Of a DNA stretch of 64,000 nt, positions 1 to 64,000 are shown in pieces. Under the pieces are notes generated by a model, which did no database searches, was not told the DNA's origin, and saw only the letters and a program-made list of their open reading frames with translations. Source of the stretch: a virus; IMG/VR virus record IMGVR_UViG_3300032053_000053, positions 6,734 through 70,733 of that record, one strand, 5' to 3'. How positions within the stretch are numbered: the first letter of the stretch is position 1; each line of letters opens with the position of its first letter. Made by a program: the position numbers and the translations under genes.

Positions 1-1530
1 CCGGTACTGGCTTCAAAATTAAAGAAATGCACGGTCGCGTTTCCAAATGATCAAACAGTTATTATGATGGCTAACATAATTAATAAATTGTCTAATAAGC
101 AACCATTTATTTCTCGTGGCGAATTGAAAAAAATGTATAATCAATTCTATACACGAAATACAAAATGTGCGGAGCTTTTGCACGAGGAACTTGGCGAGAT
201 AAAAAACCTTACAGAGCCAACATTATATCAACGAGATTCTGGGAAAGAAATTGATACCTCTAATTGTGCAGATCAGGTACTTGCAAATGCTTTAGAGAGT
301 GTATTTGATAGCTCTAAGCAATTGAAATTATATGGGAAATCAGTTGCTGAGAAGGCTACTGGTTTAGTCCGACGAACTTTAGATATATACAATTTAAAAG
401 CTTCGAATGTAAATGTTGAAACTGGCAATGCTAATTTTTTGGTTATAAAAGCAGATTATGACACTCCAAAAGGCAAGACAAGTTTTTATGTTCCAATTGA
501 AGTTTCAGGAAATGATATAAATGAATCGCTAGTGTTTTTGGGCAATGCTGGTTTGAAAGAATTGAACCATGTAAATGTTAAGCAATATTTATATTCTCAT
601 GCAGGAACAAAATTAAAGATTAATGCAGAAAATATTTTAAGTGTTTTACAAAAGGCCGCATCGAGTAATACTGGGATAAGCGATGCAGAATTAGCTTTGG
701 CACGATTTAAGGCAGCGAAATCAGCGAAGACCGGGTTATTTGCAAATCAAATAACTGGACAATCTATGGACAATGCGGCTTCTGCAGATGTTTCGACTCC
801 AAGATTAGAGATTGCCGATACTTTTGAAAACAAATTAAATTCTAATGTAGGTGTTGCTGAATTTAATTTTGGTCAAGATAGTGTAAAAGCAGGCGCAGAG
901 GTAGTTATCAGGGTATTAGCTGGATTTGGGCATAAAAACCCACAAGTTAAAGTATCTGGATCTGACAGTAGCGCGATATTTTATGCTGTTTCATTAGATG
1001 GTGGAAAAGTTGGGTTTACAGTTCCGGTGAAAGTAAATGCCGGAAAAGTTAGTCTTCCAAGCATAATACTGTGCAACGGGTCATTATCGAAGTTTAGCGC
1101 AGAAGTAATTCAAAACATGTATATTGAAAATGAGTCTGATTATAAGGCTTCTGCAATCGCTTCTCCTTTATATGATCTGAAGCCGAGCGATCTGGTAAAT
1201 CAAGTTCGTGAAGCAATGCAAATTCAAAATATTGCAAGGGCCGAGGACGCATTGAATGTTTTGAGGCAATCTGGGGACGCAAAGGCATACGCAGCCGCCT
1301 TTATATTATTTAAGGGTGGGCTGGGCGTAAAACAAGCTGAGGCTCCAAAATCGAAATGTGGCATGGTAATTAAGGCATCAACAAGCAAGCATGAAGTTTG
1401 CGGGCACACGGGTCTACCATTACACAAAGTATATCAAGATCAACATGGAAATTGTTGTCCGCTATATCGTCGAGGGATGGCCGAATCATATGAAGGCGCT
1501 TATTTTATGAACAGTAAAATATTCGGGTAA
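1..1530 (+). CDS. Phage hypothetical protein, putative head-associated; 5'-truncated
   Basis: Frame is open from base 1 (PVLASKLKK...), so the gene probably starts before the window. Internal duplicated domain (FYVPIEV / FTVPVKV) and C-terminal Cys/His cluster. Confidence 0.6.
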   Translation, partial: PVLASKLKKCTVAFPNDQTVIMMANIINKLSNKQPFISRGELKKMYNQFYTRNTKCAELLHEELGEIKNLTEPTLYQRDSGKEIDTSNCADQVLANALESVFDSSKQLKLYGKSVAEKATGLVRRTLDIYNLKASNVNVETGNANFLVIKADYDTPKGKTSFYVPIEVSGNDINESLVFLGNAGLKELNHVNVKQYLYSHAGTKLKINAENILSVLQKAASSNTGISDAELALARFKAAKSAKTGLFANQITGQSMDNAASADVSTPRLEIADTFENKLNSNVGVAEFNFGQDSVKAGAEVVIRVLAGFGHKNPQVKVSGSDSSAIFYAVSLDGGKVGFTVPVKVNAGKVSLPSIILCNGSLSKFSAEVIQNMYIENESDYKASAIASPLYDLKPSDLVNQVREAMQIQNIARAEDALNVLRQSGDAKAYAAAFILFKGGLGVKQAEAPKSKCGMVIKASTSKHEVCGHTGLPLHKVYQDQHGNCCPLYRRGMAESYEGAYFMNSKIFG

Positions 1531-1532
1531 AA

Positions 1533-2360
1533 ATGAGCTTAAACCAAACGGCAAAATTATTAGTAATTAAATACGCTGCGGAATTATTTGATCCAAAAGC
1601 TTCTGCTGAGGCATTGGAAAAACTTATAAAAGATAATTTTGCTAAAATGTATCAAAAGTTTATGCTTGAATATAATGGAAATTTATCACAATTAAAGCAA
1701 GTATATAATTTTCCTCATTTAGAGAACCTTCACACTGTTTTTGCCAAGTTAATTGCTAATATCGACAAAATAAGCATAGTAGAATTAAACAGTATTGGTA
1801 TTGAGCTTATTGAAAAAATTGAAGATATCAGATCAAAGCTTAATGATTTCATAAAACTAAATAAAGATGACCCTGCGTTTGTGGCATCATTTATGAGAAA
1901 GCGCGTGGCTAGTACTGTTGACAAGGCCTTGGAAAGTTTAGAGAAAGATATAGTTAGGCAGCTGGATTATATTTACGCTGGAACGCATGATGTTAAATTA
2001 CCGTCTATTACACACGAGTATGGTGGTATCCGCACATTGCCAAGTGGAGAGCATCTTACAAAGCGTCGGCGGATGACACAAACTCCGCAAGAAATTGAAA
2101 TGCTAGTATTAAGATTTGGCGAATTTTATGGTGTTAGTGGAATGGAAACCTGGGGTAAAATAAGCAATAAAGATCATGATTTAGCTGAAAGTCTTATTAC
2201 CGCATTTCTTGGAATGAATAAAGCTACCAGGGATTATAAAAAATCAGAAGATTATGATCCGAAAAGTTTAAAAAATAAAATATTAGAACAGAAGTTATTA
2301 GAATCAAAAGTTAAGCCTGAATTAAAAAAACAAGTTAATCAGCTATTGGAACGAGGTTAA
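1533..2360 (+). CDS. Hypothetical protein (helical)
   Basis: 275-aa ORF tightly packed in the operon; N-terminal KYAA motif. Confidence 0.6.
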   Translation: MSLNQTAKLLVIKYAAELFDPKASAEALEKLIKDNFAKMYQKFMLEYNGNLSQLKQVYNFPHLENLHTVFAKLIANIDKISIVELNSIGIELIEKIEDIRSKLNDFIKLNKDDPAFVASFMRKRVASTVDKALESLEKDIVRQLDYIYAGTHDVKLPSITHEYGGIRTLPSGEHLTKRRRMTQTPQEIEMLVLRFGEFYGVSGMETWGKISNKDHDLAESLITAFLGMNKATRDYKKSEDYDPKSLKNKILEQKLLESKVKPELKKQVNQLLERG

Positions 2361-2361
2361 A

Positions 2362-3075
2362 ATGAGAATTGCGGAAATGTTAAATGCAATGGCTTCTTGG
2401 CTTGAAGATCCGAATAATGAAGCAATTTTAATTTCGGAGTATGATGAAGAGTGTTTAAAAACTGTTGCCGAGTCCTGTATTGAGGCAGCTGCATTGCTTA
2501 AAAAGGCGGCCAATAAAGTAGAATCGATTGAGCCTCAACCAGAATCGGCTATAACCGCCGAATCTTTAGATAAATTAGTGGATATTGCAAACGCTTTTGA
2601 TGCGTCAGGGGATCCAGAATTAGTTGTTCAGGCTTCAGTTTTAGATGAATTATTACTTACAATTGCAGCCCCGCCTAATGCTATAAATAATAAACGTGCA
2701 GCTGACGATAAGAGGCTTGATACATTACGAGAAAAATATCAGGGAACGACTGATACTTTAAAAGACATGAACAAGGTTATTGAGGCAGAAAAAGCAATTG
2801 AAGATAGTAAAATGACAGAGGCAACTATTTTAGATGGTTCGTTAAGCACACGTACATGTCCAGACCATCCAGGTGCACAGATGGGCAGAGTTGACGAATA
2901 TACTTGGCGATGTGAGATGGATGGTAAAACATATAACTATCAAGTAGGGTTTGACCTTGAAAATGGAATGAAAGTTCCAGGTGGTGATGTTGCAAATCAA
3001 ACAAAAATGGATATTCCAGAAACTCATGCAATTTTTGATGATCGAGAGAGTCGCCTTGGTGGATACAAACCTTAA
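2362..3075 (+). CDS. Hypothetical protein with C-terminal zinc-ribbon-like motif
   Basis: 237 aa; TCPDHPG...WRCEMDG; AGG RBS upstream. Confidence 0.6.
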   Translation: MRIAEMLNAMASWLEDPNNEAILISEYDEECLKTVAESCIEAAALLKKAANKVESIEPQPESAITAESLDKLVDIANAFDASGDPELVVQASVLDELLLTIAAPPNAINNKRAADDKRLDTLREKYQGTTDTLKDMNKVIEAEKAIEDSKMTEATILDGSLSTRTCPDHPGAQMGRVDEYTWRCEMDGKTYNYQVGFDLENGMKVPGGDVANQTKMDIPETHAIFDDRESRLGGYKP

Positions 3076-3103
3076 TTACAAGATATATATACAATGAAAC
3101 AGT

Positions 3104-3131
3104 AAAATTACCGGTTTTCTGCCGGTAATTT
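3104..3131. promoter_or_regulatory. Intergenic hairpin, role unknown
   Basis: AAATTACCGG-ttttctg-CCGGTAATTT inverted repeat between two genes. Confidence 0.35.
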
Positions 3132-3151
3132 AATTTTACGGGTAAATAAAA

Positions 3152-3931
3152 ATGGCAATTCAACCGAGTAAAACGGCAATGATAAAAATATTAGATCACC
3201 CAGATAGGGAAGAGATAATATCAAAATTAGTCATTGGGATACCTGGAAAAGATATTCATGATTGGTTGAAGGCTACATACACTAATGTCAGCGATAATAA
3301 GTTTGTATTATCTGAAAAGGCGATAAAAACTTTTCAAGATAACTATTTAGATATGTATACTTATTTAAAAGAAGATATTGCAAAAACTAAAACGGCTATT
3401 ACAAACAATACGTCGGAAACATTAGAGTTGGCGGTAAGAAATAATTCTGCATATAAGACTGCGATGTTAGAGATGGCTGGTCAAGAAATTGATGCTAAAA
3501 AAATGATAATTAATTTATGTTTTGCTATCGAAACTCGTATGGCCCAGGTTTTCGATTCAATACAACAAGATCCTAATAATATAAACACTCGTATTGATCG
3601 TTTAATGATTGAATATGCAAATACATTGGGAGTTGTGTTAGAAAAATATTATAAGTTTGTCGAGCATGCACCAGATCAAATAATTCAACATAATATTACA
3701 TTGCAAGCAGTAGATCAACATATCTCAATATTTCATGATGTTATAAAGGATATATTGTCACAAATGGATGTTGAATCAGCAATGTATTTTTTGGAAGTTT
3801 TCAATGAAAGAATGTCAAAATTAAAAAATCCAAGTGACGCCATGCAATTAAGCCCTGAGGCCAAGTTAGCTGAAGTTAAAGTATTAAATGAAGATATACA
3901 TAAGAAAATAAATGGAATCGATAATAAATAA
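3152..3931 (+). CDS. Hypothetical protein, possible N-terminal HTH (weak terminase small subunit candidate)
   Basis: HPDREEIISKLVIG..KDIHDWL helical N-terminus followed by helical body; upstream of terL. Function is a guess. Confidence 0.45.
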   Translation: MAIQPSKTAMIKILDHPDREEIISKLVIGIPGKDIHDWLKATYTNVSDNKFVLSEKAIKTFQDNYLDMYTYLKEDIAKTKTAITNNTSETLELAVRNNSAYKTAMLEMAGQEIDAKKMIINLCFAIETRMAQVFDSIQQDPNNINTRIDRLMIEYANTLGVVLEKYYKFVEHAPDQIIQHNITLQAVDQHISIFHDVIKDILSQMDVESAMYFLEVFNERMSKLKNPSDAMQLSPEAKLAEVKVLNEDIHKKINGIDNK

Positions 3932-3962
3932 ACTATATTAATGATATCGATGGTTTAAAAAA

Positions 3963-5480
3963 ATGAAAAACAGAGCTTATCCAAATTATGATAGTTATAT
4001 GTCAATCGGTCCAAAATACGATACAAAAAAGTGGATAGATGCAGTAAAAGACATTTATTATAAGACACGAACAGGGCTTGACAAACAATCGGCTGTTTCA
4101 GCAACAATTGGGGCATGGGATGATGTGGAGCAGCAAAATTTTTTTAATTGGCTCAGATTTTACGAGGAGGGAACTCACTTGAAATATAAATACGCGCAAA
4201 GTTGGTACGAGGGAGTTCAACCCGGATATTTTTTACCAGTTAGAAAAGATCAAGAAGAAGATAAAAATGAAGTAAAAGATCTTGATGAGCGATCTGCTGT
4301 AGAAAAAAAGAAAATTATAGAACATCAACGTAAAAAAGTTATTGGACGTCTTGATTCTGCCGAAAAATTATTAAGATCGGATGAAGGTCTACTTTTTGCA
4401 GGTAAAGAGTTGGAAATGCTTTTAGAAATTATTTATCAATTAAAAAAGAAGATTCAATTAATAAATAAAAAAAGCGCATCAACAAAATTATATTCAGATA
4501 TTATTGTTCGAGAGGCAAATATTTTAACTAAAAAAGGGTTTTCGGAGGCCGCTGACTTATTATATAAATTGGCTGATGAAGCAATTCCGACTACACCATC
4601 TCCAGCTCCGCCAACACAAATGTCAGGATTACCAACAACTGTTCCGGGTACTCAAGCAGATGCAGGCTCACCTCCAAGTAATCCCTCCCCAGATATGATT
4701 ACATCACAAGAGCCAGAAGAGCCGGTCTCTAATGGCATGAAGGGTTTTCTTGATGGTCTTAAAGGTGGGACAATTACTGATGAATTGGATGTTTTGGATA
4801 CGGAAGACTTGGTTGTTGAGGCCCAGGACGCGGCTGAACCAAAAGCACCAATTGAGCCAGAAATTCCGTCCAAACAATTAGAGGTCGAGGCTCCGGCAAG
4901 TTCAGATGAAAATTTAGAGGTTGTTGATAAGGCACCAAGTCAATTTGATAGTATAATGGATTCAGCTTTAAAGAATCTAACGATAGAGGACGTTGTGTTT
5001 AAGCTTGAAGATTTAGCAAAAATCTTTAAAACAAGAGAGATTCCAAGGCAATTAGCGATAGTTGATATGATGTTAGATACATTGGGACTGGCATCATTTT
5101 TCCCATCATTAGCAGAAGCAACAAACAAATCTCTAGAATCCAATCAATACGTATTGACTCGCGTTGAAGATATTTTATCAAAACTTCGAGGGACCCTGAA
5201 ATCTAGAGATGTTGATTTAATGTCTGAACATAGTCAAGCATCAAACCCTCAAATTGAAATTGCAAAATCTCATCTAACTGATCAAGAAGAGAAAGACAAA
5301 GCTAAAAAACAAATGAGAAAAGATCTGGAAAACAAGTCTCTTGAAGAAAAGGTAAAGGAGGTTCCGGAAATAGAAATTGAAGAGGATTTGGGCCAACCTG
5401 TACAGGCGCCTTCTCCTCCAATAGCACAATCACCAGAACCATCCGCAGCTCCATCCGCAGCACCAGTGCCAACTAAATAA
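3963..5480 (+). CDS. Putative internal head protein with Pro/Glu-rich linkers
   Basis: 505 aa; KYAQ, KSAS, KLAD motifs; acidic LEVxD/E motifs; located in head cluster. Confidence 0.55.
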   Translation: MKNRAYPNYDSYMSIGPKYDTKKWIDAVKDIYYKTRTGLDKQSAVSATIGAWDDVEQQNFFNWLRFYEEGTHLKYKYAQSWYEGVQPGYFLPVRKDQEEDKNEVKDLDERSAVEKKKIIEHQRKKVIGRLDSAEKLLRSDEGLLFAGKELEMLLEIIYQLKKKIQLINKKSASTKLYSDIIVREANILTKKGFSEAADLLYKLADEAIPTTPSPAPPTQMSGLPTTVPGTQADAGSPPSNPSPDMITSQEPEEPVSNGMKGFLDGLKGGTITDELDVLDTEDLVVEAQDAAEPKAPIEPEIPSKQLEVEAPASSDENLEVVDKAPSQFDSIMDSALKNLTIEDVVFKLEDLAKIFKTREIPRQLAIVDMMLDTLGLASFFPSLAEATNKSLESNQYVLTRVEDILSKLRGTLKSRDVDLMSEHSQASNPQIEIAKSHLTDQEEKDKAKKQMRKDLENKSLEEKVKEVPEIEIEEDLGQPVQAPSPPIAQSPEPSAAPSAAPVPTK

Positions 5481-5489
5481 TAAGGCTTT

Positions 5490-6260
5490 GTGAAACTAAA
5501 ATATATTATAGATCTAATGAGTAAAATAGCTTCCGAAAAAGGGTACTCTACTCCTTTTGTATGTGGAGGTGCGTCTCGCGATAAGTTAATGGGAAGGCTA
5601 GATAATATTTCTGATCTTGATATAACAACCGGCGATAAATCGGTAAGTTTATTGGCAAAAGAAACGTCCTTAAGATTAGGGAAAGATTATAAAATCACTG
5701 CAAAAATAGCTGATGACGGGCACTCATCTATATTTATTGGCGGGTTAAAGATTGATTTTTCTTCAAATTTTAATACGCCAAACATAGATAATATATTAAA
5801 GCGCAAAGGAATTAAAGCGCCCACAGATATGCAACGAGAAATTTATAGCAGAGATTTTACATGTAACGCCCTTCTCATGTCATTCGATCTTAAAACAATT
5901 ATAGACCCTACAAGCTGCGGAATAAAAGATATAAAAAGTAAAAAAATTGTTTGTTGTCTAGACCCCTCAACAACACTAATGGCAAACAAAAATAGGGTAG
6001 TTAGAGCTATTTATCTTGCCGCAAAGCTTGATTTTGATGTTGATGATAAAATAATATCTTGGATAAAAGCAAATCCGGAGTCTGTTAGGTTTGCATCTGA
6101 AAAATCATTAACTCAAAAATTAAATAAATCAATGGATTACAATCCTGATAAGACGTTAAAATTACTAGATAAAATGGGCTTATGGAATTATATTCCGATA
6201 TCAGAAAAATTATATCCATATTATATAAAAAGAATTAAGGAGGAGAAAAATGGCCAGTAA
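5490..6260 (+). CDS. tRNA nucleotidyltransferase / poly(A) polymerase family (class II NTase, short form)
   Basis: CGGASRD..DLDITT (motif A, DxD), SRDFTCNAL (RRD motif), RVVRAIYLA; GTG start. Confidence 0.85.
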   Translation: MKLKYIIDLMSKIASEKGYSTPFVCGGASRDKLMGRLDNISDLDITTGDKSVSLLAKETSLRLGKDYKITAKIADDGHSSIFIGGLKIDFSSNFNTPNIDNILKRKGIKAPTDMQREIYSRDFTCNALLMSFDLKTIIDPTSCGIKDIKSKKIVCCLDPSTTLMANKNRVVRAIYLAAKLDFDVDDKIISWIKANPESVRFASEKSLTQKLNKSMDYNPDKTLKLLDKMGLWNYIPISEKLYPYYIKRIKEEKNGQ

Positions 6261-6777
6261 AAGCAAATCTCCTCGTGTTTACACTAGGCCGCCGGTATTT
6301 TTCAAGAACTATGATTTATACGAAACTGAGGGTGTTAACGGCCCAGCCAAACAAGGTCCCGGAACAGGTTTTTTTTCAAATATACATAAATACAAAAGTG
6401 TATCAGATTTTTTGAAGAAAAAACGAAATCGAAAAAATAGAAAACGAAAGCTTGCTTTGCTGGCATTTGCTGCTGATAAAAATAATATAGATTTTATTGA
6501 TGATGAAAGTGTTAATACTATACCATATGAAGAGGTTTTGCAGATCGGGCTTCTTGATAATATTAATCCAGAATTAACAGATAAAGATGGTCATCCTATT
6601 AGTAAATTATATTATGGAACTGAAGATAGCCCGGATCCAATTAAATTTAATCCTTTTGGCATTCAAGATGGAAACGAGAGGGTTATAGACGAAGAGCCTG
6701 CGGAAACTAAAAACTTGTATTATGGAATAAGCAATACTGAAAAATGCTTTAAACCAACTGGCGTTATATTGCCATAA
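6250..6777 (+). CDS. Hypothetical protein
   Basis: 175 aa; AGGAG RBS; basic stretch then acidic C-terminus with duplicated LYYG. Confidence 0.6.
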   Translation: MASKSKSPRVYTRPPVFFKNYDLYETEGVNGPAKQGPGTGFFSNIHKYKSVSDFLKKKRNRKNRKRKLALLAFAADKNNIDFIDDESVNTIPYEEVLQIGLLDNINPELTDKDGHPISKLYYGTEDSPDPIKFNPFGIQDGNERVIDEEPAETKNLYYGISNTEKCFKPTGVILP

Positions 6778-6820
6778 TTATGTATATAATAGAGCACATC
6801 TTTAATTTAGAGGCCACAAA

Positions 6821-7771
6821 ATGGAATTTCAATCAAACGCGCATGATATTGAAGAATTGGTAATAGAGGACGATAGTTCCGCTATGCCAGTAATGGTTGC
6901 GCCGATTACGTTAGAAGTAGAAGAGGCTCTAATGCACGAACATCACGAACCCCACCAGCATCATTTTGAATGTCCTGAAGAAATGATGGAGGTGTCTGAG
7001 CCTGTACAAATAGAAATTGTTATCGAAGATCTTGGGTCTATTCCGGGTCTTAATGGAAAATTAGATCCTGAAAAAGAAAAATTACTTGAGGTTGTTGAAG
7101 ACGTTAAAGAGCCTGTAAAAGATGAAAAGGCGGATACAAATGACGCTAAGTCTTCAAAAAAAGCAGATCATTGGAATTGGTCATCAAAAGGAGCCGAAGG
7201 TTTCTTAGAATGGATACAAGATAGATTTAAATCAGTTCCCAAGCACAGCGGATTTGATAGTTCGGGTATTGAAAGAGCTTCGGCATATCTTGAAAAGCTT
7301 GATAATGAAATATCAAAAGCTATGAGAATGGATCTTGATGGCGAATTAGATGCTGATAAAATTGAAGATGTTCGTTCTAAAATTGAGGACGGCATTGAGC
7401 GGCTTGAAGAGCGTTTAGAAAAAATAAAGAAAAAGACAAAAAAGAAGAAGGCTAGTGTTAATTCTGAAATAGTTAAAGAGGCTCAAAAGATTACCGGTGT
7501 TCAAGGCATTTATGTTACCGTTCCTTTATTAATTTCAAGTATTGCAAGGACTTGTATCAACGGATATATTTCTGCCGGTCATGATATAGAGGGCACGTTT
7601 AGTGGGCTATGCAAAAAATATAAACTAACAGATCGTGAAAAGACGGAAACAATTCAATTAATTTCTGATATGGGGTTTCCAGTTAGACTTGATAGGGGTC
7701 TGATTGGCGAAGAAGATGTTGATCGTACATCGTCTGATAATGTTGATTGGTCAGCTCAATTCAGCTCATAA
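6821..7771 (+). CDS. Putative internal head protein with acidic N-terminus
   Basis: 316 aa; GAGG RBS; repeated LEVxE motifs; KEAQ motif. Confidence 0.55.
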   Translation: MEFQSNAHDIEELVIEDDSSAMPVMVAPITLEVEEALMHEHHEPHQHHFECPEEMMEVSEPVQIEIVIEDLGSIPGLNGKLDPEKEKLLEVVEDVKEPVKDEKADTNDAKSSKKADHWNWSSKGAEGFLEWIQDRFKSVPKHSGFDSSGIERASAYLEKLDNEISKAMRMDLDGELDADKIEDVRSKIEDGIERLEERLEKIKKKTKKKKASVNSEIVKEAQKITGVQGIYVTVPLLISSIARTCINGYISAGHDIEGTFSGLCKKYKLTDREKTETIQLISDMGFPVRLDRGLIGEEDVDRTSSDNVDWSAQFSS

Positions 7772-7779
7772 GGAACTTT

Positions 7780-8394
7780 ATGTCATATTCTAGGAGACAG
7801 TTGCCATTAGTAATTCGAGAGTCCGAGGCGTCAAATTCAGAGGATAATTGGATGAATGAATTTGAAAAAAATCTCGAGAGGAATGCAGTTGAGCCTCGTC
7901 GAGAAAAATCCATATATGAACAAATTGTTTCAATAATGGATACTAAAAAATCAAAATTTTCATCAGTAGAGGCTGCTGTTAATGATATGCAAGAGAGAAG
8001 CGGGTTAGTTGCTTATAGAAATAAAGTTAAACAATCTGGACAAAGCTACACAAATAAGCTTGCGTCTAAAGAGCCACTTGTATTTGTCAGGGTGCCGGCA
8101 ATTAAAAAAACAATCGAGAACTTTATTCAAGACACAAAGGGTAATTCAACCATACCTGCTATTGTTGGAAAAATAAAAGAGCTTCATAGAAACGATATTG
8201 CTGATCCAAAAGATTGGGAAGATGATAATTTAATTATTTTTATTAGCAATATGAATATGGAAGAAAAAAATAAGAATTCTGTAAATGACGCTCAATATAA
8301 TAATCTTGGTAGAGTGATGCAGGATGCTCACGATGCTGATATTGATCCTTCAAATGATGATGCGTTCAGAAGTTTGTTACCCGCCACAAAATAA
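7780..8394 (+). CDS. Hypothetical protein
   Basis: ATG at 7780 follows AAGGA RBS; preferred over the 7747 start in the ORF track. Confidence 0.6.
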   Translation: MSYSRRQLPLVIRESEASNSEDNWMNEFEKNLERNAVEPRREKSIYEQIVSIMDTKKSKFSSVEAAVNDMQERSGLVAYRNKVKQSGQSYTNKLASKEPLVFVRVPAIKKTIENFIQDTKGNSTIPAIVGKIKELHRNDIADPKDWEDDNLIIFISNMNMEEKNKNSVNDAQYNNLGRVMQDAHDADIDPSNDDAFRSLLPATK

Positions 8395-8425
8395 TTAAGG
8401 AAGTCGCGGCGTCAATTTAATTGTC

Positions 8426-10303
8426 ATGTCAAATGCAAGTGATAAGAATGAATTATTTCATAAATTAAGAAAGTCCCTTTTAAATCTTGATCCGGTAAGT
8501 TTTGCGGAACATTATTTAACTCTTGAAGGCGAGCCGTTTAGATTAAGTGGTAATGGATATAAGCCATTTTCGGACGTATATAGATATGTCGGAATCAAAG
8601 CGTTAGATAAGGACGCGAAACCGGTTGTTATTGTCAAGGGTCGTCAAGTTGGTGGAACTACAATGGCCGCCGCCCTTGAAATGTATTTTATGGGCAGCGG
8701 ATTATTTGGAGCTGGAAATAAGCCGCCAATCAGAGTTATTCACGCATTTCCACAGTTAGAGGTAGCTGCTGCATATTCAAAAACTAAACTTAATCCAATG
8801 ATTAGTTCTTCTTTAATAGAAAATCAAACAGATAAAAAGGGTGTAAAAATTAAATCGTATATGCAAAATTTAATTGATACCACCACTGCCACCAATGATT
8901 CATTACACTTTAAGCAATTTACCGGAGGAAATCACATTTGGATTGAGTCAACTGGTCTAGACGCCGACAGATTACGTGGTCGTAGTGCTGACGTTATTTT
9001 TATGGACGAAATTCAAGATATACCACAAGATGCAATAAACAACGCTACAAAGATGTTGGCGCAATCTAAATATGGCCCAAGAAATCAAGGGGTTCAGGTA
9101 TATTTCGGAACTCCAAAGAAAAAAGGTTCTATTTTTCATAAAATTTGGCAATCATCATCATTACAGTATTATTATTTAGGCTGCACAAAATGTAAAAAGA
9201 ATTTTCCATTATATACGCCCGAGTCAGATGCATGGGAAAAGATTTGGCTTCATGGATTTATTGTTAAGTGCACACACTGTGGATTTGAGCAAGATAAAAG
9301 AATATCGGCCGAAAGCGGTAAATGGGTGTCATCAAAAGATTCCGAAGAGTGCGAATATGTTGGGTTTCATCTTAATCAGCTTTATATGCCAAACTTTACA
9401 AAAGAAGATGTTCTGAAACAAAAACCTGGTGTTAGTCCTACTGCAACAGAACGGTCTTGGCAAAATGAAATCTTAGGAGAGTTTTTTCAGGGAGATTCAA
9501 GCCCAATTACTCCGGAAGAAATAAGAGAAAAATGTGGCGATGTTGAAAGAAAACTAAGGGCTAGAATAGTTCCTGGAGAAGAAAATATGGTTCTTCTAGG
9601 GATAGATTATGGTGCAAGAGCAGATTTAGAGCAGTTGGCAAATCCAGATAAAACATCTATGAGGGGCCAATCATATAGCACCGCAGTTGTTTTGACGCTT
9701 AAGGGGCCTGGATTATTGTCAATAGAATTTGCAACAAAATTTAAAAGAAATGATTTAGAGAGCAAAAAAGGTATTATAGACCAAATAATGAGGCAATATA
9801 GCGTTAATCTCGCCATTGGGGACATCGGGTTTTCACAAGACTTTTCAACAATAATGCACACAGCTTATGGTGATAGATATTTAGTTTCAAGGGCTCATAA
9901 CAAGATTAACGGCAATATTAAATACACTGCAGATGCATTCCCAAAAGAAATTGTATTTGAAAGAGATTATTATATCGCGGAATTGCTTGAATTAATGAAA
10001 GCTGGAAATATTAGATTTCCATTGGGTGATTTTGAAAAAGTTGGCTGGCTAATAAATCATTGTTCAAGTATGGAAATTAAACCAATGATATCTAAATATG
10101 GAGACCCTACAATACATTATGTTAAAGGATCAACTCCAAATGATGGGTTTATGGCTCTGTTAAATGCTTATATTGCTTATAAGTTTTTGATAACTGACGC
10201 ATTTACAAATAAAAACCCGTCTTTTAATTTTTCCAATAATTCTTCTAAAACAGCTACAAATAAGCCTTTGGCAGTTTTAGGACATATATCAAGAAAAATG
10301 TAA
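8426..10303 (+). CDS. terL: Terminase large subunit (lambda gpA-like ATPase, Zn-finger, RNase H nuclease)
   Basis: Walker A-like VKGRQVGGTT, Walker B VIFMDE, coupling motif FGTP, CTKC/CTHC, nuclease LGIDYG; directly upstream of the portal. Confidence 0.88.
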   Translation: MSNASDKNELFHKLRKSLLNLDPVSFAEHYLTLEGEPFRLSGNGYKPFSDVYRYVGIKALDKDAKPVVIVKGRQVGGTTMAAALEMYFMGSGLFGAGNKPPIRVIHAFPQLEVAAAYSKTKLNPMISSSLIENQTDKKGVKIKSYMQNLIDTTTATNDSLHFKQFTGGNHIWIESTGLDADRLRGRSADVIFMDEIQDIPQDAINNATKMLAQSKYGPRNQGVQVYFGTPKKKGSIFHKIWQSSSLQYYYLGCTKCKKNFPLYTPESDAWEKIWLHGFIVKCTHCGFEQDKRISAESGKWVSSKDSEECEYVGFHLNQLYMPNFTKEDVLKQKPGVSPTATERSWQNEILGEFFQGDSSPITPEEIREKCGDVERKLRARIVPGEENMVLLGIDYGARADLEQLANPDKTSMRGQSYSTAVVLTLKGPGLLSIEFATKFKRNDLESKKGIIDQIMRQYSVNLAIGDIGFSQDFSTIMHTAYGDRYLVSRAHNKINGNIKYTADAFPKEIVFERDYYIAELLELMKAGNIRFPLGDFEKVGWLINHCSSMEIKPMISKYGDPTIHYVKGSTPNDGFMALLNAYIAYKFLITDAFTNKNPSFNFSNNSSKTATNKPLAVLGHISRKM

Positions 10304-10346
10304 TATGCTGATATAATTATAGATAGAATATTAAGCCAAGGCCATA

Positions 10347-13300
10347 ATGTCAAATTTTAAATCAAATACCAAGTATGTTCAAAGAAGTGAATCTATAAAT
10401 AGTCCGAAAAATAATCAAATTCCTAATGTTAGCGCAACGATGGCAAACGCAGTGTCTAGCGAGCGACGGAGTTCATTGGCGCAAGAGGTTGAGCAAGGAT
10501 TATTTAAAGACGGATCTTCATCAGCATTAAATAATTATAATATTACTAATGCGTCGAATGTATCTGCTTCAATTGGATTTAAAAAACAAAGCCAAGTGAC
10601 AAGTAGCGGCGGTGGGTTTAAGGGCACAAACGATACTGTAAAGCAAACGCCAGAAATATATTCTCCTTTATGGTTAAGCAGCAACTTGAACCTTCCAAGA
10701 GATCGTGCTACAATAAATGCATGGTGTCGAGCATTTTACGCATTAAATCCATTTGTTCATAATGCAATAAGCCTTCATAGCACTTATCCAATCAGTAAAT
10801 TAAATATAAAGTGCCCTAATAAAGAAGTTGAAAAGTTTTTTAATGATATGATTGAAGAGACTGACTTGATGAATGTTTGTGTTCAGATTGCCCAAGAGTT
10901 CTGGTTACTTGGGGAATCATTTATATATGCAGAGTTAGATCAAAGCCGCGGAAAATGGAGTAGGTTTTTAATTCAGAATCCAGACTATATGATCGTTAAG
11001 AAGACTGCGGTTGCTAGCGATCCCATTATAATGATGCGGCCGGATGAAGGTTTGAAAAAAATAGTACAGTCAAATAAGCCATCAGATTTAGCTCAACGAA
11101 AGCAGTTGAACCAGCATATAATTGATTGCGTTAAGAGGGGCGACAATATTCCGCTTGATAACTTCCATGTATCTCATTTGGCAAGAAGAATTAGTCCTTA
11201 TGAAATTAGAGGCACTGGGCTGCCTGTTTGTATATTTAGACAACTAATGTTATTTGATAAATTAAGAGAATGTTATTCTGATGACACGGAGGTTTTAACT
11301 GATAAAGGGTTTAAAACTATTGATCAGTTAACAGAATTAACAACTAGCGTATCTATTAATCCAAATTATGTTAATGGCATTGATTTAGATGAAAACGGAA
11401 AAATAAACTCCATTTTGACCATGAAAGAAAATTTTAAAGTTGCATGCGTTAATCCAGACACAAATGAAATAGAATATCATAAGCCAACTGAGCTTCACAT
11501 GTCACATCATGAAGGAAAAATGCTTCATTTTACTGGTAAAAAAATTGACACATTAGTTTCCCCTAATCATAAAATGTGGGTAAAAGAACAAACAAATGGT
11601 GTTTGGGGAGAGAGCATAAAACGGCCTGCCCAAGATCTTCTTTTTAAGAAGAAATATTATAAATTTAATTCTAAATCAAAATATGTTTCTGGTGAATACA
11701 TAGATAATGTAGCTATTTATAATAAACATATCCCTATTAAGCTTTATCTTAAAGTTCTTGGATACATTATATCTGAAGGTTGTGTTTATGAAAATTCTAA
11801 AAATGACCGTTATGATGCTGTTATATGTGTTAATCAGTTAACGTCTAGTAGTTGTTATAAAGATATGAGACAATCATTTGAGGCATTTGCTGATAAATTA
11901 AATGTAAAATGTTGTTCATATATCGATATTAAAGGTTCTGGATATTCAAAAAATACTCCAAAAGAAAAATGGGAAAGTAGAATTCACGGAAAAGATTTAG
12001 TTAAATATTTTAAAAATGAAATTGGTACTAGCGGGTCCACCCGGTCAGAACATAAACATTTGCCCCGTTGGGTACTTAACCTTAGACCAGATCTTCTTAG
12101 TATTGTTTTAGATTCATTAGTATCTGGTGATGGTTCAAAAAGTCAAAGTAAATATGGCACTGAATCTAAGTCATTTAAATATTCAACTATTTCCAAGCAA
12201 CTGGCTGACGATGTATATGAATTAGTTTATAAAATCGGATTTGTTCCAAATATTTGCGTTTCAGTTGCAAAAAAATCTGATGGACGAATTGTAACAGAAT
12301 ATATTGTTATGTGGTCAGATACAGATTATGGCAACGAACCATTGGTTTATACTGGAACAAAAAGCAAAGATGGGGCTGGTGGTGGGGCAATAATTAATGA
12401 AATTGATTATAATGGAAAAGTTTGGTGCTTTGAAGTTCCAACAGGATTATTTATAACAAGACGTAACGGCAAATTAGCTATTCATGGAAATAGTAAATTT
12501 GCTCAAGCTGACGGTATGATCAATCCACTAACTTTAGTTAAGGTTGGAGGGGGAGCCGGCGATTATAAGCCAACTCACGCAGATTTAGATGCTTGGCGCG
12601 AAATCTTTGAATGTCATGATGAAGAAACTGAAGTACTTACAGATAGTGGGTTTAAAAGGTTCGATGAAGTAATACAGTATTCTGAAATTATGGACGGAAC
12701 TTATAGCTACCCAATTTGTTTAGCTTATCCAAAAAATAATGTAAAAATCGCTTGTTTTAATCCTAATAATGAAGAATTGGAGTACCATACACCTACAGGC
12801 GCGAGCGTATATAATTATGAAGGGGAGATGTATCATTTTTCTAACAAAAAAGTTGATTTGAAAGTCACGCCTAATCACAAATTATGGGTTTCAAAAAGAG
12901 AAAATGGATCAAAATATGGGTCATGGCATAAATTATGTGCCGATAAATTATTAATTAATAATTATCATAAGTTTAAGTCACATATAAAGTGGACGGGGAA
13001 AGATATTGTGTCCACTAATATTTGCGATAAAAGCGTTCCAATAGAAAATTATTTAGAGTATATTGGATACCTATTAAGTGAAGGCTGTGTATATAAAAGC
13101 AGCAGAAATTACTATACGAGCATTTGCCAATCTACTATTACAGATAAAAAACATTATCCTAAAATGAGAAAGTGTTTAACTGAATTTGCAAAATTATTAG
13201 ACATGAAAACTAGCCATTACATTAATAAAAATGGTATATGGTCAGGGAAAATATCCAATAAAGGTTTGTATGAGTACTTCAAAAATGAAATTGGAGTTGG

Positions 13301-14444
13301 CGGCGATTCAACATCTGCACATAAGAAAATGCCTAAATGGATTTTAGAGTTATCACCAAGATTATTAAAAATAGTATTATCGGCATTGGTTTGCGGAGAT
13401 GGGAACGTTTCTTTTAGCAAATTAAATAAGCTAAAATTATGTAGATATACAACAATTTCTAAACAACTTGCAGATGATGTGTATGAAATGGCTTATAAAT
13501 GTGGCTATGTTCCGCTTTTAGCAACATCAGCCAGGGGCACTAAAGTTTATGATATTTCTTGGTCTGAAGATATTAATGGCAAAGGCAGAACGCCATTAAT
13601 TCATAAAGGCAATAGTTTAAAAGAAACAAATCCATTAATAATCGAAAACTATAATGGTAAAGTGTGGTGCTTTGAGGTACCAACAGGTTTGTTTATTACC
13701 AGGAGAAATGGGAAAATAACAATTCAAGGAAACTCCGCTCAATACGATAAAGACTTCAAGATTTTTACTCATGAAGGCGTGTCTGTAGAGAGAGTTGGGT
13801 ATGGTCAAGGCATTTTAGATATTGGTAATGACATCACTCAACTAATAAAAGAAATATATGTAGGTTTGCAAGTTCCGTCAGTATTAATGGACGGAGGCTC
13901 TGATACTACATATGCTAATGGCGGCGTTGCGATGGATATTTTGCGCCAACGATATATGCAATTTAGAAACATGATGAGTATGTGGTTAAAAAGAAAAATT
14001 TTTGCACCAATATCACATATTCAAGGTTTTTATGAATACAAAAAGGGCAGCGGTAAATCAGAAAAACAATTAATAGTTCCTGAAATTGACTGGAATCATA
14101 TGTCATTATTTGATGCCGGTGATTATATGAATGTACTATCGCAGCTAACACAGGGCGAAGGCGGACAAAAAAGAGTATCTTTGCACACGCTTTATCGTTC
14201 ACTTGGGCTTGAATGGGAAGATGAACAGCGAAAAATGCGTAAAGAGGCAATTTCAGTTGCAATCTTAAAGAAAGAACAAGCCGCTTTGGATACAATGGAT
14301 CTAAATTCTATACGTGCAATTACTGATGATGATGAAATTTTAGAGCCTGACAATGCTTCTGATTTTGCAAATGAATCCTCTGGTGGCGAAACTGCCCCAT
14401 TACCTGGAATGGAAAGCTCGCCAACTACTCCACCAGCCGTATAA
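10347..14444 (+). CDS. Portal protein precursor with two inteins (about 584 aa after splicing)
   Basis: Follows terL; portal-like segments (NPFVHNAI, EFWLLGESFIY, SPYEIRG, GLQVPSVL); acidic C-terminal tail. Confidence 0.82.
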   Translation: MSNFKSNTKYVQRSESINSPKNNQIPNVSATMANAVSSERRSSLAQEVEQGLFKDGSSSALNNYNITNASNVSASIGFKKQSQVTSSGGGFKGTNDTVKQTPEIYSPLWLSSNLNLPRDRATINAWCRAFYALNPFVHNAISLHSTYPISKLNIKCPNKEVEKFFNDMIEETDLMNVCVQIAQEFWLLGESFIYAELDQSRGKWSRFLIQNPDYMIVKKTAVASDPIIMMRPDEGLKKIVQSNKPSDLAQRKQLNQHIIDCVKRGDNIPLDNFHVSHLARRISPYEIRGTGLPVCIFRQLMLFDKLRECYSDDTEVLTDKGFKTIDQLTELTTSVSINPNYVNGIDLDENGKINSILTMKENFKVACVNPDTNEIEYHKPTELHMSHHEGKMLHFTGKKIDTLVSPNHKMWVKEQTNGVWGESIKRPAQDLLFKKKYYKFNSKSKYVSGEYIDNVAIYNKHIPIKLYLKVLGYIISEGCVYENSKNDRYDAVICVNQLTSSSCYKDMRQSFEAFADKLNVKCCSYIDIKGSGYSKNTPKEKWESRIHGKDLVKYFKNEIGTSGSTRSEHKHLPRWVLNLRPDLLSIVLDSLVSGDGSKSQSKYGTESKSFKYSTISKQLADDVYELVYKIGFVPNICVSVAKKSDGRIVTEYIVMWSDTDYGNEPLVYTGTKSKDGAGGGAIINEIDYNGKVWCFEVPTGLFITRRNGKLAIHGNSKFAQADGMINPLTLVKVGGGAGDYKPTHADLDAWREIFECHDEETEVLTDSGFKRFDEVIQYSEIMDGTYSYPICLAYPKNNVKIACFNPNNEELEYHTPTGASVYNYEGEMYHFSNKKVDLKVTPNHKLWVSKRENGSKYGSWHKLCADKLLINNYHKFKSHIKWTGKDIVSTNICDKSVPIENYLEYIGYLLSEGCVYKSSRNYYTSICQSTITDKKHYPKMRKCLTEFAKLLDMKTSHYINKNGIWSGKISNKGLYEYFKNEIGVGGDSTSAHKKMPKWILELSPRLLKIVLSALVCGDGNVSFSKLNKLKLCRYTTISKQLADDVYEMAYKCGYVPLLATSARGTKVYDISWSEDINGKGRTPLIHKGNSLKETNPLIIENYNGKVWCFEVPTGLFITRRNGKITIQGNSAQYDKDFKIFTHEGVSVERVGYGQGILDIGNDITQLIKEIYVGLQVPSVLMDGGSDTTYANGGVAMDILRQRYMQFRNMMSMWLKRKIFAPISHIQGFYEYKKGSGKSEKQLIVPEIDWNHMSLFDAGDYMNVLSQLTQGEGGQKRVSLHTLYRSLGLEWEDEQRKMRKEAISVAILKKEQAALDTMDLNSIRAITDDDEILEPDNASDFANESSGGETAPLPGMESSPTTPPAV
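11271..12491 (+). mobile_element. Intein 1 with LAGLIDADG endonuclease (407 aa)
   Basis: E|CYSDDTEVLT...VSPNH...LGYIISEG...LVSGDG...VWCFEVPTG...IHGN|S. Confidence 0.92.
12612..13733 (+). mobile_element. Intein 2 with LAGLIDADG endonuclease (374 aa)
   Basis: E|CHDEETEVLT...VTPNH...IGYLLSEG...LVCGDG...VWCFEVPTG...IQGN|S. Confidence 0.92.
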
Positions 14445-14518
14445 ATTAAATTGTTATACGCACATTAATTAGCCATATTTTTGTATTACATTGGAAATGT
14501 GATTATAAGGAATATTTT

Positions 14519-16000
14519 ATGAAAAAACAAGCGCAAAAACGAAGCTTAATGCATCGGTTAAAAGAAAATGTTGATATTTTCGGACATGCAGCAGAAGCCT
14601 TTAGTCCCACATTTGGAAAATTAATGGGTGAAATTCGTGAAGCAGACGAATCAGTTCGCAAATCATTATTAGAAGAAGATCCTAATCCAAAAAAATTACT
14701 TGATGACGCCAAGTCAAATTTTAATAGACGAGAGTATATGTCAGCTGTATCTGGTCTTGCTGCTTTTCATGACAAATTAGCCGGTGTAATGGGGGCTCTA
14801 AAAAGTTTATCTGCAAAGGTTGACGAGGCTCACAAAGAGTTTATTTTTAAAGATCTTCCAGATGACACATTATCAGGATTAAAAGGGCTAAGGCAAAAAT
14901 TTGAAGCTAAAGCGGAAGTTAAATATCAATTAAATAAATATGCCGGCATTAGTGATTTATGGTATTCATTAACGACTGAGCGTGGCGGCGCATTAAGAGC
15001 ATGGGAAAAACGATATCCTGCTAAGATGAAGCAATTAAAATCTCAAACACAGTCTTTAATAAATAAATCTGATGAATTATTTTCAACATTATTATCATCA
15101 TTAAAAGATATGTCAAAAGCAAGGGCTAATCGTAATTTAGATGATTACGTCAAATCAGTTGATAGATTAATAGGAAAATATAATTCTTATGACGCAAACT
15201 TCAAAACATATTATAATGATAACGTTAAGGGGTTTTTAGATAAATTAGTTGCGGCGGAAGAAGCGAAAGCGGCGGAAGAAGCGAAAGCGGCGGAAGAAGC
15301 GAAAGCGGCGGAAGAAGCGAAAGCGGCGGAAGAAGCGAAAGCGGCGGAAGAAGCGAAAGCGGCGGAAGAAGCGAAAGCGGCGGAAGAAGCGAAAAAATTA
15401 TTATCGGTCAAAACTCCAGATATTGGATTGGGTGAACAAAATATAGTGTCTGAAAAGCCATCATCAACATCAGGGGCGTCACGTTCATTTGCACCTGCGC
15501 CTGGATCTGAATTGGATAAGACTGTAAGCACTCTACCATTTGCAAAAACACAACCAATTCCAGCTATAAAGATACAGCCTGAGCCAATTAAACAGCCAAG
15601 CTCATTCCCAAAGACTGTCCCATCGCCAATCTTACCACAAATAAATCCTGAAAAAGTATATGATCAGGTTATGAAGGGAAAAATACCTCAGGCAATTGTT
15701 CCAAAACAAATTGCGGAAACTGCGGTAGAAACTATAATTCCTCCGGTAAAACTTAATCAGCCTGAGCCAGAATCAGATGAGCCTGCAAAAATTGAAGAAG
15801 ATGCATTAAAAACTGATAAATCTCCTGCAACAATGCCGACAAGATACTCCAATTTTATTAACACCTTGCAAATATTTTCAAATGAAAGCCCTGAAGTGCT
15901 GGCAATGGAAATATCAAAATTTGCCAATTCAATTAAACGTAGTGATAAATTAACAAGCTTAAAATTATTTGCTATTGTTGAAGGCATAAAAAATGGGTAA
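14519..16000 (+). CDS. Putative internal head protein with AAEEAK repeats and Pro-rich linker
   Basis: 493 aa; AAGGA RBS; begins MKKQAQ. Confidence 0.6.
   Translation: MKKQAQKRSLMHRLKENVDIFGHAAEAFSPTFGKLMGEIREADESVRKSLLEEDPNPKKLLDDAKSNFNRREYMSAVSGLAAFHDKLAGVMGALKSLSAKVDEAHKEFIFKDLPDDTLSGLKGLRQKFEAKAEVKYQLNKYAGISDLWYSLTTERGGALRAWEKRYPAKMKQLKSQTQSLINKSDELFSTLLSSLKDMSKARANRNLDDYVKSVDRLIGKYNSYDANFKTYYNDNVKGFLDKLVAAEEAKAAEEAKAAEEAKAAEEAKAAEEAKAAEEAKAAEEAKAAEEAKKLLSVKTPDIGLGEQNIVSEKPSSTSGASRSFAPAPGSELDKTVSTLPFAKTQPIPAIKIQPEPIKQPSSFPKTVPSPILPQINPEKVYDQVMKGKIPQAIVPKQIAETAVETIIPPVKLNQPEPESDEPAKIEEDALKTDKSPATMPTRYSNFINTLQIFSNESPEVLAMEISKFANSIKRSDKLTSLKLFAIVEGIKNG
15251..15394 (+). repeat. Perfect 18-bp tandem repeat x8 (GCGGCGGAAGAAGCGAAA = AAEEAK)
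   Basis: Read directly: 8 identical in-frame units. Confidence 0.97.
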
Positions 16001-16970
16001 TCGTGTAGAAAGAGTTCAAACAAACGTCTCCCAGAATGATGTCATAAGCGCTATGATTGAAGCCTGGAAAGAGTTGTTTGGTACTATGCCTTATAGAGAA
16101 CAAATAGCTCTATTATTATCACAAAATGATTTAGAAACCGGGCATAGAAAAAGCATGTGGAATTATAACATTGGTAATATAACTACCAACGGAAAAGGTA
16201 CATATGACTATTTTGATAATCTTACCACTAGTGAACAAACTAGCCCTGGAGTATGGAAAAAAATGCGTCTTAAGTATAGGGCGTATCCGTCTTTAATCGA
16301 AGGGGCAAAAGACTATTTACAATTTTTAAGTTCCGGGCGATACCAAAAATCCTGGCAAAATGTGCTTCATCCAGACCCGGCAGCATTCGCAAAATCATTA
16401 AAAGATGCCGGGTATTATACTGCTGATGAGGCACCATACTCAGAACATTTAAGTAGTTTATTTAAACAATATACATCTACGAAAGAACATAGGCCTGATG
16501 CTGACCACAGTCATTACACGCAAAAAACACATACTAATAATGAAGGCCCAGGTGTAAAGGGGTGGCTAATTACACAGCTAAATAAAATGCTTGATTCATA
16601 TTTAAGTGCTTTTGCCAATAAATTACCGTCTAATAATTATTTAATAAAGATTAGCTCTAAAAATATATATAATTCGGCAGAGTTTTCTAGAATATTATGC
16701 GAGGCTTTAGAAGAGGAATTTGGTGTAAGAACTTATTCATACACAGATAATAAAGATATTGAGATAGAGTGTGCTGCCAATTTAGATAAGAAAAATATAG
16801 AATTAGCTTGTAATGAAGTATTAAATATGTTTGAAAAATCTGCCGGTGTTTACGATATAAAAACGGAATTATTAGATAGCGATAAATCAAGACTAAAGTT
16901 TATAGATTATAATAAGTCATCAAATAATTATCGTATGTTTAGAATAAACCAATATTTAGTCAAAGGTTAA
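15993..16970 (+). CDS. Glucosaminidase/FlgJ-like (GH73-type) peptidoglycan hydrolase with C-terminal extension
   Basis: LETG (catalytic Glu), NYNIGNI, YRAYPSL..GAKDY, AGYYTAD...Y motifs. Confidence 0.75.
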   Translation: MGNRVERVQTNVSQNDVISAMIEAWKELFGTMPYREQIALLLSQNDLETGHRKSMWNYNIGNITTNGKGTYDYFDNLTTSEQTSPGVWKKMRLKYRAYPSLIEGAKDYLQFLSSGRYQKSWQNVLHPDPAAFAKSLKDAGYYTADEAPYSEHLSSLFKQYTSTKEHRPDADHSHYTQKTHTNNEGPGVKGWLITQLNKMLDSYLSAFANKLPSNNYLIKISSKNIYNSAEFSRILCEALEEEFGVRTYSYTDNKDIEIECAANLDKKNIELACNEVLNMFEKSAGVYDIKTELLDSDKSRLKFIDYNKSSNNYRMFRINQYLVKG

Positions 16971-16971
16971 A

Positions 16972-17349
16972 ATGGCAACGGAAAAAGATTGTTTAGATTT
17001 GATTCAAAATACTCCTACTAGAGATAGGACTTTTGCGGAATTTGTATCAATATTATTTAAGGATAAAATAGTCGAGGTGTATGTTGGAGATTCATATGAA
17101 GATATTAAATTAGAACAACATTCTCAGCAATATCCAGCTATATTCTGTGGCAAGGTTGTCGGAGCATATAAAGAATGTTTGATTCTTATGTCCGCATATT
17201 CTGAAGGTAATGAATATAAAATGGGAGGGATATTTATTGTTAATGAGCGCGCCATAAAAGCATTACGAGAAGCGTCTACTAAAACAAAAATATCTGATAT
17301 GTTTCTTGATAGCGAAGATTCAGTTAGTGTAGCTAAGAGATTTGGTTAA
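16972..17349 (+). CDS. Hypothetical protein (small beta-barrel-like)
   Basis: 125 aa; AAGG RBS. Confidence 0.6.
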   Translation: MATEKDCLDLIQNTPTRDRTFAEFVSILFKDKIVEVYVGDSYEDIKLEQHSQQYPAIFCGKVVGAYKECLILMSAYSEGNEYKMGGIFIVNERAIKALREASTKTKISDMFLDSEDSVSVAKRFG

Positions 17350-18046
17350 AATGGAAACATTGATAAAAATTTCTTATATTAAAAAATTACCCAATGGCAA
17401 ATATAGAGTTTTATCAGAAAAAGGAAAGAATTTTGGAACATACGATTCTAAGGAAGCTGCAGAAAAAAGATTAAAACAAATAGAAATGTTTAAGTATATT
17501 AATAGATATAAAAAAATTAAAAAAGCCAGTGATGATAGGATTGATCTAACTGATATTGAAGATTTCAGCTTATCTGCTGTAATGAGAAAATTAAACAAGC
17601 AATTGTCAAAAGATGATATATTATGTTTTTTCAAAGTTTATAAAGAACATTTTGATGTTGCAATAACAAAAGAACTTCAAAAACCCGAAGTGTTAGCATT
17701 AACAAAAGCACTATTAGATCTTAATAAGGTAAAGAAAATAAAAATAGATAAAAGTATAATCAAGGAAGCAGCCATAGCTGAACTTGGTGATGCTGCTCAA
17801 GTTGGTCAATACCTAGCCGGAATGATTAAATTTCTCATGCAACGAATTTCATTGGAAAACAGACAAAAATCAATTAATGGATTAAAGCAAAAATTGTATA
17901 TTTTGAATGAATCTGAAATTGCTGGAAAAAAAATGCCAGCATCAAGTGCAATTGGCCAGTCAATCACATTAGTTAAACACATTCTATTTAGTCATGATTC
18001 CAGGTATATTAGAGAGGTCATAAATAATATTGTGAGAAATTTGTGA
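17342..18046 (+). CDS. Putative head-associated protein
   Basis: N-terminal GKYRVLSEKGKNFGTYDSKEAAEKRLKQIEMFK module; KKAS and KEAA motifs; true start may be the ATG at 17351. Confidence 0.55.
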   Translation: MVKMETLIKISYIKKLPNGKYRVLSEKGKNFGTYDSKEAAEKRLKQIEMFKYINRYKKIKKASDDRIDLTDIEDFSLSAVMRKLNKQLSKDDILCFFKVYKEHFDVAITKELQKPEVLALTKALLDLNKVKKIKIDKSIIKEAAIAELGDAAQVGQYLAGMIKFLMQRISLENRQKSINGLKQKLYILNESEIAGKKMPASSAIGQSITLVKHILFSHDSRYIREVINNIVRNL

Positions 18047-18792
18047 TTAATAGGTTTATAAGAGTAGTTGATGGGTTATATAGAGGGTCTGCTCCGTCAG
18101 TTAAAGACGTTGTAAATCTAAATAAATTATATGGTGTTAATAAAATAGTGAGTTTGGATCAATTGGCAGGAAACAGAATAAATAAAATATGCAAATTGTT
18201 AGGAATTAAACATATAATTATTCCTATGAACGGTGCAAAGTCTTCTATTATTAATTTATTAAGCCATGATATAAAAAAATTATTGTTGAATGACGGACCT
18301 ACTTTTGTTCATTGCCAAGAAGGTAAAGATAGAACCGGGTTTATTATTGCTTTATTTAAATGTAAATATATGGGAGTATCATTAGAAGATGCGTTAGCAG
18401 AAGCAATTGGTCTTGGATTTGGATACGGAATTGATCCATTATTTACAAAGCTATATATAGGTATACTTAAAAAGCTATGTGTTGATAATAATTCCGCTGA
18501 CACTACCATTGTTGATAATGAAAGAGAATACATGCAAGATGGGCGATCATCTGCTTTAGATCATGCTGACAGAGGCTCATTTGCTCCATATATGAGCATA
18601 ACGAGGCAGTTTCCATATGATCCACCATATAACTATGTTTATGATCAAGAGCCTACAAGAGAAAATTTTAGGCAGCCAATAGAGCCGAATGAGCCACATG
18701 GAGAGCTTCCCATGGTTGGACAATACGACAATGCCTCTGGAGTTAAAGGAGTTGGGCCGGTTGAAATTGGGACAGGGTTTCTAAATAGTTAG
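18043..18792 (+). CDS. Dual-specificity / tyrosine phosphatase family protein
   Basis: LYRGSAP and CX5R P-loop FVHCQEGKDRTG; GTGA overlap with the upstream gene. Confidence 0.85.
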   Translation: MINRFIRVVDGLYRGSAPSVKDVVNLNKLYGVNKIVSLDQLAGNRINKICKLLGIKHIIIPMNGAKSSIINLLSHDIKKLLLNDGPTFVHCQEGKDRTGFIIALFKCKYMGVSLEDALAEAIGLGFGYGIDPLFTKLYIGILKKLCVDNNSADTTIVDNEREYMQDGRSSALDHADRGSFAPYMSITRQFPYDPPYNYVYDQEPTRENFRQPIEPNEPHGELPMVGQYDNASGVKGVGPVEIGTGFLNS

Positions 18793-18806
18793 TAAATTAA
18801 TTAACC

Positions 18807-19985
18807 TCAAAGAGAATTAAACCATCCGGCATCATACATTACAGAATATATTTGTCCAAGAGTAGCCCAATCAATATCTGCCGACAATATATTGCTTAAT
18901 GAAAAAACCTTAATATAAGTTATCTCCGTGTCGTTCTCGTTACCATATGATTCGTTTATTCTTGATACAAAGTATTCAAGCTCTTCTCGACTTAATTCAT
19001 AACTAAATACAAATGACTTATGAGCTGATAATGTTCCAGAAATTTGTCTCGACCCAACCGGTTTTAATTTTTCAATATTAATATCAAACCCGGTTTCTTC
19101 TTTTATTTCTTGTATTATAATTTTTTCATTATTTAAACTATTATGTGATGATCCGCCTACATTTTCAATAACAAATCCATCTTTGGTGACGGCAGGTGAT
19201 CTAAACTCACGAATTAATATAATTTTTGAATTTTCTAAATGTTTTTCTCTATGCCACATAACTACAGATGATATGTTTGTTCTAGATAAAACAAATTCGT
19301 TGGTTTTAACCCTATTTTCTTCGGAGATGTAGACATGTACTTTCAAGATCCACATAAATACAAAATCGCCGTTATTTGGTCTAAAGCTATATAAAACTCT
19401 TGCCCAATCTAATCTATTTTTTGCATTTGTTTGAGACTTATACCATTGTTGAAATGTCTCTGTTTTCCACACAAATAGGGGGACAAATCTTTCCCCTCCA
19501 GATCTTTCGGCTCCATCACCAATTTTATCAATAGCATCTTGCATAGTATCTGCTAATGTTTTTGAAAAAGGTATATTAAATTCTTTTGCATAAAATTCTT
19601 GATACGATGTTTTTTCTGCATCTGCAGGGCAGCCTAAAACAACCTTTCCGCTACCCTTCCAGTAGCCATACTCATCATTTGTTGTAAATGCTGGCAGATT
19701 TTTCAAGTCTCTCGGTATCCAAAAAACAATACAATCCGCAATATTTAAGCATTTATCTTCCCATTTTACCTGTTCATTATAATCAAAGTTTTCATTGGAA
19801 ATCATATCGCGATTTTCCGGACAAAATATAACCCCGTCATATCCTTTATCGCGAAGTATATTGATGGCACCTTCTCGCCATGAGGTTAATTCTTTTTCTT
19901 GACCCGGGCGAAGTGATGGCCCTGCAAGAAATAAGCTCTTTTTTATTACTTCAGGTATTTCTTCGCCAGTGTATATAATTTCCAT
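18807..19985 (-). CDS. Nucleoside 2-deoxyribosyltransferase-like plus NUDIX-like fusion
   Basis: SLFLAGP...QVKWE...ADCIVFWIPR...TTNDEYG; C-terminal GGSS...QEIKEETG Nudix box; GGAGG RBS. Confidence 0.75.
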   Translation of the reverse strand: MEIIYTGEEIPEVIKKSLFLAGPSLRPGQEKELTSWREGAINILRDKGYDGVIFCPENRDMISNENFDYNEQVKWEDKCLNIADCIVFWIPRDLKNLPAFTTNDEYGYWKGSGKVVLGCPADAEKTSYQEFYAKEFNIPFSKTLADTMQDAIDKIGDGAERSGGERFVPLFVWKTETFQQWYKSQTNAKNRLDWARVLYSFRPNNGDFVFMWILKVHVYISEENRVKTNEFVLSRTNISSVVMWHREKHLENSKIILIREFRSPAVTKDGFVIENVGGSSHNSLNNEKIIIQEIKEETGFDINIEKLKPVGSRQISGTLSAHKSFVFSYELSREELEYFVSRINESYGNENDTEITYIKVFSLSNILSADIDWATLGQIYSVMYDAGWFNSL

Positions 19986-20050
19986 TTTAAAACCTCCAGC
20001 ATATCTATATCTACAATATTAGTTATAATTTGACATATTTTTTGAACAAA

Positions 20051-20659
20051 ATGTATAAAAAATCTTACATGGTACAAATGTCATATGATATATCGGATGC
20101 AGAAAAAATGCAAGCCGAGAAATCTCTTATGGCATTTAATAATACGCTTAACTTATTAAAGGTGGCGACAGATCATCTAAATGTAATGTTAACTCCATTC
20201 AAAGATAATCCTGATATTTCTTCAGAAGAAATATTTAATTTTCGCACTCAATTAAGAGATTTTCGAGACGATGCAATAGATAATTTTAATAAGTTTAAGT
20301 TGGCCGGCTTTCAATGTATAGTTTTAATGCAAATGTTTTCGTCAGATACACAAACCGTTAAATTAATGAAAGCGTTCGTATCTTCTATTGATGATCTTGA
20401 AGGTAATGTGAATGGTTTTGCGGAACAATTCTCTGATCTTAAAACAAAAGATTTTATAAAAAAAATTATTAATATTACGTTAATTATTAAGTCAAAGTGT
20501 GAAAAAATAGAGAATATTATTAATGATCGTTTAAAACCGCATATTAGAGAAAATATCTTATCAAAGACATGGATTAACGAAATAGATAATTCGAAAACAC
20601 AATTAGATGCTAATAAACCGTTAATGGTAGATTTATTCAACAAAAACCAGAAAAAATAA
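20051..20659 (+). CDS. Hypothetical helical protein
   Basis: ATG at 20051 (MYKKSY) is more likely than TTG at 20030. Confidence 0.6.
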   Translation: MYKKSYMVQMSYDISDAEKMQAEKSLMAFNNTLNLLKVATDHLNVMLTPFKDNPDISSEEIFNFRTQLRDFRDDAIDNFNKFKLAGFQCIVLMQMFSSDTQTVKLMKAFVSSIDDLEGNVNGFAEQFSDLKTKDFIKKIINITLIIKSKCEKIENIINDRLKPHIRENILSKTWINEIDNSKTQLDANKPLMVDLFNKNQKK

Positions 20660-20728
20660 TGGTAATATTGATATATTACATTAGACCGTGCACTATATAT
20701 ATGATGAGAGATAAAGGTTGATAATAAA

Positions 20729-20887
20729 ATGAGTTTTGTAAAAAGAGGTGATGCAGAAATTATATCAGTTTTTCAAGAAGAGAAATTGAATGATCAACAG
20801 AAAAAATCTGTTGAAGATCATCATAATAAACTTCCTAAAGATGCAAATAAACTGGAAGACGAAACGCTCAAGAAAATAGAGAGTTAA
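20729..20887 (+). CDS. Small protein (52 aa) missing from the ORF track
   Basis: MSFVKRGDAEII...KKIES*; AAAGG upstream; ends 3 nt before the protease start. Confidence 0.6.
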   Translation: MSFVKRGDAEIISVFQEEKLNDQQKKSVEDHHNKLPKDANKLEDETLKKIES

Positions 20888-20890
20888 TTT

Positions 20891-23800
20891 ATGTCATTTA
20901 TTAAACTTGGAGAATTAGTAGATATTAGCCTGGAAACATCGGAATCTGTTATACCTATGATTGATGACAGCGCTATTACAGAGCATTTTAAGCGATATGC
21001 GTTTGAAATGAAAAAGATTGCCCCAAAAGCTAATGATTTTTTATATTTTTCAGCTGTTATGATGCATTCTGCCGAAGCGAGCGCAATTAATCCAGATGGT
21101 TCAGTAAAAAAGACCGCAAATGGCGAGCCTGTAACAGTTGGGTGGGATACTTCTGGTGGCACTTGGAGATGGATAACAAATGACCCATCAGTTAAACCAT
21201 ATAAGAATAGCAATAATGATATTTTCCCGGAGTCAGAATTAATTAAAGCTTATCGTAAATGGAAAGATAAGCCTCTTTGCATTGATCACAAATCAGATTC
21301 GGTAGATTATGTTCGTGGGTTCATTGTTGATACTTATTATGATCGTGCGCTAAAACGAGTCGTGGCACTTTGCGCATTAGATAAGTTTAATTATCCTGAC
21401 CTTGCACGAAAAGTTTCATCTAGATATTCTAATTCGGTGTCAATGGGTACTGCCGTTGGTCGCGCAATTTGTTTTGACTGTGGCCAAGTTGCAAGAGCTG
21501 AAAAAGATTTTTGTCAACATATGCGCTCAAAAACAAGTTATGGCGAAATAAATGTTGATTTAAGTCCAATTGAATTATCTATTGTTGTTAACGGAGCTGA
21601 TCAATATGCAAAAATTAAACATATTATTGCATCAGCAAATGAATTAAATAGATATGTTGAAATGAAACGCGAAAGAATGGAAGAAATTAGCAAATCATCG
21701 GTAAAAATAGATGATATTATTCAAATTCGCAAAGAATTCGATGATGCAATGACAAAACTGGCAAATCTGGAGTCTGCAATAATCGAAGAAAAATCTGCCA
21801 AAAATACTAATGATACCGCATTAGTTCAAGCAAGTGGCGATATTTCAGTAGCAGAAACAGAATTGCCTGCCACGGATTTCAATATCTCACCACCTGCTCA
21901 AAGGCTTGCCGCTGATGATGACTGTTGTGGAGTTGATATCGTAAAGTTGAATGAGGTTGTTTCTTCAATTGAAAGTAATTTAACCTTCATCAAACAAAGT
22001 TTAGACAAGTTATCAAATTCTAATAATACAAACGAGGAAAATATGTCTGGATCAAAGGATAATGTTAAACAAGCGTACTTTCAAGGGACAGAAGAGCCAA
22101 CTCCAGGCGAGGCAAAGTATTTAAAAGAGCCTCTAAATGAGAATCTTCGAACTGACGGCGACAAGCACATGATGGCCCAAGATACAGGACCGGTTGACGG
22201 ACTATTTCCTGGCGATCTTGAGAAAAAGAAAATGCTTGCTCGTGCTCAGGCTGAAGAGCGGGCAATGCGCAGACAAACCGTGGTGGCAAAGGCAAAAGAG
22301 GCTCTTGAGAAGCGATCTTATTTTCAGGGCACTGAAGAGCCAACCCCAGGTAAACCGCAATATTCAAAAGATCCAATGAATCAAGATCTTCGTGAAGACA
22401 GCGATAAACAAATGGTTGGTGCAAAACCATTTCCGGGCGTCGGTAAAACTGAAGATCTTTATCCGGAAGATAAGAAAAAGAAGGAGCTTCTTCAAAGAGC
22501 ATCTTTCCGCGCCAGATTTATAAAGGCTGCCAATAATGATGGCACTCATAATAAAGGTAATAGCGCATGGGAAGTTTACTCTGGAGATAAACTCCTTGTT
22601 TCTGCATCAGTTAATGAGTTAACTGGTAATCGTGCAAACGCTCTATATGCAGCTATTGCAACCAAAGATTTTGGCGCAAAATTAATTGAAGATGTTAAGA
22701 CAGTTGGCGCCGCGAAAGTTAAGTCTCTATATAAGTCTGCTCAAGAGGCTGCTGTCGCTGAACCAGCTCCAGAGGCTCCAGCTCCAGAAGCACCAGCTCC
22801 AGAGGCGCCTGCAGTCGAAGCAGCTCCCGTCCCAGCTGACAATGATGGTCTAAAAGAAACCGTAGTAGATCTTAAAGACAAGTTAAAAGAAGTTTCATCT
22901 GATTTAGGCGAAGCCCTTGACAAGCTTCTAGATGAGCAAGCTGAAATGGGCGATATGGATAAAGCCGCTTCGCAAGAATCAGCTTCACTTAATAATATGC
23001 GTAAAGAACTAAACGGCGCCCTTGTAAACGCGCTTAAAGAATCAATCGCAGAGCTTAAGGATCGCGAAGAAGAGCTTACTCAAATTGCAGATCTTTCAAA
23101 TAAGAACGAGAAACTTGCATCAGAAAACGATATGTTTAAGTCAATTGTTGAAGATTCAATTGAAGAAGCAAAAACTGTTCTAGCAGATTCTTTCAAGCTT
23201 ATGACCGCTTTTGTAAAATATGCCCGTGGAACAGAAGCTATCGTTAAACGCGCAGAAATTGAATCTAAACTTACTCAACTATCCGATAATGGAGAATCTG
23301 ATATGGCCGCATTAGATGATTTAATGAATGATGATAAGGATCTTATGAACCTAATCAATGATGTTGATGATGATATGAATGCACTTAAAGAAGAAATGTG
23401 CGCAGAAGATGACTCATCTGATTCTGCAACGGCTGATGATGTGGATACTGATATGGTCGCGGAAGCATCATTTAATTTAACCACAAAAGAAGGTCGAACT
23501 GCTTTCCGAGCTAAACTTGCTGCAGACACAATGAAAATGTCTCCAGTTCTTCATGAAGCGCATCCAAAGGGCGGTACAACTACGTCTCTTGATGTCAAAC
23601 CAAGCGGTAATCTTGCAGAGGTTGAAGATCTAGAAGGTGTTCATGATGCAATGATGGACGTTGCTACTGCTCCACCAAAGGTTCGTAAAGAGGCTGAGGC
23701 GATACAATCTCTCATTGTATCCGGGCAATTAGACGCAGCCGATGTAGATGCCCTTGTTTCAGAGGGTCTTGATAAGGATGCGGTTGCTTATTGGAAGAAA

Positions 23801-24199
23801 TATTTCGGTCAAGCAGGTTCAGAGGGCTCACAATTTGCAACAGAATTGGTTAAAGAGCATGCTAAGGCTAAGATGGAAAAAGAACTCGATGCATTTAAGG
23901 TTAAGATTGCACGAGCATATGAATTAACATATGATATGGTAGAGCGTGGTCTTTGTTCACGAGACAGGTCTTCAGTTTCCTCGCAAGTAGAAGAAATACT
24001 TAAGTCTAATAATGATGGCTTTGATTCTCTCAAGAGGGTAGTTGCTCGTCATGAACCACTTGCAGTAAAACAATCTGGTCGCATGCCGCAAGTTGGTATA
24101 ATTGGTTCAGAAGAGTCATTTGTAAGCTTGGGCGATTCAGAAAACCTTTTATCACAACTATCAGCAGCATTTTCGGGTAATGGCAAAAGGCTCTTCTAA
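20891..24199 (+). CDS. Prohead protease fused to a long scaffold/core region
   Basis: NNDIFPESEL..KPLCIDH, SVSMG, CFDC..CQH, IELSIV..GAD protease-like motifs, followed by about 800 aa of acidic coiled coil with internal repeats. Confidence 0.75.
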   Translation: MSFIKLGELVDISLETSESVIPMIDDSAITEHFKRYAFEMKKIAPKANDFLYFSAVMMHSAEASAINPDGSVKKTANGEPVTVGWDTSGGTWRWITNDPSVKPYKNSNNDIFPESELIKAYRKWKDKPLCIDHKSDSVDYVRGFIVDTYYDRALKRVVALCALDKFNYPDLARKVSSRYSNSVSMGTAVGRAICFDCGQVARAEKDFCQHMRSKTSYGEINVDLSPIELSIVVNGADQYAKIKHIIASANELNRYVEMKRERMEEISKSSVKIDDIIQIRKEFDDAMTKLANLESAIIEEKSAKNTNDTALVQASGDISVAETELPATDFNISPPAQRLAADDDCCGVDIVKLNEVVSSIESNLTFIKQSLDKLSNSNNTNEENMSGSKDNVKQAYFQGTEEPTPGEAKYLKEPLNENLRTDGDKHMMAQDTGPVDGLFPGDLEKKKMLARAQAEERAMRRQTVVAKAKEALEKRSYFQGTEEPTPGKPQYSKDPMNQDLREDSDKQMVGAKPFPGVGKTEDLYPEDKKKKELLQRASFRARFIKAANNDGTHNKGNSAWEVYSGDKLLVSASVNELTGNRANALYAAIATKDFGAKLIEDVKTVGAAKVKSLYKSAQEAAVAEPAPEAPAPEAPAPEAPAVEAAPVPADNDGLKETVVDLKDKLKEVSSDLGEALDKLLDEQAEMGDMDKAASQESASLNNMRKELNGALVNALKESIAELKDREEELTQIADLSNKNEKLASENDMFKSIVEDSIEEAKTVLADSFKLMTAFVKYARGTEAIVKRAEIESKLTQLSDNGESDMAALDDLMNDDKDLMNLINDVDDDMNALKEEMCAEDDSSDSATADDVDTDMVAEASFNLTTKEGRTAFRAKLAADTMKMSPVLHEAHPKGGTTTSLDVKPSGNLAEVEDLEGVHDAMMDVATAPPKVRKEAEAIQSLIVSGQLDAADVDALVSEGLDKDAVAYWKKYFGQAGSEGSQFATELVKEHAKAKMEKELDAFKVKIARAYELTYDMVERGLCSRDRSSVSSQVEEILKSNNDGFDSLKRVVARHEPLAVKQSGRMPQVGIIGSEESFVSLGDSENLLSQLSAAFSGNGKRLF

Positions 24200-24210
24200 A
24201 GGAAATAATA

Positions 24211-24756
24211 ATGGCAAAAAATAGCGTATCCGAATCAGTTGCTCGTGAAATGAATGAAACTCTAAATAGTGAATCACATAAATCATTATTTGGAACTATA
24301 TACAAATCAGCGCAACAACTTGAAGTAAAAATGTGTGAAAAATGCCACAAAAACCCATGCGTTTGCGCAGATGTCGCCAAAGTAGAAGACGCAGCCTGTG
24401 CAAATGATGGTGTTGATGTTGCAATGAGTGATGACAGTAGTGGTGATGAAGATGAAGATAAAACCAGCACTGCAGCTCTTGATGTAGCAATTGACAGTTT
24501 AATCAGGGCATCGGCCGCTCTTGATAGGGTTGGTTTTGAAAAATCGGCAACTGTAACACTGAATCTGGCCGGATTAGTTGCAGAGGCAAAAAAGAAGAAG
24601 ATGGAAAAGAAGAAGGCTCCAAAAAAGCCTGCAAAATCGACAGAAAAATCAACAAAAGAAACACCTAAGAGTAAATCTGATAAGTCTAAAAAAGAGACTT
24701 CAAAAGATACATCAAAGAAAACAACGGAAGAATCAGCTAAGAAGTCAAAAAAGTAA
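24211..24756 (+). CDS. Putative head protein with Cys knuckle and Lys-rich tail
   Basis: KSAQ; CEKCHKNPCVC; C-terminal K/S/T/E-rich tail. Confidence 0.6.
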   Translation: MAKNSVSESVAREMNETLNSESHKSLFGTIYKSAQQLEVKMCEKCHKNPCVCADVAKVEDAACANDGVDVAMSDDSSGDEDEDKTSTAALDVAIDSLIRASAALDRVGFEKSATVTLNLAGLVAEAKKKKMEKKKAPKKPAKSTEKSTKETPKSKSDKSKKETSKDTSKKTTEESAKKSKK

Positions 24757-24771
24757 AACTGTTAAACTTAG

Positions 24772-24806
24772 AGCATGGGATTGTATTGTGCAATCCCATG
24801 CTTTTT
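24772..24806 (+). terminator. Rho-independent terminator
   Basis: AGCATGGGATTG-loop-CAATCCCATGCT followed by a T run. Confidence 0.8.
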
Positions 24807-24857
24807 CATTAACACAAGTGGTTCGGAGCCACGCAAATTGAGACAAGGCCCAATAAA

Positions 24858-25262
24858 ATGACTCATAAATTATTCAAATTTGGCAGCGTAGAAGATGAGC
24901 TTATGGCATCAATGGAAGCTTCGCTTGTTAAAAATCAAAAAGATATGGCTTTCGGGCATGATAAATTAATAAAAGCAGTTGATCATTTGAGTGCAGCAGC
25001 AGAAATATTTGATAATACCGGTTTTGGCAAAGAAGCAGAAATTATCACAAGATTAATTGAAAAAATTGCTCAGGATAAAAGCGTTGGCGAACTAATAGAA
25101 GAGGAATTAGGCGCCCAGCTTCATCCAATTAATAAAATGATTGAAGAAGATCTCGTTAAAAAAGAAATTGATGACCTTATTCAATCTGAACAAGAATTAG
25201 ACAGCCGACAATATCATATTCAAAAAATGCTTGATGAAGAAATGTCTAAAAAAAAAGTCTAG
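24858..25262 (+). CDS. Putative head protein; a -1 frameshift could extend it to 25441
   Basis: 134 aa ending TCT AAA AAA AAA GTC TAG; the -1 frame is open for 61 more codons. Confidence 0.65.
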   Translation: MTHKLFKFGSVEDELMASMEASLVKNQKDMAFGHDKLIKAVDHLSAAAEIFDNTGFGKEAEIITRLIEKIAQDKSVGELIEEELGAQLHPINKMIEEDLVKKEIDDLIQSEQELDSRQYHIQKMLDEEMSKKKV

Positions 25263-25347
25263 CCAACACCAAATTCGATAAGTACACACACGGCTTAACA
25301 CCTGAAAAAATGGTGGAAAATCTTAAACATACCGGAACTCCATTTGA

Positions 25348-26241
25348 TTATCCGGCAGATGATTTATTAGAATTAGATATTGAAGATAATTTGGAAGTGT
25401 CTGATTTAGATTCGGACATGGATTTTGAAGACGAAATATAGCGGTTAAACTCTTGATATTTTTCGTATTTTCTTGGCAAATATATTGTTGCATCTGAATA
25501 TAACCAATCCAATAATTTTTTCGACTGTCTATTGCCTCCGACCGATAATGTTGTCGTTATTTGATTTGTTTTTGGACAAGACAGTGATAAAGAACAATTT
25601 ACATTTAGAGTTTTATTTATAATTTCTTTAACCGAATTGCAAAATTTATCGGTAGATATTATCTTCCAAATAAAATTAATTCCGTGGCGTAGTTTGTTTT
25701 TATAAATTGTTCCGTCACCATCCGAATAACCTCTAATAAAATGACGAACTAATTCGGGTTTAATAAATGATGGAAAAATCAATTTTAATGATTTATTTGG
25801 GACGCAACCGAGATCAATTAATTGATCACAGATTATTTTTTGATGAGTTCTAAAATAAGAATATTTTCCATCATATAATTTAACTGGAGATGATGGGGAA
25901 AGAATGTCTCTTAATTTTTCTATTATTATAATATCTTCTTTCTTAAGCTTAATAGTCATTACATATTGTGTATTTTTTATTTGCACGCAGCCGTCAGCAT
26001 ATAACAATCCAAGAAAATATGCATTCTCTTCAGAATTAATTAGATTAAAAAAATTAATATTAATATCGTTATATGTAATATTTTTTGGGATTCTTGTTGT
26101 TATTTTATTTTTAATTAATATTGATGAGATAGTTTTCTGTGAACAATTTAATTCTTTAGCAATTTCATTTTGTGTTTTTCCCTGATTATATGATAAAATT
26201 ATATTATTTACTTGATGATATGAAAATATAGAGTGCATCAT
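25348..26241 (-). CDS. Free-standing LAGLIDADG homing endonuclease with N-terminal HTH
   Basis: AYFLGLLYADG and HFIRGYSDGDG motifs. Confidence 0.88.
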   Translation of the reverse strand: MMHSIFSYHQVNNIILSYNQGKTQNEIAKELNCSQKTISSILIKNKITTRIPKNITYNDININFFNLINSEENAYFLGLLYADGCVQIKNTQYVMTIKLKKEDIIIIEKLRDILSPSSPVKLYDGKYSYFRTHQKIICDQLIDLGCVPNKSLKLIFPSFIKPELVRHFIRGYSDGDGTIYKNKLRHGINFIWKIISTDKFCNSVKEIINKTLNVNCSLSLSCPKTNQITTTLSVGGNRQSKKLLDWLYSDATIYLPRKYEKYQEFNRYISSSKSMSESKSDTSKLSSISNSNKSSAG

Positions 26242-26288
26242 ACGATATATATCATAGTAGGCATGGTGTAAATTAAATAGGAAAATTG

Positions 26289-26978
26289 ATGTTAAGATTA
26301 GTGCAAATTGGCAACGCCCTTCCAGCGAGTTTTATAGTTGACCCTAGCGCAGAGTTTCAATCAGGTCAGATAGCAGAACTTACAATTATCGGAAACCAAG
26401 TTATGGCAACGGTAAGCAAAGGTACAGCTCCAATTGGAATTATTGATGATATTAAAACCAGGGCATTTACTAGTGTTTCTTGGAATGAAGAGATCGTAGT
26501 TGCCGCAGCCGGAGTCTTAGATATAAATAATGTTATAGTCACTCCAGTTGATGTTAAGGCAGAATTAATTCATCCAAATGTTATGGGATCAAGTTTTATA
26601 TCATCTGTCCCTTGCGCGCTTAATTCAAATAATGGGGTGATTACATTTCTGTCTGGAACCCCGCTTAATTTTGATTTAACTGGCGGCGGCATTCCTAACG
26701 CAATTAGAGCTGTTGTTAGCTATACATATCAAGTTGCAAATATTCCTGGCGATGATAGTACGGCGGCGAGCGGGCGAGTTACGGTATGGTTTAATAGGAT
26801 GTTCGCCCAGACTGATCAATATGAAACAAATCAGCAGTACCCAGTTAGAGCAAATTTATATGTGAGCGAATTAGGGCTATTAACTACAAGACGACCGAGC
26901 GATTTTCATCCGGCTGTCGCCATGGTAACTGCTCCACCATCTCCATTACACAGTATGATAGAGTTTCTTTGGTATTAA
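26289..26978 (+). CDS. Putative capsid decoration/cement-like structural protein
   Basis: Beta-rich; PIGIIDD...DSTAASGRVTVW...LYVSELGLLT; resembles 34466..35146. Confidence 0.55.
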   Translation: MLRLVQIGNALPASFIVDPSAEFQSGQIAELTIIGNQVMATVSKGTAPIGIIDDIKTRAFTSVSWNEEIVVAAAGVLDINNVIVTPVDVKAELIHPNVMGSSFISSVPCALNSNNGVITFLSGTPLNFDLTGGGIPNAIRAVVSYTYQVANIPGDDSTAASGRVTVWFNRMFAQTDQYETNQQYPVRANLYVSELGLLTTRRPSDFHPAVAMVTAPPSPLHSMIEFLWY

Positions 26979-26984
26979 AACAAT

Positions 26985-28220
26985 GTGCATTATATATACA
27001 AAATAACAAATATAGTCAATAATAAAGTTTATATTGGTCAAACAATAAACCCAAATGCCAGATGGAGAGCACATCAATCATATGCTCTAAAAAAACCTAT
27101 CCAATATATACATCGAGCAATGGCAAAACATAAATTTGTCAATTTTATATTCGAGTTGATTTTAACCTGTAAAACGCAGGATGATGCAAATGAAGCGGAA
27201 GACGTCATAATTATTCAATATAATAGCCGTAACAAGAAATATGGATATAATCTAAATGCTGGCGGTATTAATGGTATTAGCTCAGAAGAAACCAAACAAA
27301 AACAGCGTGAAGCCACCATTAAACAAATAAAAGAAATGGGCCATCCCGCCAAAGGTACTAGGCGCTCCGAAGAACAGCGGGCTTATTTAAGTTATGCTCA
27401 GAAAAACAGAAATAATAATTATACATCCGAAATAAGACAAAGAATGTCGGATGCGCATATTGGTATCAAAGACTCTGAACAAACAAAAAAGAAAAAATCT
27501 GATAGTGCAAAACTCGGGTGGCTAAAACGTAGAAAAATAACAAATAATAATGGATATTATCGTGAAAAGAACAAAGAAAAAATAGTTGCAAAAAAGAAAG
27601 AATATTACGAAAATAACAAAGCTGAAATCTTAAAAAGGAGAAAGGTTTATTATGAGAATAATAAAATAAAATCGTTGCAACAACAAAAAGGATATCGAAA
27701 GAACAATAAGGATAAGATTAGAGACATTAATATAAAATATGTTGCTAAAAATAAAGAAATAATTTTATTGAAACAACAGGAATATTATAAAAATAATAAA
27801 GCTATATTGCTTGATAAAAAGAAAATTCGTTGCGTTTTTAAATATAAAAACGATATATCTTACAAGCTAAGGCAATTAATTAGCTGCTCCATTAATCAGC
27901 AATTAAAAAAATCTTCGATATCAAAATCATGCAAATCAATATCTAGCATTCTAAAATATTCAATAAATGATTTTAAAGCACATATTGAGAGTTTATTTGA
28001 GCCATGGATGAATTGGAATAATCATGGGCAATATAGGGCAAATGAATGGGACAATAATAACAATAAAACATGGGTATGGCAAATTGATCATATTACGCCG
28101 CAGAGTTGTTTTAAAATTAAATCAATTAATTGTGAAGAATTACAAAAATGTTGGGCGTTAAACAATCTTCGACCATATTCTGCAAAACAAAATAATATTG
28201 ATAGAAATCGCATCGGCTAA
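26985..28220 (+). CDS. Homing endonuclease, GIY-YIG plus C-terminal HNH fusion
   Basis: YIYKITN..VYIGQT, GYN, NUMOD3-like repeats, then WQIDHITP...NLRPYSAKQN. Confidence 0.85.
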   Translation: MHYIYKITNIVNNKVYIGQTINPNARWRAHQSYALKKPIQYIHRAMAKHKFVNFIFELILTCKTQDDANEAEDVIIIQYNSRNKKYGYNLNAGGINGISSEETKQKQREATIKQIKEMGHPAKGTRRSEEQRAYLSYAQKNRNNNYTSEIRQRMSDAHIGIKDSEQTKKKKSDSAKLGWLKRRKITNNNGYYREKNKEKIVAKKKEYYENNKAEILKRRKVYYENNKIKSLQQQKGYRKNNKDKIRDINIKYVAKNKEIILLKQQEYYKNNKAILLDKKKIRCVFKYKNDISYKLRQLISCSINQQLKKSSISKSCKSISSILKYSINDFKAHIESLFEPWMNWNNHGQYRANEWDNNNNKTWVWQIDHITPQSCFKIKSINCEELQKCWALNNLRPYSAKQNNIDRNRIG

Positions 28221-28275
28221 ATATACGGCAATAAATCTGTATAATATAGACAACCACACATAATAAAAGGTTAAA

Positions 28276-29400
28276 ATGAGTCTCAAGCATTTAAAATTTG
28301 GCGAGTCTTTTTCAATGAGGTCTTTCGAGAAATTGGCCCAAGAAAAAGGTTTAATTAAAGCCGACCCCGTTATAAAAATGGCCAAAAAATCAGTTGATTT
28401 AACTCCGTCAGATAGTTTATTGAATAATATAATTAGATTATCTTCTGGTCTTCGCGCTCAAGGATTTATAACATATGCCGAAGAACTTGAAAAAAAATGT
28501 TTGATGTTCAAAGAAGCGAATACTCTTTATGAAACATCAAAAGAAAAGGGCGAAGATCTTATCGACGCGGCTCACCCAAAAGGAAGCCATAAACTAGTTG
28601 GTGTACTTGGCGATGCAGTTGTCGAAACAATCGTGGATCAAGATAAAAAAATAATGGATGTAGTGAATAAAAAACCAACCGGAAAATTGGCGTCAAAAGA
28701 TATTATCAAGATGGTTAAAATTGTTTTAGGTCAAGACAGAAAATCCGAATTAGAAAAGGGAATGAATGATATTGCTTCTAAAATAATAGATAAATTAAAT
28801 CTATTGAATTCAATTGTATCAGGTGAACTCACTTTTTCTATAGATGGATTTATTAACGACGCAAGCAAGCTTCTTATGAGTCCATCGCGTGATACATTAG
28901 AGTATGCAAAAAAACTATTAGTTGGTAATAATCCGGGGTCATTAGAATACCGTCTTAAACCGGGATTATTAGGCGGTTTAAAAAAAGGCACATGGGACGT
29001 TGTTTCGGCTCTACTATATTCTTTGCCAAAAAAAATTGATGATATGCTGGTTTTACAATTAGAGCTAGATGGTATTAAAGGAAAATCTTTGGTCGAAGAT
29101 AAGCCGTTTACACCAGCTCCGGCCGTTCAAAAATCAGATGAGTTGGAAGATAGAATTAAAAAAGCATTAAGCACAATTGCATTATATCAAAATTTTTTGG
29201 ATAACTCTAATTTAGATACCGATGATAAGAATAGCGGAAAAAAGCAATTAGATGCATTAAATCAAAAATTATTGCAAAGTAAAAAAATGTTTGACTTATT
29301 AGCTCCAGAACAAAAAGACGAGGGCAAATCACTAATTTCTGGGCCAGTAAAAGTTGTAGAACAAGATATAGTGAAATTTAAATCTTTATGGTTTAAGTAA
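28276..29400 (+). CDS. Putative internal head protein
   Basis: 374 aa; KLAQ, KEAN, KLAS motifs; AHPKG module shared with the scaffold. Confidence 0.55.
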   Translation: MSLKHLKFGESFSMRSFEKLAQEKGLIKADPVIKMAKKSVDLTPSDSLLNNIIRLSSGLRAQGFITYAEELEKKCLMFKEANTLYETSKEKGEDLIDAAHPKGSHKLVGVLGDAVVETIVDQDKKIMDVVNKKPTGKLASKDIIKMVKIVLGQDRKSELEKGMNDIASKIIDKLNLLNSIVSGELTFSIDGFINDASKLLMSPSRDTLEYAKKLLVGNNPGSLEYRLKPGLLGGLKKGTWDVVSALLYSLPKKIDDMLVLQLELDGIKGKSLVEDKPFTPAPAVQKSDELEDRIKKALSTIALYQNFLDNSNLDTDDKNSGKKQLDALNQKLLQSKKMFDLLAPEQKDEGKSLISGPVKVVEQDIVKFKSLWFK

Positions 29401-29408
29401 AAGGATTT

Positions 29409-30593
29409 ATGCGCATATTTCCTCCCAAAAATATAAAGAAAGTTGCTGAAATAACCGGGCCCAGGGGTAATAGGCGTATTTCTGTTGATGAATCGTCGGC
29501 CACTACAGGTCCGGCTACAGCAGAGCGTACAAGCCCAGCACAAGTTCCTGCAACAAAGAATACAGTTAAGAGGGTTTCGCCAATCATAAAATCACCGGCC
29601 ACGGCAATGATTCCAGATGTCAAGAGAATGCAAGAGGCCATGGCAGATATTGCTAGCCACATATCTCAATACATAAACTATGATGCTTTAATTCAAGGAA
29701 TGCAAGCAAATCAAGCAACTCATGAAGGAGCAAAAACAGTTGGCAAAGACGCATTTAGCAATTTTATGGTTGATAGCTTTTTACGGTCCGCCCCAACAAA
29801 AGGGGTTGAATTCGATCCGGATTTAGAGAAAAAAGTTGTTAGTGAAAAGACTCCTTCTGATCTAAAATATATGCATTTAGTTCTTGAAACATTAAAAAGA
29901 ATTGGCGGAGCATCAGCTGAGTTTAACGCAGACGGTAAGTGGGGGCCGAGAACAAATAATGGTCTAAAAAATATTGCAGCCATATCAGATGCTTTATTAA
30001 AAATCGGGGAAGCATTTAATTTTACGGCCACTTCATTTGATAAAAATAGCGAAACAAAACTAAATAGCTTAATTCCAAATAATGACATTGATCTTACTGA
30101 TGATCAAAGAAAAAATAACGCTAAAGAAATAACTCCACTTTTATTTGATTTGAAAAAAATGTTTGTAGAGTTTCGCGATAATGTAATGAAAAGCCCTTAC
30201 CACAAATCATATATTGAGGGAAAACCATTTATAACATATCAGAAACCTGGGCAAAAAGATATTTCTAAAGACTTGTCTGATGATGAAGAAGCAATACATA
30301 AAGACATTAATGATAAACGAGATACGAGCTTATATTTGGCACCACGAAATGCAAGATACTCAATAACGTTTGATGGTATCTCGGGCTCATTATTATTATC
30401 AGCAAGTGATCTATTAAACAAAGACGCGTTTGATAGTTGGTTGATGAAGCAAACTCCTTTAATACAGTTTAAGCAACATCTTACTCCAATTGATTTTATG
30501 GAAAGAGTAGTGAAGCCTATTTTTAATCAAGTAAAAAAACAGGCGGATCAAGAATTATCTAAATATAAAAGCAATTTACCGAGAGCGATATAA
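29409..30593 (+). CDS. Putative internal/ejection protein with peptidoglycan-binding-like motif
   Basis: ADGKWGPRT matches the DGxxGPxT motif of PG-binding domains; KKVAE near the N-terminus. Confidence 0.5.
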   Translation: MRIFPPKNIKKVAEITGPRGNRRISVDESSATTGPATAERTSPAQVPATKNTVKRVSPIIKSPATAMIPDVKRMQEAMADIASHISQYINYDALIQGMQANQATHEGAKTVGKDAFSNFMVDSFLRSAPTKGVEFDPDLEKKVVSEKTPSDLKYMHLVLETLKRIGGASAEFNADGKWGPRTNNGLKNIAAISDALLKIGEAFNFTATSFDKNSETKLNSLIPNNDIDLTDDQRKNNAKEITPLLFDLKKMFVEFRDNVMKSPYHKSYIEGKPFITYQKPGQKDISKDLSDDEEAIHKDINDKRDTSLYLAPRNARYSITFDGISGSLLLSASDLLNKDAFDSWLMKQTPLIQFKQHLTPIDFMERVVKPIFNQVKKQADQELSKYKSNLPRAI

Positions 30594-32044
30594 TGGGACT
30601 TTTTGATAATGACGATCTAATAATTAAGCTGCTAAAGTATGGTTCCGAGTTTGAATTAAAGTTCGGTAAATATGCTCAAACTCAACCAGCTGCTAGCCCA
30701 AATTATTTTTCATTAACGCAAAAATTAGTTTCTAATTTAGAACAAAGCTATTTTCCTAAACCAAAAGATGCTAACGCAATATCTTCGGGATCTGACGATT
30801 CAGAAGTAAAGTTTACCGTTTCTGATGTAAATACCTGGGGCAATTTCTTAGCGTTTATCTCTTCTAATAAAATGATGGTTGGAAATGTAAGGATTGCATA
30901 TGATTCCAATCCTGATATACCTGGTTATTTGCCTACTAGCGGGAAAATTGCTAATTATATGGAACATGGCGATAGATCCGCCATAAAACCAGAATTTTAT
31001 ATTAACAAAGATTTGGCTATTAAATATATACAATCTTTGCAACATCAAGCTGAAACAATGGGTGAAGAAGGTAAAGTTTTAAAAGTAATGCTTGGTTCAC
31101 GCATTGATGATTTGAATAAAGTTTTTGAAATACAATTAAATAAAAAATATCAAGAGCCTGAATTTGAATTAAAAGATGATGATACATTAACTTCTTTTCG
31201 CGTAATATTGGATCAATCTGATGGCGATAGGACATTGAGATATAAAGATATAAAGACTGCTGGGGCTTTGCAACAATGGGCAAAAGACCAGGATGTTTTT
31301 ATTGAAATTAATGGCGCAAATGTTAGTGCAAGAAATTTAGATTTTAATTGGTGCGATGCCGTTAGAATAATATATAATAAAGCAAAATTATTAAAACAAA
31401 ATAATGTTGCTGAAAAAAAGTATGATATATTCGTAAAACAAATTGAAGTGATAACCCCGCAATTAAGTTTTAATGATCTGCCTTGTTCAGTTTCTGGCAC
31501 AAGTTCATCAGCAAAACAAACGAATAATAAAACGCCATACGAACTTGTTGATCATAAAGCGCGCGATAAAGATAAACCAGGCTCAACAACAAAAAATTTT
31601 GCTGAATTAATTGGCAAATTTCCTTTGTTTATTGATCGAATTGATTTTGATAGAATAAGAGATTTTACTCAGATATATCAAAATGTAACTGGTGAATACT
31701 CCCAATATACATCTGAAATTGTGCAAACTGTAAATAATCTAATAATGTCTTCAGGTGCCCACACTCAAACTTTAGATGCCACTGTTGACCAAATATCATC
31801 AAGATTAAAAGGTGCACACCCGGTTCATTACCTTAAAATGCTTTATGATCTTATAAGCAGAGTGTCAGACATGTTAACAGATTTTAGAAGCAAATATTCA
31901 GACGTATTAAATGGAAATCAACAACTTAAACAAGATCTTAATAAACAAATTGGGTCCGATCCTGGTGATACAGGGTCGTTTGCTCATCAAAATATTAACA
32001 AGTTAACATACTTATTGTCAGACGCAAGCACTTGGAGGCGTTAA
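30593..32044 (+). CDS. Putative internal head protein
   Basis: 483 aa; TAATG coupling with upstream gene; KYAQ at about residue 26. Confidence 0.55.
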   Translation: MGLFDNDDLIIKLLKYGSEFELKFGKYAQTQPAASPNYFSLTQKLVSNLEQSYFPKPKDANAISSGSDDSEVKFTVSDVNTWGNFLAFISSNKMMVGNVRIAYDSNPDIPGYLPTSGKIANYMEHGDRSAIKPEFYINKDLAIKYIQSLQHQAETMGEEGKVLKVMLGSRIDDLNKVFEIQLNKKYQEPEFELKDDDTLTSFRVILDQSDGDRTLRYKDIKTAGALQQWAKDQDVFIEINGANVSARNLDFNWCDAVRIIYNKAKLLKQNNVAEKKYDIFVKQIEVITPQLSFNDLPCSVSGTSSSAKQTNNKTPYELVDHKARDKDKPGSTTKNFAELIGKFPLFIDRIDFDRIRDFTQIYQNVTGEYSQYTSEIVQTVNNLIMSSGAHTQTLDATVDQISSRLKGAHPVHYLKMLYDLISRVSDMLTDFRSKYSDVLNGNQQLKQDLNKQIGSDPGDTGSFAHQNINKLTYLLSDASTWRR

Positions 32045-32045
32045 A

Positions 32046-33092
32046 ATGAAAAATAGCGCCATACAATATTATTTAGACACTCTTATAATTCAGGCATCTC
32101 TTGGCAATGATAAATTAACCAAAGAAGCTCAAAGTGGCGCCGTAGGTACAATTATATCTGATGTAAAAAATTATGTTAGTTCTAAAATTGATGATAATAA
32201 TAAAGTTAGTAGTGTGTTAAATATTATCGCTCCGGGGGCTATTTCAGTTTTATTAAGATCTATTGGTCTAAATTGGATTGGTTTTCTCCTGCCACTTGCA
32301 ATGAATGTTTTCGGCATTAAATTTGACGAAATATTATCATCAATACATTCAAAAATAAGCTCTATGTTAAAAGCTGGCCCAGTGTCATCTGAACAAGTGG
32401 ATGCGGCAGTTGAAGCCTCATTTGAATCAGAAAAATCAGCCCCTCCAACCGAAGAACAGCTTCAGCAATATTTACAAACACATTCTTTTAATAAAATGCT
32501 TCGATCGGCTCATTTATTTAAAATGTCGTTAATTCAATCCAGTAATATTAAAAAAACAGCCGGAGTATTTGATATGTTTGGCGGAAGCAAAGTTAAAACG
32601 GTTAGCTTATTGGCAAGTGTGGTTAAATGGACAATAAAAACAGTTATTGCTGCCGCAGGACTTATGGTAGCTGGCGATGTAGTTAAAAAAATGGTGGGTA
32701 TAAAGGATCAGTTAGACGAAAAACAAATTTCTACTGCGTTTAAATTGAACTCGTCTTATGATAATAAACAACTAAATACGGATAAGGCTACTTGGGTCGA
32801 GTCCGTTATTCCAAATACAAATAATATTAAAGATTTTGTTCTTGATTGGATGAATGAAGTGTACCAAGATATAGAGCAATATGAAGAGTTGGCCGAAAAT
32901 ACATTCGGATTTAGGAATGTTGTAAAAGAAATTGAAGATTTTAATGCCGGGAATAAATCTGGAAACATAACATTTATACCAAAAATGTTCAAAACAAAAA
33001 AAGATGCCGTTAATATTTTTATTAAAGAAGTCGAAGATAAAGTAAAATCTGCTGGTTATTATGGTAAATCAAGCCCTCCCATATCTGCTTAA
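32046..33092 (+). CDS. Putative internal/ejection protein with hydrophobic helices
   Basis: KEAQ and KTAG motifs; hydrophobic segments IGLNWIGFLLPLAMNVFG and TVIAAAGLMVAG. Confidence 0.55.
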   Translation: MKNSAIQYYLDTLIIQASLGNDKLTKEAQSGAVGTIISDVKNYVSSKIDDNNKVSSVLNIIAPGAISVLLRSIGLNWIGFLLPLAMNVFGIKFDEILSSIHSKISSMLKAGPVSSEQVDAAVEASFESEKSAPPTEEQLQQYLQTHSFNKMLRSAHLFKMSLIQSSNIKKTAGVFDMFGGSKVKTVSLLASVVKWTIKTVIAAAGLMVAGDVVKKMVGIKDQLDEKQISTAFKLNSSYDNKQLNTDKATWVESVIPNTNNIKDFVLDWMNEVYQDIEQYEELAENTFGFRNVVKEIEDFNAGNKSGNITFIPKMFKTKKDAVNIFIKEVEDKVKSAGYYGKSSPPISA

Positions 33093-33124
33093 ATGCATTT
33101 TTTAATATTACAATAAGGTGAACA

Positions 33125-34315
33125 ATGTCCGATATTTTTAATAAATATGCAGCTCTGGCAATCGAAAGAGGCCTAATATCTGAATCTGAAAGCACAAAGG
33201 AAAAACTTGAAAAAAATCCAAGGTGGGATTCTCAAGATATTTCCGCTGTTGAACTTCTTTATGGCGTTAAACCTGATTCTCCAAAAGAAATGAACTATGA
33301 TAGAAACATTGTCGAAATTGCTCATCCAAATTCGGTCATTGTTTCTCCTGCCCACGATAAATTAAATGGACTTGTTGAAAATATAAATGAACGAAACAAT
33401 ATCATGATCAATATTGTAAATAAACCGGTTGATGGTCATCTCACTGGTAGAAAATATGCCGAAAATGAACTAGTTCTTTCTTTAGTCCGAATCGCAAATG
33501 ATATGGATAATAAAGATATAAAAGAATTGCGCATTTTAGCCGATGCTTGTATTGATCAAATTCATAAGTCAGCTCTCCCGGCCGCATTAACATTACTAGG
33601 TGGGCCATATACAATCGCAGCTGCCGCAATATTAGGTGGCGTATATCTTCAACAACATCTTGATATGGCAGATCAGGGTTTCGAAGAAAATGCAGAAAGA
33701 CTTGTTAAAGAACTTGAAGATTTCATCGGAGATCATTTGATTGGAACAGATTATACCGAAAATTTCCAGGAAACAATTAAAAAGATAATTGAACGAATAC
33801 ACTTTATTTCATTAAAATACTCGGCTTTCAAGGATGAATTAGAAAAACTTCAGGCTCCAAAAGATTTAGATGAACTACAAAAATATGTTTCTTCTCAACA
33901 TACCGATTTCCATAAAATATATGCAGATTTTAGTGATATGGTCGCAAAGGCAAATTCATTGTTTGATCAAGTAAGTGCTAAATTCCAAGACCAATCATTT
34001 AAATCTCGTCAAATGAAAGATGTTGGAGTTGGCGAAAAAATTAATCGATTCTTCGGTGGACTGTTCTCTGGCGATAAATATAGCTTGGTTGCAGACGATT
34101 TTAAAGATGTGTTGCGTGCACTGGAACCATTTAGAAAATCTATTGCTTCAGTTCTTGATGTTCTTAAAACTGCAGATGCCAAATCAAAAAATGAACTTGA
34201 CTCAATGCAGATGACCTATAAAGCAAAAAAGGACGAACCGGCTTCTCCAGGTTCATCAAATCAAAATTCAGGCTTAACGTCATTATTTGATCTTTCGTCT
34301 ATGCCAGGGCTATAA
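33125..34315 (+). CDS. Putative internal/ejection protein with hydrophobic helix
   Basis: KYAA, KYAE, then KSA followed by LPAALTLLGGPYTIAAAAILGGVYL; AHP module. Confidence 0.55.
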   Translation: MSDIFNKYAALAIERGLISESESTKEKLEKNPRWDSQDISAVELLYGVKPDSPKEMNYDRNIVEIAHPNSVIVSPAHDKLNGLVENINERNNIMINIVNKPVDGHLTGRKYAENELVLSLVRIANDMDNKDIKELRILADACIDQIHKSALPAALTLLGGPYTIAAAAILGGVYLQQHLDMADQGFEENAERLVKELEDFIGDHLIGTDYTENFQETIKKIIERIHFISLKYSAFKDELEKLQAPKDLDELQKYVSSQHTDFHKIYADFSDMVAKANSLFDQVSAKFQDQSFKSRQMKDVGVGEKINRFFGGLFSGDKYSLVADDFKDVLRALEPFRKSIASVLDVLKTADAKSKNELDSMQMTYKAKKDEPASPGSSNQNSGLTSLFDLSSMPGL

Positions 34316-34465
34316 TTATAATTTTTCGTTGATATATATTATTTGTAAAATCTTAAAATTATATGAATAACTATATATCTTTATTAGATTTTTGTTAGTA
34401 AGTCAGGTGTAAGTCAACCTAATGCCATTCTAAAATACGGCAAAAGAAATTAAAGGAATAAAATC

Positions 34466-35146
34466 ATGTCTCTTAAATTACTACAACCAGGCTATATGCC
34501 AATGGGTCAATTCGACGGTTACGATACTGAAGTCACTCTCCTTAAGGGCGGTGAAGTCGTAACTTTCAAAAGCGTAACTGTTGCATTTGCAGATAAAGTT
34601 GCTGCATATCTCGATGGTTATTCAAATGACAGCGGGGTCGAGAAGCGCACCGTAGTCAGCAACAACCTACCTTCAACAGCTCGTGTCTTAATGCTCGCTG
34701 ATGAAGGCGTCGCTGGTTATGGAACAATGCTCGGAAGTCTCGTAGGGGAAACTGCCGGTCAATCAGCTCTTGGGACAACCCTCGGGCCACACACCACAGC
34801 AGGTTCGGGTAAAGTTACTTGTTGGGATAAAGCTGGTCTCTATGCAGTTTCACTTGATGCATGCGACACCAACACTTCAACAGGCCTACAACCAACCAAC
34901 CTAACCCTCAAGACTGGTGATAAGCTCTTTGCAACTGCAGCGGGCCTTCTTACACCACTTAGCTCAGCCTCATTTGCTGGGTCAGGCGTCTTCCCATGCG
35001 CAACCTTCGTTGAATTCTCAACCAATGGTTCACTCGTCAATACACCGGCAAATCTATCACAAGCTCTTAACAGCCCATCTGGTTCACCAGCCGCTGCCAA
35101 GTCCTTTAAATTCGCTGTGTTCTATTGGCAACCAGGTTTAGTCTAA
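34466..35146 (+). CDS. Putative major head decoration protein
   Basis: Codon usage like the MCP (C-ending codons), own terminator, Gly/Thr/Ala-rich, last + strand gene before the MCP. Confidence 0.65.
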   Translation: MSLKLLQPGYMPMGQFDGYDTEVTLLKGGEVVTFKSVTVAFADKVAAYLDGYSNDSGVEKRTVVSNNLPSTARVLMLADEGVAGYGTMLGSLVGETAGQSALGTTLGPHTTAGSGKVTCWDKAGLYAVSLDACDTNTSTGLQPTNLTLKTGDKLFATAAGLLTPLSSASFAGSGVFPCATFVEFSTNGSLVNTPANLSQALNSPSGSPAAAKSFKFAVFYWQPGLV

Positions 35147-35156
35147 TTTTAATTAA

Positions 35157-36131
35157 TTAAACTAATATAGCTAAAAGAGGCGGCTTTTCAGTCGCCTCTT
35201 TTTTATTTTGATATTCCGTTATTTGCTTTATCCAAATATTAAAATTTTCCAATTCCATTCTTTCTTTGGCAAAATTACAATATTTGCAGCAAGCGACTAC
35301 GTTGTCTTTGTTATGACCTGAATTTGAATTAATTCGATCTAGTCCGTTATAGTAATATTCTGATTTTTCTATTGATAATTTTGGCCTACAACTATTTAGT
35401 ATACAACGATTAAATGGTTTGGCATCGCAATAATGGCAATTCTGCTGAGTTAATTGCCAAAATTCTTGTAATGTTAAATCTCCATCTTTATACCTGTAGA
35501 AAATTTTCCTTACTGATGTAGCATAATATTTTGGCAATATACAATCAGTGAAAATATGGTTTACATTTTCTTTAATTTTTAATGACCGAATATATCTGTG
35601 AAAATCTTCTATTGACCGATTACTTTTGGCTCTATTACATGTATTACAGCAAGCAACAACGTTATCTATTTTGTGCGGTTTATTACTATTAATTCTATCA
35701 AGCCCATTAAATGTGAATGTCCCCGCATCTTTAACTGATTGTGGGCTATTGTTTGATTTTACAGCGAAACAATTATATTTTTTTGAAGGAGAGCATCCGC
35801 AATAAAAACAATCTTGCTGAGATATTTCGTAGAATTGTTCAAAAGATATATCGCATTCTTTATCGTCATTATAATATCTCGACCAAACTATTCTTGCCGA
35901 CGATATTGCTGGTTCGTATTTTCGTCTATTAATCGCCATGAAACAAGACAGATTGTCCATATATTCTTTTAGCAAACATCCGCAAGATTTAGTGCATTTG
36001 TTTAATCTAACCTCTAGAACAATTGCTTTTTTGCCGCAATCACATAAACATTGCCATTTATTATCAATTTTTTTAATTAATGTTAATCGATAAAACTTGT
36101 CTCCGGCCCTATAATTATTTCGTTTTCTCAT
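35157..36131 (-). CDS. HNH homing endonuclease with tandem HNH domains
   Basis: RLTL..WQCLCDCG N-domain; two CxYC...NGLDR...NVVACCxxCN domains. Confidence 0.85.
   Translation of the reverse strand: MRKRNNYRAGDKFYRLTLIKKIDNKWQCLCDCGKKAIVLEVRLNKCTKSCGCLLKEYMDNLSCFMAINRRKYEPAISSARIVWSRYYNDDKECDISFEQFYEISQQDCFYCGCSPSKKYNCFAVKSNNSPQSVKDAGTFTFNGLDRINSNKPHKIDNVVACCNTCNRAKSNRSIEDFHRYIRSLKIKENVNHIFTDCILPKYYATSVRKIFYRYKDGDLTLQEFWQLTQQNCHYCDAKPFNRCILNSCRPKLSIEKSEYYYNGLDRINSNSGHNKDNVVACCKYCNFAKERMELENFNIWIKQITEYQNKKEATEKPPLLAILV
35173..35204 (+). terminator. Rho-independent terminator, potentially bidirectional
   Basis: AAAAGAGGCGGC-loop-GTCGCCTCTTTTTT. Confidence 0.8.
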
Positions 36132-36153
36132 GATTTTTTTTGGACAATGAAAT

Positions 36154-36831
36154 TTATTGCTTTGTACTGGCAGTAATTAGCTTCTTATGTCTTTTTTTAG
36201 AAACCCCGTCCATTAAATTTTGTTTTGAATTTAATGGACGCAAATTATTAATATCCCAACATTCATTAAAAGCACTGTCTTTCATTGTTATATAGCCAAA
36301 TGTAGATTGTGGAATTATATGATCAATTTGCCACGTCCACGTTGTTACATCATTATCATTCCAAGAATTTGTGCTATATGATCCATAATTTTCCCAGCTC
36401 ATCCATGGCTCAAATTGATTCTCTATGTGCAACTTAAGATCAAGAATAGAGTATGGTAGAAAATTAAATATTGATTTACCGGTTTTATAACCACCATTTT
36501 CAATTAAATAATAATGAATTGATCTGCTTACATTTTTTCTTAATTTATACGTCACATTTGTTTTTCGAAGACGCCTTTCATATTTCGTTATTTTATCTTT
36601 ATTCAGCATTTTCCAGCGTTTAGATTTACTTCTATTCTTTGCCTTTTCTAAATCACTATTATTACCATATCTTTTTTGATAATTAATTTGTGATATGCGA
36701 CTAAAACATTCTTTGCATTCTGGCCTATATTTATTTCTGTCATGACGAAAATAAAAGTCAGATATTGGTTTTGTCTTTTTGCAAATTATACATTGCATTT
36801 TTTTTGGTGATCCTTTATTCTTATAATCCAA
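36154..36831 (-). CDS. HNH endonuclease (WxIDHIIP type)
   Basis: CIIC/CKEC zinc finger; WQIDHIIPQS...NLRPLNSKQN; likely start at 36798. Confidence 0.82.
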   Translation of the reverse strand: MDYKNKGSPKKMQCIICKKTKPISDFYFRHDRNKYRPECKECFSRISQINYQKRYGNNSDLEKAKNRSKSKRWKMLNKDKITKYERRLRKTNVTYKLRKNVSRSIHYYLIENGGYKTGKSIFNFLPYSILDLKLHIENQFEPWMSWENYGSYSTNSWNDNDVTTWTWQIDHIIPQSTFGYITMKDSAFNECWDINNLRPLNSKQNLMDGVSKKRHKKLITASTKQ

Positions 36832-37940
36832 TTATTAAAATCTTCTAATAATAGATTTCCTTTAGCAAAATTACAGTATTTACAGCAAGGTACTATATTG
36901 TCTTTAGTATGTGATTTATTATTATCTAATCTATCAATTCCGTTATAATAATAATGAGCGCCATCTTTAGCTAGTTTAGACGCTTTTTTATCCTTTAAAT
37001 AAACATTGTAATAATTAACTTCCTTAACTCTACAATAAAAACATGGTAATTTTGAATAAGTATAAAATGTAGGTAGATCAATTTCCATTTTGCCATAATT
37101 CCTTTTATAATGTCTATAGGCACATTTCACTGATACAAGCAAGTAGCTATTTGGCAATGTAAGTAATCTATCTGAAAATATAAACTTATTAATCTTTTTT
37201 AACCCAATAATATATTTGTGAAAATCGATTATTGATCTGTTGCTTTTAGCTCTATTACATGTCCAGCAGCATGGAACAATATTGTCTTTACTATATGTGC
37301 AATCATTATTCACGCGGTCTATTCCATTGTAAACAAACCACCCATTGTTTTTTGCTTTTTGCGATGCCGATTTCCTGCCAATAAAACAATTATAGTTATT
37401 GCTTGGCGCGATTCCACAATAATTACAATTCATCTGGCTAATTAATAACCATTCATCGAAAGTTAAATTACATGTTAAATCTCTACGACAATAACTTTTC
37501 CATAATCTACGCGCAGAAGTGGTATTAGGTTCATATTTTGTGATTACTGCCGGAGACAAAAGCCTATTTTTTAATAGAGCTTCTTTTTTTAAGCATCCGC
37601 ATGACTTGGTATTACCGCTATTAATTTTACCTGTATTTGCAATTAAAGTTTTTCCGCACTCACATTCGCATAACCACCGGCTGTTTCCGATATAATTAAT
37701 CATCGTTAATCTATTTATTTTTTGTCCAGAATAAAGGGATAAATTAATTGTACAACCACAGGATTTTTGAGCGTTGCTTGTTAATGTGCCCGTCCTAACA
37801 ATCAATATTTTTCCGCATTCACATCGACAGTTCCAGCCTGTAAATGATCTGCCTCCAGCTTCACTTGGTAAAATATTATTTGCTTTAGATATGACGGTTA
37901 ATTTTTCGAATTTTTTCCCAACAAGATCTAGTTTTTTCAT
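36786..37940 (-). CDS. HNH homing endonuclease with tandem HNH domains
   Basis: Two CxCxCG N-terminal modules and two NGIDR...CCxxCN domains; AAGG before the ATG at 37940. Confidence 0.85.
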   Translation of the reverse strand: MKKLDLVGKKFEKLTVISKANNILPSEAGGRSFTGWNCRCECGKILIVRTGTLTSNAQKSCGCTINLSLYSGQKINRLTMINYIGNSRWLCECECGKTLIANTGKINSGNTKSCGCLKKEALLKNRLLSPAVITKYEPNTTSARRLWKSYCRRDLTCNLTFDEWLLISQMNCNYCGIAPSNNYNCFIGRKSASQKAKNNGWFVYNGIDRVNNDCTYSKDNIVPCCWTCNRAKSNRSIIDFHKYIIGLKKINKFIFSDRLLTLPNSYLLVSVKCAYRHYKRNYGKMEIDLPTFYTYSKLPCFYCRVKEVNYYNVYLKDKKASKLAKDGAHYYYNGIDRLDNNKSHTKDNIVPCCKYCNFAKGNLLLEDFNNWIIRIKDHQKKCNV

Positions 37941-38084
37941 TATTTGCCTTAAATATATCATGCAAATTTAATTTTTTCATTTAAGATAGTAATATTCCTT
38001 CATACTTGATAGGCGCTTTATTTGTATAAAGCGTGTGTAAGCTGGTGCAAACTGGCAACATTTTCAACCATATGGAGAATACTA

Positions 38085-39098
38085 ATGAGTTTTTTTAATA
38101 ACAAAGGCGAAGTTAACGCCTCTTCAGTAAAAGAAGCGATGGCAGTAATTGCAAAATACGCAAGCCTTTTAGAGGATAACACCCCGTCAAACTTCGGTCA
38201 AGCCGGGCAACCATCACTTTCAGATGATAAGCGTGATGAACTTATATCCAGAGCTATAATGACACAAGACGGCAAAATTGCCCTTGCTCAATCAATGGCA
38301 AACCCAATTCGCCGAAACTTAGATTACCATGGAATTGCCCGTCGTGCACTCGTTGTCGACCCACTTCCACAAGGCGCAATCCCAACCTACGAGCGAGATA
38401 TCGACGTTGCAGCAGTCGTTATTTCAAGCAATGGTTCGGGCCCAGAAAGCCGCGTATTCGGTGATCGCGTTCTCGTTCCAGAGTTCGAAATCTTCTCGAA
38501 TCCAACCGTTCGTATCGCAGAAGTCAAACGCCGCCGATTCAACGTTATCGACCGTGCAGTGCAAAAGGCTCGTCAAGAAATCATGGCACAAGAAGACGCA
38601 AACGTTTTCGCAGCCCTAGATGCAGCCTCCTCAGTCGAAAACGCTCTTCAAGACGTTGCCGATGCAGGAATGCTCAAGCGTGACCTAATCGAAATCAAGG
38701 GTCAAGTTGATCGCCATGATCTCGTAACAACCAAGTTCTTCATGAACATCAATGAATTCAACGATATCCTCAAGTGGGGTACCGGCGGTGGTCAAGGCGT
38801 AGGCGGTGGCGAATTAGACCCAGTAACAATGCGAGAAGTTCTTCAGACTGGGCTATATGCTCACATCTGGGGTGCAGACATAATGGTTAGTAAGATCGTT
38901 CCAGCTGGGACCGTTTATGGTTGTGCAGATCCTGAGTTCGTAGGTGTAATGCCAGTGCGACAAGACATAGAGGTATTGCCTGCTGATGAACCAAAGAGGC
39001 TAATGCTTGGTTGGGTTGTAAGCGAGATTATAGGGATTGGAATTGTCAATCCACGTGGTGTTGCTTCAGGCCGAAAGAGCTTAGTAATCGGCGCATAA
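38085..39098 (+). CDS. Major capsid protein (HK97-like fold), 337 aa
   Basis: GGAG RBS before ATG 38085; LAQSMANPIRRNLDY..ARRALVVDPLPQG, EIMAQED, IWGADIMVS, IVNPRGV; strong codon bias; followed by terminator. Confidence 0.85.
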   Translation: MSFFNNKGEVNASSVKEAMAVIAKYASLLEDNTPSNFGQAGQPSLSDDKRDELISRAIMTQDGKIALAQSMANPIRRNLDYHGIARRALVVDPLPQGAIPTYERDIDVAAVVISSNGSGPESRVFGDRVLVPEFEIFSNPTVRIAEVKRRRFNVIDRAVQKARQEIMAQEDANVFAALDAASSVENALQDVADAGMLKRDLIEIKGQVDRHDLVTTKFFMNINEFNDILKWGTGGGQGVGGGELDPVTMREVLQTGLYAHIWGADIMVSKIVPAGTVYGCADPEFVGVMPVRQDIEVLPADEPKRLMLGWVVSEIIGIGIVNPRGVASGRKSLVIGA

Positions 39099-39119
39099 TC
39101 AACAAAGAAGTAAGTAACT

Positions 39120-39150
39120 AAAAAGCCTCCGCTTATTCGGGGGCTTTTTT
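39120..39150 (+). terminator. Rho-independent terminator after MCP
   Basis: AAAAAGCCTCCG-loop-CGGGGGCTTTTTT. Confidence 0.82.
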
Positions 39151-39212
39151 ATTTTTATAATTTTACATATGGTTAGAATTAGCCCGATATAATAAGATTG
39201 CTAGTTAACTAA

Positions 39213-40148
39213 ATGATTAAAATGAAAAAATTAACAATTCAAGAAAAAGAACAAATTATCGAATTATACAAAACCGGGGTATCTCCGAAAATAATTGGAG
39301 ATCGGTTTGGAGTATATAATAATAGTATAAATAGAATAGTTAGAAAAGCTGGGGTTAATACAAAAACGAAAGACGTAGATTACGAAACTACAAAAGAAAT
39401 AATAAGTCGTTATCTTGCCGGAGAATCATCGGAAAAAATAGCCGATGATCTTAAAATTGTAGGATCAACCGTTTGCCGTATATTGAAACGAAATAATGTT
39501 AATATAAGGCCATCAACAGAAAACAAAAGAATTCACAAAATAAATGAAGATTTTTTTGAAAATATTGACAATGAATCTAAGGCTTATTTTCTTGGAATGA
39601 TGTTTGCGGACGGAAATGTGCACAAATTACATGGCGCAATAAAATTGTCATTAAAAACAAGTGATGATGAAATTATAAAAAAATTATCTGTTCTCATATA
39701 TAACAAAGAAAAAGTAGAATACTATGCGGGTGAATGCAGTACTTGCAATTTGAGTATTTATAGTTCTAAGATGAAGAAAGATTTATTGAAACTAGGTTGT
39801 ACTCCAGCAAAAACATTTATTATTCGTCTCCCGGAATTAAGATCAGATTTATATCGCCATTTTATCAGGGGTTATTTCGATGGTGATGGGTGCGTATCAA
39901 ATGCATCCGGTATAAATCGAATTGATATAACATCAAATCATATGTTTATTGAAGATATTTATTTTAAATTAATGGAACAAATACCAAATTGTCATATTTA
40001 CAAGGCGAAAAATAATCCAACGAATTATATACAAATTAAACATAGGGAAAGCTTTCGTAGATTCTATGAATATCTGTATATTAATGCAACAATTTGTATG
40101 GAACGAAAATATAAATTGTACTCAGAAATAGTGCGTCAGCATTCATGA
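39213..40148 (+). CDS. LAGLIDADG homing endonuclease with two N-terminal HTH repeats
   Basis: AYFLGMMFADG and HFIRGYFDGDG. Confidence 0.88.
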   Translation: MIKMKKLTIQEKEQIIELYKTGVSPKIIGDRFGVYNNSINRIVRKAGVNTKTKDVDYETTKEIISRYLAGESSEKIADDLKIVGSTVCRILKRNNVNIRPSTENKRIHKINEDFFENIDNESKAYFLGMMFADGNVHKLHGAIKLSLKTSDDEIIKKLSVLIYNKEKVEYYAGECSTCNLSIYSSKMKKDLLKLGCTPAKTFIIRLPELRSDLYRHFIRGYFDGDGCVSNASGINRIDITSNHMFIEDIYFKLMEQIPNCHIYKAKNNPTNYIQIKHRESFRRFYEYLYINATICMERKYKLYSEIVRQHS

Positions 40149-40163
40149 AATCAAGGAAATAAT

Positions 40164-40391
40164 ATGGCCGTTGTATTAAAAAGAAAATATTTGTTTTTAA
40201 CATTTGATCAATTAAGTGCGTTAACAACCAAACGACTTCTTGCATATAAAAATAAAATAATGCGTTATCCAGAAAATCCAAATTGGGACGAATGTGATTT
40301 CAACAGAATGAATAAAAAACATCCGGAATGGCAGACAACATATAAAAATATAAAATATATTCTTTCAACCAGGGAGCATATTAATAAATAA
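40164..40391 (+). CDS. Small hypothetical protein
   Basis: 75 aa; AAGGA RBS; followed by a terminator. Confidence 0.55.
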   Translation: MAVVLKRKYLFLTFDQLSALTTKRLLAYKNKIMRYPENPNWDECDFNRMNKKHPEWQTTYKNIKYILSTREHINK

Positions 40392-40416
40392 ACAAATAAT
40401 CTTAATTTATTACATC

Positions 40417-40457
40417 AAAAGCCAAGTCTCCAATTCATTTTGGGACTTGGCTTTTTT
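40417..40457. terminator. Bidirectional intrinsic terminator
   Basis: AAAAGCCAAGTC(T)CCAA-loop-TTGGGACTTGGCTTTTTT. Confidence 0.75.
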
Positions 40458-40695
40458 ATTCTATTCGACCAATTTATTTCAAAGTTTATTGGTTTTGTTT
40501 TGCCGTCCGGGATGAGAGGTGGCGGTAACGAACGACAACCCAATTTGCTGGAACGAGAATGGGCCGCCAACGCATTTTTATGTCGAAGAGCTATCATGAT
40601 GCCAACTTGGTGCAAAATAATTTCCTGAATTGATTATGAAAGATTTTATCAGAATTAGAGTTATAACAATTAGTTTAATAGACGCATTTAATATG

Positions 40696-40744
40696 CGAGG
40701 TTGATCTCGACAAAATCACTAGTCCGAGGTTGATCTCGACAAAA
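40696..40744. repeat. 20-bp direct repeat x2, each with an internal palindrome
   Basis: CGAGGTTGATCTCGACAAAA at 40696 and 40725 (CGAG-N6-CTCG). Confidence 0.9.
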
Positions 40745-40827
40745 CCGTAAGGACTATAGGATTTAAGATTATCAAGAGAATTAGTGTTTTAAGAATTTTG
40801 TTCTATGAAAGTTGTTTTTAAATTAAC

Positions 40828-40915
40828 TTCTCTGTTAACTCAGAGGTTCTTAGGAGGGACAACGTAGTTAACTTATTGTTTTTATTATTGTTTTCTCTGT
40901 TAACTCAGAGGTTCT
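40828..40915. repeat. 23-bp direct repeat x2, each with an internal palindrome
   Basis: TTCTCTGTTAACTCAGAGGTTCT at 40828 and 40893 (CTCTG-N6-CAGAG). Confidence 0.9.
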
Positions 40916-41018
40916 AAGGGGATTTACGTATATTTAAATTGTTTATTTAATATCTTATTTTAACAGCAAATAAAAATAAAAATAGCAGCCAACTGATTTG
41001 ATAATTACGAGGTTATAG

Positions 41019-41594
41019 ATGATCAGTATGCTAAAAAACAACCTACTGAATCGACAATTTGGCAGATTAACCGTACTTGAACGATCAGAAAGCATAAACA
41101 AACGATCTGCTTGGTTGTGTTTATGTTCTTGTGGAAATAAAAAGATAATAAAAGCGGAGTATTTGTTAAGAGGTCATACAAAATCTTGTGGATGTTTGAA
41201 TCAAGAAAAAAGATCTGGCCGGGCAAAAACAATGTATTCGGTTTCAATTAAATATTCTCCTATTGAATCTAATGCTAGGACTGTTTGGAGAAAAACATAC
41301 AAAGATATTAAATTTGAAGATTTTTACAGAATATCTCAAATGGATTGTTATTATTGCGGTTTAGAGCCATCAAATAAATGTAAAGACGGTCTACATGATA
41401 AGAAATCTTCAGAAATAAGAAAAGAAGCTGTATTTGTATATAATGGATTAGATAGGGTTAATTCCGAAGAAGGGCATTCGATTGATAACGTTGTTCCCTG
41501 TTGTTGGCCCTGTAACTATGCCAAAAGAGATAGAACTATTTCTCAATTCACAGATTGGATAATTAAAATTTATGATAGACTTATTAGAAAATAA
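41019..41594 (+). CDS. HNH homing endonuclease (single domain)
   Basis: FGRLTV..WLCLCSCG; CYYC...YNGLDRVNS...NVVPCCWPCN. Confidence 0.85.
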   Translation: MISMLKNNLLNRQFGRLTVLERSESINKRSAWLCLCSCGNKKIIKAEYLLRGHTKSCGCLNQEKRSGRAKTMYSVSIKYSPIESNARTVWRKTYKDIKFEDFYRISQMDCYYCGLEPSNKCKDGLHDKKSSEIRKEAVFVYNGLDRVNSEEGHSIDNVVPCCWPCNYAKRDRTISQFTDWIIKIYDRLIRK

Positions 41595-42360
41595 CTCGAA
41601 ACCATTTATTAACGAATACTCATGGAGATGTTTATTAGGCCCAACACATAAGAATGCCATGGTTGTTGGAGGGTTGGCGACTTGGAGCGTTGGTGTAAAT
41701 AAGCCAAAGAAACATTTTTGTACATTGGGAGATCATATAATAAATGAAGAAGATATTGAGTTTTTAAAGAGTTATAAGTCCTGTAGTTTTTATTATTTAA
41801 CAGAGCAGAATTGTAATATTTTAAAAGAAGCATTTGATATTAATAAAGAAAAATTTGCTAGTACGTGTGTTAAAATTGATACAATAACATATTCTGGCAG
41901 GTCAAATCATGATATACGAGGGGCGGTCAATAAAAACAAAAAGCTTGGATTGATAATAAAAGATAATTATGATAAGTTTGAGGATGTTCAGATTATGTTG
42001 GACGAATGGTCTTCAGTTATTGGGGATAAATACTTTAGGGATTTTTCTGGCAAGAACAAATATTATTTTAAGAATAATTTTCATCTTGAATGCAATAATA
42101 CATTTATTTATGATCAGGATAAGCTGGTTGCATTTGCGTCATTAAGTCCCGGTGAGCATGCGTCATATGTTATAGGAAAAGCGCTATATCACAAATATGG
42201 TGGATTATCGGAATACGCAGATGTTGTGGCGTATGAGCGTGCAGTTGCGAAAGGCACAAAGATGATTAATATGGGTCGTAGCGTTGGAAAGTTAGCATCA
42301 TACAAAAATAAATTTCCGAACTCATGCACAATAATTAATTATAATGGTAAAATACTATGA
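41572..42360 (+). CDS. DUF2156/MprF-C-like GNAT-fold protein (possible aminoacyl-tRNA-dependent transferase)
   Basis: C-terminal LVAFAS...IGKA..YGGLSEY...INMG...LASYKNKFP resembles the DUF2156 KA..G.Y..IN..GL..K..P pattern; recognised by eye only. Confidence 0.45.
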   Translation: MIDLLENNSKPFINEYSWRCLLGPTHKNAMVVGGLATWSVGVNKPKKHFCTLGDHIINEEDIEFLKSYKSCSFYYLTEQNCNILKEAFDINKEKFASTCVKIDTITYSGRSNHDIRGAVNKNKKLGLIIKDNYDKFEDVQIMLDEWSSVIGDKYFRDFSGKNKYYFKNNFHLECNNTFIYDQDKLVAFASLSPGEHASYVIGKALYHKYGGLSEYADVVAYERAVAKGTKMINMGRSVGKLASYKNKFPNSCTIINYNGKIL

Positions 42361-43391
42361 TTTTTGATGACATTATTGAAATCAATGGAATAAAGCTAAC
42401 GAAGAAGTACATTGAAGGCTTGTCATTATCTGAAAGAGAGGCCTTGGTTGAGCCTATTTTTAAGCTATTTCGAGCCAATGGGTTTCCTTATCCAGACAGT
42501 GATAGTAAGTTTAAGAAAGATTATCAAAAGTTAGTTAATTTACAGATCGATGTAAATGTAGATTCGTTGTTTAATAATAGTAGTTTGTGCACGAATATCT
42601 GTAAGTTTTTTTGCAAGAGTTTTTATAGCAGTTCAGAAATAAAATCAAAAACTATGTTGGATATATTTAACGACGATACTAAATTGAAGCGAATTATATT
42701 TAATAGATTAGGGTGTGAGTGGCTATTGGCAGACGGAGGTGGTCCAGGTGTAAACGAATCATTTAATTTTACGACAAAGCAGATTATACAAGGAATGCGT
42801 TCAACAAGAAGTGTTCCATCAATAAGCATGTTTAAGCCGAATATTGCAAAGTTTATGTGCGTTAAGTATTCTGAAATTGGAGATATCATTGGAGATTATT
42901 CATGTGGATTTGGTGGAAGATTATTAGGAACGATGTCATGCGGTAGAAAATATATTGGAACAGACCCTTTGACAACGCCCGATTTAGAAATAATGGCAAA
43001 GTATTTTGAATTCGAGGATTATAAGCTAATTGCAAGCGGATCAGAGAATTATAGAGGGGAAAAGAATAGCATAGATTTATATTGGTCAAGCCCACCATAT
43101 TTTAATCAAGAGGTTTATTCTTTAGATAAGACCCAAGCATATATGAACGGGGAGGATTATTTTTACAATATATATTGGAGAAAGACATTGGAAAACGTCA
43201 AATACATGCTAAAACCCGGAAAATGGTTTGGTTTAAATGTAACAAATTATCCAAAGATGGTTGATATTGCTAAAGAATATTTTGGAGAACATGATCACGA
43301 AGTTAAATTAAGGACTGTTAGGTCGCATTTAACAAAAAACGCTGGGGTGACAAAAGTAGAGCCAATTTATATGTTTAAAAATATAAAGTGA
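42357..43391 (+). CDS. Amino-type (N4C/N6A) DNA methyltransferase
   Basis: SAM-binding DYSCGFGGRLLG followed by catalytic SSPPYF. Confidence 0.8.
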   Translation: MIFDDIIEINGIKLTKKYIEGLSLSEREALVEPIFKLFRANGFPYPDSDSKFKKDYQKLVNLQIDVNVDSLFNNSSLCTNICKFFCKSFYSSSEIKSKTMLDIFNDDTKLKRIIFNRLGCEWLLADGGGPGVNESFNFTTKQIIQGMRSTRSVPSISMFKPNIAKFMCVKYSEIGDIIGDYSCGFGGRLLGTMSCGRKYIGTDPLTTPDLEIMAKYFEFEDYKLIASGSENYRGEKNSIDLYWSSPPYFNQEVYSLDKTQAYMNGEDYFYNIYWRKTLENVKYMLKPGKWFGLNVTNYPKMVDIAKEYFGEHDHEVKLRTVRSHLTKNAGVTKVEPIYMFKNIK

Positions 43392-44155
43392 AAAAGCATA
43401 TAATTAACCAATCTTTTTTTGATTTAATTAATAATGAGCAATCTGCTTATATGTTAGGGCTTTTATTTGCCGATGGGGCGGTGAATATTAAAAATTATAA
43501 TATTTGTCTATGTTTGGCTGAAAAAGATAAAGATATATTAACTAAATTTGCTAGTTTAATGTTCGCCAATGTCGATGATACTGATATTAGTACGTACAAA
43601 TCTAAACAAAAACCGTTTAATAATTATTGTAGGGTTAATGTTAATAGCAAATATATGATTAATAAACTAATTAATCTTGGATGCACGCCTAGAAAATCAA
43701 TGACCTTGCGATTTCCGGAACAGTTAAAAGAGGAAAATATTTTAAGACATTTCATAAGAGGGTATTTTGATGGCGATGGTTCTATAATCCAAAAAACAAG
43801 GGCTTTAACTATAACATCAACATTACAATTTTGTACCAAGACAAGCGAAATAATAAATAAATATGCAGCAATTGAACCAAAGATATATAAATATAAAAAT
43901 GTTTATAGATTAACGGTTCATGGCAGAAATAAAGCAATTAAAATATTAGATTGGCTTTACAGGGACGCAACAATTTATTTGCGCAGGAAAAACGAAATAT
44001 ATAAAAATATTAAAGCTGAAAGCTCAAAATATTTTTCCAAAGAAGATGTCGTTATGTTTTCATATTTTTACAATTCAGGATTTACATATAAAAAAATTGC
44101 AGATTTATATGGGTGCAGTGATTCTGGTATTAGACGTGCAATTAATAGAAGTTAA
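43388..44155 (+). CDS. LAGLIDADG homing endonuclease with C-terminal HTH
   Basis: AYMLGLLFADG and HFIRGYFDGDG. Confidence 0.88.
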   Translation: MKKHIINQSFFDLINNEQSAYMLGLLFADGAVNIKNYNICLCLAEKDKDILTKFASLMFANVDDTDISTYKSKQKPFNNYCRVNVNSKYMINKLINLGCTPRKSMTLRFPEQLKEENILRHFIRGYFDGDGSIIQKTRALTITSTLQFCTKTSEIINKYAAIEPKIYKYKNVYRLTVHGRNKAIKILDWLYRDATIYLRRKNEIYKNIKAESSKYFSKEDVVMFSYFYNSGFTYKKIADLYGCSDSGIRRAINRS

Positions 44156-44287
44156 TTATCACGGGCGAAAGCAATGGGGCATCGGGGTTTTATGGCATAA
44201 CCAATAAAAAATAACTCATATGAATTGAGCGCCTAATATGTATTTTATGTATAATTTGTCAATGGCGACGATTATTTTGGTATAATA

Positions 44288-45013
44288 TTGGATTATTTTA
44301 ATATGGATATCGAAGAGCTATCAGAGATACATGATTTAATTTTGGCCGGAATAAAAGATATTTCGGGTCGTAAAATTATATCAAATCTGCGAAAAGAAGC
44401 TATTAAATCATTATCGGAAACAAAAATAATTAAGCTTGCATTCGATACACGAAGAATAAACCAGGAAATTGATTATATTCCAAGACGTGGTTTGCAAAAT
44501 TATCATCGTAGTGAAGCTTTTATTTCAGAGGCATTGTCACAAAAATTAAATAACTTTGTAAAACTTAAGCTTGCGTTGGACGAATTAAAGGAAAAATTTG
44601 AGGCACAACCTGAATGGCAAGATAGTTATGCTAGGGTACTTCTTAATTCAATAAATAGAGCAATTCGTTTTGATCAAAAAGACGGCGATTATTCTGAAAC
44701 TCAGCCAGGTGTTGGAAGCTTAGATTACCTTGAAGAATTATTGCATGTTAGATATCGTTTAGATATGAATATGATTAAATCTATGTCCGGAGATGATCTA
44801 AAAAGAGTTCTATTAGAGAAAGATGAATTATTGATGAAGAAAGATTCCGTTCTTCCCGCTATTAATTCAGTTGAAATATCTAAAAGAGACGTCGCAACAC
44901 AAGGATATGATTCGCTATTAGATAAGTTATTTGGAGGTGTTAAAGCTACCAAAGAAAATAAGAATGTTGAGCGAACGGTAACAATAACAATTCGTGATTC
45001 ATTTGTAGAATAA
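44288..45013 (+). CDS. Hypothetical protein, putative virion protein
   Basis: 241-aa ORF; IIKLAF motif; start may be the ATG at 44303. Confidence 0.55.
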   Translation: MDYFNMDIEELSEIHDLILAGIKDISGRKIISNLRKEAIKSLSETKIIKLAFDTRRINQEIDYIPRRGLQNYHRSEAFISEALSQKLNNFVKLKLALDELKEKFEAQPEWQDSYARVLLNSINRAIRFDQKDGDYSETQPGVGSLDYLEELLHVRYRLDMNMIKSMSGDDLKRVLLEKDELLMKKDSVLPAINSVEISKRDVATQGYDSLLDKLFGGVKATKENKNVERTVTITIRDSFVE

Positions 45014-45025
45014 GGGGCCGGCCAA

Positions 45026-46009
45026 ATGCCCAAGATTAAGAATGATTTGTCTGGAAAAATATTCGGAAGATTAACGGCGAATAATCATGCCGGATTCGCA
45101 GTGAGTAATTTAAACAATAAACGAAGATCTGTTTGGAATTGTAAATGCTCTTGTGGAAATATAGTTTTAATTAGAGAGAATGGGCTTTTAACCGGAAATA
45201 CTAGGTCTTGTGGATGCCTTCATAAAGAACAATCGAAAATCAATGCATCGGCCGTTCATATATCAAATATAAAATATAATCCAATTATATTTTCCGCAAA
45301 ATCTATTTGGTGGGCAACATATAAAGAAAATGATGGAGTTTCTTTTGATGAATTTTACAAAATGTCTCAACAAAATTGCTTTTACTGTAATTCTGAACCA
45401 AATACAAAATATAATCGGTTTAATAAGGCAAATGCAACGTTTATTTATAATGGTTTAGATCGCGTTAATTCAAAATTTGGACATGTTAGCGACAATGTAG
45501 TTGCTTGTTGTAAAATATGTAATAGGGCAAAGGGAAATAAATTAATATCAAACTTTAATCAATATATAATTAATTTAATGTCAGCTGATAGAATAAGTCC
45601 AGATAGCTATCGTAGTTTGCATCATAATATATTAATGTGTGATCTTAATGAAAAATATCTGGGCTCATCAATAAAAACTACATTCAAATGCAGTTATAAT
45701 GATAGCGGATTATCGATTAATCAATTTTACAAATTATCACAGCTAAATTGTTATTATTGCTCACAAAGTCCAAATAACAAGGCTAATAAATCAAAAAAAG
45801 ATGGCGGAGATTATATTTACAACGGCTTAGATAGATTAGATAACTCCATATCTCATTGTTATAGTAATGTTGTCCCATGCTGTAAAAGCTGTAATTTCGC
45901 CAAAAGTAATTTATCTTTTGATGATTTTATGTATTGGATTGGAAAATTGAAAAGTAATCATAGTAATCTTCAAATAAAAATAAATACCATGCTCGGAAAT
46001 ATACAATGA
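45026..46009 (+). CDS. HNH homing endonuclease with tandem HNH domains
   Basis: FGRLTA..WNCKCSCG; two YNGLDR...CCKxCN domains. Confidence 0.85.
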   Translation: MPKIKNDLSGKIFGRLTANNHAGFAVSNLNNKRRSVWNCKCSCGNIVLIRENGLLTGNTRSCGCLHKEQSKINASAVHISNIKYNPIIFSAKSIWWATYKENDGVSFDEFYKMSQQNCFYCNSEPNTKYNRFNKANATFIYNGLDRVNSKFGHVSDNVVACCKICNRAKGNKLISNFNQYIINLMSADRISPDSYRSLHHNILMCDLNEKYLGSSIKTTFKCSYNDSGLSINQFYKLSQLNCYYCSQSPNNKANKSKKDGGDYIYNGLDRLDNSISHCYSNVVPCCKSCNFAKSNLSFDDFMYWIGKLKSNHSNLQIKINTMLGNIQ

Positions 46010-46716
46010 GCAGCGAAAGTAATTTTGCATATTCTTTAAAGTATAATACCCATTTTGTAATAAAGAATATTACTGGTTATACTGATGCCGAAATACTTGC
46101 AGAAGAAAATTTGGTTATTCCTCAAGCATATAGATCACGCAAGAAAACTATACATGTTTTTCATTATCCAATACTTGCAGGAGAAACAAGAGACTTATTG
46201 CAGATACCGGGTGTCCAAGAGTCTGATATTCGGTCATCTCTTCTTAAAGGTGTGATTAGGCATAAGTTTTTGTGTGGAGATATTGCATTAGTGTCAAGTA
46301 ATATAGACCTTCTTCAATTTAGCGACAAACAACGCGCATTCTTGTATAAGTACGGTTTCTTTGAAGGAGTGGCAATAGGGGAAGATGAAATTGATGATAC
46401 TGGAATTTCTTATATACAAACAAAAATAGTATCAAGCAGTATAGGGTATTTGTGGAGAGAAAAAATACCTTTAATTGGCGCCAGAGATGGGCTTAATAAA
46501 ACATTTTATACGCCAGATAAGTTCATTAACGGCTCGTATTTAAGTAATATTTTCCATATAACAGTAGAGCACAATGGAAAAGAATTGTATGAAAATATAG
46601 ATTTTACAATTGGAGAGTCGGCAGGCCCAGGTACCGGTTATGACATAATTAATATATTTTCGTTAACTCCAAATTACCACAGTTTACTTTTTGCAACATA
46701 CGCAATAAAAATTTAA
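46006..46716 (+). CDS. Putative structural protein
   Basis: 236 aa; C-terminal GARDGLNKTF..NGKELYENIDF beta module; ATGA coupling. Confidence 0.5.
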   Translation: MSSESNFAYSLKYNTHFVIKNITGYTDAEILAEENLVIPQAYRSRKKTIHVFHYPILAGETRDLLQIPGVQESDIRSSLLKGVIRHKFLCGDIALVSSNIDLLQFSDKQRAFLYKYGFFEGVAIGEDEIDDTGISYIQTKIVSSSIGYLWREKIPLIGARDGLNKTFYTPDKFINGSYLSNIFHITVEHNGKELYENIDFTIGESAGPGTGYDIINIFSLTPNYHSLLFATYAIKI

Positions 46717-46825
46717 AATTTAAATTATTTGGTGATAATCCTATATTTATTTATAAAACATTTGCCATGAATAATATTTATAGTAAGGCGCAAATGTTAG
46801 TATCTTTAACTTATAGGATAAAAAA

Positions 46826-48322
46826 ATGGCGCCGTACGTTAGATTAAATGCATTGGATCAGGCTTTAGATATAGCCGGGTCTTTATTACAATCAGACCTT
46901 AGAACATTGTCTAATGAGCCAGATGGTTATGGCGCTCCAATTTCTGGGCAATCTGGAACTGATGGTTATATATCAGCAGTTTCTTTAGGAATAGCAACTG
47001 TCACGGGCTTAACTGGGATGACCGCTCAGTCCATAGGTAGATTCTTAACCTTAGTAGATGGTTATGCTCCAGCCAATACAGGAACATTTTTAATAGTTCA
47101 ATTTAACTCAGCCGTATCTGTTGATGTTTCCAATGCATCGGCCGTAGTTAATACCACTAATCCTATTATATGGTCAGAACGAAATCCATATAGATTAGAA
47201 GATGACTTAAACTTTGTTCGTACAGATCGTAGATTAATTAAAGGAACAACTAATTTTTATGATGCAGTTCCAACATACAGCAGACCAACCGCAACTGGCA
47301 CTCTTGTTCCAGCTAATTTATCAAATATTGCCGGGAAAACTCTTGATGCGCATGCCTGGGTAATTAATCGATTATTTAGAGCCGATCCAGTTCTTGCAGG
47401 TGATGGATATTCTATAATTAGTGCGCCTGGCGCTTTACAATATGCCGATGCAACTGATCGTACTGGCGTTCCTATTAATGATGGTTTTGACGCTGGTAAT
47501 AGCGAGGCCACATATGTAGAAATAATAAATCCGGCAACAGAGGAATATCTTATTGCACGAGGTGGTTCTACTGATGGATATAGGATTTTTGGACGAACAC
47601 GACAAGGAACCACTGGTGTTGAGCCAAATAGCCTTGAGGTCGAGTTCCGCGCAGTTCCAATGGGTGCGGCAGTTACTTCGTCTGTTGCATATACTTGGGA
47701 CGCGTATCAACCAACAACTGTAGATTATTACTACGGTTATCGTGAAAGAGCTGATAATCTAACTGAAACTGCCTTTAGAACGACCTTGGTAAACGGCTTG
47801 TTCAGTGATGGTGGGGCAACTACAAATATCAACAATATTCTTACCACTATTGGAACAACTATTGGCGATACATTTCTGACATTAACTAATACGGGGAACT
47901 ATTTCGTATTTAGTGATTTACCAGACGGAACCCCTTCGGTAACAGAGGCGTTTAATACAATAAACACCCAAATAGGGGATAGAGTGTTTACCGGTACGGT
48001 CATTGGCAACGACGATGGTTACACGATTACACAAATACTGCAAGACCTAGCTGACGCAATATCGACAGCGAGCGTTTTAAGAATCAAAGAGATACTTGCT
48101 GTAGACGTAAACGCCAACGTAGCTCATACTATACCCGGCGGAACATATACCATAGATCCTACTTTCAATGGACAGAATTTAAATGTTTACACACGAGGAA
48201 TCTTACGAGATCCTGGGCCGGTTGCAACAGGTAATGATTATTCTGAGACAAGCACAACACAGGTTACGTTTTATGCAAAGCAAAAAGCAGGCGATCATAT
48301 CAACTACTTTATTTACGCGTAA
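46826..48322 (+). CDS. Putative virion surface structural protein (6 DGY motifs)
   Basis: Thr/Gly/Ala-rich 498 aa; AGGA RBS; own terminator. Confidence 0.6.
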   Translation: MAPYVRLNALDQALDIAGSLLQSDLRTLSNEPDGYGAPISGQSGTDGYISAVSLGIATVTGLTGMTAQSIGRFLTLVDGYAPANTGTFLIVQFNSAVSVDVSNASAVVNTTNPIIWSERNPYRLEDDLNFVRTDRRLIKGTTNFYDAVPTYSRPTATGTLVPANLSNIAGKTLDAHAWVINRLFRADPVLAGDGYSIISAPGALQYADATDRTGVPINDGFDAGNSEATYVEIINPATEEYLIARGGSTDGYRIFGRTRQGTTGVEPNSLEVEFRAVPMGAAVTSSVAYTWDAYQPTTVDYYYGYRERADNLTETAFRTTLVNGLFSDGGATTNINNILTTIGTTIGDTFLTLTNTGNYFVFSDLPDGTPSVTEAFNTINTQIGDRVFTGTVIGNDDGYTITQILQDLADAISTASVLRIKEILAVDVNANVAHTIPGGTYTIDPTFNGQNLNVYTRGILRDPGPVATGNDYSETSTTQVTFYAKQKAGDHINYFIYA

Positions 48323-48341
48323 TTTTTATTTAATCTAGATT

Positions 48342-48382
48342 AATAAAGGTTGGTCGAAAAACGGCCAACCTTTATTTTTTTT
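48342..48382 (+). terminator. Rho-independent terminator
   Basis: AATAAAGGTTGGTCG-loop-CGGCCAACCTTTATTTTTTTT. Confidence 0.8.
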
Positions 48383-48399
48383 CGTTATACATAAATTAC

Positions 48400-49491
48400 A
48401 TGGATATTATTGGACGCACATTTGGCAGTTTAATGGTAGTTTCTAGTGCCGATTCATTTATTAGAAACAACGGTAAAAAACGCCAAATGGTTAGATGTAA
48501 ATGTTCTTGTGGAAATATTGTTATTCTTAGAAAAGATTCTTTAAAATCAGGAGACTATACATCTTGCGGATGTGGTATTAACATTAGAATTAAATCAGCA
48601 GTTAATTTAATTGGAAAAAGATTTTGCAAATTGGTAGTGCTTGAGCGATTATTATATGCACAAAACAATGTGGATAATTCTGCCGTTTGGAAATGTATAT
48701 GTGATTGCGGAAAAAATGTTATCAAAACATCGCGTGAATTAAGCAAAAAAAATATATCATGTGGGTGTGACGTTGTTTTTATTCCAAAATGGATGGTTAC
48801 TGCTAAAAACGTATATTATCATTACAGAGATGGTGATATATCTTTTGAAGATTTCCTGTTATTATCTCAAAAAAAATGTTATTATTGTAGCTGTGGTCCG
48901 ACAAAACGACATAATGTATCAAAACCTAGTTATAAAAATAAAAAAGATTATGATTTTTTATTTAACGGAATAGATAGGCTTGATAATTCGGAAGGCCATA
49001 ACAAAAATAATTGCGTTACCGCCTGTTGGGATTGCAATAGAATTAAGCATATTCTTTCTTGTAATAATTTTATTAGGCAAATAGGACTTATATATAATAA
49101 TTTTAATCTGGATGATTGTAATGTCAGCCGCAACGAATATTCTTTAGATAAAATAAAAATTATGAGATATATTTTTAATGATTATAATAAAAGGAACATG
49201 GGAGATATCTCATTTGAAGATTTTTCTAAATTATGTTTAAGTAATTGTTTTTATTGCAATTCTCCTCCGTCTAATAAAAGAAAATATTTATTAAAAAATA
49301 AAGGTGTCGTTGCGTATCTAATGTATTCTGGATTAGATAGAATTGATAATTTTTTGCCGTATAATCTAAATAACGTTGTTAGTTGCTGCAAAATATGTAA
49401 TTTCATGAAGGGGATTTTGCATTTTAATGATTTTCTACATAAGATAAATAAAATTAATTCAAATTTAGTTAAAAATAAATTAATATTATAA
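48400..49491 (+). CDS. HNH homing endonuclease with tandem HNH domains
   Basis: Two CxCxCG modules and two GxDR...CxxCN domains. Confidence 0.85.
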   Translation: MDIIGRTFGSLMVVSSADSFIRNNGKKRQMVRCKCSCGNIVILRKDSLKSGDYTSCGCGINIRIKSAVNLIGKRFCKLVVLERLLYAQNNVDNSAVWKCICDCGKNVIKTSRELSKKNISCGCDVVFIPKWMVTAKNVYYHYRDGDISFEDFLLLSQKKCYYCSCGPTKRHNVSKPSYKNKKDYDFLFNGIDRLDNSEGHNKNNCVTACWDCNRIKHILSCNNFIRQIGLIYNNFNLDDCNVSRNEYSLDKIKIMRYIFNDYNKRNMGDISFEDFSKLCLSNCFYCNSPPSNKRKYLLKNKGVVAYLMYSGLDRIDNFLPYNLNNVVSCCKICNFMKGILHFNDFLHKINKINSNLVKNKLIL

Positions 49492-49745
49492 TGTGCGAAT
49501 TGATATATAAATTACAAATGAATATAAAACCAGATGTGTCATTTATTCAGGTTGATTGCCCAGATCGCAAATGTTCTTCGGGACATATTGCAAATGAAAT
49601 GTTTAGAAGGGATGGTAAAGATCATCCGGAAGAGCCCACTAGATTTTTCGATGTAGTTGTTAAAAATAAATCTATGGGTACTTTTTGTGAGCCTTGTTTA
49701 ATAATGGCAAACTATATTAAACAACAAAGGCTCAAGGGAAAATGA
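49491..49745 (+). CDS. Small Cys-rich hypothetical protein
   Basis: CPDRKC...CEPC; translationally coupled on both sides. Confidence 0.55.
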   Translation: MCELIYKLQMNIKPDVSFIQVDCPDRKCSSGHIANEMFRRDGKDHPEEPTRFFDVVVKNKSMGTFCEPCLIMANYIKQQRLKGK

Positions 49746-51073
49746 AAAGGTTCACAATATCAGAAATATTAATTGCATTTAAATTGGCCCATGGTGATTT
49801 ATATAATTACAGTTTATTTGTTAAATATAATGGACATAGAGACATTATCGGAATAATTTGTAAAGATCACGGGAAATTTAATCAGCAAATTTATAATCAT
49901 ATGTCCGGCAGAGGTTGTCCAAAATGTGGAAAATCACAAAGATTCACTAAAACATATTATATTAATAAAGCAAATATATTTCATAATTATAAATATAACT
50001 ATTGTTTAATGGGCGAATACAAAAACATAAAAAGTAAAATAAAAATAATTTGCCCCAATCATGGTTTATTTTTTCAAACTGCCGAATCACATCTTTTAAG
50101 AGGGTGCTCGAAATGCAGAAAGCGAAAAATAAATACGTGCAAACCTAGGCCCATCTTTTCTATGCAATCCATAATTGATAAGTTTATTGCCGTTCATGGA
50201 AATATTTATGATTATAATTTATCTGTTGCAAAATGTATGAAAGATAAAATTATTATTATATGTAAAGATCACGGCCAATTTGTTCAAAGAATCACAAAAC
50301 ATCTATGTGGGCAAGGGTGCATGAAATGTGGATTAAAGAAAAGATCAAAATCACGAGCATATACTAAGGAAGAATATTTTAGAAAATCAAATATATTTCA
50401 TAATTATAAGTATGGTTATGAATTAAGCAATTATGTTGGGGTGAGAGGGTATCTAACAATAAGATGCCCAACTCATGGTTATTTTAAACAAAAGGCATCT
50501 AAACATTTGGTTGGAGGTTGTACTAAATGTGGGCATGAAAAATTATCTAAATTATTCTCAATGACTAGTGTTGATTTTTTTAACAGAATAAAAGAAAAAT
50601 ATGGCGATAAATATAATCATAATCAGATAATTTTTAAAACATTAAATGATAAAATAAAGATAATTTGCGATAGACATGGATTATTTATTAAAACAGCGAA
50701 AGATTATTTAAATGGTGCTGGATGTCAAAAATGTAATCACAGAATATCTAAAAAAGAAACTTTGTGGTTGGATAGTTTAAATGTGCCACAGGAAATTAGA
50801 AATATAAAAATAATTATAAATGGTAGAACTTTTTATCCTGATGCTATAGATATTAAAAATAAAATAGTATATGAATTTTATGGAGATTTTTGGCATGGAA
50901 ATATTAACAGATATAAACCACAGGATTTTAATAAAGTTATCGGAAAAACATTTCAAGAACTATATAATAAAACTCAAAATAAAGAGAATGCGTTTAAATT
51001 GGCCGGATATTCAATAGTTAAAATATGGGAAAGCGATTTCGATAAACTAAATGCTGAAGCAATGGAAAAATAA
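49742..51073 (+). CDS. Putative homing endonuclease: CxxHG zinc repeats plus Vsr/PD-(D/E)xK-like nuclease
   Basis: Five ICxxHG..F...GCxKC repeats; C-terminal PDAID..YEFYGDFWHG...IWE. Confidence 0.8.
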   Translation: MKRFTISEILIAFKLAHGDLYNYSLFVKYNGHRDIIGIICKDHGKFNQQIYNHMSGRGCPKCGKSQRFTKTYYINKANIFHNYKYNYCLMGEYKNIKSKIKIICPNHGLFFQTAESHLLRGCSKCRKRKINTCKPRPIFSMQSIIDKFIAVHGNIYDYNLSVAKCMKDKIIIICKDHGQFVQRITKHLCGQGCMKCGLKKRSKSRAYTKEEYFRKSNIFHNYKYGYELSNYVGVRGYLTIRCPTHGYFKQKASKHLVGGCTKCGHEKLSKLFSMTSVDFFNRIKEKYGDKYNHNQIIFKTLNDKIKIICDRHGLFIKTAKDYLNGAGCQKCNHRISKKETLWLDSLNVPQEIRNIKIIINGRTFYPDAIDIKNKIVYEFYGDFWHGNINRYKPQDFNKVIGKTFQELYNKTQNKENAFKLAGYSIVKIWESDFDKLNAEAMEK

Positions 51074-51081
51074 TGGCATAT

Positions 51082-51963
51082 TCAGGCCATCTTGCTCCTC
51101 TTTTTATCTTCCCATTTAACAATTAACTTATATCCAGCATCTTTTATTATCTTTTCGCGGGCTTTTGTTTTTTTGTATAATTCGCCATAGGTTGTTTTTG
51201 TTCTTGGATTAATATCATTTGGGTTAAAGTGCTTTGGAGAACCGTGCCAAAACTTACCATGGAACTCATAAACTGTATTTGTTTCTGGATTATAAGCGTC
51301 TGTTTTTATTGTTTTACCATTTATTTTAATTTTTACCTGTCGATATTCTTGGGGTATGTTTAAAGAATCAAGCCATGCAGTTTCAGGTTTAGATATAAAA
51401 TTAGCACATTTTTGGCAGCCTCGTCCTTGCAGATGATCATTTGCAATTTGTTTAAAATCTCCATGATAAGGGCAAGTTATTGTTACTTTTGTCCGTGAAT
51501 TAACATAAATTGCTTTTTTATAACCCCATTTATTTCCATGTTTTTTATTGGCTTCCGCTATAAATTGCTCCGTGTCTTTTTTTATGAGACCAGCACATTT
51601 TGGACAGCCATTGCCTCTCAGATGGCTATTTGGAGTTTGTTCAAAATTACCATGATCAGAACATGTTATTTTTACTTTTGTCCAATCATTTATATAAATA
51701 ACTTTTGTATAAATCCATTTATCTCTATGTTTTTTAATAGCTTCTGCTATAAACTGCTCTGTATCTTTTTTTACGAGACCTGCACATTTTGGACAGCCTT
51801 GCCCTTGTAGATGATTATCTGGTCTTTGTTCAAAATCTCCATGATCAAGACATGTTATAATTACTTTTGTCCGTGAATTAACATAAATTATTTTTTCATA
51901 ACTATATTTATTTACATGTTTTTCAATTGCTTTTTTTATAAATTGTTCAGTATATTTTTTCAT
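51082..51963 (-). CDS. Putative homing endonuclease: CxxHG repeats plus Vsr-like nuclease
   Basis: Three TCxxHGxFxQ..HL.G.GCxKC repeats; TDAY..YEFHGKFWHG...KWE. Confidence 0.8.
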   Translation of the reverse strand: MKKYTEQFIKKAIEKHVNKYSYEKIIYVNSRTKVIITCLDHGDFEQRPDNHLQGQGCPKCAGLVKKDTEQFIAEAIKKHRDKWIYTKVIYINDWTKVKITCSDHGNFEQTPNSHLRGNGCPKCAGLIKKDTEQFIAEANKKHGNKWGYKKAIYVNSRTKVTITCPYHGDFKQIANDHLQGRGCQKCANFISKPETAWLDSLNIPQEYRQVKIKINGKTIKTDAYNPETNTVYEFHGKFWHGSPKHFNPNDINPRTKTTYGELYKKTKAREKIIKDAGYKLIVKWEDKKRSKMA

Positions 51964-52114
51964 GATCTTTTAGTATATATATCAGGCTTGGCATCGGCAC
52001 AAGGGTGTGTTTTTTTGCTAGCATCTTAATAAAAAGAATGCTTTTAAATTGACCGGATATATAATATGAGAAAGTGGTTTCGATAAACTAAATGAAGGTG
52101 ACAAGAGGAAAATA

Positions 52115-52579
52115 ATGGCATATTCAGATGACCTAATTAAGTTGCGTAAACGAATGTTAGATGCTTTAAATCTTGGTGTTGTTGATACAAATTCTAAAGA
52201 TTTGTATGAGGCAACCTTGATTCAAATTATTAATGAAACCGAGAGACAGCGCCAAGCCTGTGTTTCTAAGTCTGAGGAATTAAGGCGACAGGCGGCAATA
52301 TGTGATGGGCAGGCCTCGGCATTTACACAGGTAAGCAGTATCGTTTATAGTGTGTTAAATGGGTATATAATGGCAGCTGAGAGGCAACATCGGGAGGAGC
52401 TTGAGCGGGCCCAAGAAATGGCAGAGAAGCAAGCCAGGGTGGATGCGGCTATAAAAGAAGCCCAGGGTAAAGAAAATCAATCTAACGTTGATAATTCTGA
52501 TGTTGAGAGTGTTGAACAGGAAATTAGTGAAGATAAGGAGGATGTTGCGCTAATTAGGAAAAAGCGTAAATTAATTTAG
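52115..52579 (+). CDS. Coiled-coil hypothetical protein
   Basis: 154 aa; GAGG RBS. Confidence 0.6.
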   Translation: MAYSDDLIKLRKRMLDALNLGVVDTNSKDLYEATLIQIINETERQRQACVSKSEELRRQAAICDGQASAFTQVSSIVYSVLNGYIMAAERQHREELERAQEMAEKQARVDAAIKEAQGKENQSNVDNSDVESVEQEISEDKEDVALIRKKRKLI

Positions 52580-52650
52580 GTCATTCACTATATATCATTT
52601 TTTCTATTCTAATTAACTAACATCACAATATATTTTCATATCTATATGAA

Positions 52651-53412
52651 ATGGTCAATGGTATTCGTAAAGAAGATCTGGATGATTTAGATATTGTAGA
52701 TTCCATAGAATTAGCTTCTGACGGATATACAGTCTATTTGACATCTACAATATTTTCTACAATTAATGCTGGCAGTGTAATTACTATTAATTATCCTTCT
52801 GATGGAGAAGGTTTAATTACCGGTAGAGATCATTCGGCACAAACTGGAGATAGGGTAAGATTAACTGGAACTTCCGGTGGGCTGGCTGACGGTTATTATA
52901 TTGTTAATTCTATAATATCTGAAACAAGTTTTTCAGTTAATGAAGTCATAGCGTCTTCCACTGGCGGCACTATATATTTTATGTATTCCGCCGGGGCTAA
53001 AAGCGTAGGTTTTGATCCTTCTGGATTAATTACTATTACGGCTAATAATGTTCAAGATGCAATTAAAGAAATTGCTTTTAATTCTACTGGCATTTCAGAA
53101 CCAATTCATAAATCTTTACGTCATTTAATTCATTTTATCGTTGATGGACCCGGCGACGGTTTTCCATCAGGATCTTATCGTGAAACATTGCCAAATGGTA
53201 ATCCCTTTCCAACTTCTATTATTTGGTGGGAGTCATCTGCAAAAATTAAAAAAATTCTTGAAAGAACTTTAACATTAAATAATCAAAAAAATGCAACTAT
53301 GGTTGTTTGGAAAATGTATGACACTAATGGAACTACTGTGTTAGCTACAGCAACTGATTCAATTACATATTCTGGCATATTTGAAGTTAGTAGGACTAGA
53401 ACTTTTAGTTAG
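52651..53412 (+). CDS. Putative structural protein (2 DGY motifs)
   Basis: Beta-rich; HSAQTGDRVRLTG..GYYIV module; ANNVQDAIKEI. Confidence 0.55.
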   Translation: MVNGIRKEDLDDLDIVDSIELASDGYTVYLTSTIFSTINAGSVITINYPSDGEGLITGRDHSAQTGDRVRLTGTSGGLADGYYIVNSIISETSFSVNEVIASSTGGTIYFMYSAGAKSVGFDPSGLITITANNVQDAIKEIAFNSTGISEPIHKSLRHLIHFIVDGPGDGFPSGSYRETLPNGNPFPTSIIWWESSAKIKKILERTLTLNNQKNATMVVWKMYDTNGTTVLATATDSITYSGIFEVSRTRTFS

Positions 53413-53439
53413 GATCTATGAATATTTTTATATTTATTT

Positions 53440-54198
53440 ATGCGTTATTTATATATGATAACAAATAGAATAAATGGTAAAATATATATTGGACAAACAA
53501 ATAAAGAAAAATATCGATGGTCGCAACACAAATATATCGCTAATAATTTAGAAAAATTTATGAAAACATCCCAGTATATACATAAGGCAATGGCTAAATA
53601 TGGAACTACTAATTTTAATTATGAAATTATTGCTCAATCTAAAAGTCAAGAAGATGCAGATTTATCAGAAATTGAATTGATTAAACAATATGATAGTCGA
53701 AACCATAATAAAGGTTATAATTTTAGAATTGGCGGTTATGTTACAGAAAGATCAGAAGAAACGAGAAAAAAAATCAGTGAATCATTAAAGGGAAAAATTC
53801 CGCCACATACAGGTAAAAAACATTCTGAAGAAACTAAAATGAAACTATCTATTTCTGCTAAAATGCGTAAACAAATTCCTCCTAGTCCAAAAGGTAGAAA
53901 ATTATCTGAAGAACATAAGAAAAAATTATCTGATATTAAAAAAGGAAAACCGGGTAAAAAAACATCTGAAGAAGCTAAAATTAAAATATCCGAATCTAAT
54001 AAGGGTAAAAAGCATTCTAAAGAAACTAAAATTAAAATATCTGAATCTCATAAAGGACTATTAGCGTATAATTATATATCTTGGACTGATGAAGAAAAAA
54101 TAAATATCAAAAATGATACTCGCTCATATGCAAATATAGCTAAAGATTATAATGTAAGCGTAGGAACCATACAAAAAATTAAAAAGGACAATTATTAA
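53440..54198 (+). CDS. GIY-YIG homing endonuclease with NUMOD3 repeats
   Basis: YLYMITN..IYIGQT, GYN, repeated HSEETKxKIS, C-terminal HTH. Confidence 0.88.
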   Translation: MRYLYMITNRINGKIYIGQTNKEKYRWSQHKYIANNLEKFMKTSQYIHKAMAKYGTTNFNYEIIAQSKSQEDADLSEIELIKQYDSRNHNKGYNFRIGGYVTERSEETRKKISESLKGKIPPHTGKKHSEETKMKLSISAKMRKQIPPSPKGRKLSEEHKKKLSDIKKGKPGKKTSEEAKIKISESNKGKKHSKETKIKISESHKGLLAYNYISWTDEEKINIKNDTRSYANIAKDYNVSVGTIQKIKKDNY

Positions 54199-54200
54199 TA

Positions 54201-57200
54201 ATGTCATTTGATTCACCGGCAGCCATATTATTTTCTAGGGACGGTTATGATGTAGCTACCTTAGATGCGTATAATATAATACCACAACAAACTGGTATTA
54301 TTTCTGCAGCTCGTGATGGTTCTGTTGCTAGATTTATTACTGCTGACGGATACGGCAATCAAATTGTAGTAGGTTCTGGCACTGCAGGATTTCCTGCTGG
54401 TGGAATATTATCTATACAGGGAGTTTCTGGTGGACAGGCAATACCTGTTACAGGAACGTTTAGCAACCCATCGGTATCTCTTATTGGAATAGCTCCGCCA
54501 GGCTCTGCAACTTATTTAGGCGGCTCAGTTACTACATTACCGCCATCATACACTGATGGTTATTTAAATGCGTTATCACTAACTACAACCGGATTATTAA
54601 GGGTTGATGGATCAAATGTTACACAGCCTGTATCAGGCACTGTTACTGTTGTTCAACCTAATGCAGCAAACTTACATGCATTAGTAGTTGGTGCAGCGCC
54701 AGACGGTTATAATCCTATGGGCAACCCAGTTTTAGTTGCTGGATGGGACGGAACTAATCTTCATACAATTAGAACTGCTACAGACGGTACTGTTAGAATA
54801 GACCCAACTGGAACTACAACTCAGCCTGTTTCTCAAGTTGGTGCGTGGAATGTTAGTCAAGTTACTTCTCCATGGATAACTATAGATGCAATTGCAGACG
54901 GTTATTTACAAAATATTTTAGCAAATCAAATTAACGGTACGCAACACACTATAGTAGATGGTTATGTTCAGACTAATCCTAATGTAAATGCAACGCAAGT
55001 TGGTACGTGGACAGTTCAACAAGGCACTCCACCATGGATTACTAAAGATGGTTATGTAACTACTTCGCCACCAACATATATAAACAATACTAATAATTAT
55101 TTATCGTTAACAACTACAGGACTGTTACGCGTTGATGGATCCAATGTTACTCAGCCTGTTTCTCAAGTTGGAACATGGACGGTGCAGCAGGGAACGCCGC
55201 CTTGGACAGTTATTGGAACATCATCTGATAATAGTATAAATGTAACTACAAAACTTTCTGCATTAATAGCTAGATCAAATATAACCGCCCCAACGTGGAC
55301 TGACGGTTATCAAGTTCCATTATCAGTTACTACGGACAGTTTACTTCGTATAGATGGAGTATATCCAACAGGAGCAGCTCCTGGCGCTGATGCTACTTTA
55401 ATTGCCGGGTCAGTTACCACATCTCTTCCATCTTACACAAATGGGCAAATGAACAATTTGTCTTTAACAACAAATGGATTATTGCGTGTAACTGGTGGTT
55501 ATGCAGATAACACCACTAATACTATAGATAAGCTTCCAGTACTTCCAGCGATAGCAAATACTTCTCCACGATCTTGGACTGATGGCTATAAAGTACCTCT
55601 TTCTACTTTACTTACCGGAGCATTAAGAACTGATATTACAAGTTGGATGGGTTCAACTGCCCCAACTATTGGTCAAAAAACCGCAGCTAATAGCATACCT
55701 GTTATTATGGCGAGCGATCAGCTTGTTCAGTTGACAGGAATTATTGATAACAATATTTTTACTGATGGCACTACCAGGGTACAACCTTCTGGTTACATTT
55801 TTGATGAAGTTGCTGGTACCGCCCTTACAGAAGATGACGCTGCTGCCGCTAGAATTGATTCTAAACGCGCACAAATAATAACAATTGAAGATGGCACTAC
55901 AAGAGGATTGCGTAATACAATTAAAGGCGCATCTACTGCCGCTGTCGCTGCCGACCCATCGCTTGTAGTTACTATGAGCCCAAATACTGCGGCTATACCT
56001 ATAAATCAATTTGGTATTATTAGTACTGGAAATTCCACTAATATAAATTTGGCAGCGGGAGCAACGTTTACTGGAACTAGTATTAGTGGTTTAGGATATG
56101 AGTTAATTCAATTTCATTTTAAATCTGATCGTCCTCATACTATTTTTATTGAACACTCTCAAGATGGAGCTAACTGGGATGTTGTGGATACATTCTATGC
56201 TAGAGCTAATTTTGGTACTAGCCAAAGTATTAAATTAGTAGATGAATTTTTCAGGGCTCGTATTACAAATACTGGTGCCAGCACTTCAACATTTTTACGT
56301 TTTGAATGTAATTTAATGCCTATTGGGGAACCTACCCCGCGCACACTTACATCTCAAGGTAATTTTAAAGTTGCTTTACAAGACAATGAGCATGAAAAGC
56401 AGGCGGGATTTACTGCATTTGGACTTCTTAAAGTTGCTCAAGAGGGCATGATTGGAAATTTAAGATTTAATTCTACAACTATTAATACACAATGGAATCA
56501 AACTATTACTGGTATTGGAAACTATACTTTTGGGGCCGGAGATTCCGGTATAACATTAAATACTGGAGCATCTACTAGTAGTAAAATTAGTTTAACTTCT
56601 AAACAAAAATTTTATTATGAATCTGCTCGTAGTAATCAAGTAAAAATGTCTATTATTTTGGGAGACTCTGGTGTCGCTAATAATATTAGAGAGTGGGGAT
56701 TATCAGATGGATATAATGGAGTTTTCTTACGATTAAGCGGAACTACTCTTAGTATTGTTTTACTTAATAATGGTGTAGAAACAGTTGCCCCTACAACTTC
56801 TTGGGATAGACCAGTAACAATTGATGGCTATGGTCATCTTTGGTATATTCAATTCCAATGGTTGGGCGTTGGTAATTTTTATATTTATTATGATGAAGAG
56901 TTGGTTCATACAATTCGTTATGTAGGAACCTCAACTAATTTATCTATGGGTACGCCAGATTTACCGGTATATTTTAAAAACGAAAATACTTCTAATACAT
57001 CTAATGTTTTTATGAGAATGGGGTGTGTAGGAGTAATAGCCGAAGGTGCAAATATTATATCTGGCATTGCTGATGACGGTAGTATTCAAGAAGTTAGAGT
57101 AGATTCTAATGGTAATTTGCAAGTAGTTACAGCTACTGTTTCTGCCACAACATTTATAGGTCTTATTACTGGATTTTTGACTCTTGGAGGCGGCACTTCA

Positions 57201-57869
57201 AACACTTTAAATCCTGTTAGAGCAACTACATATAATGAGCAATCGACTAGCGCCGGACGATCTATTTCTTCTGCTAACGTTAATGATACAAGTGCAGGCA
57301 CTGGCGCTCAACAAGTAACTATTGTATATTACAAAAGTGATGGTTATGGACCATTTACTGAAGTAGTTACTATGAATGGAACATCTGCCGTTAATACTAC
57401 AAATACTGACATATGTTTTATTGAAAAAATGTTTGTATCTAGAACTGGTTCTGGAGGATTTAATGCTGGCGTTATTACTTTGTTTGTTGGAACTGCCGGC
57501 GGTGGTGGAACTTTAGGAACAATGGGAGTTGGAAATTTAGTCGCTGCAACAGGAGATAATACTACATTATGGGCGCATCATTATGTTCCTCCAGGAAAAA
57601 CTGCATCATTAGCTACAGTTATTCTTAGTAATTTCGGAGGAACCGGATCTGGTATTACTACTATGATTTTGAAAGCTAAAAAAATTGGTGTAACCGGTGC
57701 AGCTGATGTATTAATTAGTGATCTTATTGCTGTGCCAACTGGTAATGCATTAGTTAGACAATTAGGCATTCCAATTAGAGTTGTGGGACCAGCAAGGGTT
57801 TTGGGATATACAATTCCAGCATCTAACAATACTAGTAGCGAATTATCATTTGATTTCTCGGAGATATAA
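54201..57869 (+). CDS. Large fibre/spike-like structural protein (12 DGY motifs)
   Basis: 1222 aa Thr/Gly-rich; internal repeats (LSLTTTGLLRVDGSNVTQPVS; QVGTWTVQQGTPPW); FQWLGVG-containing beta domain. Confidence 0.65.
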   Translation: MSFDSPAAILFSRDGYDVATLDAYNIIPQQTGIISAARDGSVARFITADGYGNQIVVGSGTAGFPAGGILSIQGVSGGQAIPVTGTFSNPSVSLIGIAPPGSATYLGGSVTTLPPSYTDGYLNALSLTTTGLLRVDGSNVTQPVSGTVTVVQPNAANLHALVVGAAPDGYNPMGNPVLVAGWDGTNLHTIRTATDGTVRIDPTGTTTQPVSQVGAWNVSQVTSPWITIDAIADGYLQNILANQINGTQHTIVDGYVQTNPNVNATQVGTWTVQQGTPPWITKDGYVTTSPPTYINNTNNYLSLTTTGLLRVDGSNVTQPVSQVGTWTVQQGTPPWTVIGTSSDNSINVTTKLSALIARSNITAPTWTDGYQVPLSVTTDSLLRIDGVYPTGAAPGADATLIAGSVTTSLPSYTNGQMNNLSLTTNGLLRVTGGYADNTTNTIDKLPVLPAIANTSPRSWTDGYKVPLSTLLTGALRTDITSWMGSTAPTIGQKTAANSIPVIMASDQLVQLTGIIDNNIFTDGTTRVQPSGYIFDEVAGTALTEDDAAAARIDSKRAQIITIEDGTTRGLRNTIKGASTAAVAADPSLVVTMSPNTAAIPINQFGIISTGNSTNINLAAGATFTGTSISGLGYELIQFHFKSDRPHTIFIEHSQDGANWDVVDTFYARANFGTSQSIKLVDEFFRARITNTGASTSTFLRFECNLMPIGEPTPRTLTSQGNFKVALQDNEHEKQAGFTAFGLLKVAQEGMIGNLRFNSTTINTQWNQTITGIGNYTFGAGDSGITLNTGASTSSKISLTSKQKFYYESARSNQVKMSIILGDSGVANNIREWGLSDGYNGVFLRLSGTTLSIVLLNNGVETVAPTTSWDRPVTIDGYGHLWYIQFQWLGVGNFYIYYDEELVHTIRYVGTSTNLSMGTPDLPVYFKNENTSNTSNVFMRMGCVGVIAEGANIISGIADDGSIQEVRVDSNGNLQVVTATVSATTFIGLITGFLTLGGGTSNTLNPVRATTYNEQSTSAGRSISSANVNDTSAGTGAQQVTIVYYKSDGYGPFTEVVTMNGTSAVNTTNTDICFIEKMFVSRTGSGGFNAGVITLFVGTAGGGGTLGTMGVGNLVAATGDNTTLWAHHYVPPGKTASLATVILSNFGGTGSGITTMILKAKKIGVTGAADVLISDLIAVPTGNALVRQLGIPIRVVGPARVLGYTIPASNNTSSELSFDFSEI

Positions 57870-57872
57870 AGT

Positions 57873-59066
57873 ATGCCAATTACATTTAGCAATTCACAAA
57901 CTGTATTATCAGATAATTGGACATATTTTAAATCTATACTGTCTGTCAAAACTATGTTAGTTCAATATCTTGATGATGGCATTACTTATTCTATTTTTGC
58001 CTTTGATGGATCGTTAGTTTATTCTTGTTCAATTTGGAAAGGTGATGTGCCCTATGGCGTCTCATTAACTTATAGTCAAGAACAAAATGATATAGATAAA
58101 GCAGACTTTGAAACTAATTATAAAACAAAAGCTAATGCTTCATTAAATCCCATTAATGCAAATGGCATTTCTTTATCAACTATAGAGCCAAGAGCTGGTT
58201 CAGAAGTTATTTATGCTACTCATAATTTTTGCGATCGAACAACTTGGTTTGGAGATAGCGCAAGAGTTAATGGTGAAGTTTTAACAGATTCTGGCGACGG
58301 TTATGTTTTTAATAGTTCACACATTAATTGGATTGATATGCGAACTGGTAGAGTATTAGATGACGATGGGTTAGTAGAAGAACAACAATTATTAAATCCA
58401 AGCGATCCTCATGGTTATCAAGTTATTGTTAGTGTAGATGGTTATCTAAAATCTCCTCATGAAATTTTTGAAACTGCTGGTGGCGATTATGAAATCTTTT
58501 ATGACGATGGTTACGTAAAATTTGCCGAATCTCAGGCTGGCAAAACTGTAACAGCATCATATTCATATGAGAATGGAAGTACATTTTATACAAAACCGCT
58601 TCCGGGTAAGACGTTAAAAATAGAGGCGGCTGAAGCAGACTTTTCAGATGATATTGGACAAACAGATACTATTGAATATTCTGTGTGGGGCTTGGTGGAT
58701 GTTTTTGCTCCACAATATTTAGATACCAATGGTGGTCCATATCCTTCAGGAACTAAAATTCGATTAAAACAAGGATATTATAAGCGCTATACTCAAATTC
58801 TTCGTGAGGCAATTGGATCCTTTCCATCTTTACAAGGTAATGGGGTTTTAGATGAACACAAAGGTTTATCTATAAAAGAGTTTAGAAGACGGTCTCGTGG
58901 CGGATTACATACCATGCAATCTATTCCATTTAGATATGCTACAGTTAGAGATTTATTTTCAGACTATGGAATGGAATTAAGAGTGAAATTATTACACGAT
59001 AGAGTATTTTATGGGGAGACTTCTACTATAACATTTTATTGTACTTCAGTAAATAAAGGATCATAA
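57873..59066 (+). CDS. Putative structural protein (3 DGY motifs)
   Basis: 397 aa, beta-rich; GGAG RBS. Confidence 0.55.
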   Translation: MPITFSNSQTVLSDNWTYFKSILSVKTMLVQYLDDGITYSIFAFDGSLVYSCSIWKGDVPYGVSLTYSQEQNDIDKADFETNYKTKANASLNPINANGISLSTIEPRAGSEVIYATHNFCDRTTWFGDSARVNGEVLTDSGDGYVFNSSHINWIDMRTGRVLDDDGLVEEQQLLNPSDPHGYQVIVSVDGYLKSPHEIFETAGGDYEIFYDDGYVKFAESQAGKTVTASYSYENGSTFYTKPLPGKTLKIEAAEADFSDDIGQTDTIEYSVWGLVDVFAPQYLDTNGGPYPSGTKIRLKQGYYKRYTQILREAIGSFPSLQGNGVLDEHKGLSIKEFRRRSRGGLHTMQSIPFRYATVRDLFSDYGMELRVKLLHDRVFYGETSTITFYCTSVNKGS

Positions 59067-59791
59067 TGAGGGCTTTTTGTATTTATCTTATTACAAATTT
59101 AGTGAATGGAAAAAATTACGTTGGGCAAACCGTACAACAAATTAATAGAAGATTTAGTGCTCATAAACGAAGCGCTTTTAAATATGAATCATTTTTACCA
59201 TTACATCGAGCTATGAGAAAATATGGGATTGATAATTTTGAATGTAAAATAATAGAAATATGTAATTCTATTGAAGAATTAAATGAGTCGGAAACAAAAT
59301 GGATTTTAAAATTAGGTACATTCGGAAAAAGAGGATACAACTGCACTACAGGTGGTGAAGGATTTACTGTTAGTGATGATACCAAAAAGAAAATATCAAA
59401 GTCACGAATCGGAATGAAATTGTCCGAAAGTCATTGCGTAGCTATTTCTAAAAGAATGATGGGTGAAAATAATCCCTTTTATGGAAAGTCACATTCAAAA
59501 GAAACAATAGAAAAAATTAAAGAAACATTACAGGGTCAAATGGACGGAGAAAATAATCCATTTTATGGTAAAACACATACAGAAGAGACTAAAAAATTAT
59601 TATCTGAGAATCATAAAGGTAAGCACGCCGGAGAAAAACATCCTGGCGTGAAATTAACTGAAAAAGATGTATTAGAAATTAGGAATGATATTTTAAATGG
59701 AATTAATCGTAACTATTTAGCAGTAAAATTTAATGTATCTAAAGGTACTATAAATAAAATAGCAACCAGAGAAAATTGGAGTCATATATGA
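59066..59791 (+). CDS. GIY-YIG homing endonuclease with NUMOD3 repeats
   Basis: CIYLITN..NYVGQT; two GENNPFYGKxH repeats; C-terminal HTH. Confidence 0.88.
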   Translation: MRAFCIYLITNLVNGKNYVGQTVQQINRRFSAHKRSAFKYESFLPLHRAMRKYGIDNFECKIIEICNSIEELNESETKWILKLGTFGKRGYNCTTGGEGFTVSDDTKKKISKSRIGMKLSESHCVAISKRMMGENNPFYGKSHSKETIEKIKETLQGQMDGENNPFYGKTHTEETKKLLSENHKGKHAGEKHPGVKLTEKDVLEIRNDILNGINRNYLAVKFNVSKGTINKIATRENWSHI

Positions 59792-60660
59792 TAAGAGCCT
59801 TAGTTTTATCAGGCGGTGGTGCAAAAGGGGCGGCGCAGTGCGGCGCATTGCGTTATATTTTAGGTGAACTAAAAGTTTCATATGACGCATTCTGCGGAAT
59901 TTCTGTTGGCGCTTTAAATGCTGCCTTCCTCGCTCAATTTACTTATGGCGAAGAACAAAAATCTATCGATGAGTTAAATAAATTATGGCAACTGGTTGAA
60001 ACTAAAAAAATATATAAAAGACATTTCCCATTTGGGCGATTACATGGTCTTTGGCTTAATTCATTCTATAACAGTGCTCCATTATTAAATTGGATTGAGT
60101 CTGGGCTTGACATAAATAAGATACGTACATCTGGGAAACAGGTTAGGGTCGGGGCAGTTTCATTAAATACCGGCGAATATAGGATGTTTGATCAGAATTA
60201 TGAAAATTTTGCCAAAGCAGTCGCGGCATCATCTTCTTATCCGGCAATGTTAAAACCAATTGAGATGGAAGGGCAATTATGGTCTGATGGCGGGATTCGA
60301 CATATTACTCCACTACGGGCCGCAATTGACTTAGGAGCGACAGAGATAGATATTATAATCACAAGTCCAATTGCAGATACAAAGCCGTTCCCTGTCAAAC
60401 CTAACGCGATTAACGTAATAACAAGAACGCTTGACCTGATGACTGATCAAATAATATCTGATGATCTAAATGAGACCATATTCGTTAATGAAATGGTTTT
60501 AAAGGGAGATGCTCCAAACAAACGATATATAAATTTAAACATAATTCGTCCAAACAAAGACTTAACATATGACTCTCTTGATTTTTCTCCAGATAAATTA
60601 AATGAAATGAAAGAAATTGGATATAATGACGCGAAAATGCAATACAAGGTGATGTTATAG
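59788..60660 (+). CDS. Patatin-like phospholipase
   Basis: LVLSGGGAKG, GISVG (GxSxG), ASSSYP, DGG; ATG 59788 overlaps the upstream stop (ATGA). Confidence 0.9.
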   Translation: MIRALVLSGGGAKGAAQCGALRYILGELKVSYDAFCGISVGALNAAFLAQFTYGEEQKSIDELNKLWQLVETKKIYKRHFPFGRLHGLWLNSFYNSAPLLNWIESGLDINKIRTSGKQVRVGAVSLNTGEYRMFDQNYENFAKAVAASSSYPAMLKPIEMEGQLWSDGGIRHITPLRAAIDLGATEIDIIITSPIADTKPFPVKPNAINVITRTLDLMTDQIISDDLNETIFVNEMVLKGDAPNKRYINLNIIRPNKDLTYDSLDFSPDKLNEMKEIGYNDAKMQYKVML

Positions 60661-60670
60661 TATATATATT

Positions 60671-63313
60671 ATGACAACCGCCTTTGGACCGATAACGCTT
60701 GGAAGAGATTATAATTTTTTCAAGAAAATAACCGTTATTAATAATATTTTTAGTGCAGATTGCGATGTAGTTATTACATTTTCAGTTGATTGTTTGTCAA
60801 TATTAAACGAGGGAACTGGTGTAATTGAGGTTTCATTTAATGGGTCGACAGTTCATGCAGAATTAAACCCTAATACAAACACATCAAATATTAATATTCG
60901 CTCTTCAGGTATTAGCAAAATATGGCTTAGATTAAAGTCTGGCGCAGCATCAACTGTTAGAATTCAGAGCAATTCAGAAGTAGCAACAGCTATAACATCA
61001 CCTATTACTATTTCAGGATCAGTAACTGCTAATAATAGCTCAGTTGGGCTTGATGATATTGCGGCCCCAGCCGATTCCACTAAATTAGGAGGATTGGACT
61101 CGTCTAATAATCTTAGGGCTTTAAAAGTTTTTGATTTAGATACTGGGGCAGGTATAGATTATAATTTGGGCATAAGTTTAAGATTACCTGCTGGTGGAGG
61201 ATCTGTGGTCGGTGGAACTACAGCTAATCCAATAAAAATAGATCCAACTGGAACAACCACACAGCCAATTTCGGTCGCATCTTTACCATTACCAACAGGC
61301 GCAGCTCTTGATGCAACATTACTAACAATAGATACAGATATTAAAGCTACACAGCCAAGAGATGTTACAGATAGAGCTGCTCGTTTGCTTGGGATAGTAT
61401 ATGGGTCTCAAAACCAACAACTTAAACAAACCCCAACTAATTTTAATTTGCAGTCAGAGATTGCTGTTGGCGGCACACTAATTGATCCGAGGTCTATTAG
61501 GGCACTAACAAGTTCAGACGTTATAACTGTAAACGCCGGATCTGGTACGTTCACTGTTTCGGGAACTGTTACATCTAATATTGGGACAACTAATGGGTTA
61601 GCTCTTGATGCAACATTAATAGGTGGAACTCAAACAACCAGAATAACTGATGGTACTAATACGGCTACAGTTAAAGCTGCATCTACTGCCGCTGTTTCCA
61701 CTGATAAAGCATTGGTGGTAACTCTTTCTCCTAATAATTCGGTTGTTTCTAATGCAGATGGATATACAACCACTTCTGCTCCAGCATATACAAATAATAC
61801 TTTTAGCCCTTTATCATTAACTACCGTTGGAAATTTAAGAGTTGACGGGTCATCTGTTACACAACCAGTATCTGGAACTGTTACATCTAATATTGGGACA
61901 ACTAATGGGTTAGCTCTTGATACGTCTGTAGCAAAATTAAATATTTCACAGGGGTCAGCTTTAGGCACTAATACTCAGGCGATGGTTGGAGGTAGCGTAT
62001 CATCAGCCTCACCTACTTATACTGATGGATATATAAATCCGCTTTCTCTTACAACATCTGGTGCGTTGCGAGTTTATAATAGCAACACTGCCACCGCTCA
62101 ATCAGTGGCATTTGCAGATGGGGCAGGGCTAGATTCATTTGGAAGATTAAGAATATCATCTCCACATACTTTATTTGATTGTAAACAATTAATAGATAAT
62201 CAACCACTAATATTTGATGATCAGCAAACTAGCGGGTCCGGAACATCATCTACATTTTTAACGAATCAATCATCATCAAAATTATCAGTTAGTAATTTGA
62301 CAGCTGGAACAAGGGTAAGACAAACATTTACTAGGTTTAATTATCAACCAGGAAAAAGCTTTCTTGTCACGGAAACGGGTGTGCTCGGGGCAGGAGCATC
62401 GGGAATTACCAGAAGGGTAGGTTATTTCGATCAAAATAACGGGGTATTTTTTCAAATATCCGGGACTATAAAAAGTGTGGTTGTTAGAACCAGTACCAGC
62501 GGAGCCCCTGTAGATAATGTAATTCCGCAAAGCACGTGGAATTTAGATAAATTGGATGGTACTGGTGTAAGTGGAATAACATTTGATTCATCTAAAACAC
62601 AAATATTTATGATAGATTTTCAGTGGCTTGGTGTTGGCCGTATAAGATTTGGTCTTAATATTAATGGAAAAACAATATATGTCCATGAAATTGATAATTC
62701 TAACGTTCTTTCGGTTGTATATATGTCAGTACCTAATTTGCCAATCAGATATGAAATCTCTAATAATGGGACTGGCCCTGCCGCAGATTTAATTCATATT
62801 TGTTCATCTGTAATTGTAGAGGGAGGAAGGGAATCGACTGGTATTGTACTTTCTGCAGATAGAGGTTCAACACCATTAGTTACTCTTAATGATAGCAATA
62901 TATATCCATTAATATCTATTAGATTAAAATCTATAGCTCAAATGGCATCACTAAGCCCAATATCATTTTGCGTTGTATGTACGTCTAATACTATATATAG
63001 AGCGTCTCTTTTACTAAACCCAACGATAGTAGGAACTGCTCTTACGTACACGCCTATCACCGGTAGCGTTACAGATATTAGTAATACATCTACAAATGCT
63101 ACTACTGTTACTGGCGGCACATTAATTCAATCATTTTATGTAGATGTCAATGCCTCATCATCACCACAGGTAACCTTGAATGATATTCCAAGCGATCTGC
63201 GCATTGGCTCTACAATAGCCGGAGTATCTGATATTTTAGTATTGGCGATACAAAGAATAACCGGAACCACTGAAACTTTTTATGCTTCAATGATATGGCG
63301 TGAACAAAATTAA
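60671..63313 (+). CDS. Fibre/spike-like structural protein, partial paralogue of 54201..57869 (2 DGY motifs)
   Basis: Shares IDPTGTTTQP, LSLTT.G.LRVDGS.VTQPVSG, KxASTAAV..D..LVVT.SPN and FQWLGVG segments. Confidence 0.65.
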   Translation: MTTAFGPITLGRDYNFFKKITVINNIFSADCDVVITFSVDCLSILNEGTGVIEVSFNGSTVHAELNPNTNTSNINIRSSGISKIWLRLKSGAASTVRIQSNSEVATAITSPITISGSVTANNSSVGLDDIAAPADSTKLGGLDSSNNLRALKVFDLDTGAGIDYNLGISLRLPAGGGSVVGGTTANPIKIDPTGTTTQPISVASLPLPTGAALDATLLTIDTDIKATQPRDVTDRAARLLGIVYGSQNQQLKQTPTNFNLQSEIAVGGTLIDPRSIRALTSSDVITVNAGSGTFTVSGTVTSNIGTTNGLALDATLIGGTQTTRITDGTNTATVKAASTAAVSTDKALVVTLSPNNSVVSNADGYTTTSAPAYTNNTFSPLSLTTVGNLRVDGSSVTQPVSGTVTSNIGTTNGLALDTSVAKLNISQGSALGTNTQAMVGGSVSSASPTYTDGYINPLSLTTSGALRVYNSNTATAQSVAFADGAGLDSFGRLRISSPHTLFDCKQLIDNQPLIFDDQQTSGSGTSSTFLTNQSSSKLSVSNLTAGTRVRQTFTRFNYQPGKSFLVTETGVLGAGASGITRRVGYFDQNNGVFFQISGTIKSVVVRTSTSGAPVDNVIPQSTWNLDKLDGTGVSGITFDSSKTQIFMIDFQWLGVGRIRFGLNINGKTIYVHEIDNSNVLSVVYMSVPNLPIRYEISNNGTGPAADLIHICSSVIVEGGRESTGIVLSADRGSTPLVTLNDSNIYPLISIRLKSIAQMASLSPISFCVVCTSNTIYRASLLLNPTIVGTALTYTPITGSVTDISNTSTNATTVTGGTLIQSFYVDVNASSSPQVTLNDIPSDLRIGSTIAGVSDILVLAIQRITGTTETFYASMIWREQN
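61562..61921 (+). repeat. Identical 48-bp direct repeat x2 inside the fibre gene
   Basis: GGAACTGTTACATCTAATATTGGGACAACTAATGGGTTAGCTCTTGAT at 61562 and 61874. Confidence 0.9.
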
Positions 63314-63314
63314 T

Positions 63315-63950
63315 TTATCTTCTATTTCCGTCTGCCAAGTTTTGTTTTGCTGAATAAGGTCTAAGATTTTTAAGCTCCCAACATTTATTAAAATCTATTT
63401 GTTGCATGTTTGTGAAATGAAATTTGCTTTGAGGAATAATATGGTCTATATTCCATTTCCAAGTTAATTTGTCATTATCATCCCAGTATTTAATGCGATA
63501 TTCCCCGTAATTTTGCCAATTCATCCATGGTTGAAATTGTTTTTCTAAATGTTGCTTTAAATCATCGATGGAATAATTAAGATATTTTAATATTGACCTA
63601 TGTCCTTTTGTTGAGCCTCTGATTTTGATCGCCTCTCTTACAGACCTTGATATATTGCTTTTTAATTTGTAGCTTATATTTTGCCTACGAGTTTTCCCAT
63701 AATTGACCTTGTATTTTTTTTTACAACTGAGCCGGCATTGTTCACAAAACTTCCCATATTTAATTAAAATAGCGTCACATTCTGTGCATATATATTGTTT
63801 TTTATTTTTCTGGTAAAATATGAAATTTCTTTTTACTATACATTTTTTGCAATATGATGTTAAATTGTCTTTTGTATGCTTTGATTTAAAAAATAAAGTT
63901 AATTCTTTAACTTCCTCACATTTTGAGCACCGCTTTTTTTCATGCACCAA
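63315..63950 (-). CDS. HNH endonuclease (WxIDHIIP type)
   Basis: CSKC/CKKC zinc finger; WNIDHIIPQS...NLRPYSAKQN. Confidence 0.82.
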   Translation of the reverse strand: MVHEKKRCSKCEEVKELTLFFKSKHTKDNLTSYCKKCIVKRNFIFYQKNKKQYICTECDAILIKYGKFCEQCRLSCKKKYKVNYGKTRRQNISYKLKSNISRSVREAIKIRGSTKGHRSILKYLNYSIDDLKQHLEKQFQPWMNWQNYGEYRIKYWDDNDKLTWKWNIDHIIPQSKFHFTNMQQIDFNKCWELKNLRPYSAKQNLADGNRR

Positions 63951-64000
63951 TATCAGTTTTTTTTTGTTTTTTGAAACCGTTGTGATATAACGATTTGCAT

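What the first reader, a model, noticed from the sequence alone, without database searches (positions are those of the whole stretch)
34466..63313. DGY tripeptide enriched across six putative virion-surface proteins: candidate virion-modification sequon
Seen: by hand count Asp-Gly-Tyr occurs 27 times: 34466 (2), 46826 (6), 52651 (2), 54201 (12), 57873 (3), 60671 (2). I saw none in terminase, portal, protease, MCP, internal proteins or nucleases. In the 54201 protein 12 of about 22 DG dipeptides are followed by Y. Flanks are unrelated and codons vary (gatggttat, gacggttat, gatggatat, gatggctat, gacggatac), so this is not a DNA repeat. Within one repeat family the motif is optional (PSYTDGYLN, PTYTDGYIN vs PSYTNGQMN, PAYTNNTFS), so the fold does not require it. 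Inference: DGY has been selected repeatedly at exposed turns as a recognition tag, e.g. for Tyr glycosylation/phosphorylation, cross-linking, Asp-Gly isomerisation, or docking of an accessory protein. I know of no described phage DGY sequon. The responsible enzyme is not identifiable here.
Basis: partly seen in the sequence, partly recalled or inferred. Interest (0 to 1): 0.9.

Follow-up and report, generated by a model that had tools for sequence, protein, structure and literature searches.

The report
DGY tag on huge-phage virion proteins
The tail, fibre and probable head-decoration proteins of this uncultured huge-phage fragment carry the exact tripeptide Asp-Gly-Tyr far more often than chance, and it behaves like an undescribed tag that something reads, perhaps a sugar-adding enzyme, though no modification has been shown.

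Summary
The hand count is exact: 27 DGY in six ORFs and 0 in the other 49 ORFs of 100 aa or more. Over the whole 70.7-kb contig DGY occurs 30 times against 3.25 expected. It is the most enriched of all tripeptides, and 0 of 2000 shuffles reach 30. The signal is in frame, so it is a protein signal, not a DNA signal.

In relatives the same families carry DGY at 83 different alignment positions, with featureless flanks. Close variants (NGY, EGY, DGF, DAY, DSY) are not enriched: DGY is 245 observed against 9.2 expected. DGY richness is a genome-wide trait that whole lineages lack.

It co-varies with a conserved glycosyltransferase cassette (GT4, GT2s and a dTDP-glucose dehydratase-like gene) that lies beside DGY-rich structural genes in relatives. 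It co-varies equally with a short nucleotidyltransferase encoded in this window, and with a tubulin gene, so phylogeny confounds the link. This contig is a fragment and holds no glycosyltransferase.

Best reading: a trans-read tag, most plausibly a Tyr O-glycosylation site; this is unproven. My library searches found no paper describing it. This scan has already noted the same motif in at least 69 other genomes.

The parts
34466..35146 (+). 226-aa protein encoded upstream of the major capsid gene, a probable capsid decoration or cement protein. DGY at residues 17 and 50.
   Evidence: Counts. D50-G51-Y52 is invariant in all 31 aligned homologues, including those from DGY-poor genomes, so this site may be structural. 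The model has pLDDT 72.7 and both sites lie in or at a loop. The best Foldseek rows are capsid outer-shell or decoration chains of phages BB1, FCWL1 and T1, but they are weak (E 0.17). The gene sits where phage G has its gp26 'capsid decoration' gene; there is no sequence similarity to gp26.
46826..48322 (+). 498-aa conserved tail/baseplate-type protein. DGY at residues 33, 46, 78, 193, 250 and 397.
   Evidence: Counts. At least 449 homologues were found, all from metagenome contigs, and none in the GenBank phage collection. Model pLDDT is 77.9. Residues 416-498 resemble the N-terminal domain of the CBA120 TSP4 tailspike (Z 9.1), and residues 39-121 form a beta-barrel as in the phi92 endosialidase (Z 7.4). 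In 112 homologues DGY occupies 24 columns, 0 to 7 per protein.
52651..53412 (+). 253-aa virion-module protein of unknown role. DGY at residues 24 and 80.
   Evidence: Counts. Homologues in the loci carry 77 DGY against 3.1 expected, at 11 distinct columns in 29 sequences. It has no Pfam or PHROG family and no significant pairwise similarity to the 46826 protein.
54201..57869 (+). 1222-aa fibre-like virion protein. Twelve DGY, at residues 14, 49, 119, 168, 233, 253, 283, 368, 461, 836, 875 and 1047.
   Evidence: Counts; 12 of 22 DG are followed by Y. Residues 721-953 match phrog_1645 'virion structural protein' (E 1.3e-20). It holds the repeat family P.YT(DGY).N.LSLTT.G.LRV in which DGY is optional. 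It is a paralogue of the 60671 protein.
57873..59066 (+). 397-aa protein of unknown role encoded between the fibre genes. DGY at residues 142, 189 and 212.
   Evidence: Counts. Homologues carry 14 DGY against 1.4 expected, at 7 distinct columns in 11 sequences. No family was found.
60671..63313 (+). 880-aa fibre-like virion protein. DGY at residues 363 and 452.
   Evidence: Counts. Residues 486-879 match phrog_1645 'virion structural protein' (E 7.7e-91), and the C-terminal half is 31-39% identical to cyanophage 'virion structural proteins'. It shares the repeat family with the 54201 protein.
46006..46716 (+). 236-aa protein encoded next to the 46826 gene. It has no DGY here, but its family carries the motif in relatives.
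   Evidence: 55 homologues carry 17 DGY against 2.6 expected, at 3 columns.
5490..6260 (+). 256-aa short nucleotidyltransferase in the head gene module. It co-varies with DGY richness and is only a candidate reader or writer.
   Evidence: It matches PF01743 (PolyA_pol head domain) at E 1.5e-12. The family was found in 15 of 15 DGY-rich records, and in 1 of 12 poor or low records, where the hit is a 497-aa form. Short-form orthologues at 40-66% identity were recovered in 13 of the 14 regions I fetched.

Best explanation
DGY is a short tag, independent of position and context, that selection places again and again on the outward parts of the virion of one clade of uncultured huge phages. The carriers are the probable head-decoration protein, a tail/baseplate protein and the fibres. 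The tag is read by a factor acting in trans.

The most likely reader is the clade's own soluble glycosylation cassette. This comprises a GT4-type GT-B enzyme, two or three GT2 enzymes and, in part of the clade, a dTDP-glucose 4,6-dehydratase-like enzyme. It would attach a sugar, probably with a deoxyhexose part, to the Tyr hydroxyl of exposed DGY loops in the cytoplasm during late gene expression, giving the particle a sugar coat.

Shown: the enrichment, its protein-level nature, its strict residue specificity, the many independent gains, the genome-level all-or-none behaviour, and the co-occurrence and adjacency of the cassette in relatives.

Inferred: that anything is attached, that Tyr is the acceptor, that the cassette is the writer, and that this phage, known only as a 70.7-kb fragment, has the cassette.
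For: 1. Enrichment. 27 DGY in six ORFs against 0.72 expected. The contig has 30 against 3.25, and 0 of 2000 shuffles reach that.
2. In frame. 30 of 37 DNA matches are in sense frame 0.
3. Specificity. In the carrier families of 23 DGY-rich loci plus the window, DGY is 245 observed against 9.2 expected. Variants are not enriched: EGY 3/4.9, NGY 3/9.4, DAY 6/7.2, DSY 4/7.9, DGF 11/8.3, DGW 2/1.9. In 15 poor loci DGY is 6/4.4.
4. Independent gains. DGY occupies 24 columns in 112 homologues of the 46826 protein, the highest of all tripeptides despite 0.15 expected per sequence. Across seven families there are 83 distinct sites, with flanks enriched no more than 2.7-fold.
5. Genome-level trait. Loci with no DGY in the 46826 family also have none in the 52651 and 54201 families, for example 0 in 2618 aa. 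Whole-record counts of GAYGGNTAY are strongly one-stranded in rich records: G013 76 against 1 (control 2/3), G004 101 against 9 (control 28/19). They are near control in poor records: G016 20/30, G017 22/38.
6. Cassette. PF00535 and the profiles of the GT-B and the GT2-like gene each hit the same 13 of 27 records. These are all 11 rich records of 181 kb or more, plus G013 and G018. Among genomes at least 90% complete the split is 5 of 5 rich against 0 of 4 poor. PF00534 hit 0 of the 5 poor records searched.
7. Adjacency. In 12 of 13 fetched GT regions the cassette lies next to, and on the same strand as, a protein with 2 to 10 DGY.
8. Reverse test. In 80 loci found through the GT-B, DGY is 890 observed against 86.4 expected in the 10-kb flanks, and 71 of 80 loci exceed 5-fold.
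9. At least two separate lineages lack both features. One is a large poor clade. The other is L050/G016, a complete 529-kb genome nested in a rich clade with 100% support.
10. In poor G019 the fibre genes are followed by two small ORFs and then the tubulin gene. There is no cassette where rich genomes have one.
11. The GTs lack membrane-like segments, so they could act on folded proteins in the cytoplasm.
Against: No modification has been observed anywhere.

This contig has no glycosyltransferase. It is a fragment, and so is its nearest relative (G012, 26% complete), which also lacks one.

The co-occurrence is not specific to the cassette. The short nucleotidyltransferase family is in 15 of 15 rich records and 1 of 12 poor or low records. 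The tubulin gene is absent from 4 of 4 complete poor genomes. The rich/poor split is therefore largely phylogenetic, with only two or three independent contrasts, taken from a quick tree because the careful search did not finish.

Poor lineages tend to have higher G+C, so a host shift could explain several joint losses.

G018 has the full cassette yet no DGY in 3348 aa of three carrier families, and only a weak excess overall: 28 against 6 with control 10/18, and 8 DGY in 13,043 aa.

The DGY at residue 50 of the 34466 family is invariant even in poor genomes. It may be structural.

Phage glycosyltransferases are also known to modify DNA or host polysaccharide (stated in PMC12619734; passages read).

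I know of no linear sequon for Tyr glycosylation (recalled).
Confidence: 0.45

Rival explanations
1. DGY is a trans-read tag, but the reader is not the glycosyltransferase cassette. One option is another writer. This could be the short pol-beta-type nucleotidyltransferase encoded at 5490-6260 adding a nucleotide to Tyr, or a kinase, a sulfotransferase, an oxidase making Tyr cross-links, or a host enzyme. The other option is that DGY is a docking site for an accessory virion protein.
For: All the tag-like evidence applies here too. The nucleotidyltransferase family tracks DGY at least as well as the cassette does: 15 of 15 rich records against 1 of 12 poor or low records, and 5 of 5 against 1 of 4 among complete genomes. 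It is the only co-varying enzyme actually encoded in this window. Short-form orthologues at 40-66% identity were recovered in 13 of 14 fetched regions. Tyr adenylylation by nucleotidyltransferase-fold enzymes such as GlnE is established (recalled).
Against: The nucleotidyltransferase belongs to the CCA-adding/poly(A) polymerase head family, whose usual substrate is RNA. It lies in the head module about 28 kb from the nearest carrier gene, whereas the cassette abuts DGY-rich genes. I could not separate the two candidates. Of 12 further nucleotidyltransferase-positive records, the only complete one also has the GT-B, and the rest are 22-76% complete. I did not search for a kinase, sulfotransferase or oxidase.
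Confidence: 0.25
2. DGY acts directly, without any writer. In this reading it is a small surface patch with an acidic and a phenolic group, repeated many times on the particle. It would bind something in the environment or on the host, such as glycans or metal ions, or mediate contacts between virion parts. It would be kept only in lineages whose hosts make that useful.
For: Enrichment is confined to tail, fibre and decoration-type proteins. The requirement for Tyr over Phe (245 against 11) and for Asp over Asn or Glu fits a need for the hydroxyl and the carboxylate. Poor lineages differ in G+C, which suggests other hosts.
Against: Three residues with featureless flanks at 83 unrelated sites cannot form a defined binding pocket. 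The all-or-none behaviour across unrelated families, together with the adjacency of a modification cassette, fits an enzyme reader better. There is no direct evidence for binding.
Confidence: 0.15
3. DGY is an intrinsic structural motif of beta-rich virion folds, a DG turn followed by an aromatic residue that starts a strand. Its excess would reflect shared ancestry and repeats, not recognition.
For: 7 of 8 modelled sites lie at loops or strand starts. Several sites sit at equivalent positions of one repeat family. The 34466-family site at residue 50 is invariant in 31 of 31 sequences, including those from DGY-poor genomes.
Against: The structurally equivalent NG turn and Phe or Trp are not enriched: NGY 3/9.4, DGF 11/8.3, DGW 2/1.9. 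The motif wanders over 24 to 29 columns of a protein that is 50-77% conserved, and is replaced by unrelated triplets with the fold kept. Whole lineages with the same folds have none. It occurs in five unrelated families in the window.
Confidence: 0.07
4. The signal is at the DNA level, for example a binding, restriction or methylation site GAYGGNTAY, and appears as DGY only by accident of frame.
For: GGT is over-used at the Gly position in this contig: 18 of 27 at DGY against 117 of 348 Gly codons overall in the six genes.
Against: 30 of 37 matches are in sense frame 0, against 3 in another sense frame, 3 antisense and 1 intergenic. All three codons vary. Relatives prefer other Gly codons, for example GGA in G013. 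The matches are confined to particular protein families.
Confidence: 0.01

Closest known systems
Three-residue protein glycosylation sequons: N-X-S/T, and the Bacteroidota general O-glycosylation motif D-(S/T)-(A/I/L/V/M/T). Both are recalled; I read no paper on them here.
   Same: A very short linear motif with a hydroxyl or amide acceptor, scattered over many unrelated surface proteins. It is gained and lost freely in evolution, is meaningful only where the matching transferase exists, and needs no fixed flanks.
   Different: The motif is D-G-Y, so the only hydroxyl is on Tyr. Carriers are phage virion proteins made in the cytoplasm, not secreted proteins. No attached glycan has been shown. 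The candidate enzymes are soluble GT4/GT2 proteins, not membrane oligosaccharyltransferases.
Virion glycosylation of mycobacteriophages by phage-encoded glycosyltransferases (Freeman et al. 2023). I saw this only as cited and summarised in PMC12619734 (passages) and in a search listing.
   Same: Phage-encoded glycosyltransferases decorate structural proteins of the particle. The result is a surface glycan coat.
   Different: In that system the glycans sit at the C-termini of the capsid and tail-tube subunits (as summarised). Here the major capsid protein has no DGY (0 in 50 homologues), the sites are internal loops of tail, fibre and decoration proteins, and a defined tripeptide is involved. 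The phages are unrelated huge phages.
Tyrosine O-glycosylation of bacterial S-layer glycoproteins in Paenibacillus alvei and Thermoanaerobacter (review PMC2943079; passages read).
   Same: It shows that a stable O-glycosidic link to Tyr (beta-Glc or beta-Gal to Tyr) exists in prokaryotic surface arrays, with rhamnose-containing adaptor sugars. The cassette here includes a dTDP-glucose 4,6-dehydratase-like enzyme.
   Different: S-layer glycans are built on a lipid carrier and transferred outside the cytoplasm by a membrane O-oligosaccharyltransferase. None of the passages I read gives a DGY or other linear sequon. Here the proteins are phage proteins and the GTs are soluble.
Tyr adenylylation by nucleotidyltransferase-fold enzymes such as GlnE acting on glutamine synthetase (recalled).
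   Same: A pol-beta-superfamily nucleotidyltransferase modifies a Tyr hydroxyl. The window encodes a short nucleotidyltransferase that co-varies with DGY.
   Different: The window's enzyme belongs to the CCA-adding/poly(A) polymerase head family, which is not known to act on proteins. No evidence links it to the virion proteins.

Membership tests
Protein glycosylation sequon system (motif plus dedicated transferase) | A short linear motif that contains an acceptor residue, with strict residue requirements | tested here: met
   DGY is 245 observed against 9.2 expected, while every single-residue variant is at or below about 1.3 times expectation. Tyr is the only hydroxyl in the motif.
Protein glycosylation sequon system (motif plus dedicated transferase) | The motif is spread over unrelated proteins at non-homologous positions that turn over in evolution | tested here: met
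   Five unrelated families in the window. 24 columns in one family. 83 sites over seven families.
Protein glycosylation sequon system (motif plus dedicated transferase) | A dedicated transferase is present wherever the motif is enriched | tested here: inconclusive
   The cassette is in 13 of 27 records: all 11 rich records of 181 kb or more, plus G013 and G018. Among complete genomes the split is 5 of 5 rich against 0 of 4 poor. It is absent from this 70.7-kb fragment. The link is confounded by phylogeny, because the nucleotidyltransferase and tubulin genes show the same pattern.
Protein glycosylation sequon system (motif plus dedicated transferase) | A glycan is covalently attached at the motif | not testable with these tools
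   This needs mass spectrometry. No cultured or GenBank phage holds the 46826 family or the GT-B.
Protein glycosylation sequon system (motif plus dedicated transferase) | Sites lie on exposed surface | tested here: inconclusive
   By DSSP, 7 of 8 modelled sites lie in loops or at strand or helix edges. DGY columns are only slightly more variable than average: mean entropy 1.45 against a median of 1.16. Solvent exposure could not be computed.
Mycobacteriophage-type virion glycosylation | Glycans on the C-termini of the major capsid and tail-tube subunits | tested here: not met
   The feature is as summarised in PMC12619734. Here the major capsid protein and its 50 homologues have 0 DGY, and the sites are internal.
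Mycobacteriophage-type virion glycosylation | Phage-encoded glycosyltransferases | tested here: inconclusive
   They are present in relatives but not in this contig.
Intrinsic structural turn motif (DG turn plus aromatic residue) | Fixed position in the fold and tolerance of conservative replacements (NG for DG, F or W for Y) | tested here: not met
   The motif wanders over 24 to 29 columns. NGY, DGF and DGW are not enriched. One exception is residue 50 of the 34466 family, which is invariant.
S-layer-type tyrosine O-glycosylation | Membrane O-oligosaccharyltransferase and a lipid-linked glycan | tested here: inconclusive
   The conserved GTs have no membrane-like segment: the maximum 19-aa hydropathy is below 1.6 in all but 1 of 36 members. 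One cassette protein, c3, has an N-terminal hydrophobic segment (2.45 to 2.96). I did not search for an oligosaccharyltransferase family.

The most novel reading that the evidence does not exclude
DGY is the first linear sequon for tyrosine O-glycosylation. With it, a whole clade of huge phages coats the outside of tail, baseplate, fibres and head decoration with a phage-made glycan containing deoxyhexose. Soluble cytoplasmic glycosyltransferases of a new specificity would write the glycan. The number and placement of tags would evolve quickly, as viral glycan shields do.
Probability: 0.35. Interest if true: 0.9.

Novelty: new variant of a known kind. Interest (0 to 1): 0.8.

Why it matters
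If something reads DGY, this is a new protein-recognition code found in hundreds of uncultured huge phages. It would give a three-residue, context-free tag and a matching enzyme set, of interest for glyco-engineering. It would also open a way to study how very large phages shield or target their particles.

The question is directly testable. Co-express one small DGY protein with the cassette and weigh it.

Even without a known writer, the pattern is one of the cleanest cases of selection on a bare tripeptide across unrelated proteins. It can serve as a marker of outward-facing virion proteins in genomes where most genes have no annotation.

Tried and rejected
DNA-level motif: rejected by the frame test.

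Simple repeat or shared-ancestry artefact: rejected, because counting each alignment column once still puts DGY first.

Structural turn motif: rejected as the main cause. It is retained for the invariant site in the 34466 family.

Sequon switch in G018, which has the cassette but is DGY-low: no other tripeptide replaces DGY. The top tripeptides there are pieces of the fibre repeat.

Bacillus phage G, whose capsid protein is the nearest cultured relative at 52.5% identity. Its first 50 kb has 2 DGY against 1.7 expected. The whole record gives 52/6 against control 19/7, a weak and spread-out excess that I did not follow up. LR745208.1 shows no excess: 22/36 against control 40/32.

Unbiased gene-content association within 10 kb of the 46826 homologues found only small unannotated families, present in few loci.

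Splitting the nucleotidyltransferase from the cassette failed. The best 80 of 254 nucleotidyltransferase relatives are all close kin. Of 12 extra records only the one complete genome is informative.

Host inference from the contig's DnaJ gene: best matches are 32% identity or less, to very mixed taxa, so there is no signal. Whether this phage belongs to the 'moraphage' lineage of PMC12619734 was not tested.

Fold identification of the 46826 protein: Foldseek gave nothing at E 0.001 or better, and only single-domain resemblances came from VIA-align. The c8 cassette protein has no PDB relative. The GT2-like profile has no PDB match at E 0.001 or better. The GT-B is a generic GT4.

Literature:
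- 'DGY motif' together with 'phage' gave 0 papers.
- The whole words 'Asp-Gly-Tyr' or 'DGY' gave 393 papers. Of these 30 were listed, and none concerns phage or a sequon.
- Supplements are closed and were not seen.
- Papers actually read were passages of PMC12619734 and of PMC2943079. Freeman 2023 and Pyle 2024 were seen only as references.

The careful tree search did not finish, so a quick IQ-TREE with SH-aLRT support was used. Rich and poor classes were set by my own thresholds: at least 0.004 or at most 0.0012 DGY per residue in at least 700 aa. This left 22 of 60 loci as 'mid' and out of the count. I sent no complex-prediction job, no search of protein representatives and no sequencing-read work.

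Full report
**What the window is.** The window is the last 64 kb of a single 70,733-base virus contig. It encodes a large terminase, a portal, a protease-like protein and a major capsid protein. The capsid protein is 52.5% identical to that of Bacillus phage G. The contig also holds many homing endonucleases. Upstream of the window lie RuvC, DnaJ, primase and sigma-like genes. Homologues of its tail proteins lie on metagenome contigs of 100 to 530 kb. The contig is therefore most likely a fragment of a huge phage.

**The observation.** There are 27 DGY: 2, 6, 2, 12, 3 and 2 in the ORFs that start at 34466, 46826, 52651, 54201, 57873 and 60671. The other 49 ORFs have none. In the 54201 protein 12 of 22 DG are followed by Y. 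Contexts and codons are as quoted.

On the whole contig DGY occurs 30 times. Per-protein composition predicts 3.25 (p 3.6e-19) and a first-order Markov model predicts 9.25 (p 5e-8). DGY is the most enriched of all tripeptides. None of 2000 shuffles exceeded 12. The six carriers have 27 against 0.72. Outside the carriers DGY is at expectation.

Of 37 DNA matches to GAYGGNTAY, 30 are in sense frame 0. The five other orders of D, G and Y occur 3 to 8 times. The signal is therefore in the protein.

The repeat family with optional DGY is real. In two copies that lack DGY at the usual place, a DGY lies ten residues upstream. 54201 and 60671 are paralogues. 52651 and 46826 are not detectably related. 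The six proteins therefore make five families.

**What the carriers are.**
- 60671 and 54201 carry the phrog_1645 'virion structural protein' domain, with cyanophage structural homologues.
- The 46826 model (pLDDT 77.9) has a C-terminal domain like the N-terminal domain of the CBA120 TSP4 tailspike (Z 9.1). It also has a beta-barrel as in the phi92 endosialidase (Z 7.4). Foldseek found no whole-chain match.
- 34466 lies upstream of the capsid gene, where phage G has its decoration gene. Its model weakly resembles capsid outer-shell chains (E 0.17).
- 52651 and 57873 have no family.

'Outward-facing virion proteins' is thus a reasonable inference, not a demonstrated fact.

**Behaviour in relatives.** The 46826 family has at least 449 members, all from metagenomes, and none in the GenBank phage collection. 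In 112 full-length homologues DGY occurs 0 to 7 times per protein, at 24 different columns. At those columns other sequences carry unrelated triplets such as GAA, AAS, DTF and AGE.

When each column is counted once, DGY is still the top tripeptide (24 columns, 0.15 expected per sequence). NGY, EGY and TGY occupy 0 columns, DGF 2 and DAY 3.

I fetched 60 related loci from viral contigs. Homologues of the carriers are DGY-rich there too, given as observed/expected:
- 34466 family: 53/1.9
- 46006 family: 17/2.6
- 46826 family: 123/7.4
- 52651 family: 77/3.1
- 54201 family: 35/3.3
- 57873 family: 14/1.4
- 60671 family: 39/2.5

The capsid protein has 0/1.6 in 50 homologues, and the 44288, 33125 and 32046 families also have 0.

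Across seven families there are 83 distinct sites with featureless flanks. In 23 rich loci plus the window DGY is 245 against 9.2 expected. Every one-residue variant is near or below expectation. In 15 poor loci DGY is 6 against 4.4; 22 intermediate loci were left out of that count.

The 34466 family is an exception. Its DGY sits at two fixed positions, and the one at residue 50 is invariant.

**A genome-level trait.** Loci with no DGY in the 46826 family also have none in the 52651 and 54201 families. Whole-record counts of the codon pattern are strongly one-stranded in rich records and near the control in poor ones. On a quick tree the poor loci form one clade of 15 rows. L008/L009 lie inside that clade and retain DGY. 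L050, from a complete 529-kb genome, is a separate poor locus nested in a rich clade with 100% support. There are therefore two or three independent contrasts.

**Candidate readers.** Earlier notes of this scan named a phage sugar-transferase as a lead. I tested that lead on my own set of records.
- PF00535, a profile of a single-copy GT-B (A2) and a profile of a GT2-like gene (A3) each hit the same 13 of 27 records. These are all 11 rich records of 181 kb or more, plus G013 and G018. Among complete genomes the split is 5 of 5 rich and 0 of 4 poor. PF00534 hit 0 of the 5 poor records searched.
- In 12 of 13 fetched regions the genes form a cassette. Its order is a DGY-rich structural protein, then GT-B (PF00534), GT2, sometimes a methyltransferase-GT2 fusion, an unknown protein, and a GT2-like gene. 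In part of the clade these are followed by a dTDP-glucose 4,6-dehydratase-like gene (361 bits, cut-off 365) and a tubulin gene.
- The GTs have no membrane-like segments.
- In 80 loci found through the GT-B, DGY is 890 against 86.4 expected, and 71 of 80 loci exceed 5-fold.
- In poor G019 the tubulin gene follows the fibre genes with no cassette between them.

**Evidence against the cassette.**
- The tubulin gene is also absent from the four complete poor genomes.
- The short nucleotidyltransferase family encoded at 5490-6260 (PF01743) is in 15 of 15 rich records and only 1 of 12 poor or low records. Short-form orthologues at 40-66% identity were recovered in 13 of 14 fetched regions. Gene co-occurrence is therefore confounded by descent.
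- I could not separate the nucleotidyltransferase from the cassette.
- G018 has the cassette but only a weak DGY excess.
- This contig has no glycosyltransferase at all. Its fibre proteins do not match the proteins that flank the cassette, so I cannot say where a cassette would lie in this phage.

**Mechanism.** The strict need for Asp, Gly and Tyr, the free movement of the motif, the lack of flank preferences and the all-or-none behaviour per genome all fit a linear recognition site read by one factor. Adjacency and shared strand with late structural genes, soluble GTs and a nucleotide-sugar enzyme favour O-glycosylation of the Tyr hydroxyl in the cytoplasm.

Tyr-linked glycans exist in S-layers (PMC2943079; passages). 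Phage-encoded virion glycosylation is known in mycobacteriophages (as summarised in PMC12619734). Phage GTs can also modify DNA (same source).

I put about 0.85 on 'a selected tag read in trans or acting directly', and 0.45 on the glycosylation reading.

**Novelty.** No paper in the library joins 'DGY motif' with phage. None of the 30 papers listed for DGY or Asp-Gly-Tyr is relevant. The scan itself has 143 notes on this motif in at least 69 other genomes. This window is therefore a further member of a recurring and still unpublished pattern. What it adds is the column-wise gain test, the variant-specificity table, the syntenic absence in G019, and the warning that a nucleotidyltransferase co-varies as well as the cassette does.

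Noticed in passing
window 10347-14444: The 1365-aa portal ORF matches portal families only over residues 105-301. Further along it also matches PhoH-like, thymidylate-synthase and terminase PHROGs. This fits inserted elements such as the inteins that another first-reader note reported.
   Followed up: no
window 25348-28220, 35157-37961, 48400-51963, 53440-54198, 59066-60660, 63315-63950; L062 3861-5936: There is a very high load of GIY-YIG and HNH homing endonuclease genes between the structural genes. The second and third most enriched tripeptides on the contig, SCG (15 against 1.5) and CGC (8 against 0.6), may come from their Cys motifs; I did not check this.
   Followed up: partly
window 5490-6260: A short (256-aa) nucleotidyltransferase of the PolyA_pol head family sits inside the head module. 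Short-form orthologues were recovered in 13 of 14 fetched regions of DGY-rich relatives, and the family is nearly absent from poor ones. Its substrate is unknown.
   Followed up: partly
window 54201-57869 (residues 283 and 295) and 60671-63313 (residues 363 and 375): In the two repeat copies that lack DGY at the usual position (PTYINN, PAYTNN), a DGY lies ten residues upstream (KDGYVTTSPP, ADGYTTTSAP). It looks as if the tag had moved rather than been lost.
   Followed up: no
window 34466-35146, residues 50-52: This DGY is invariant in all 31 aligned homologues, including those from otherwise DGY-poor genomes (L011, L044). Unlike the wandering sites, it may be needed by the fold.
   Followed up: partly
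L066 8596-9969 and equivalents in L071-L074: A tubulin/FtsZ-family gene (PF00091) lies just downstream of the glycosyltransferase cassette in relatives. A 32%-identical copy follows the fibre genes in DGY-poor G019.
   Followed up: partly
L071 3326-3604: A 92-aa ORF inside the cassette of G010 is 46% identical to the last 87 residues of the window's major capsid protein. It may be a gene fragment.
   Followed up: no
L066 410-3097: The DGY-rich 895-aa protein next to the cassette in G001 has a dockerin type I calcium-binding repeat match (E 2.5e-7).
   Followed up: no
L062 1751-2713 (contig upstream of the window): There is a full DnaJ gene with J, Cys-rich and C-terminal domains. Its best cellular matches are 32% identity or less and taxonomically mixed. 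Huge aquatic phages with DnaJ/DnaK genes are described in PMC12619734.
   Followed up: partly
NC_023719.1 about 317-345 kb: Phage G has 52 forward against 6 reverse GAYGGNTAY matches (control 19/7). About 15 of them fall within 28 kb. I did not check whether these are in-frame DGY in tail genes.
   Followed up: no
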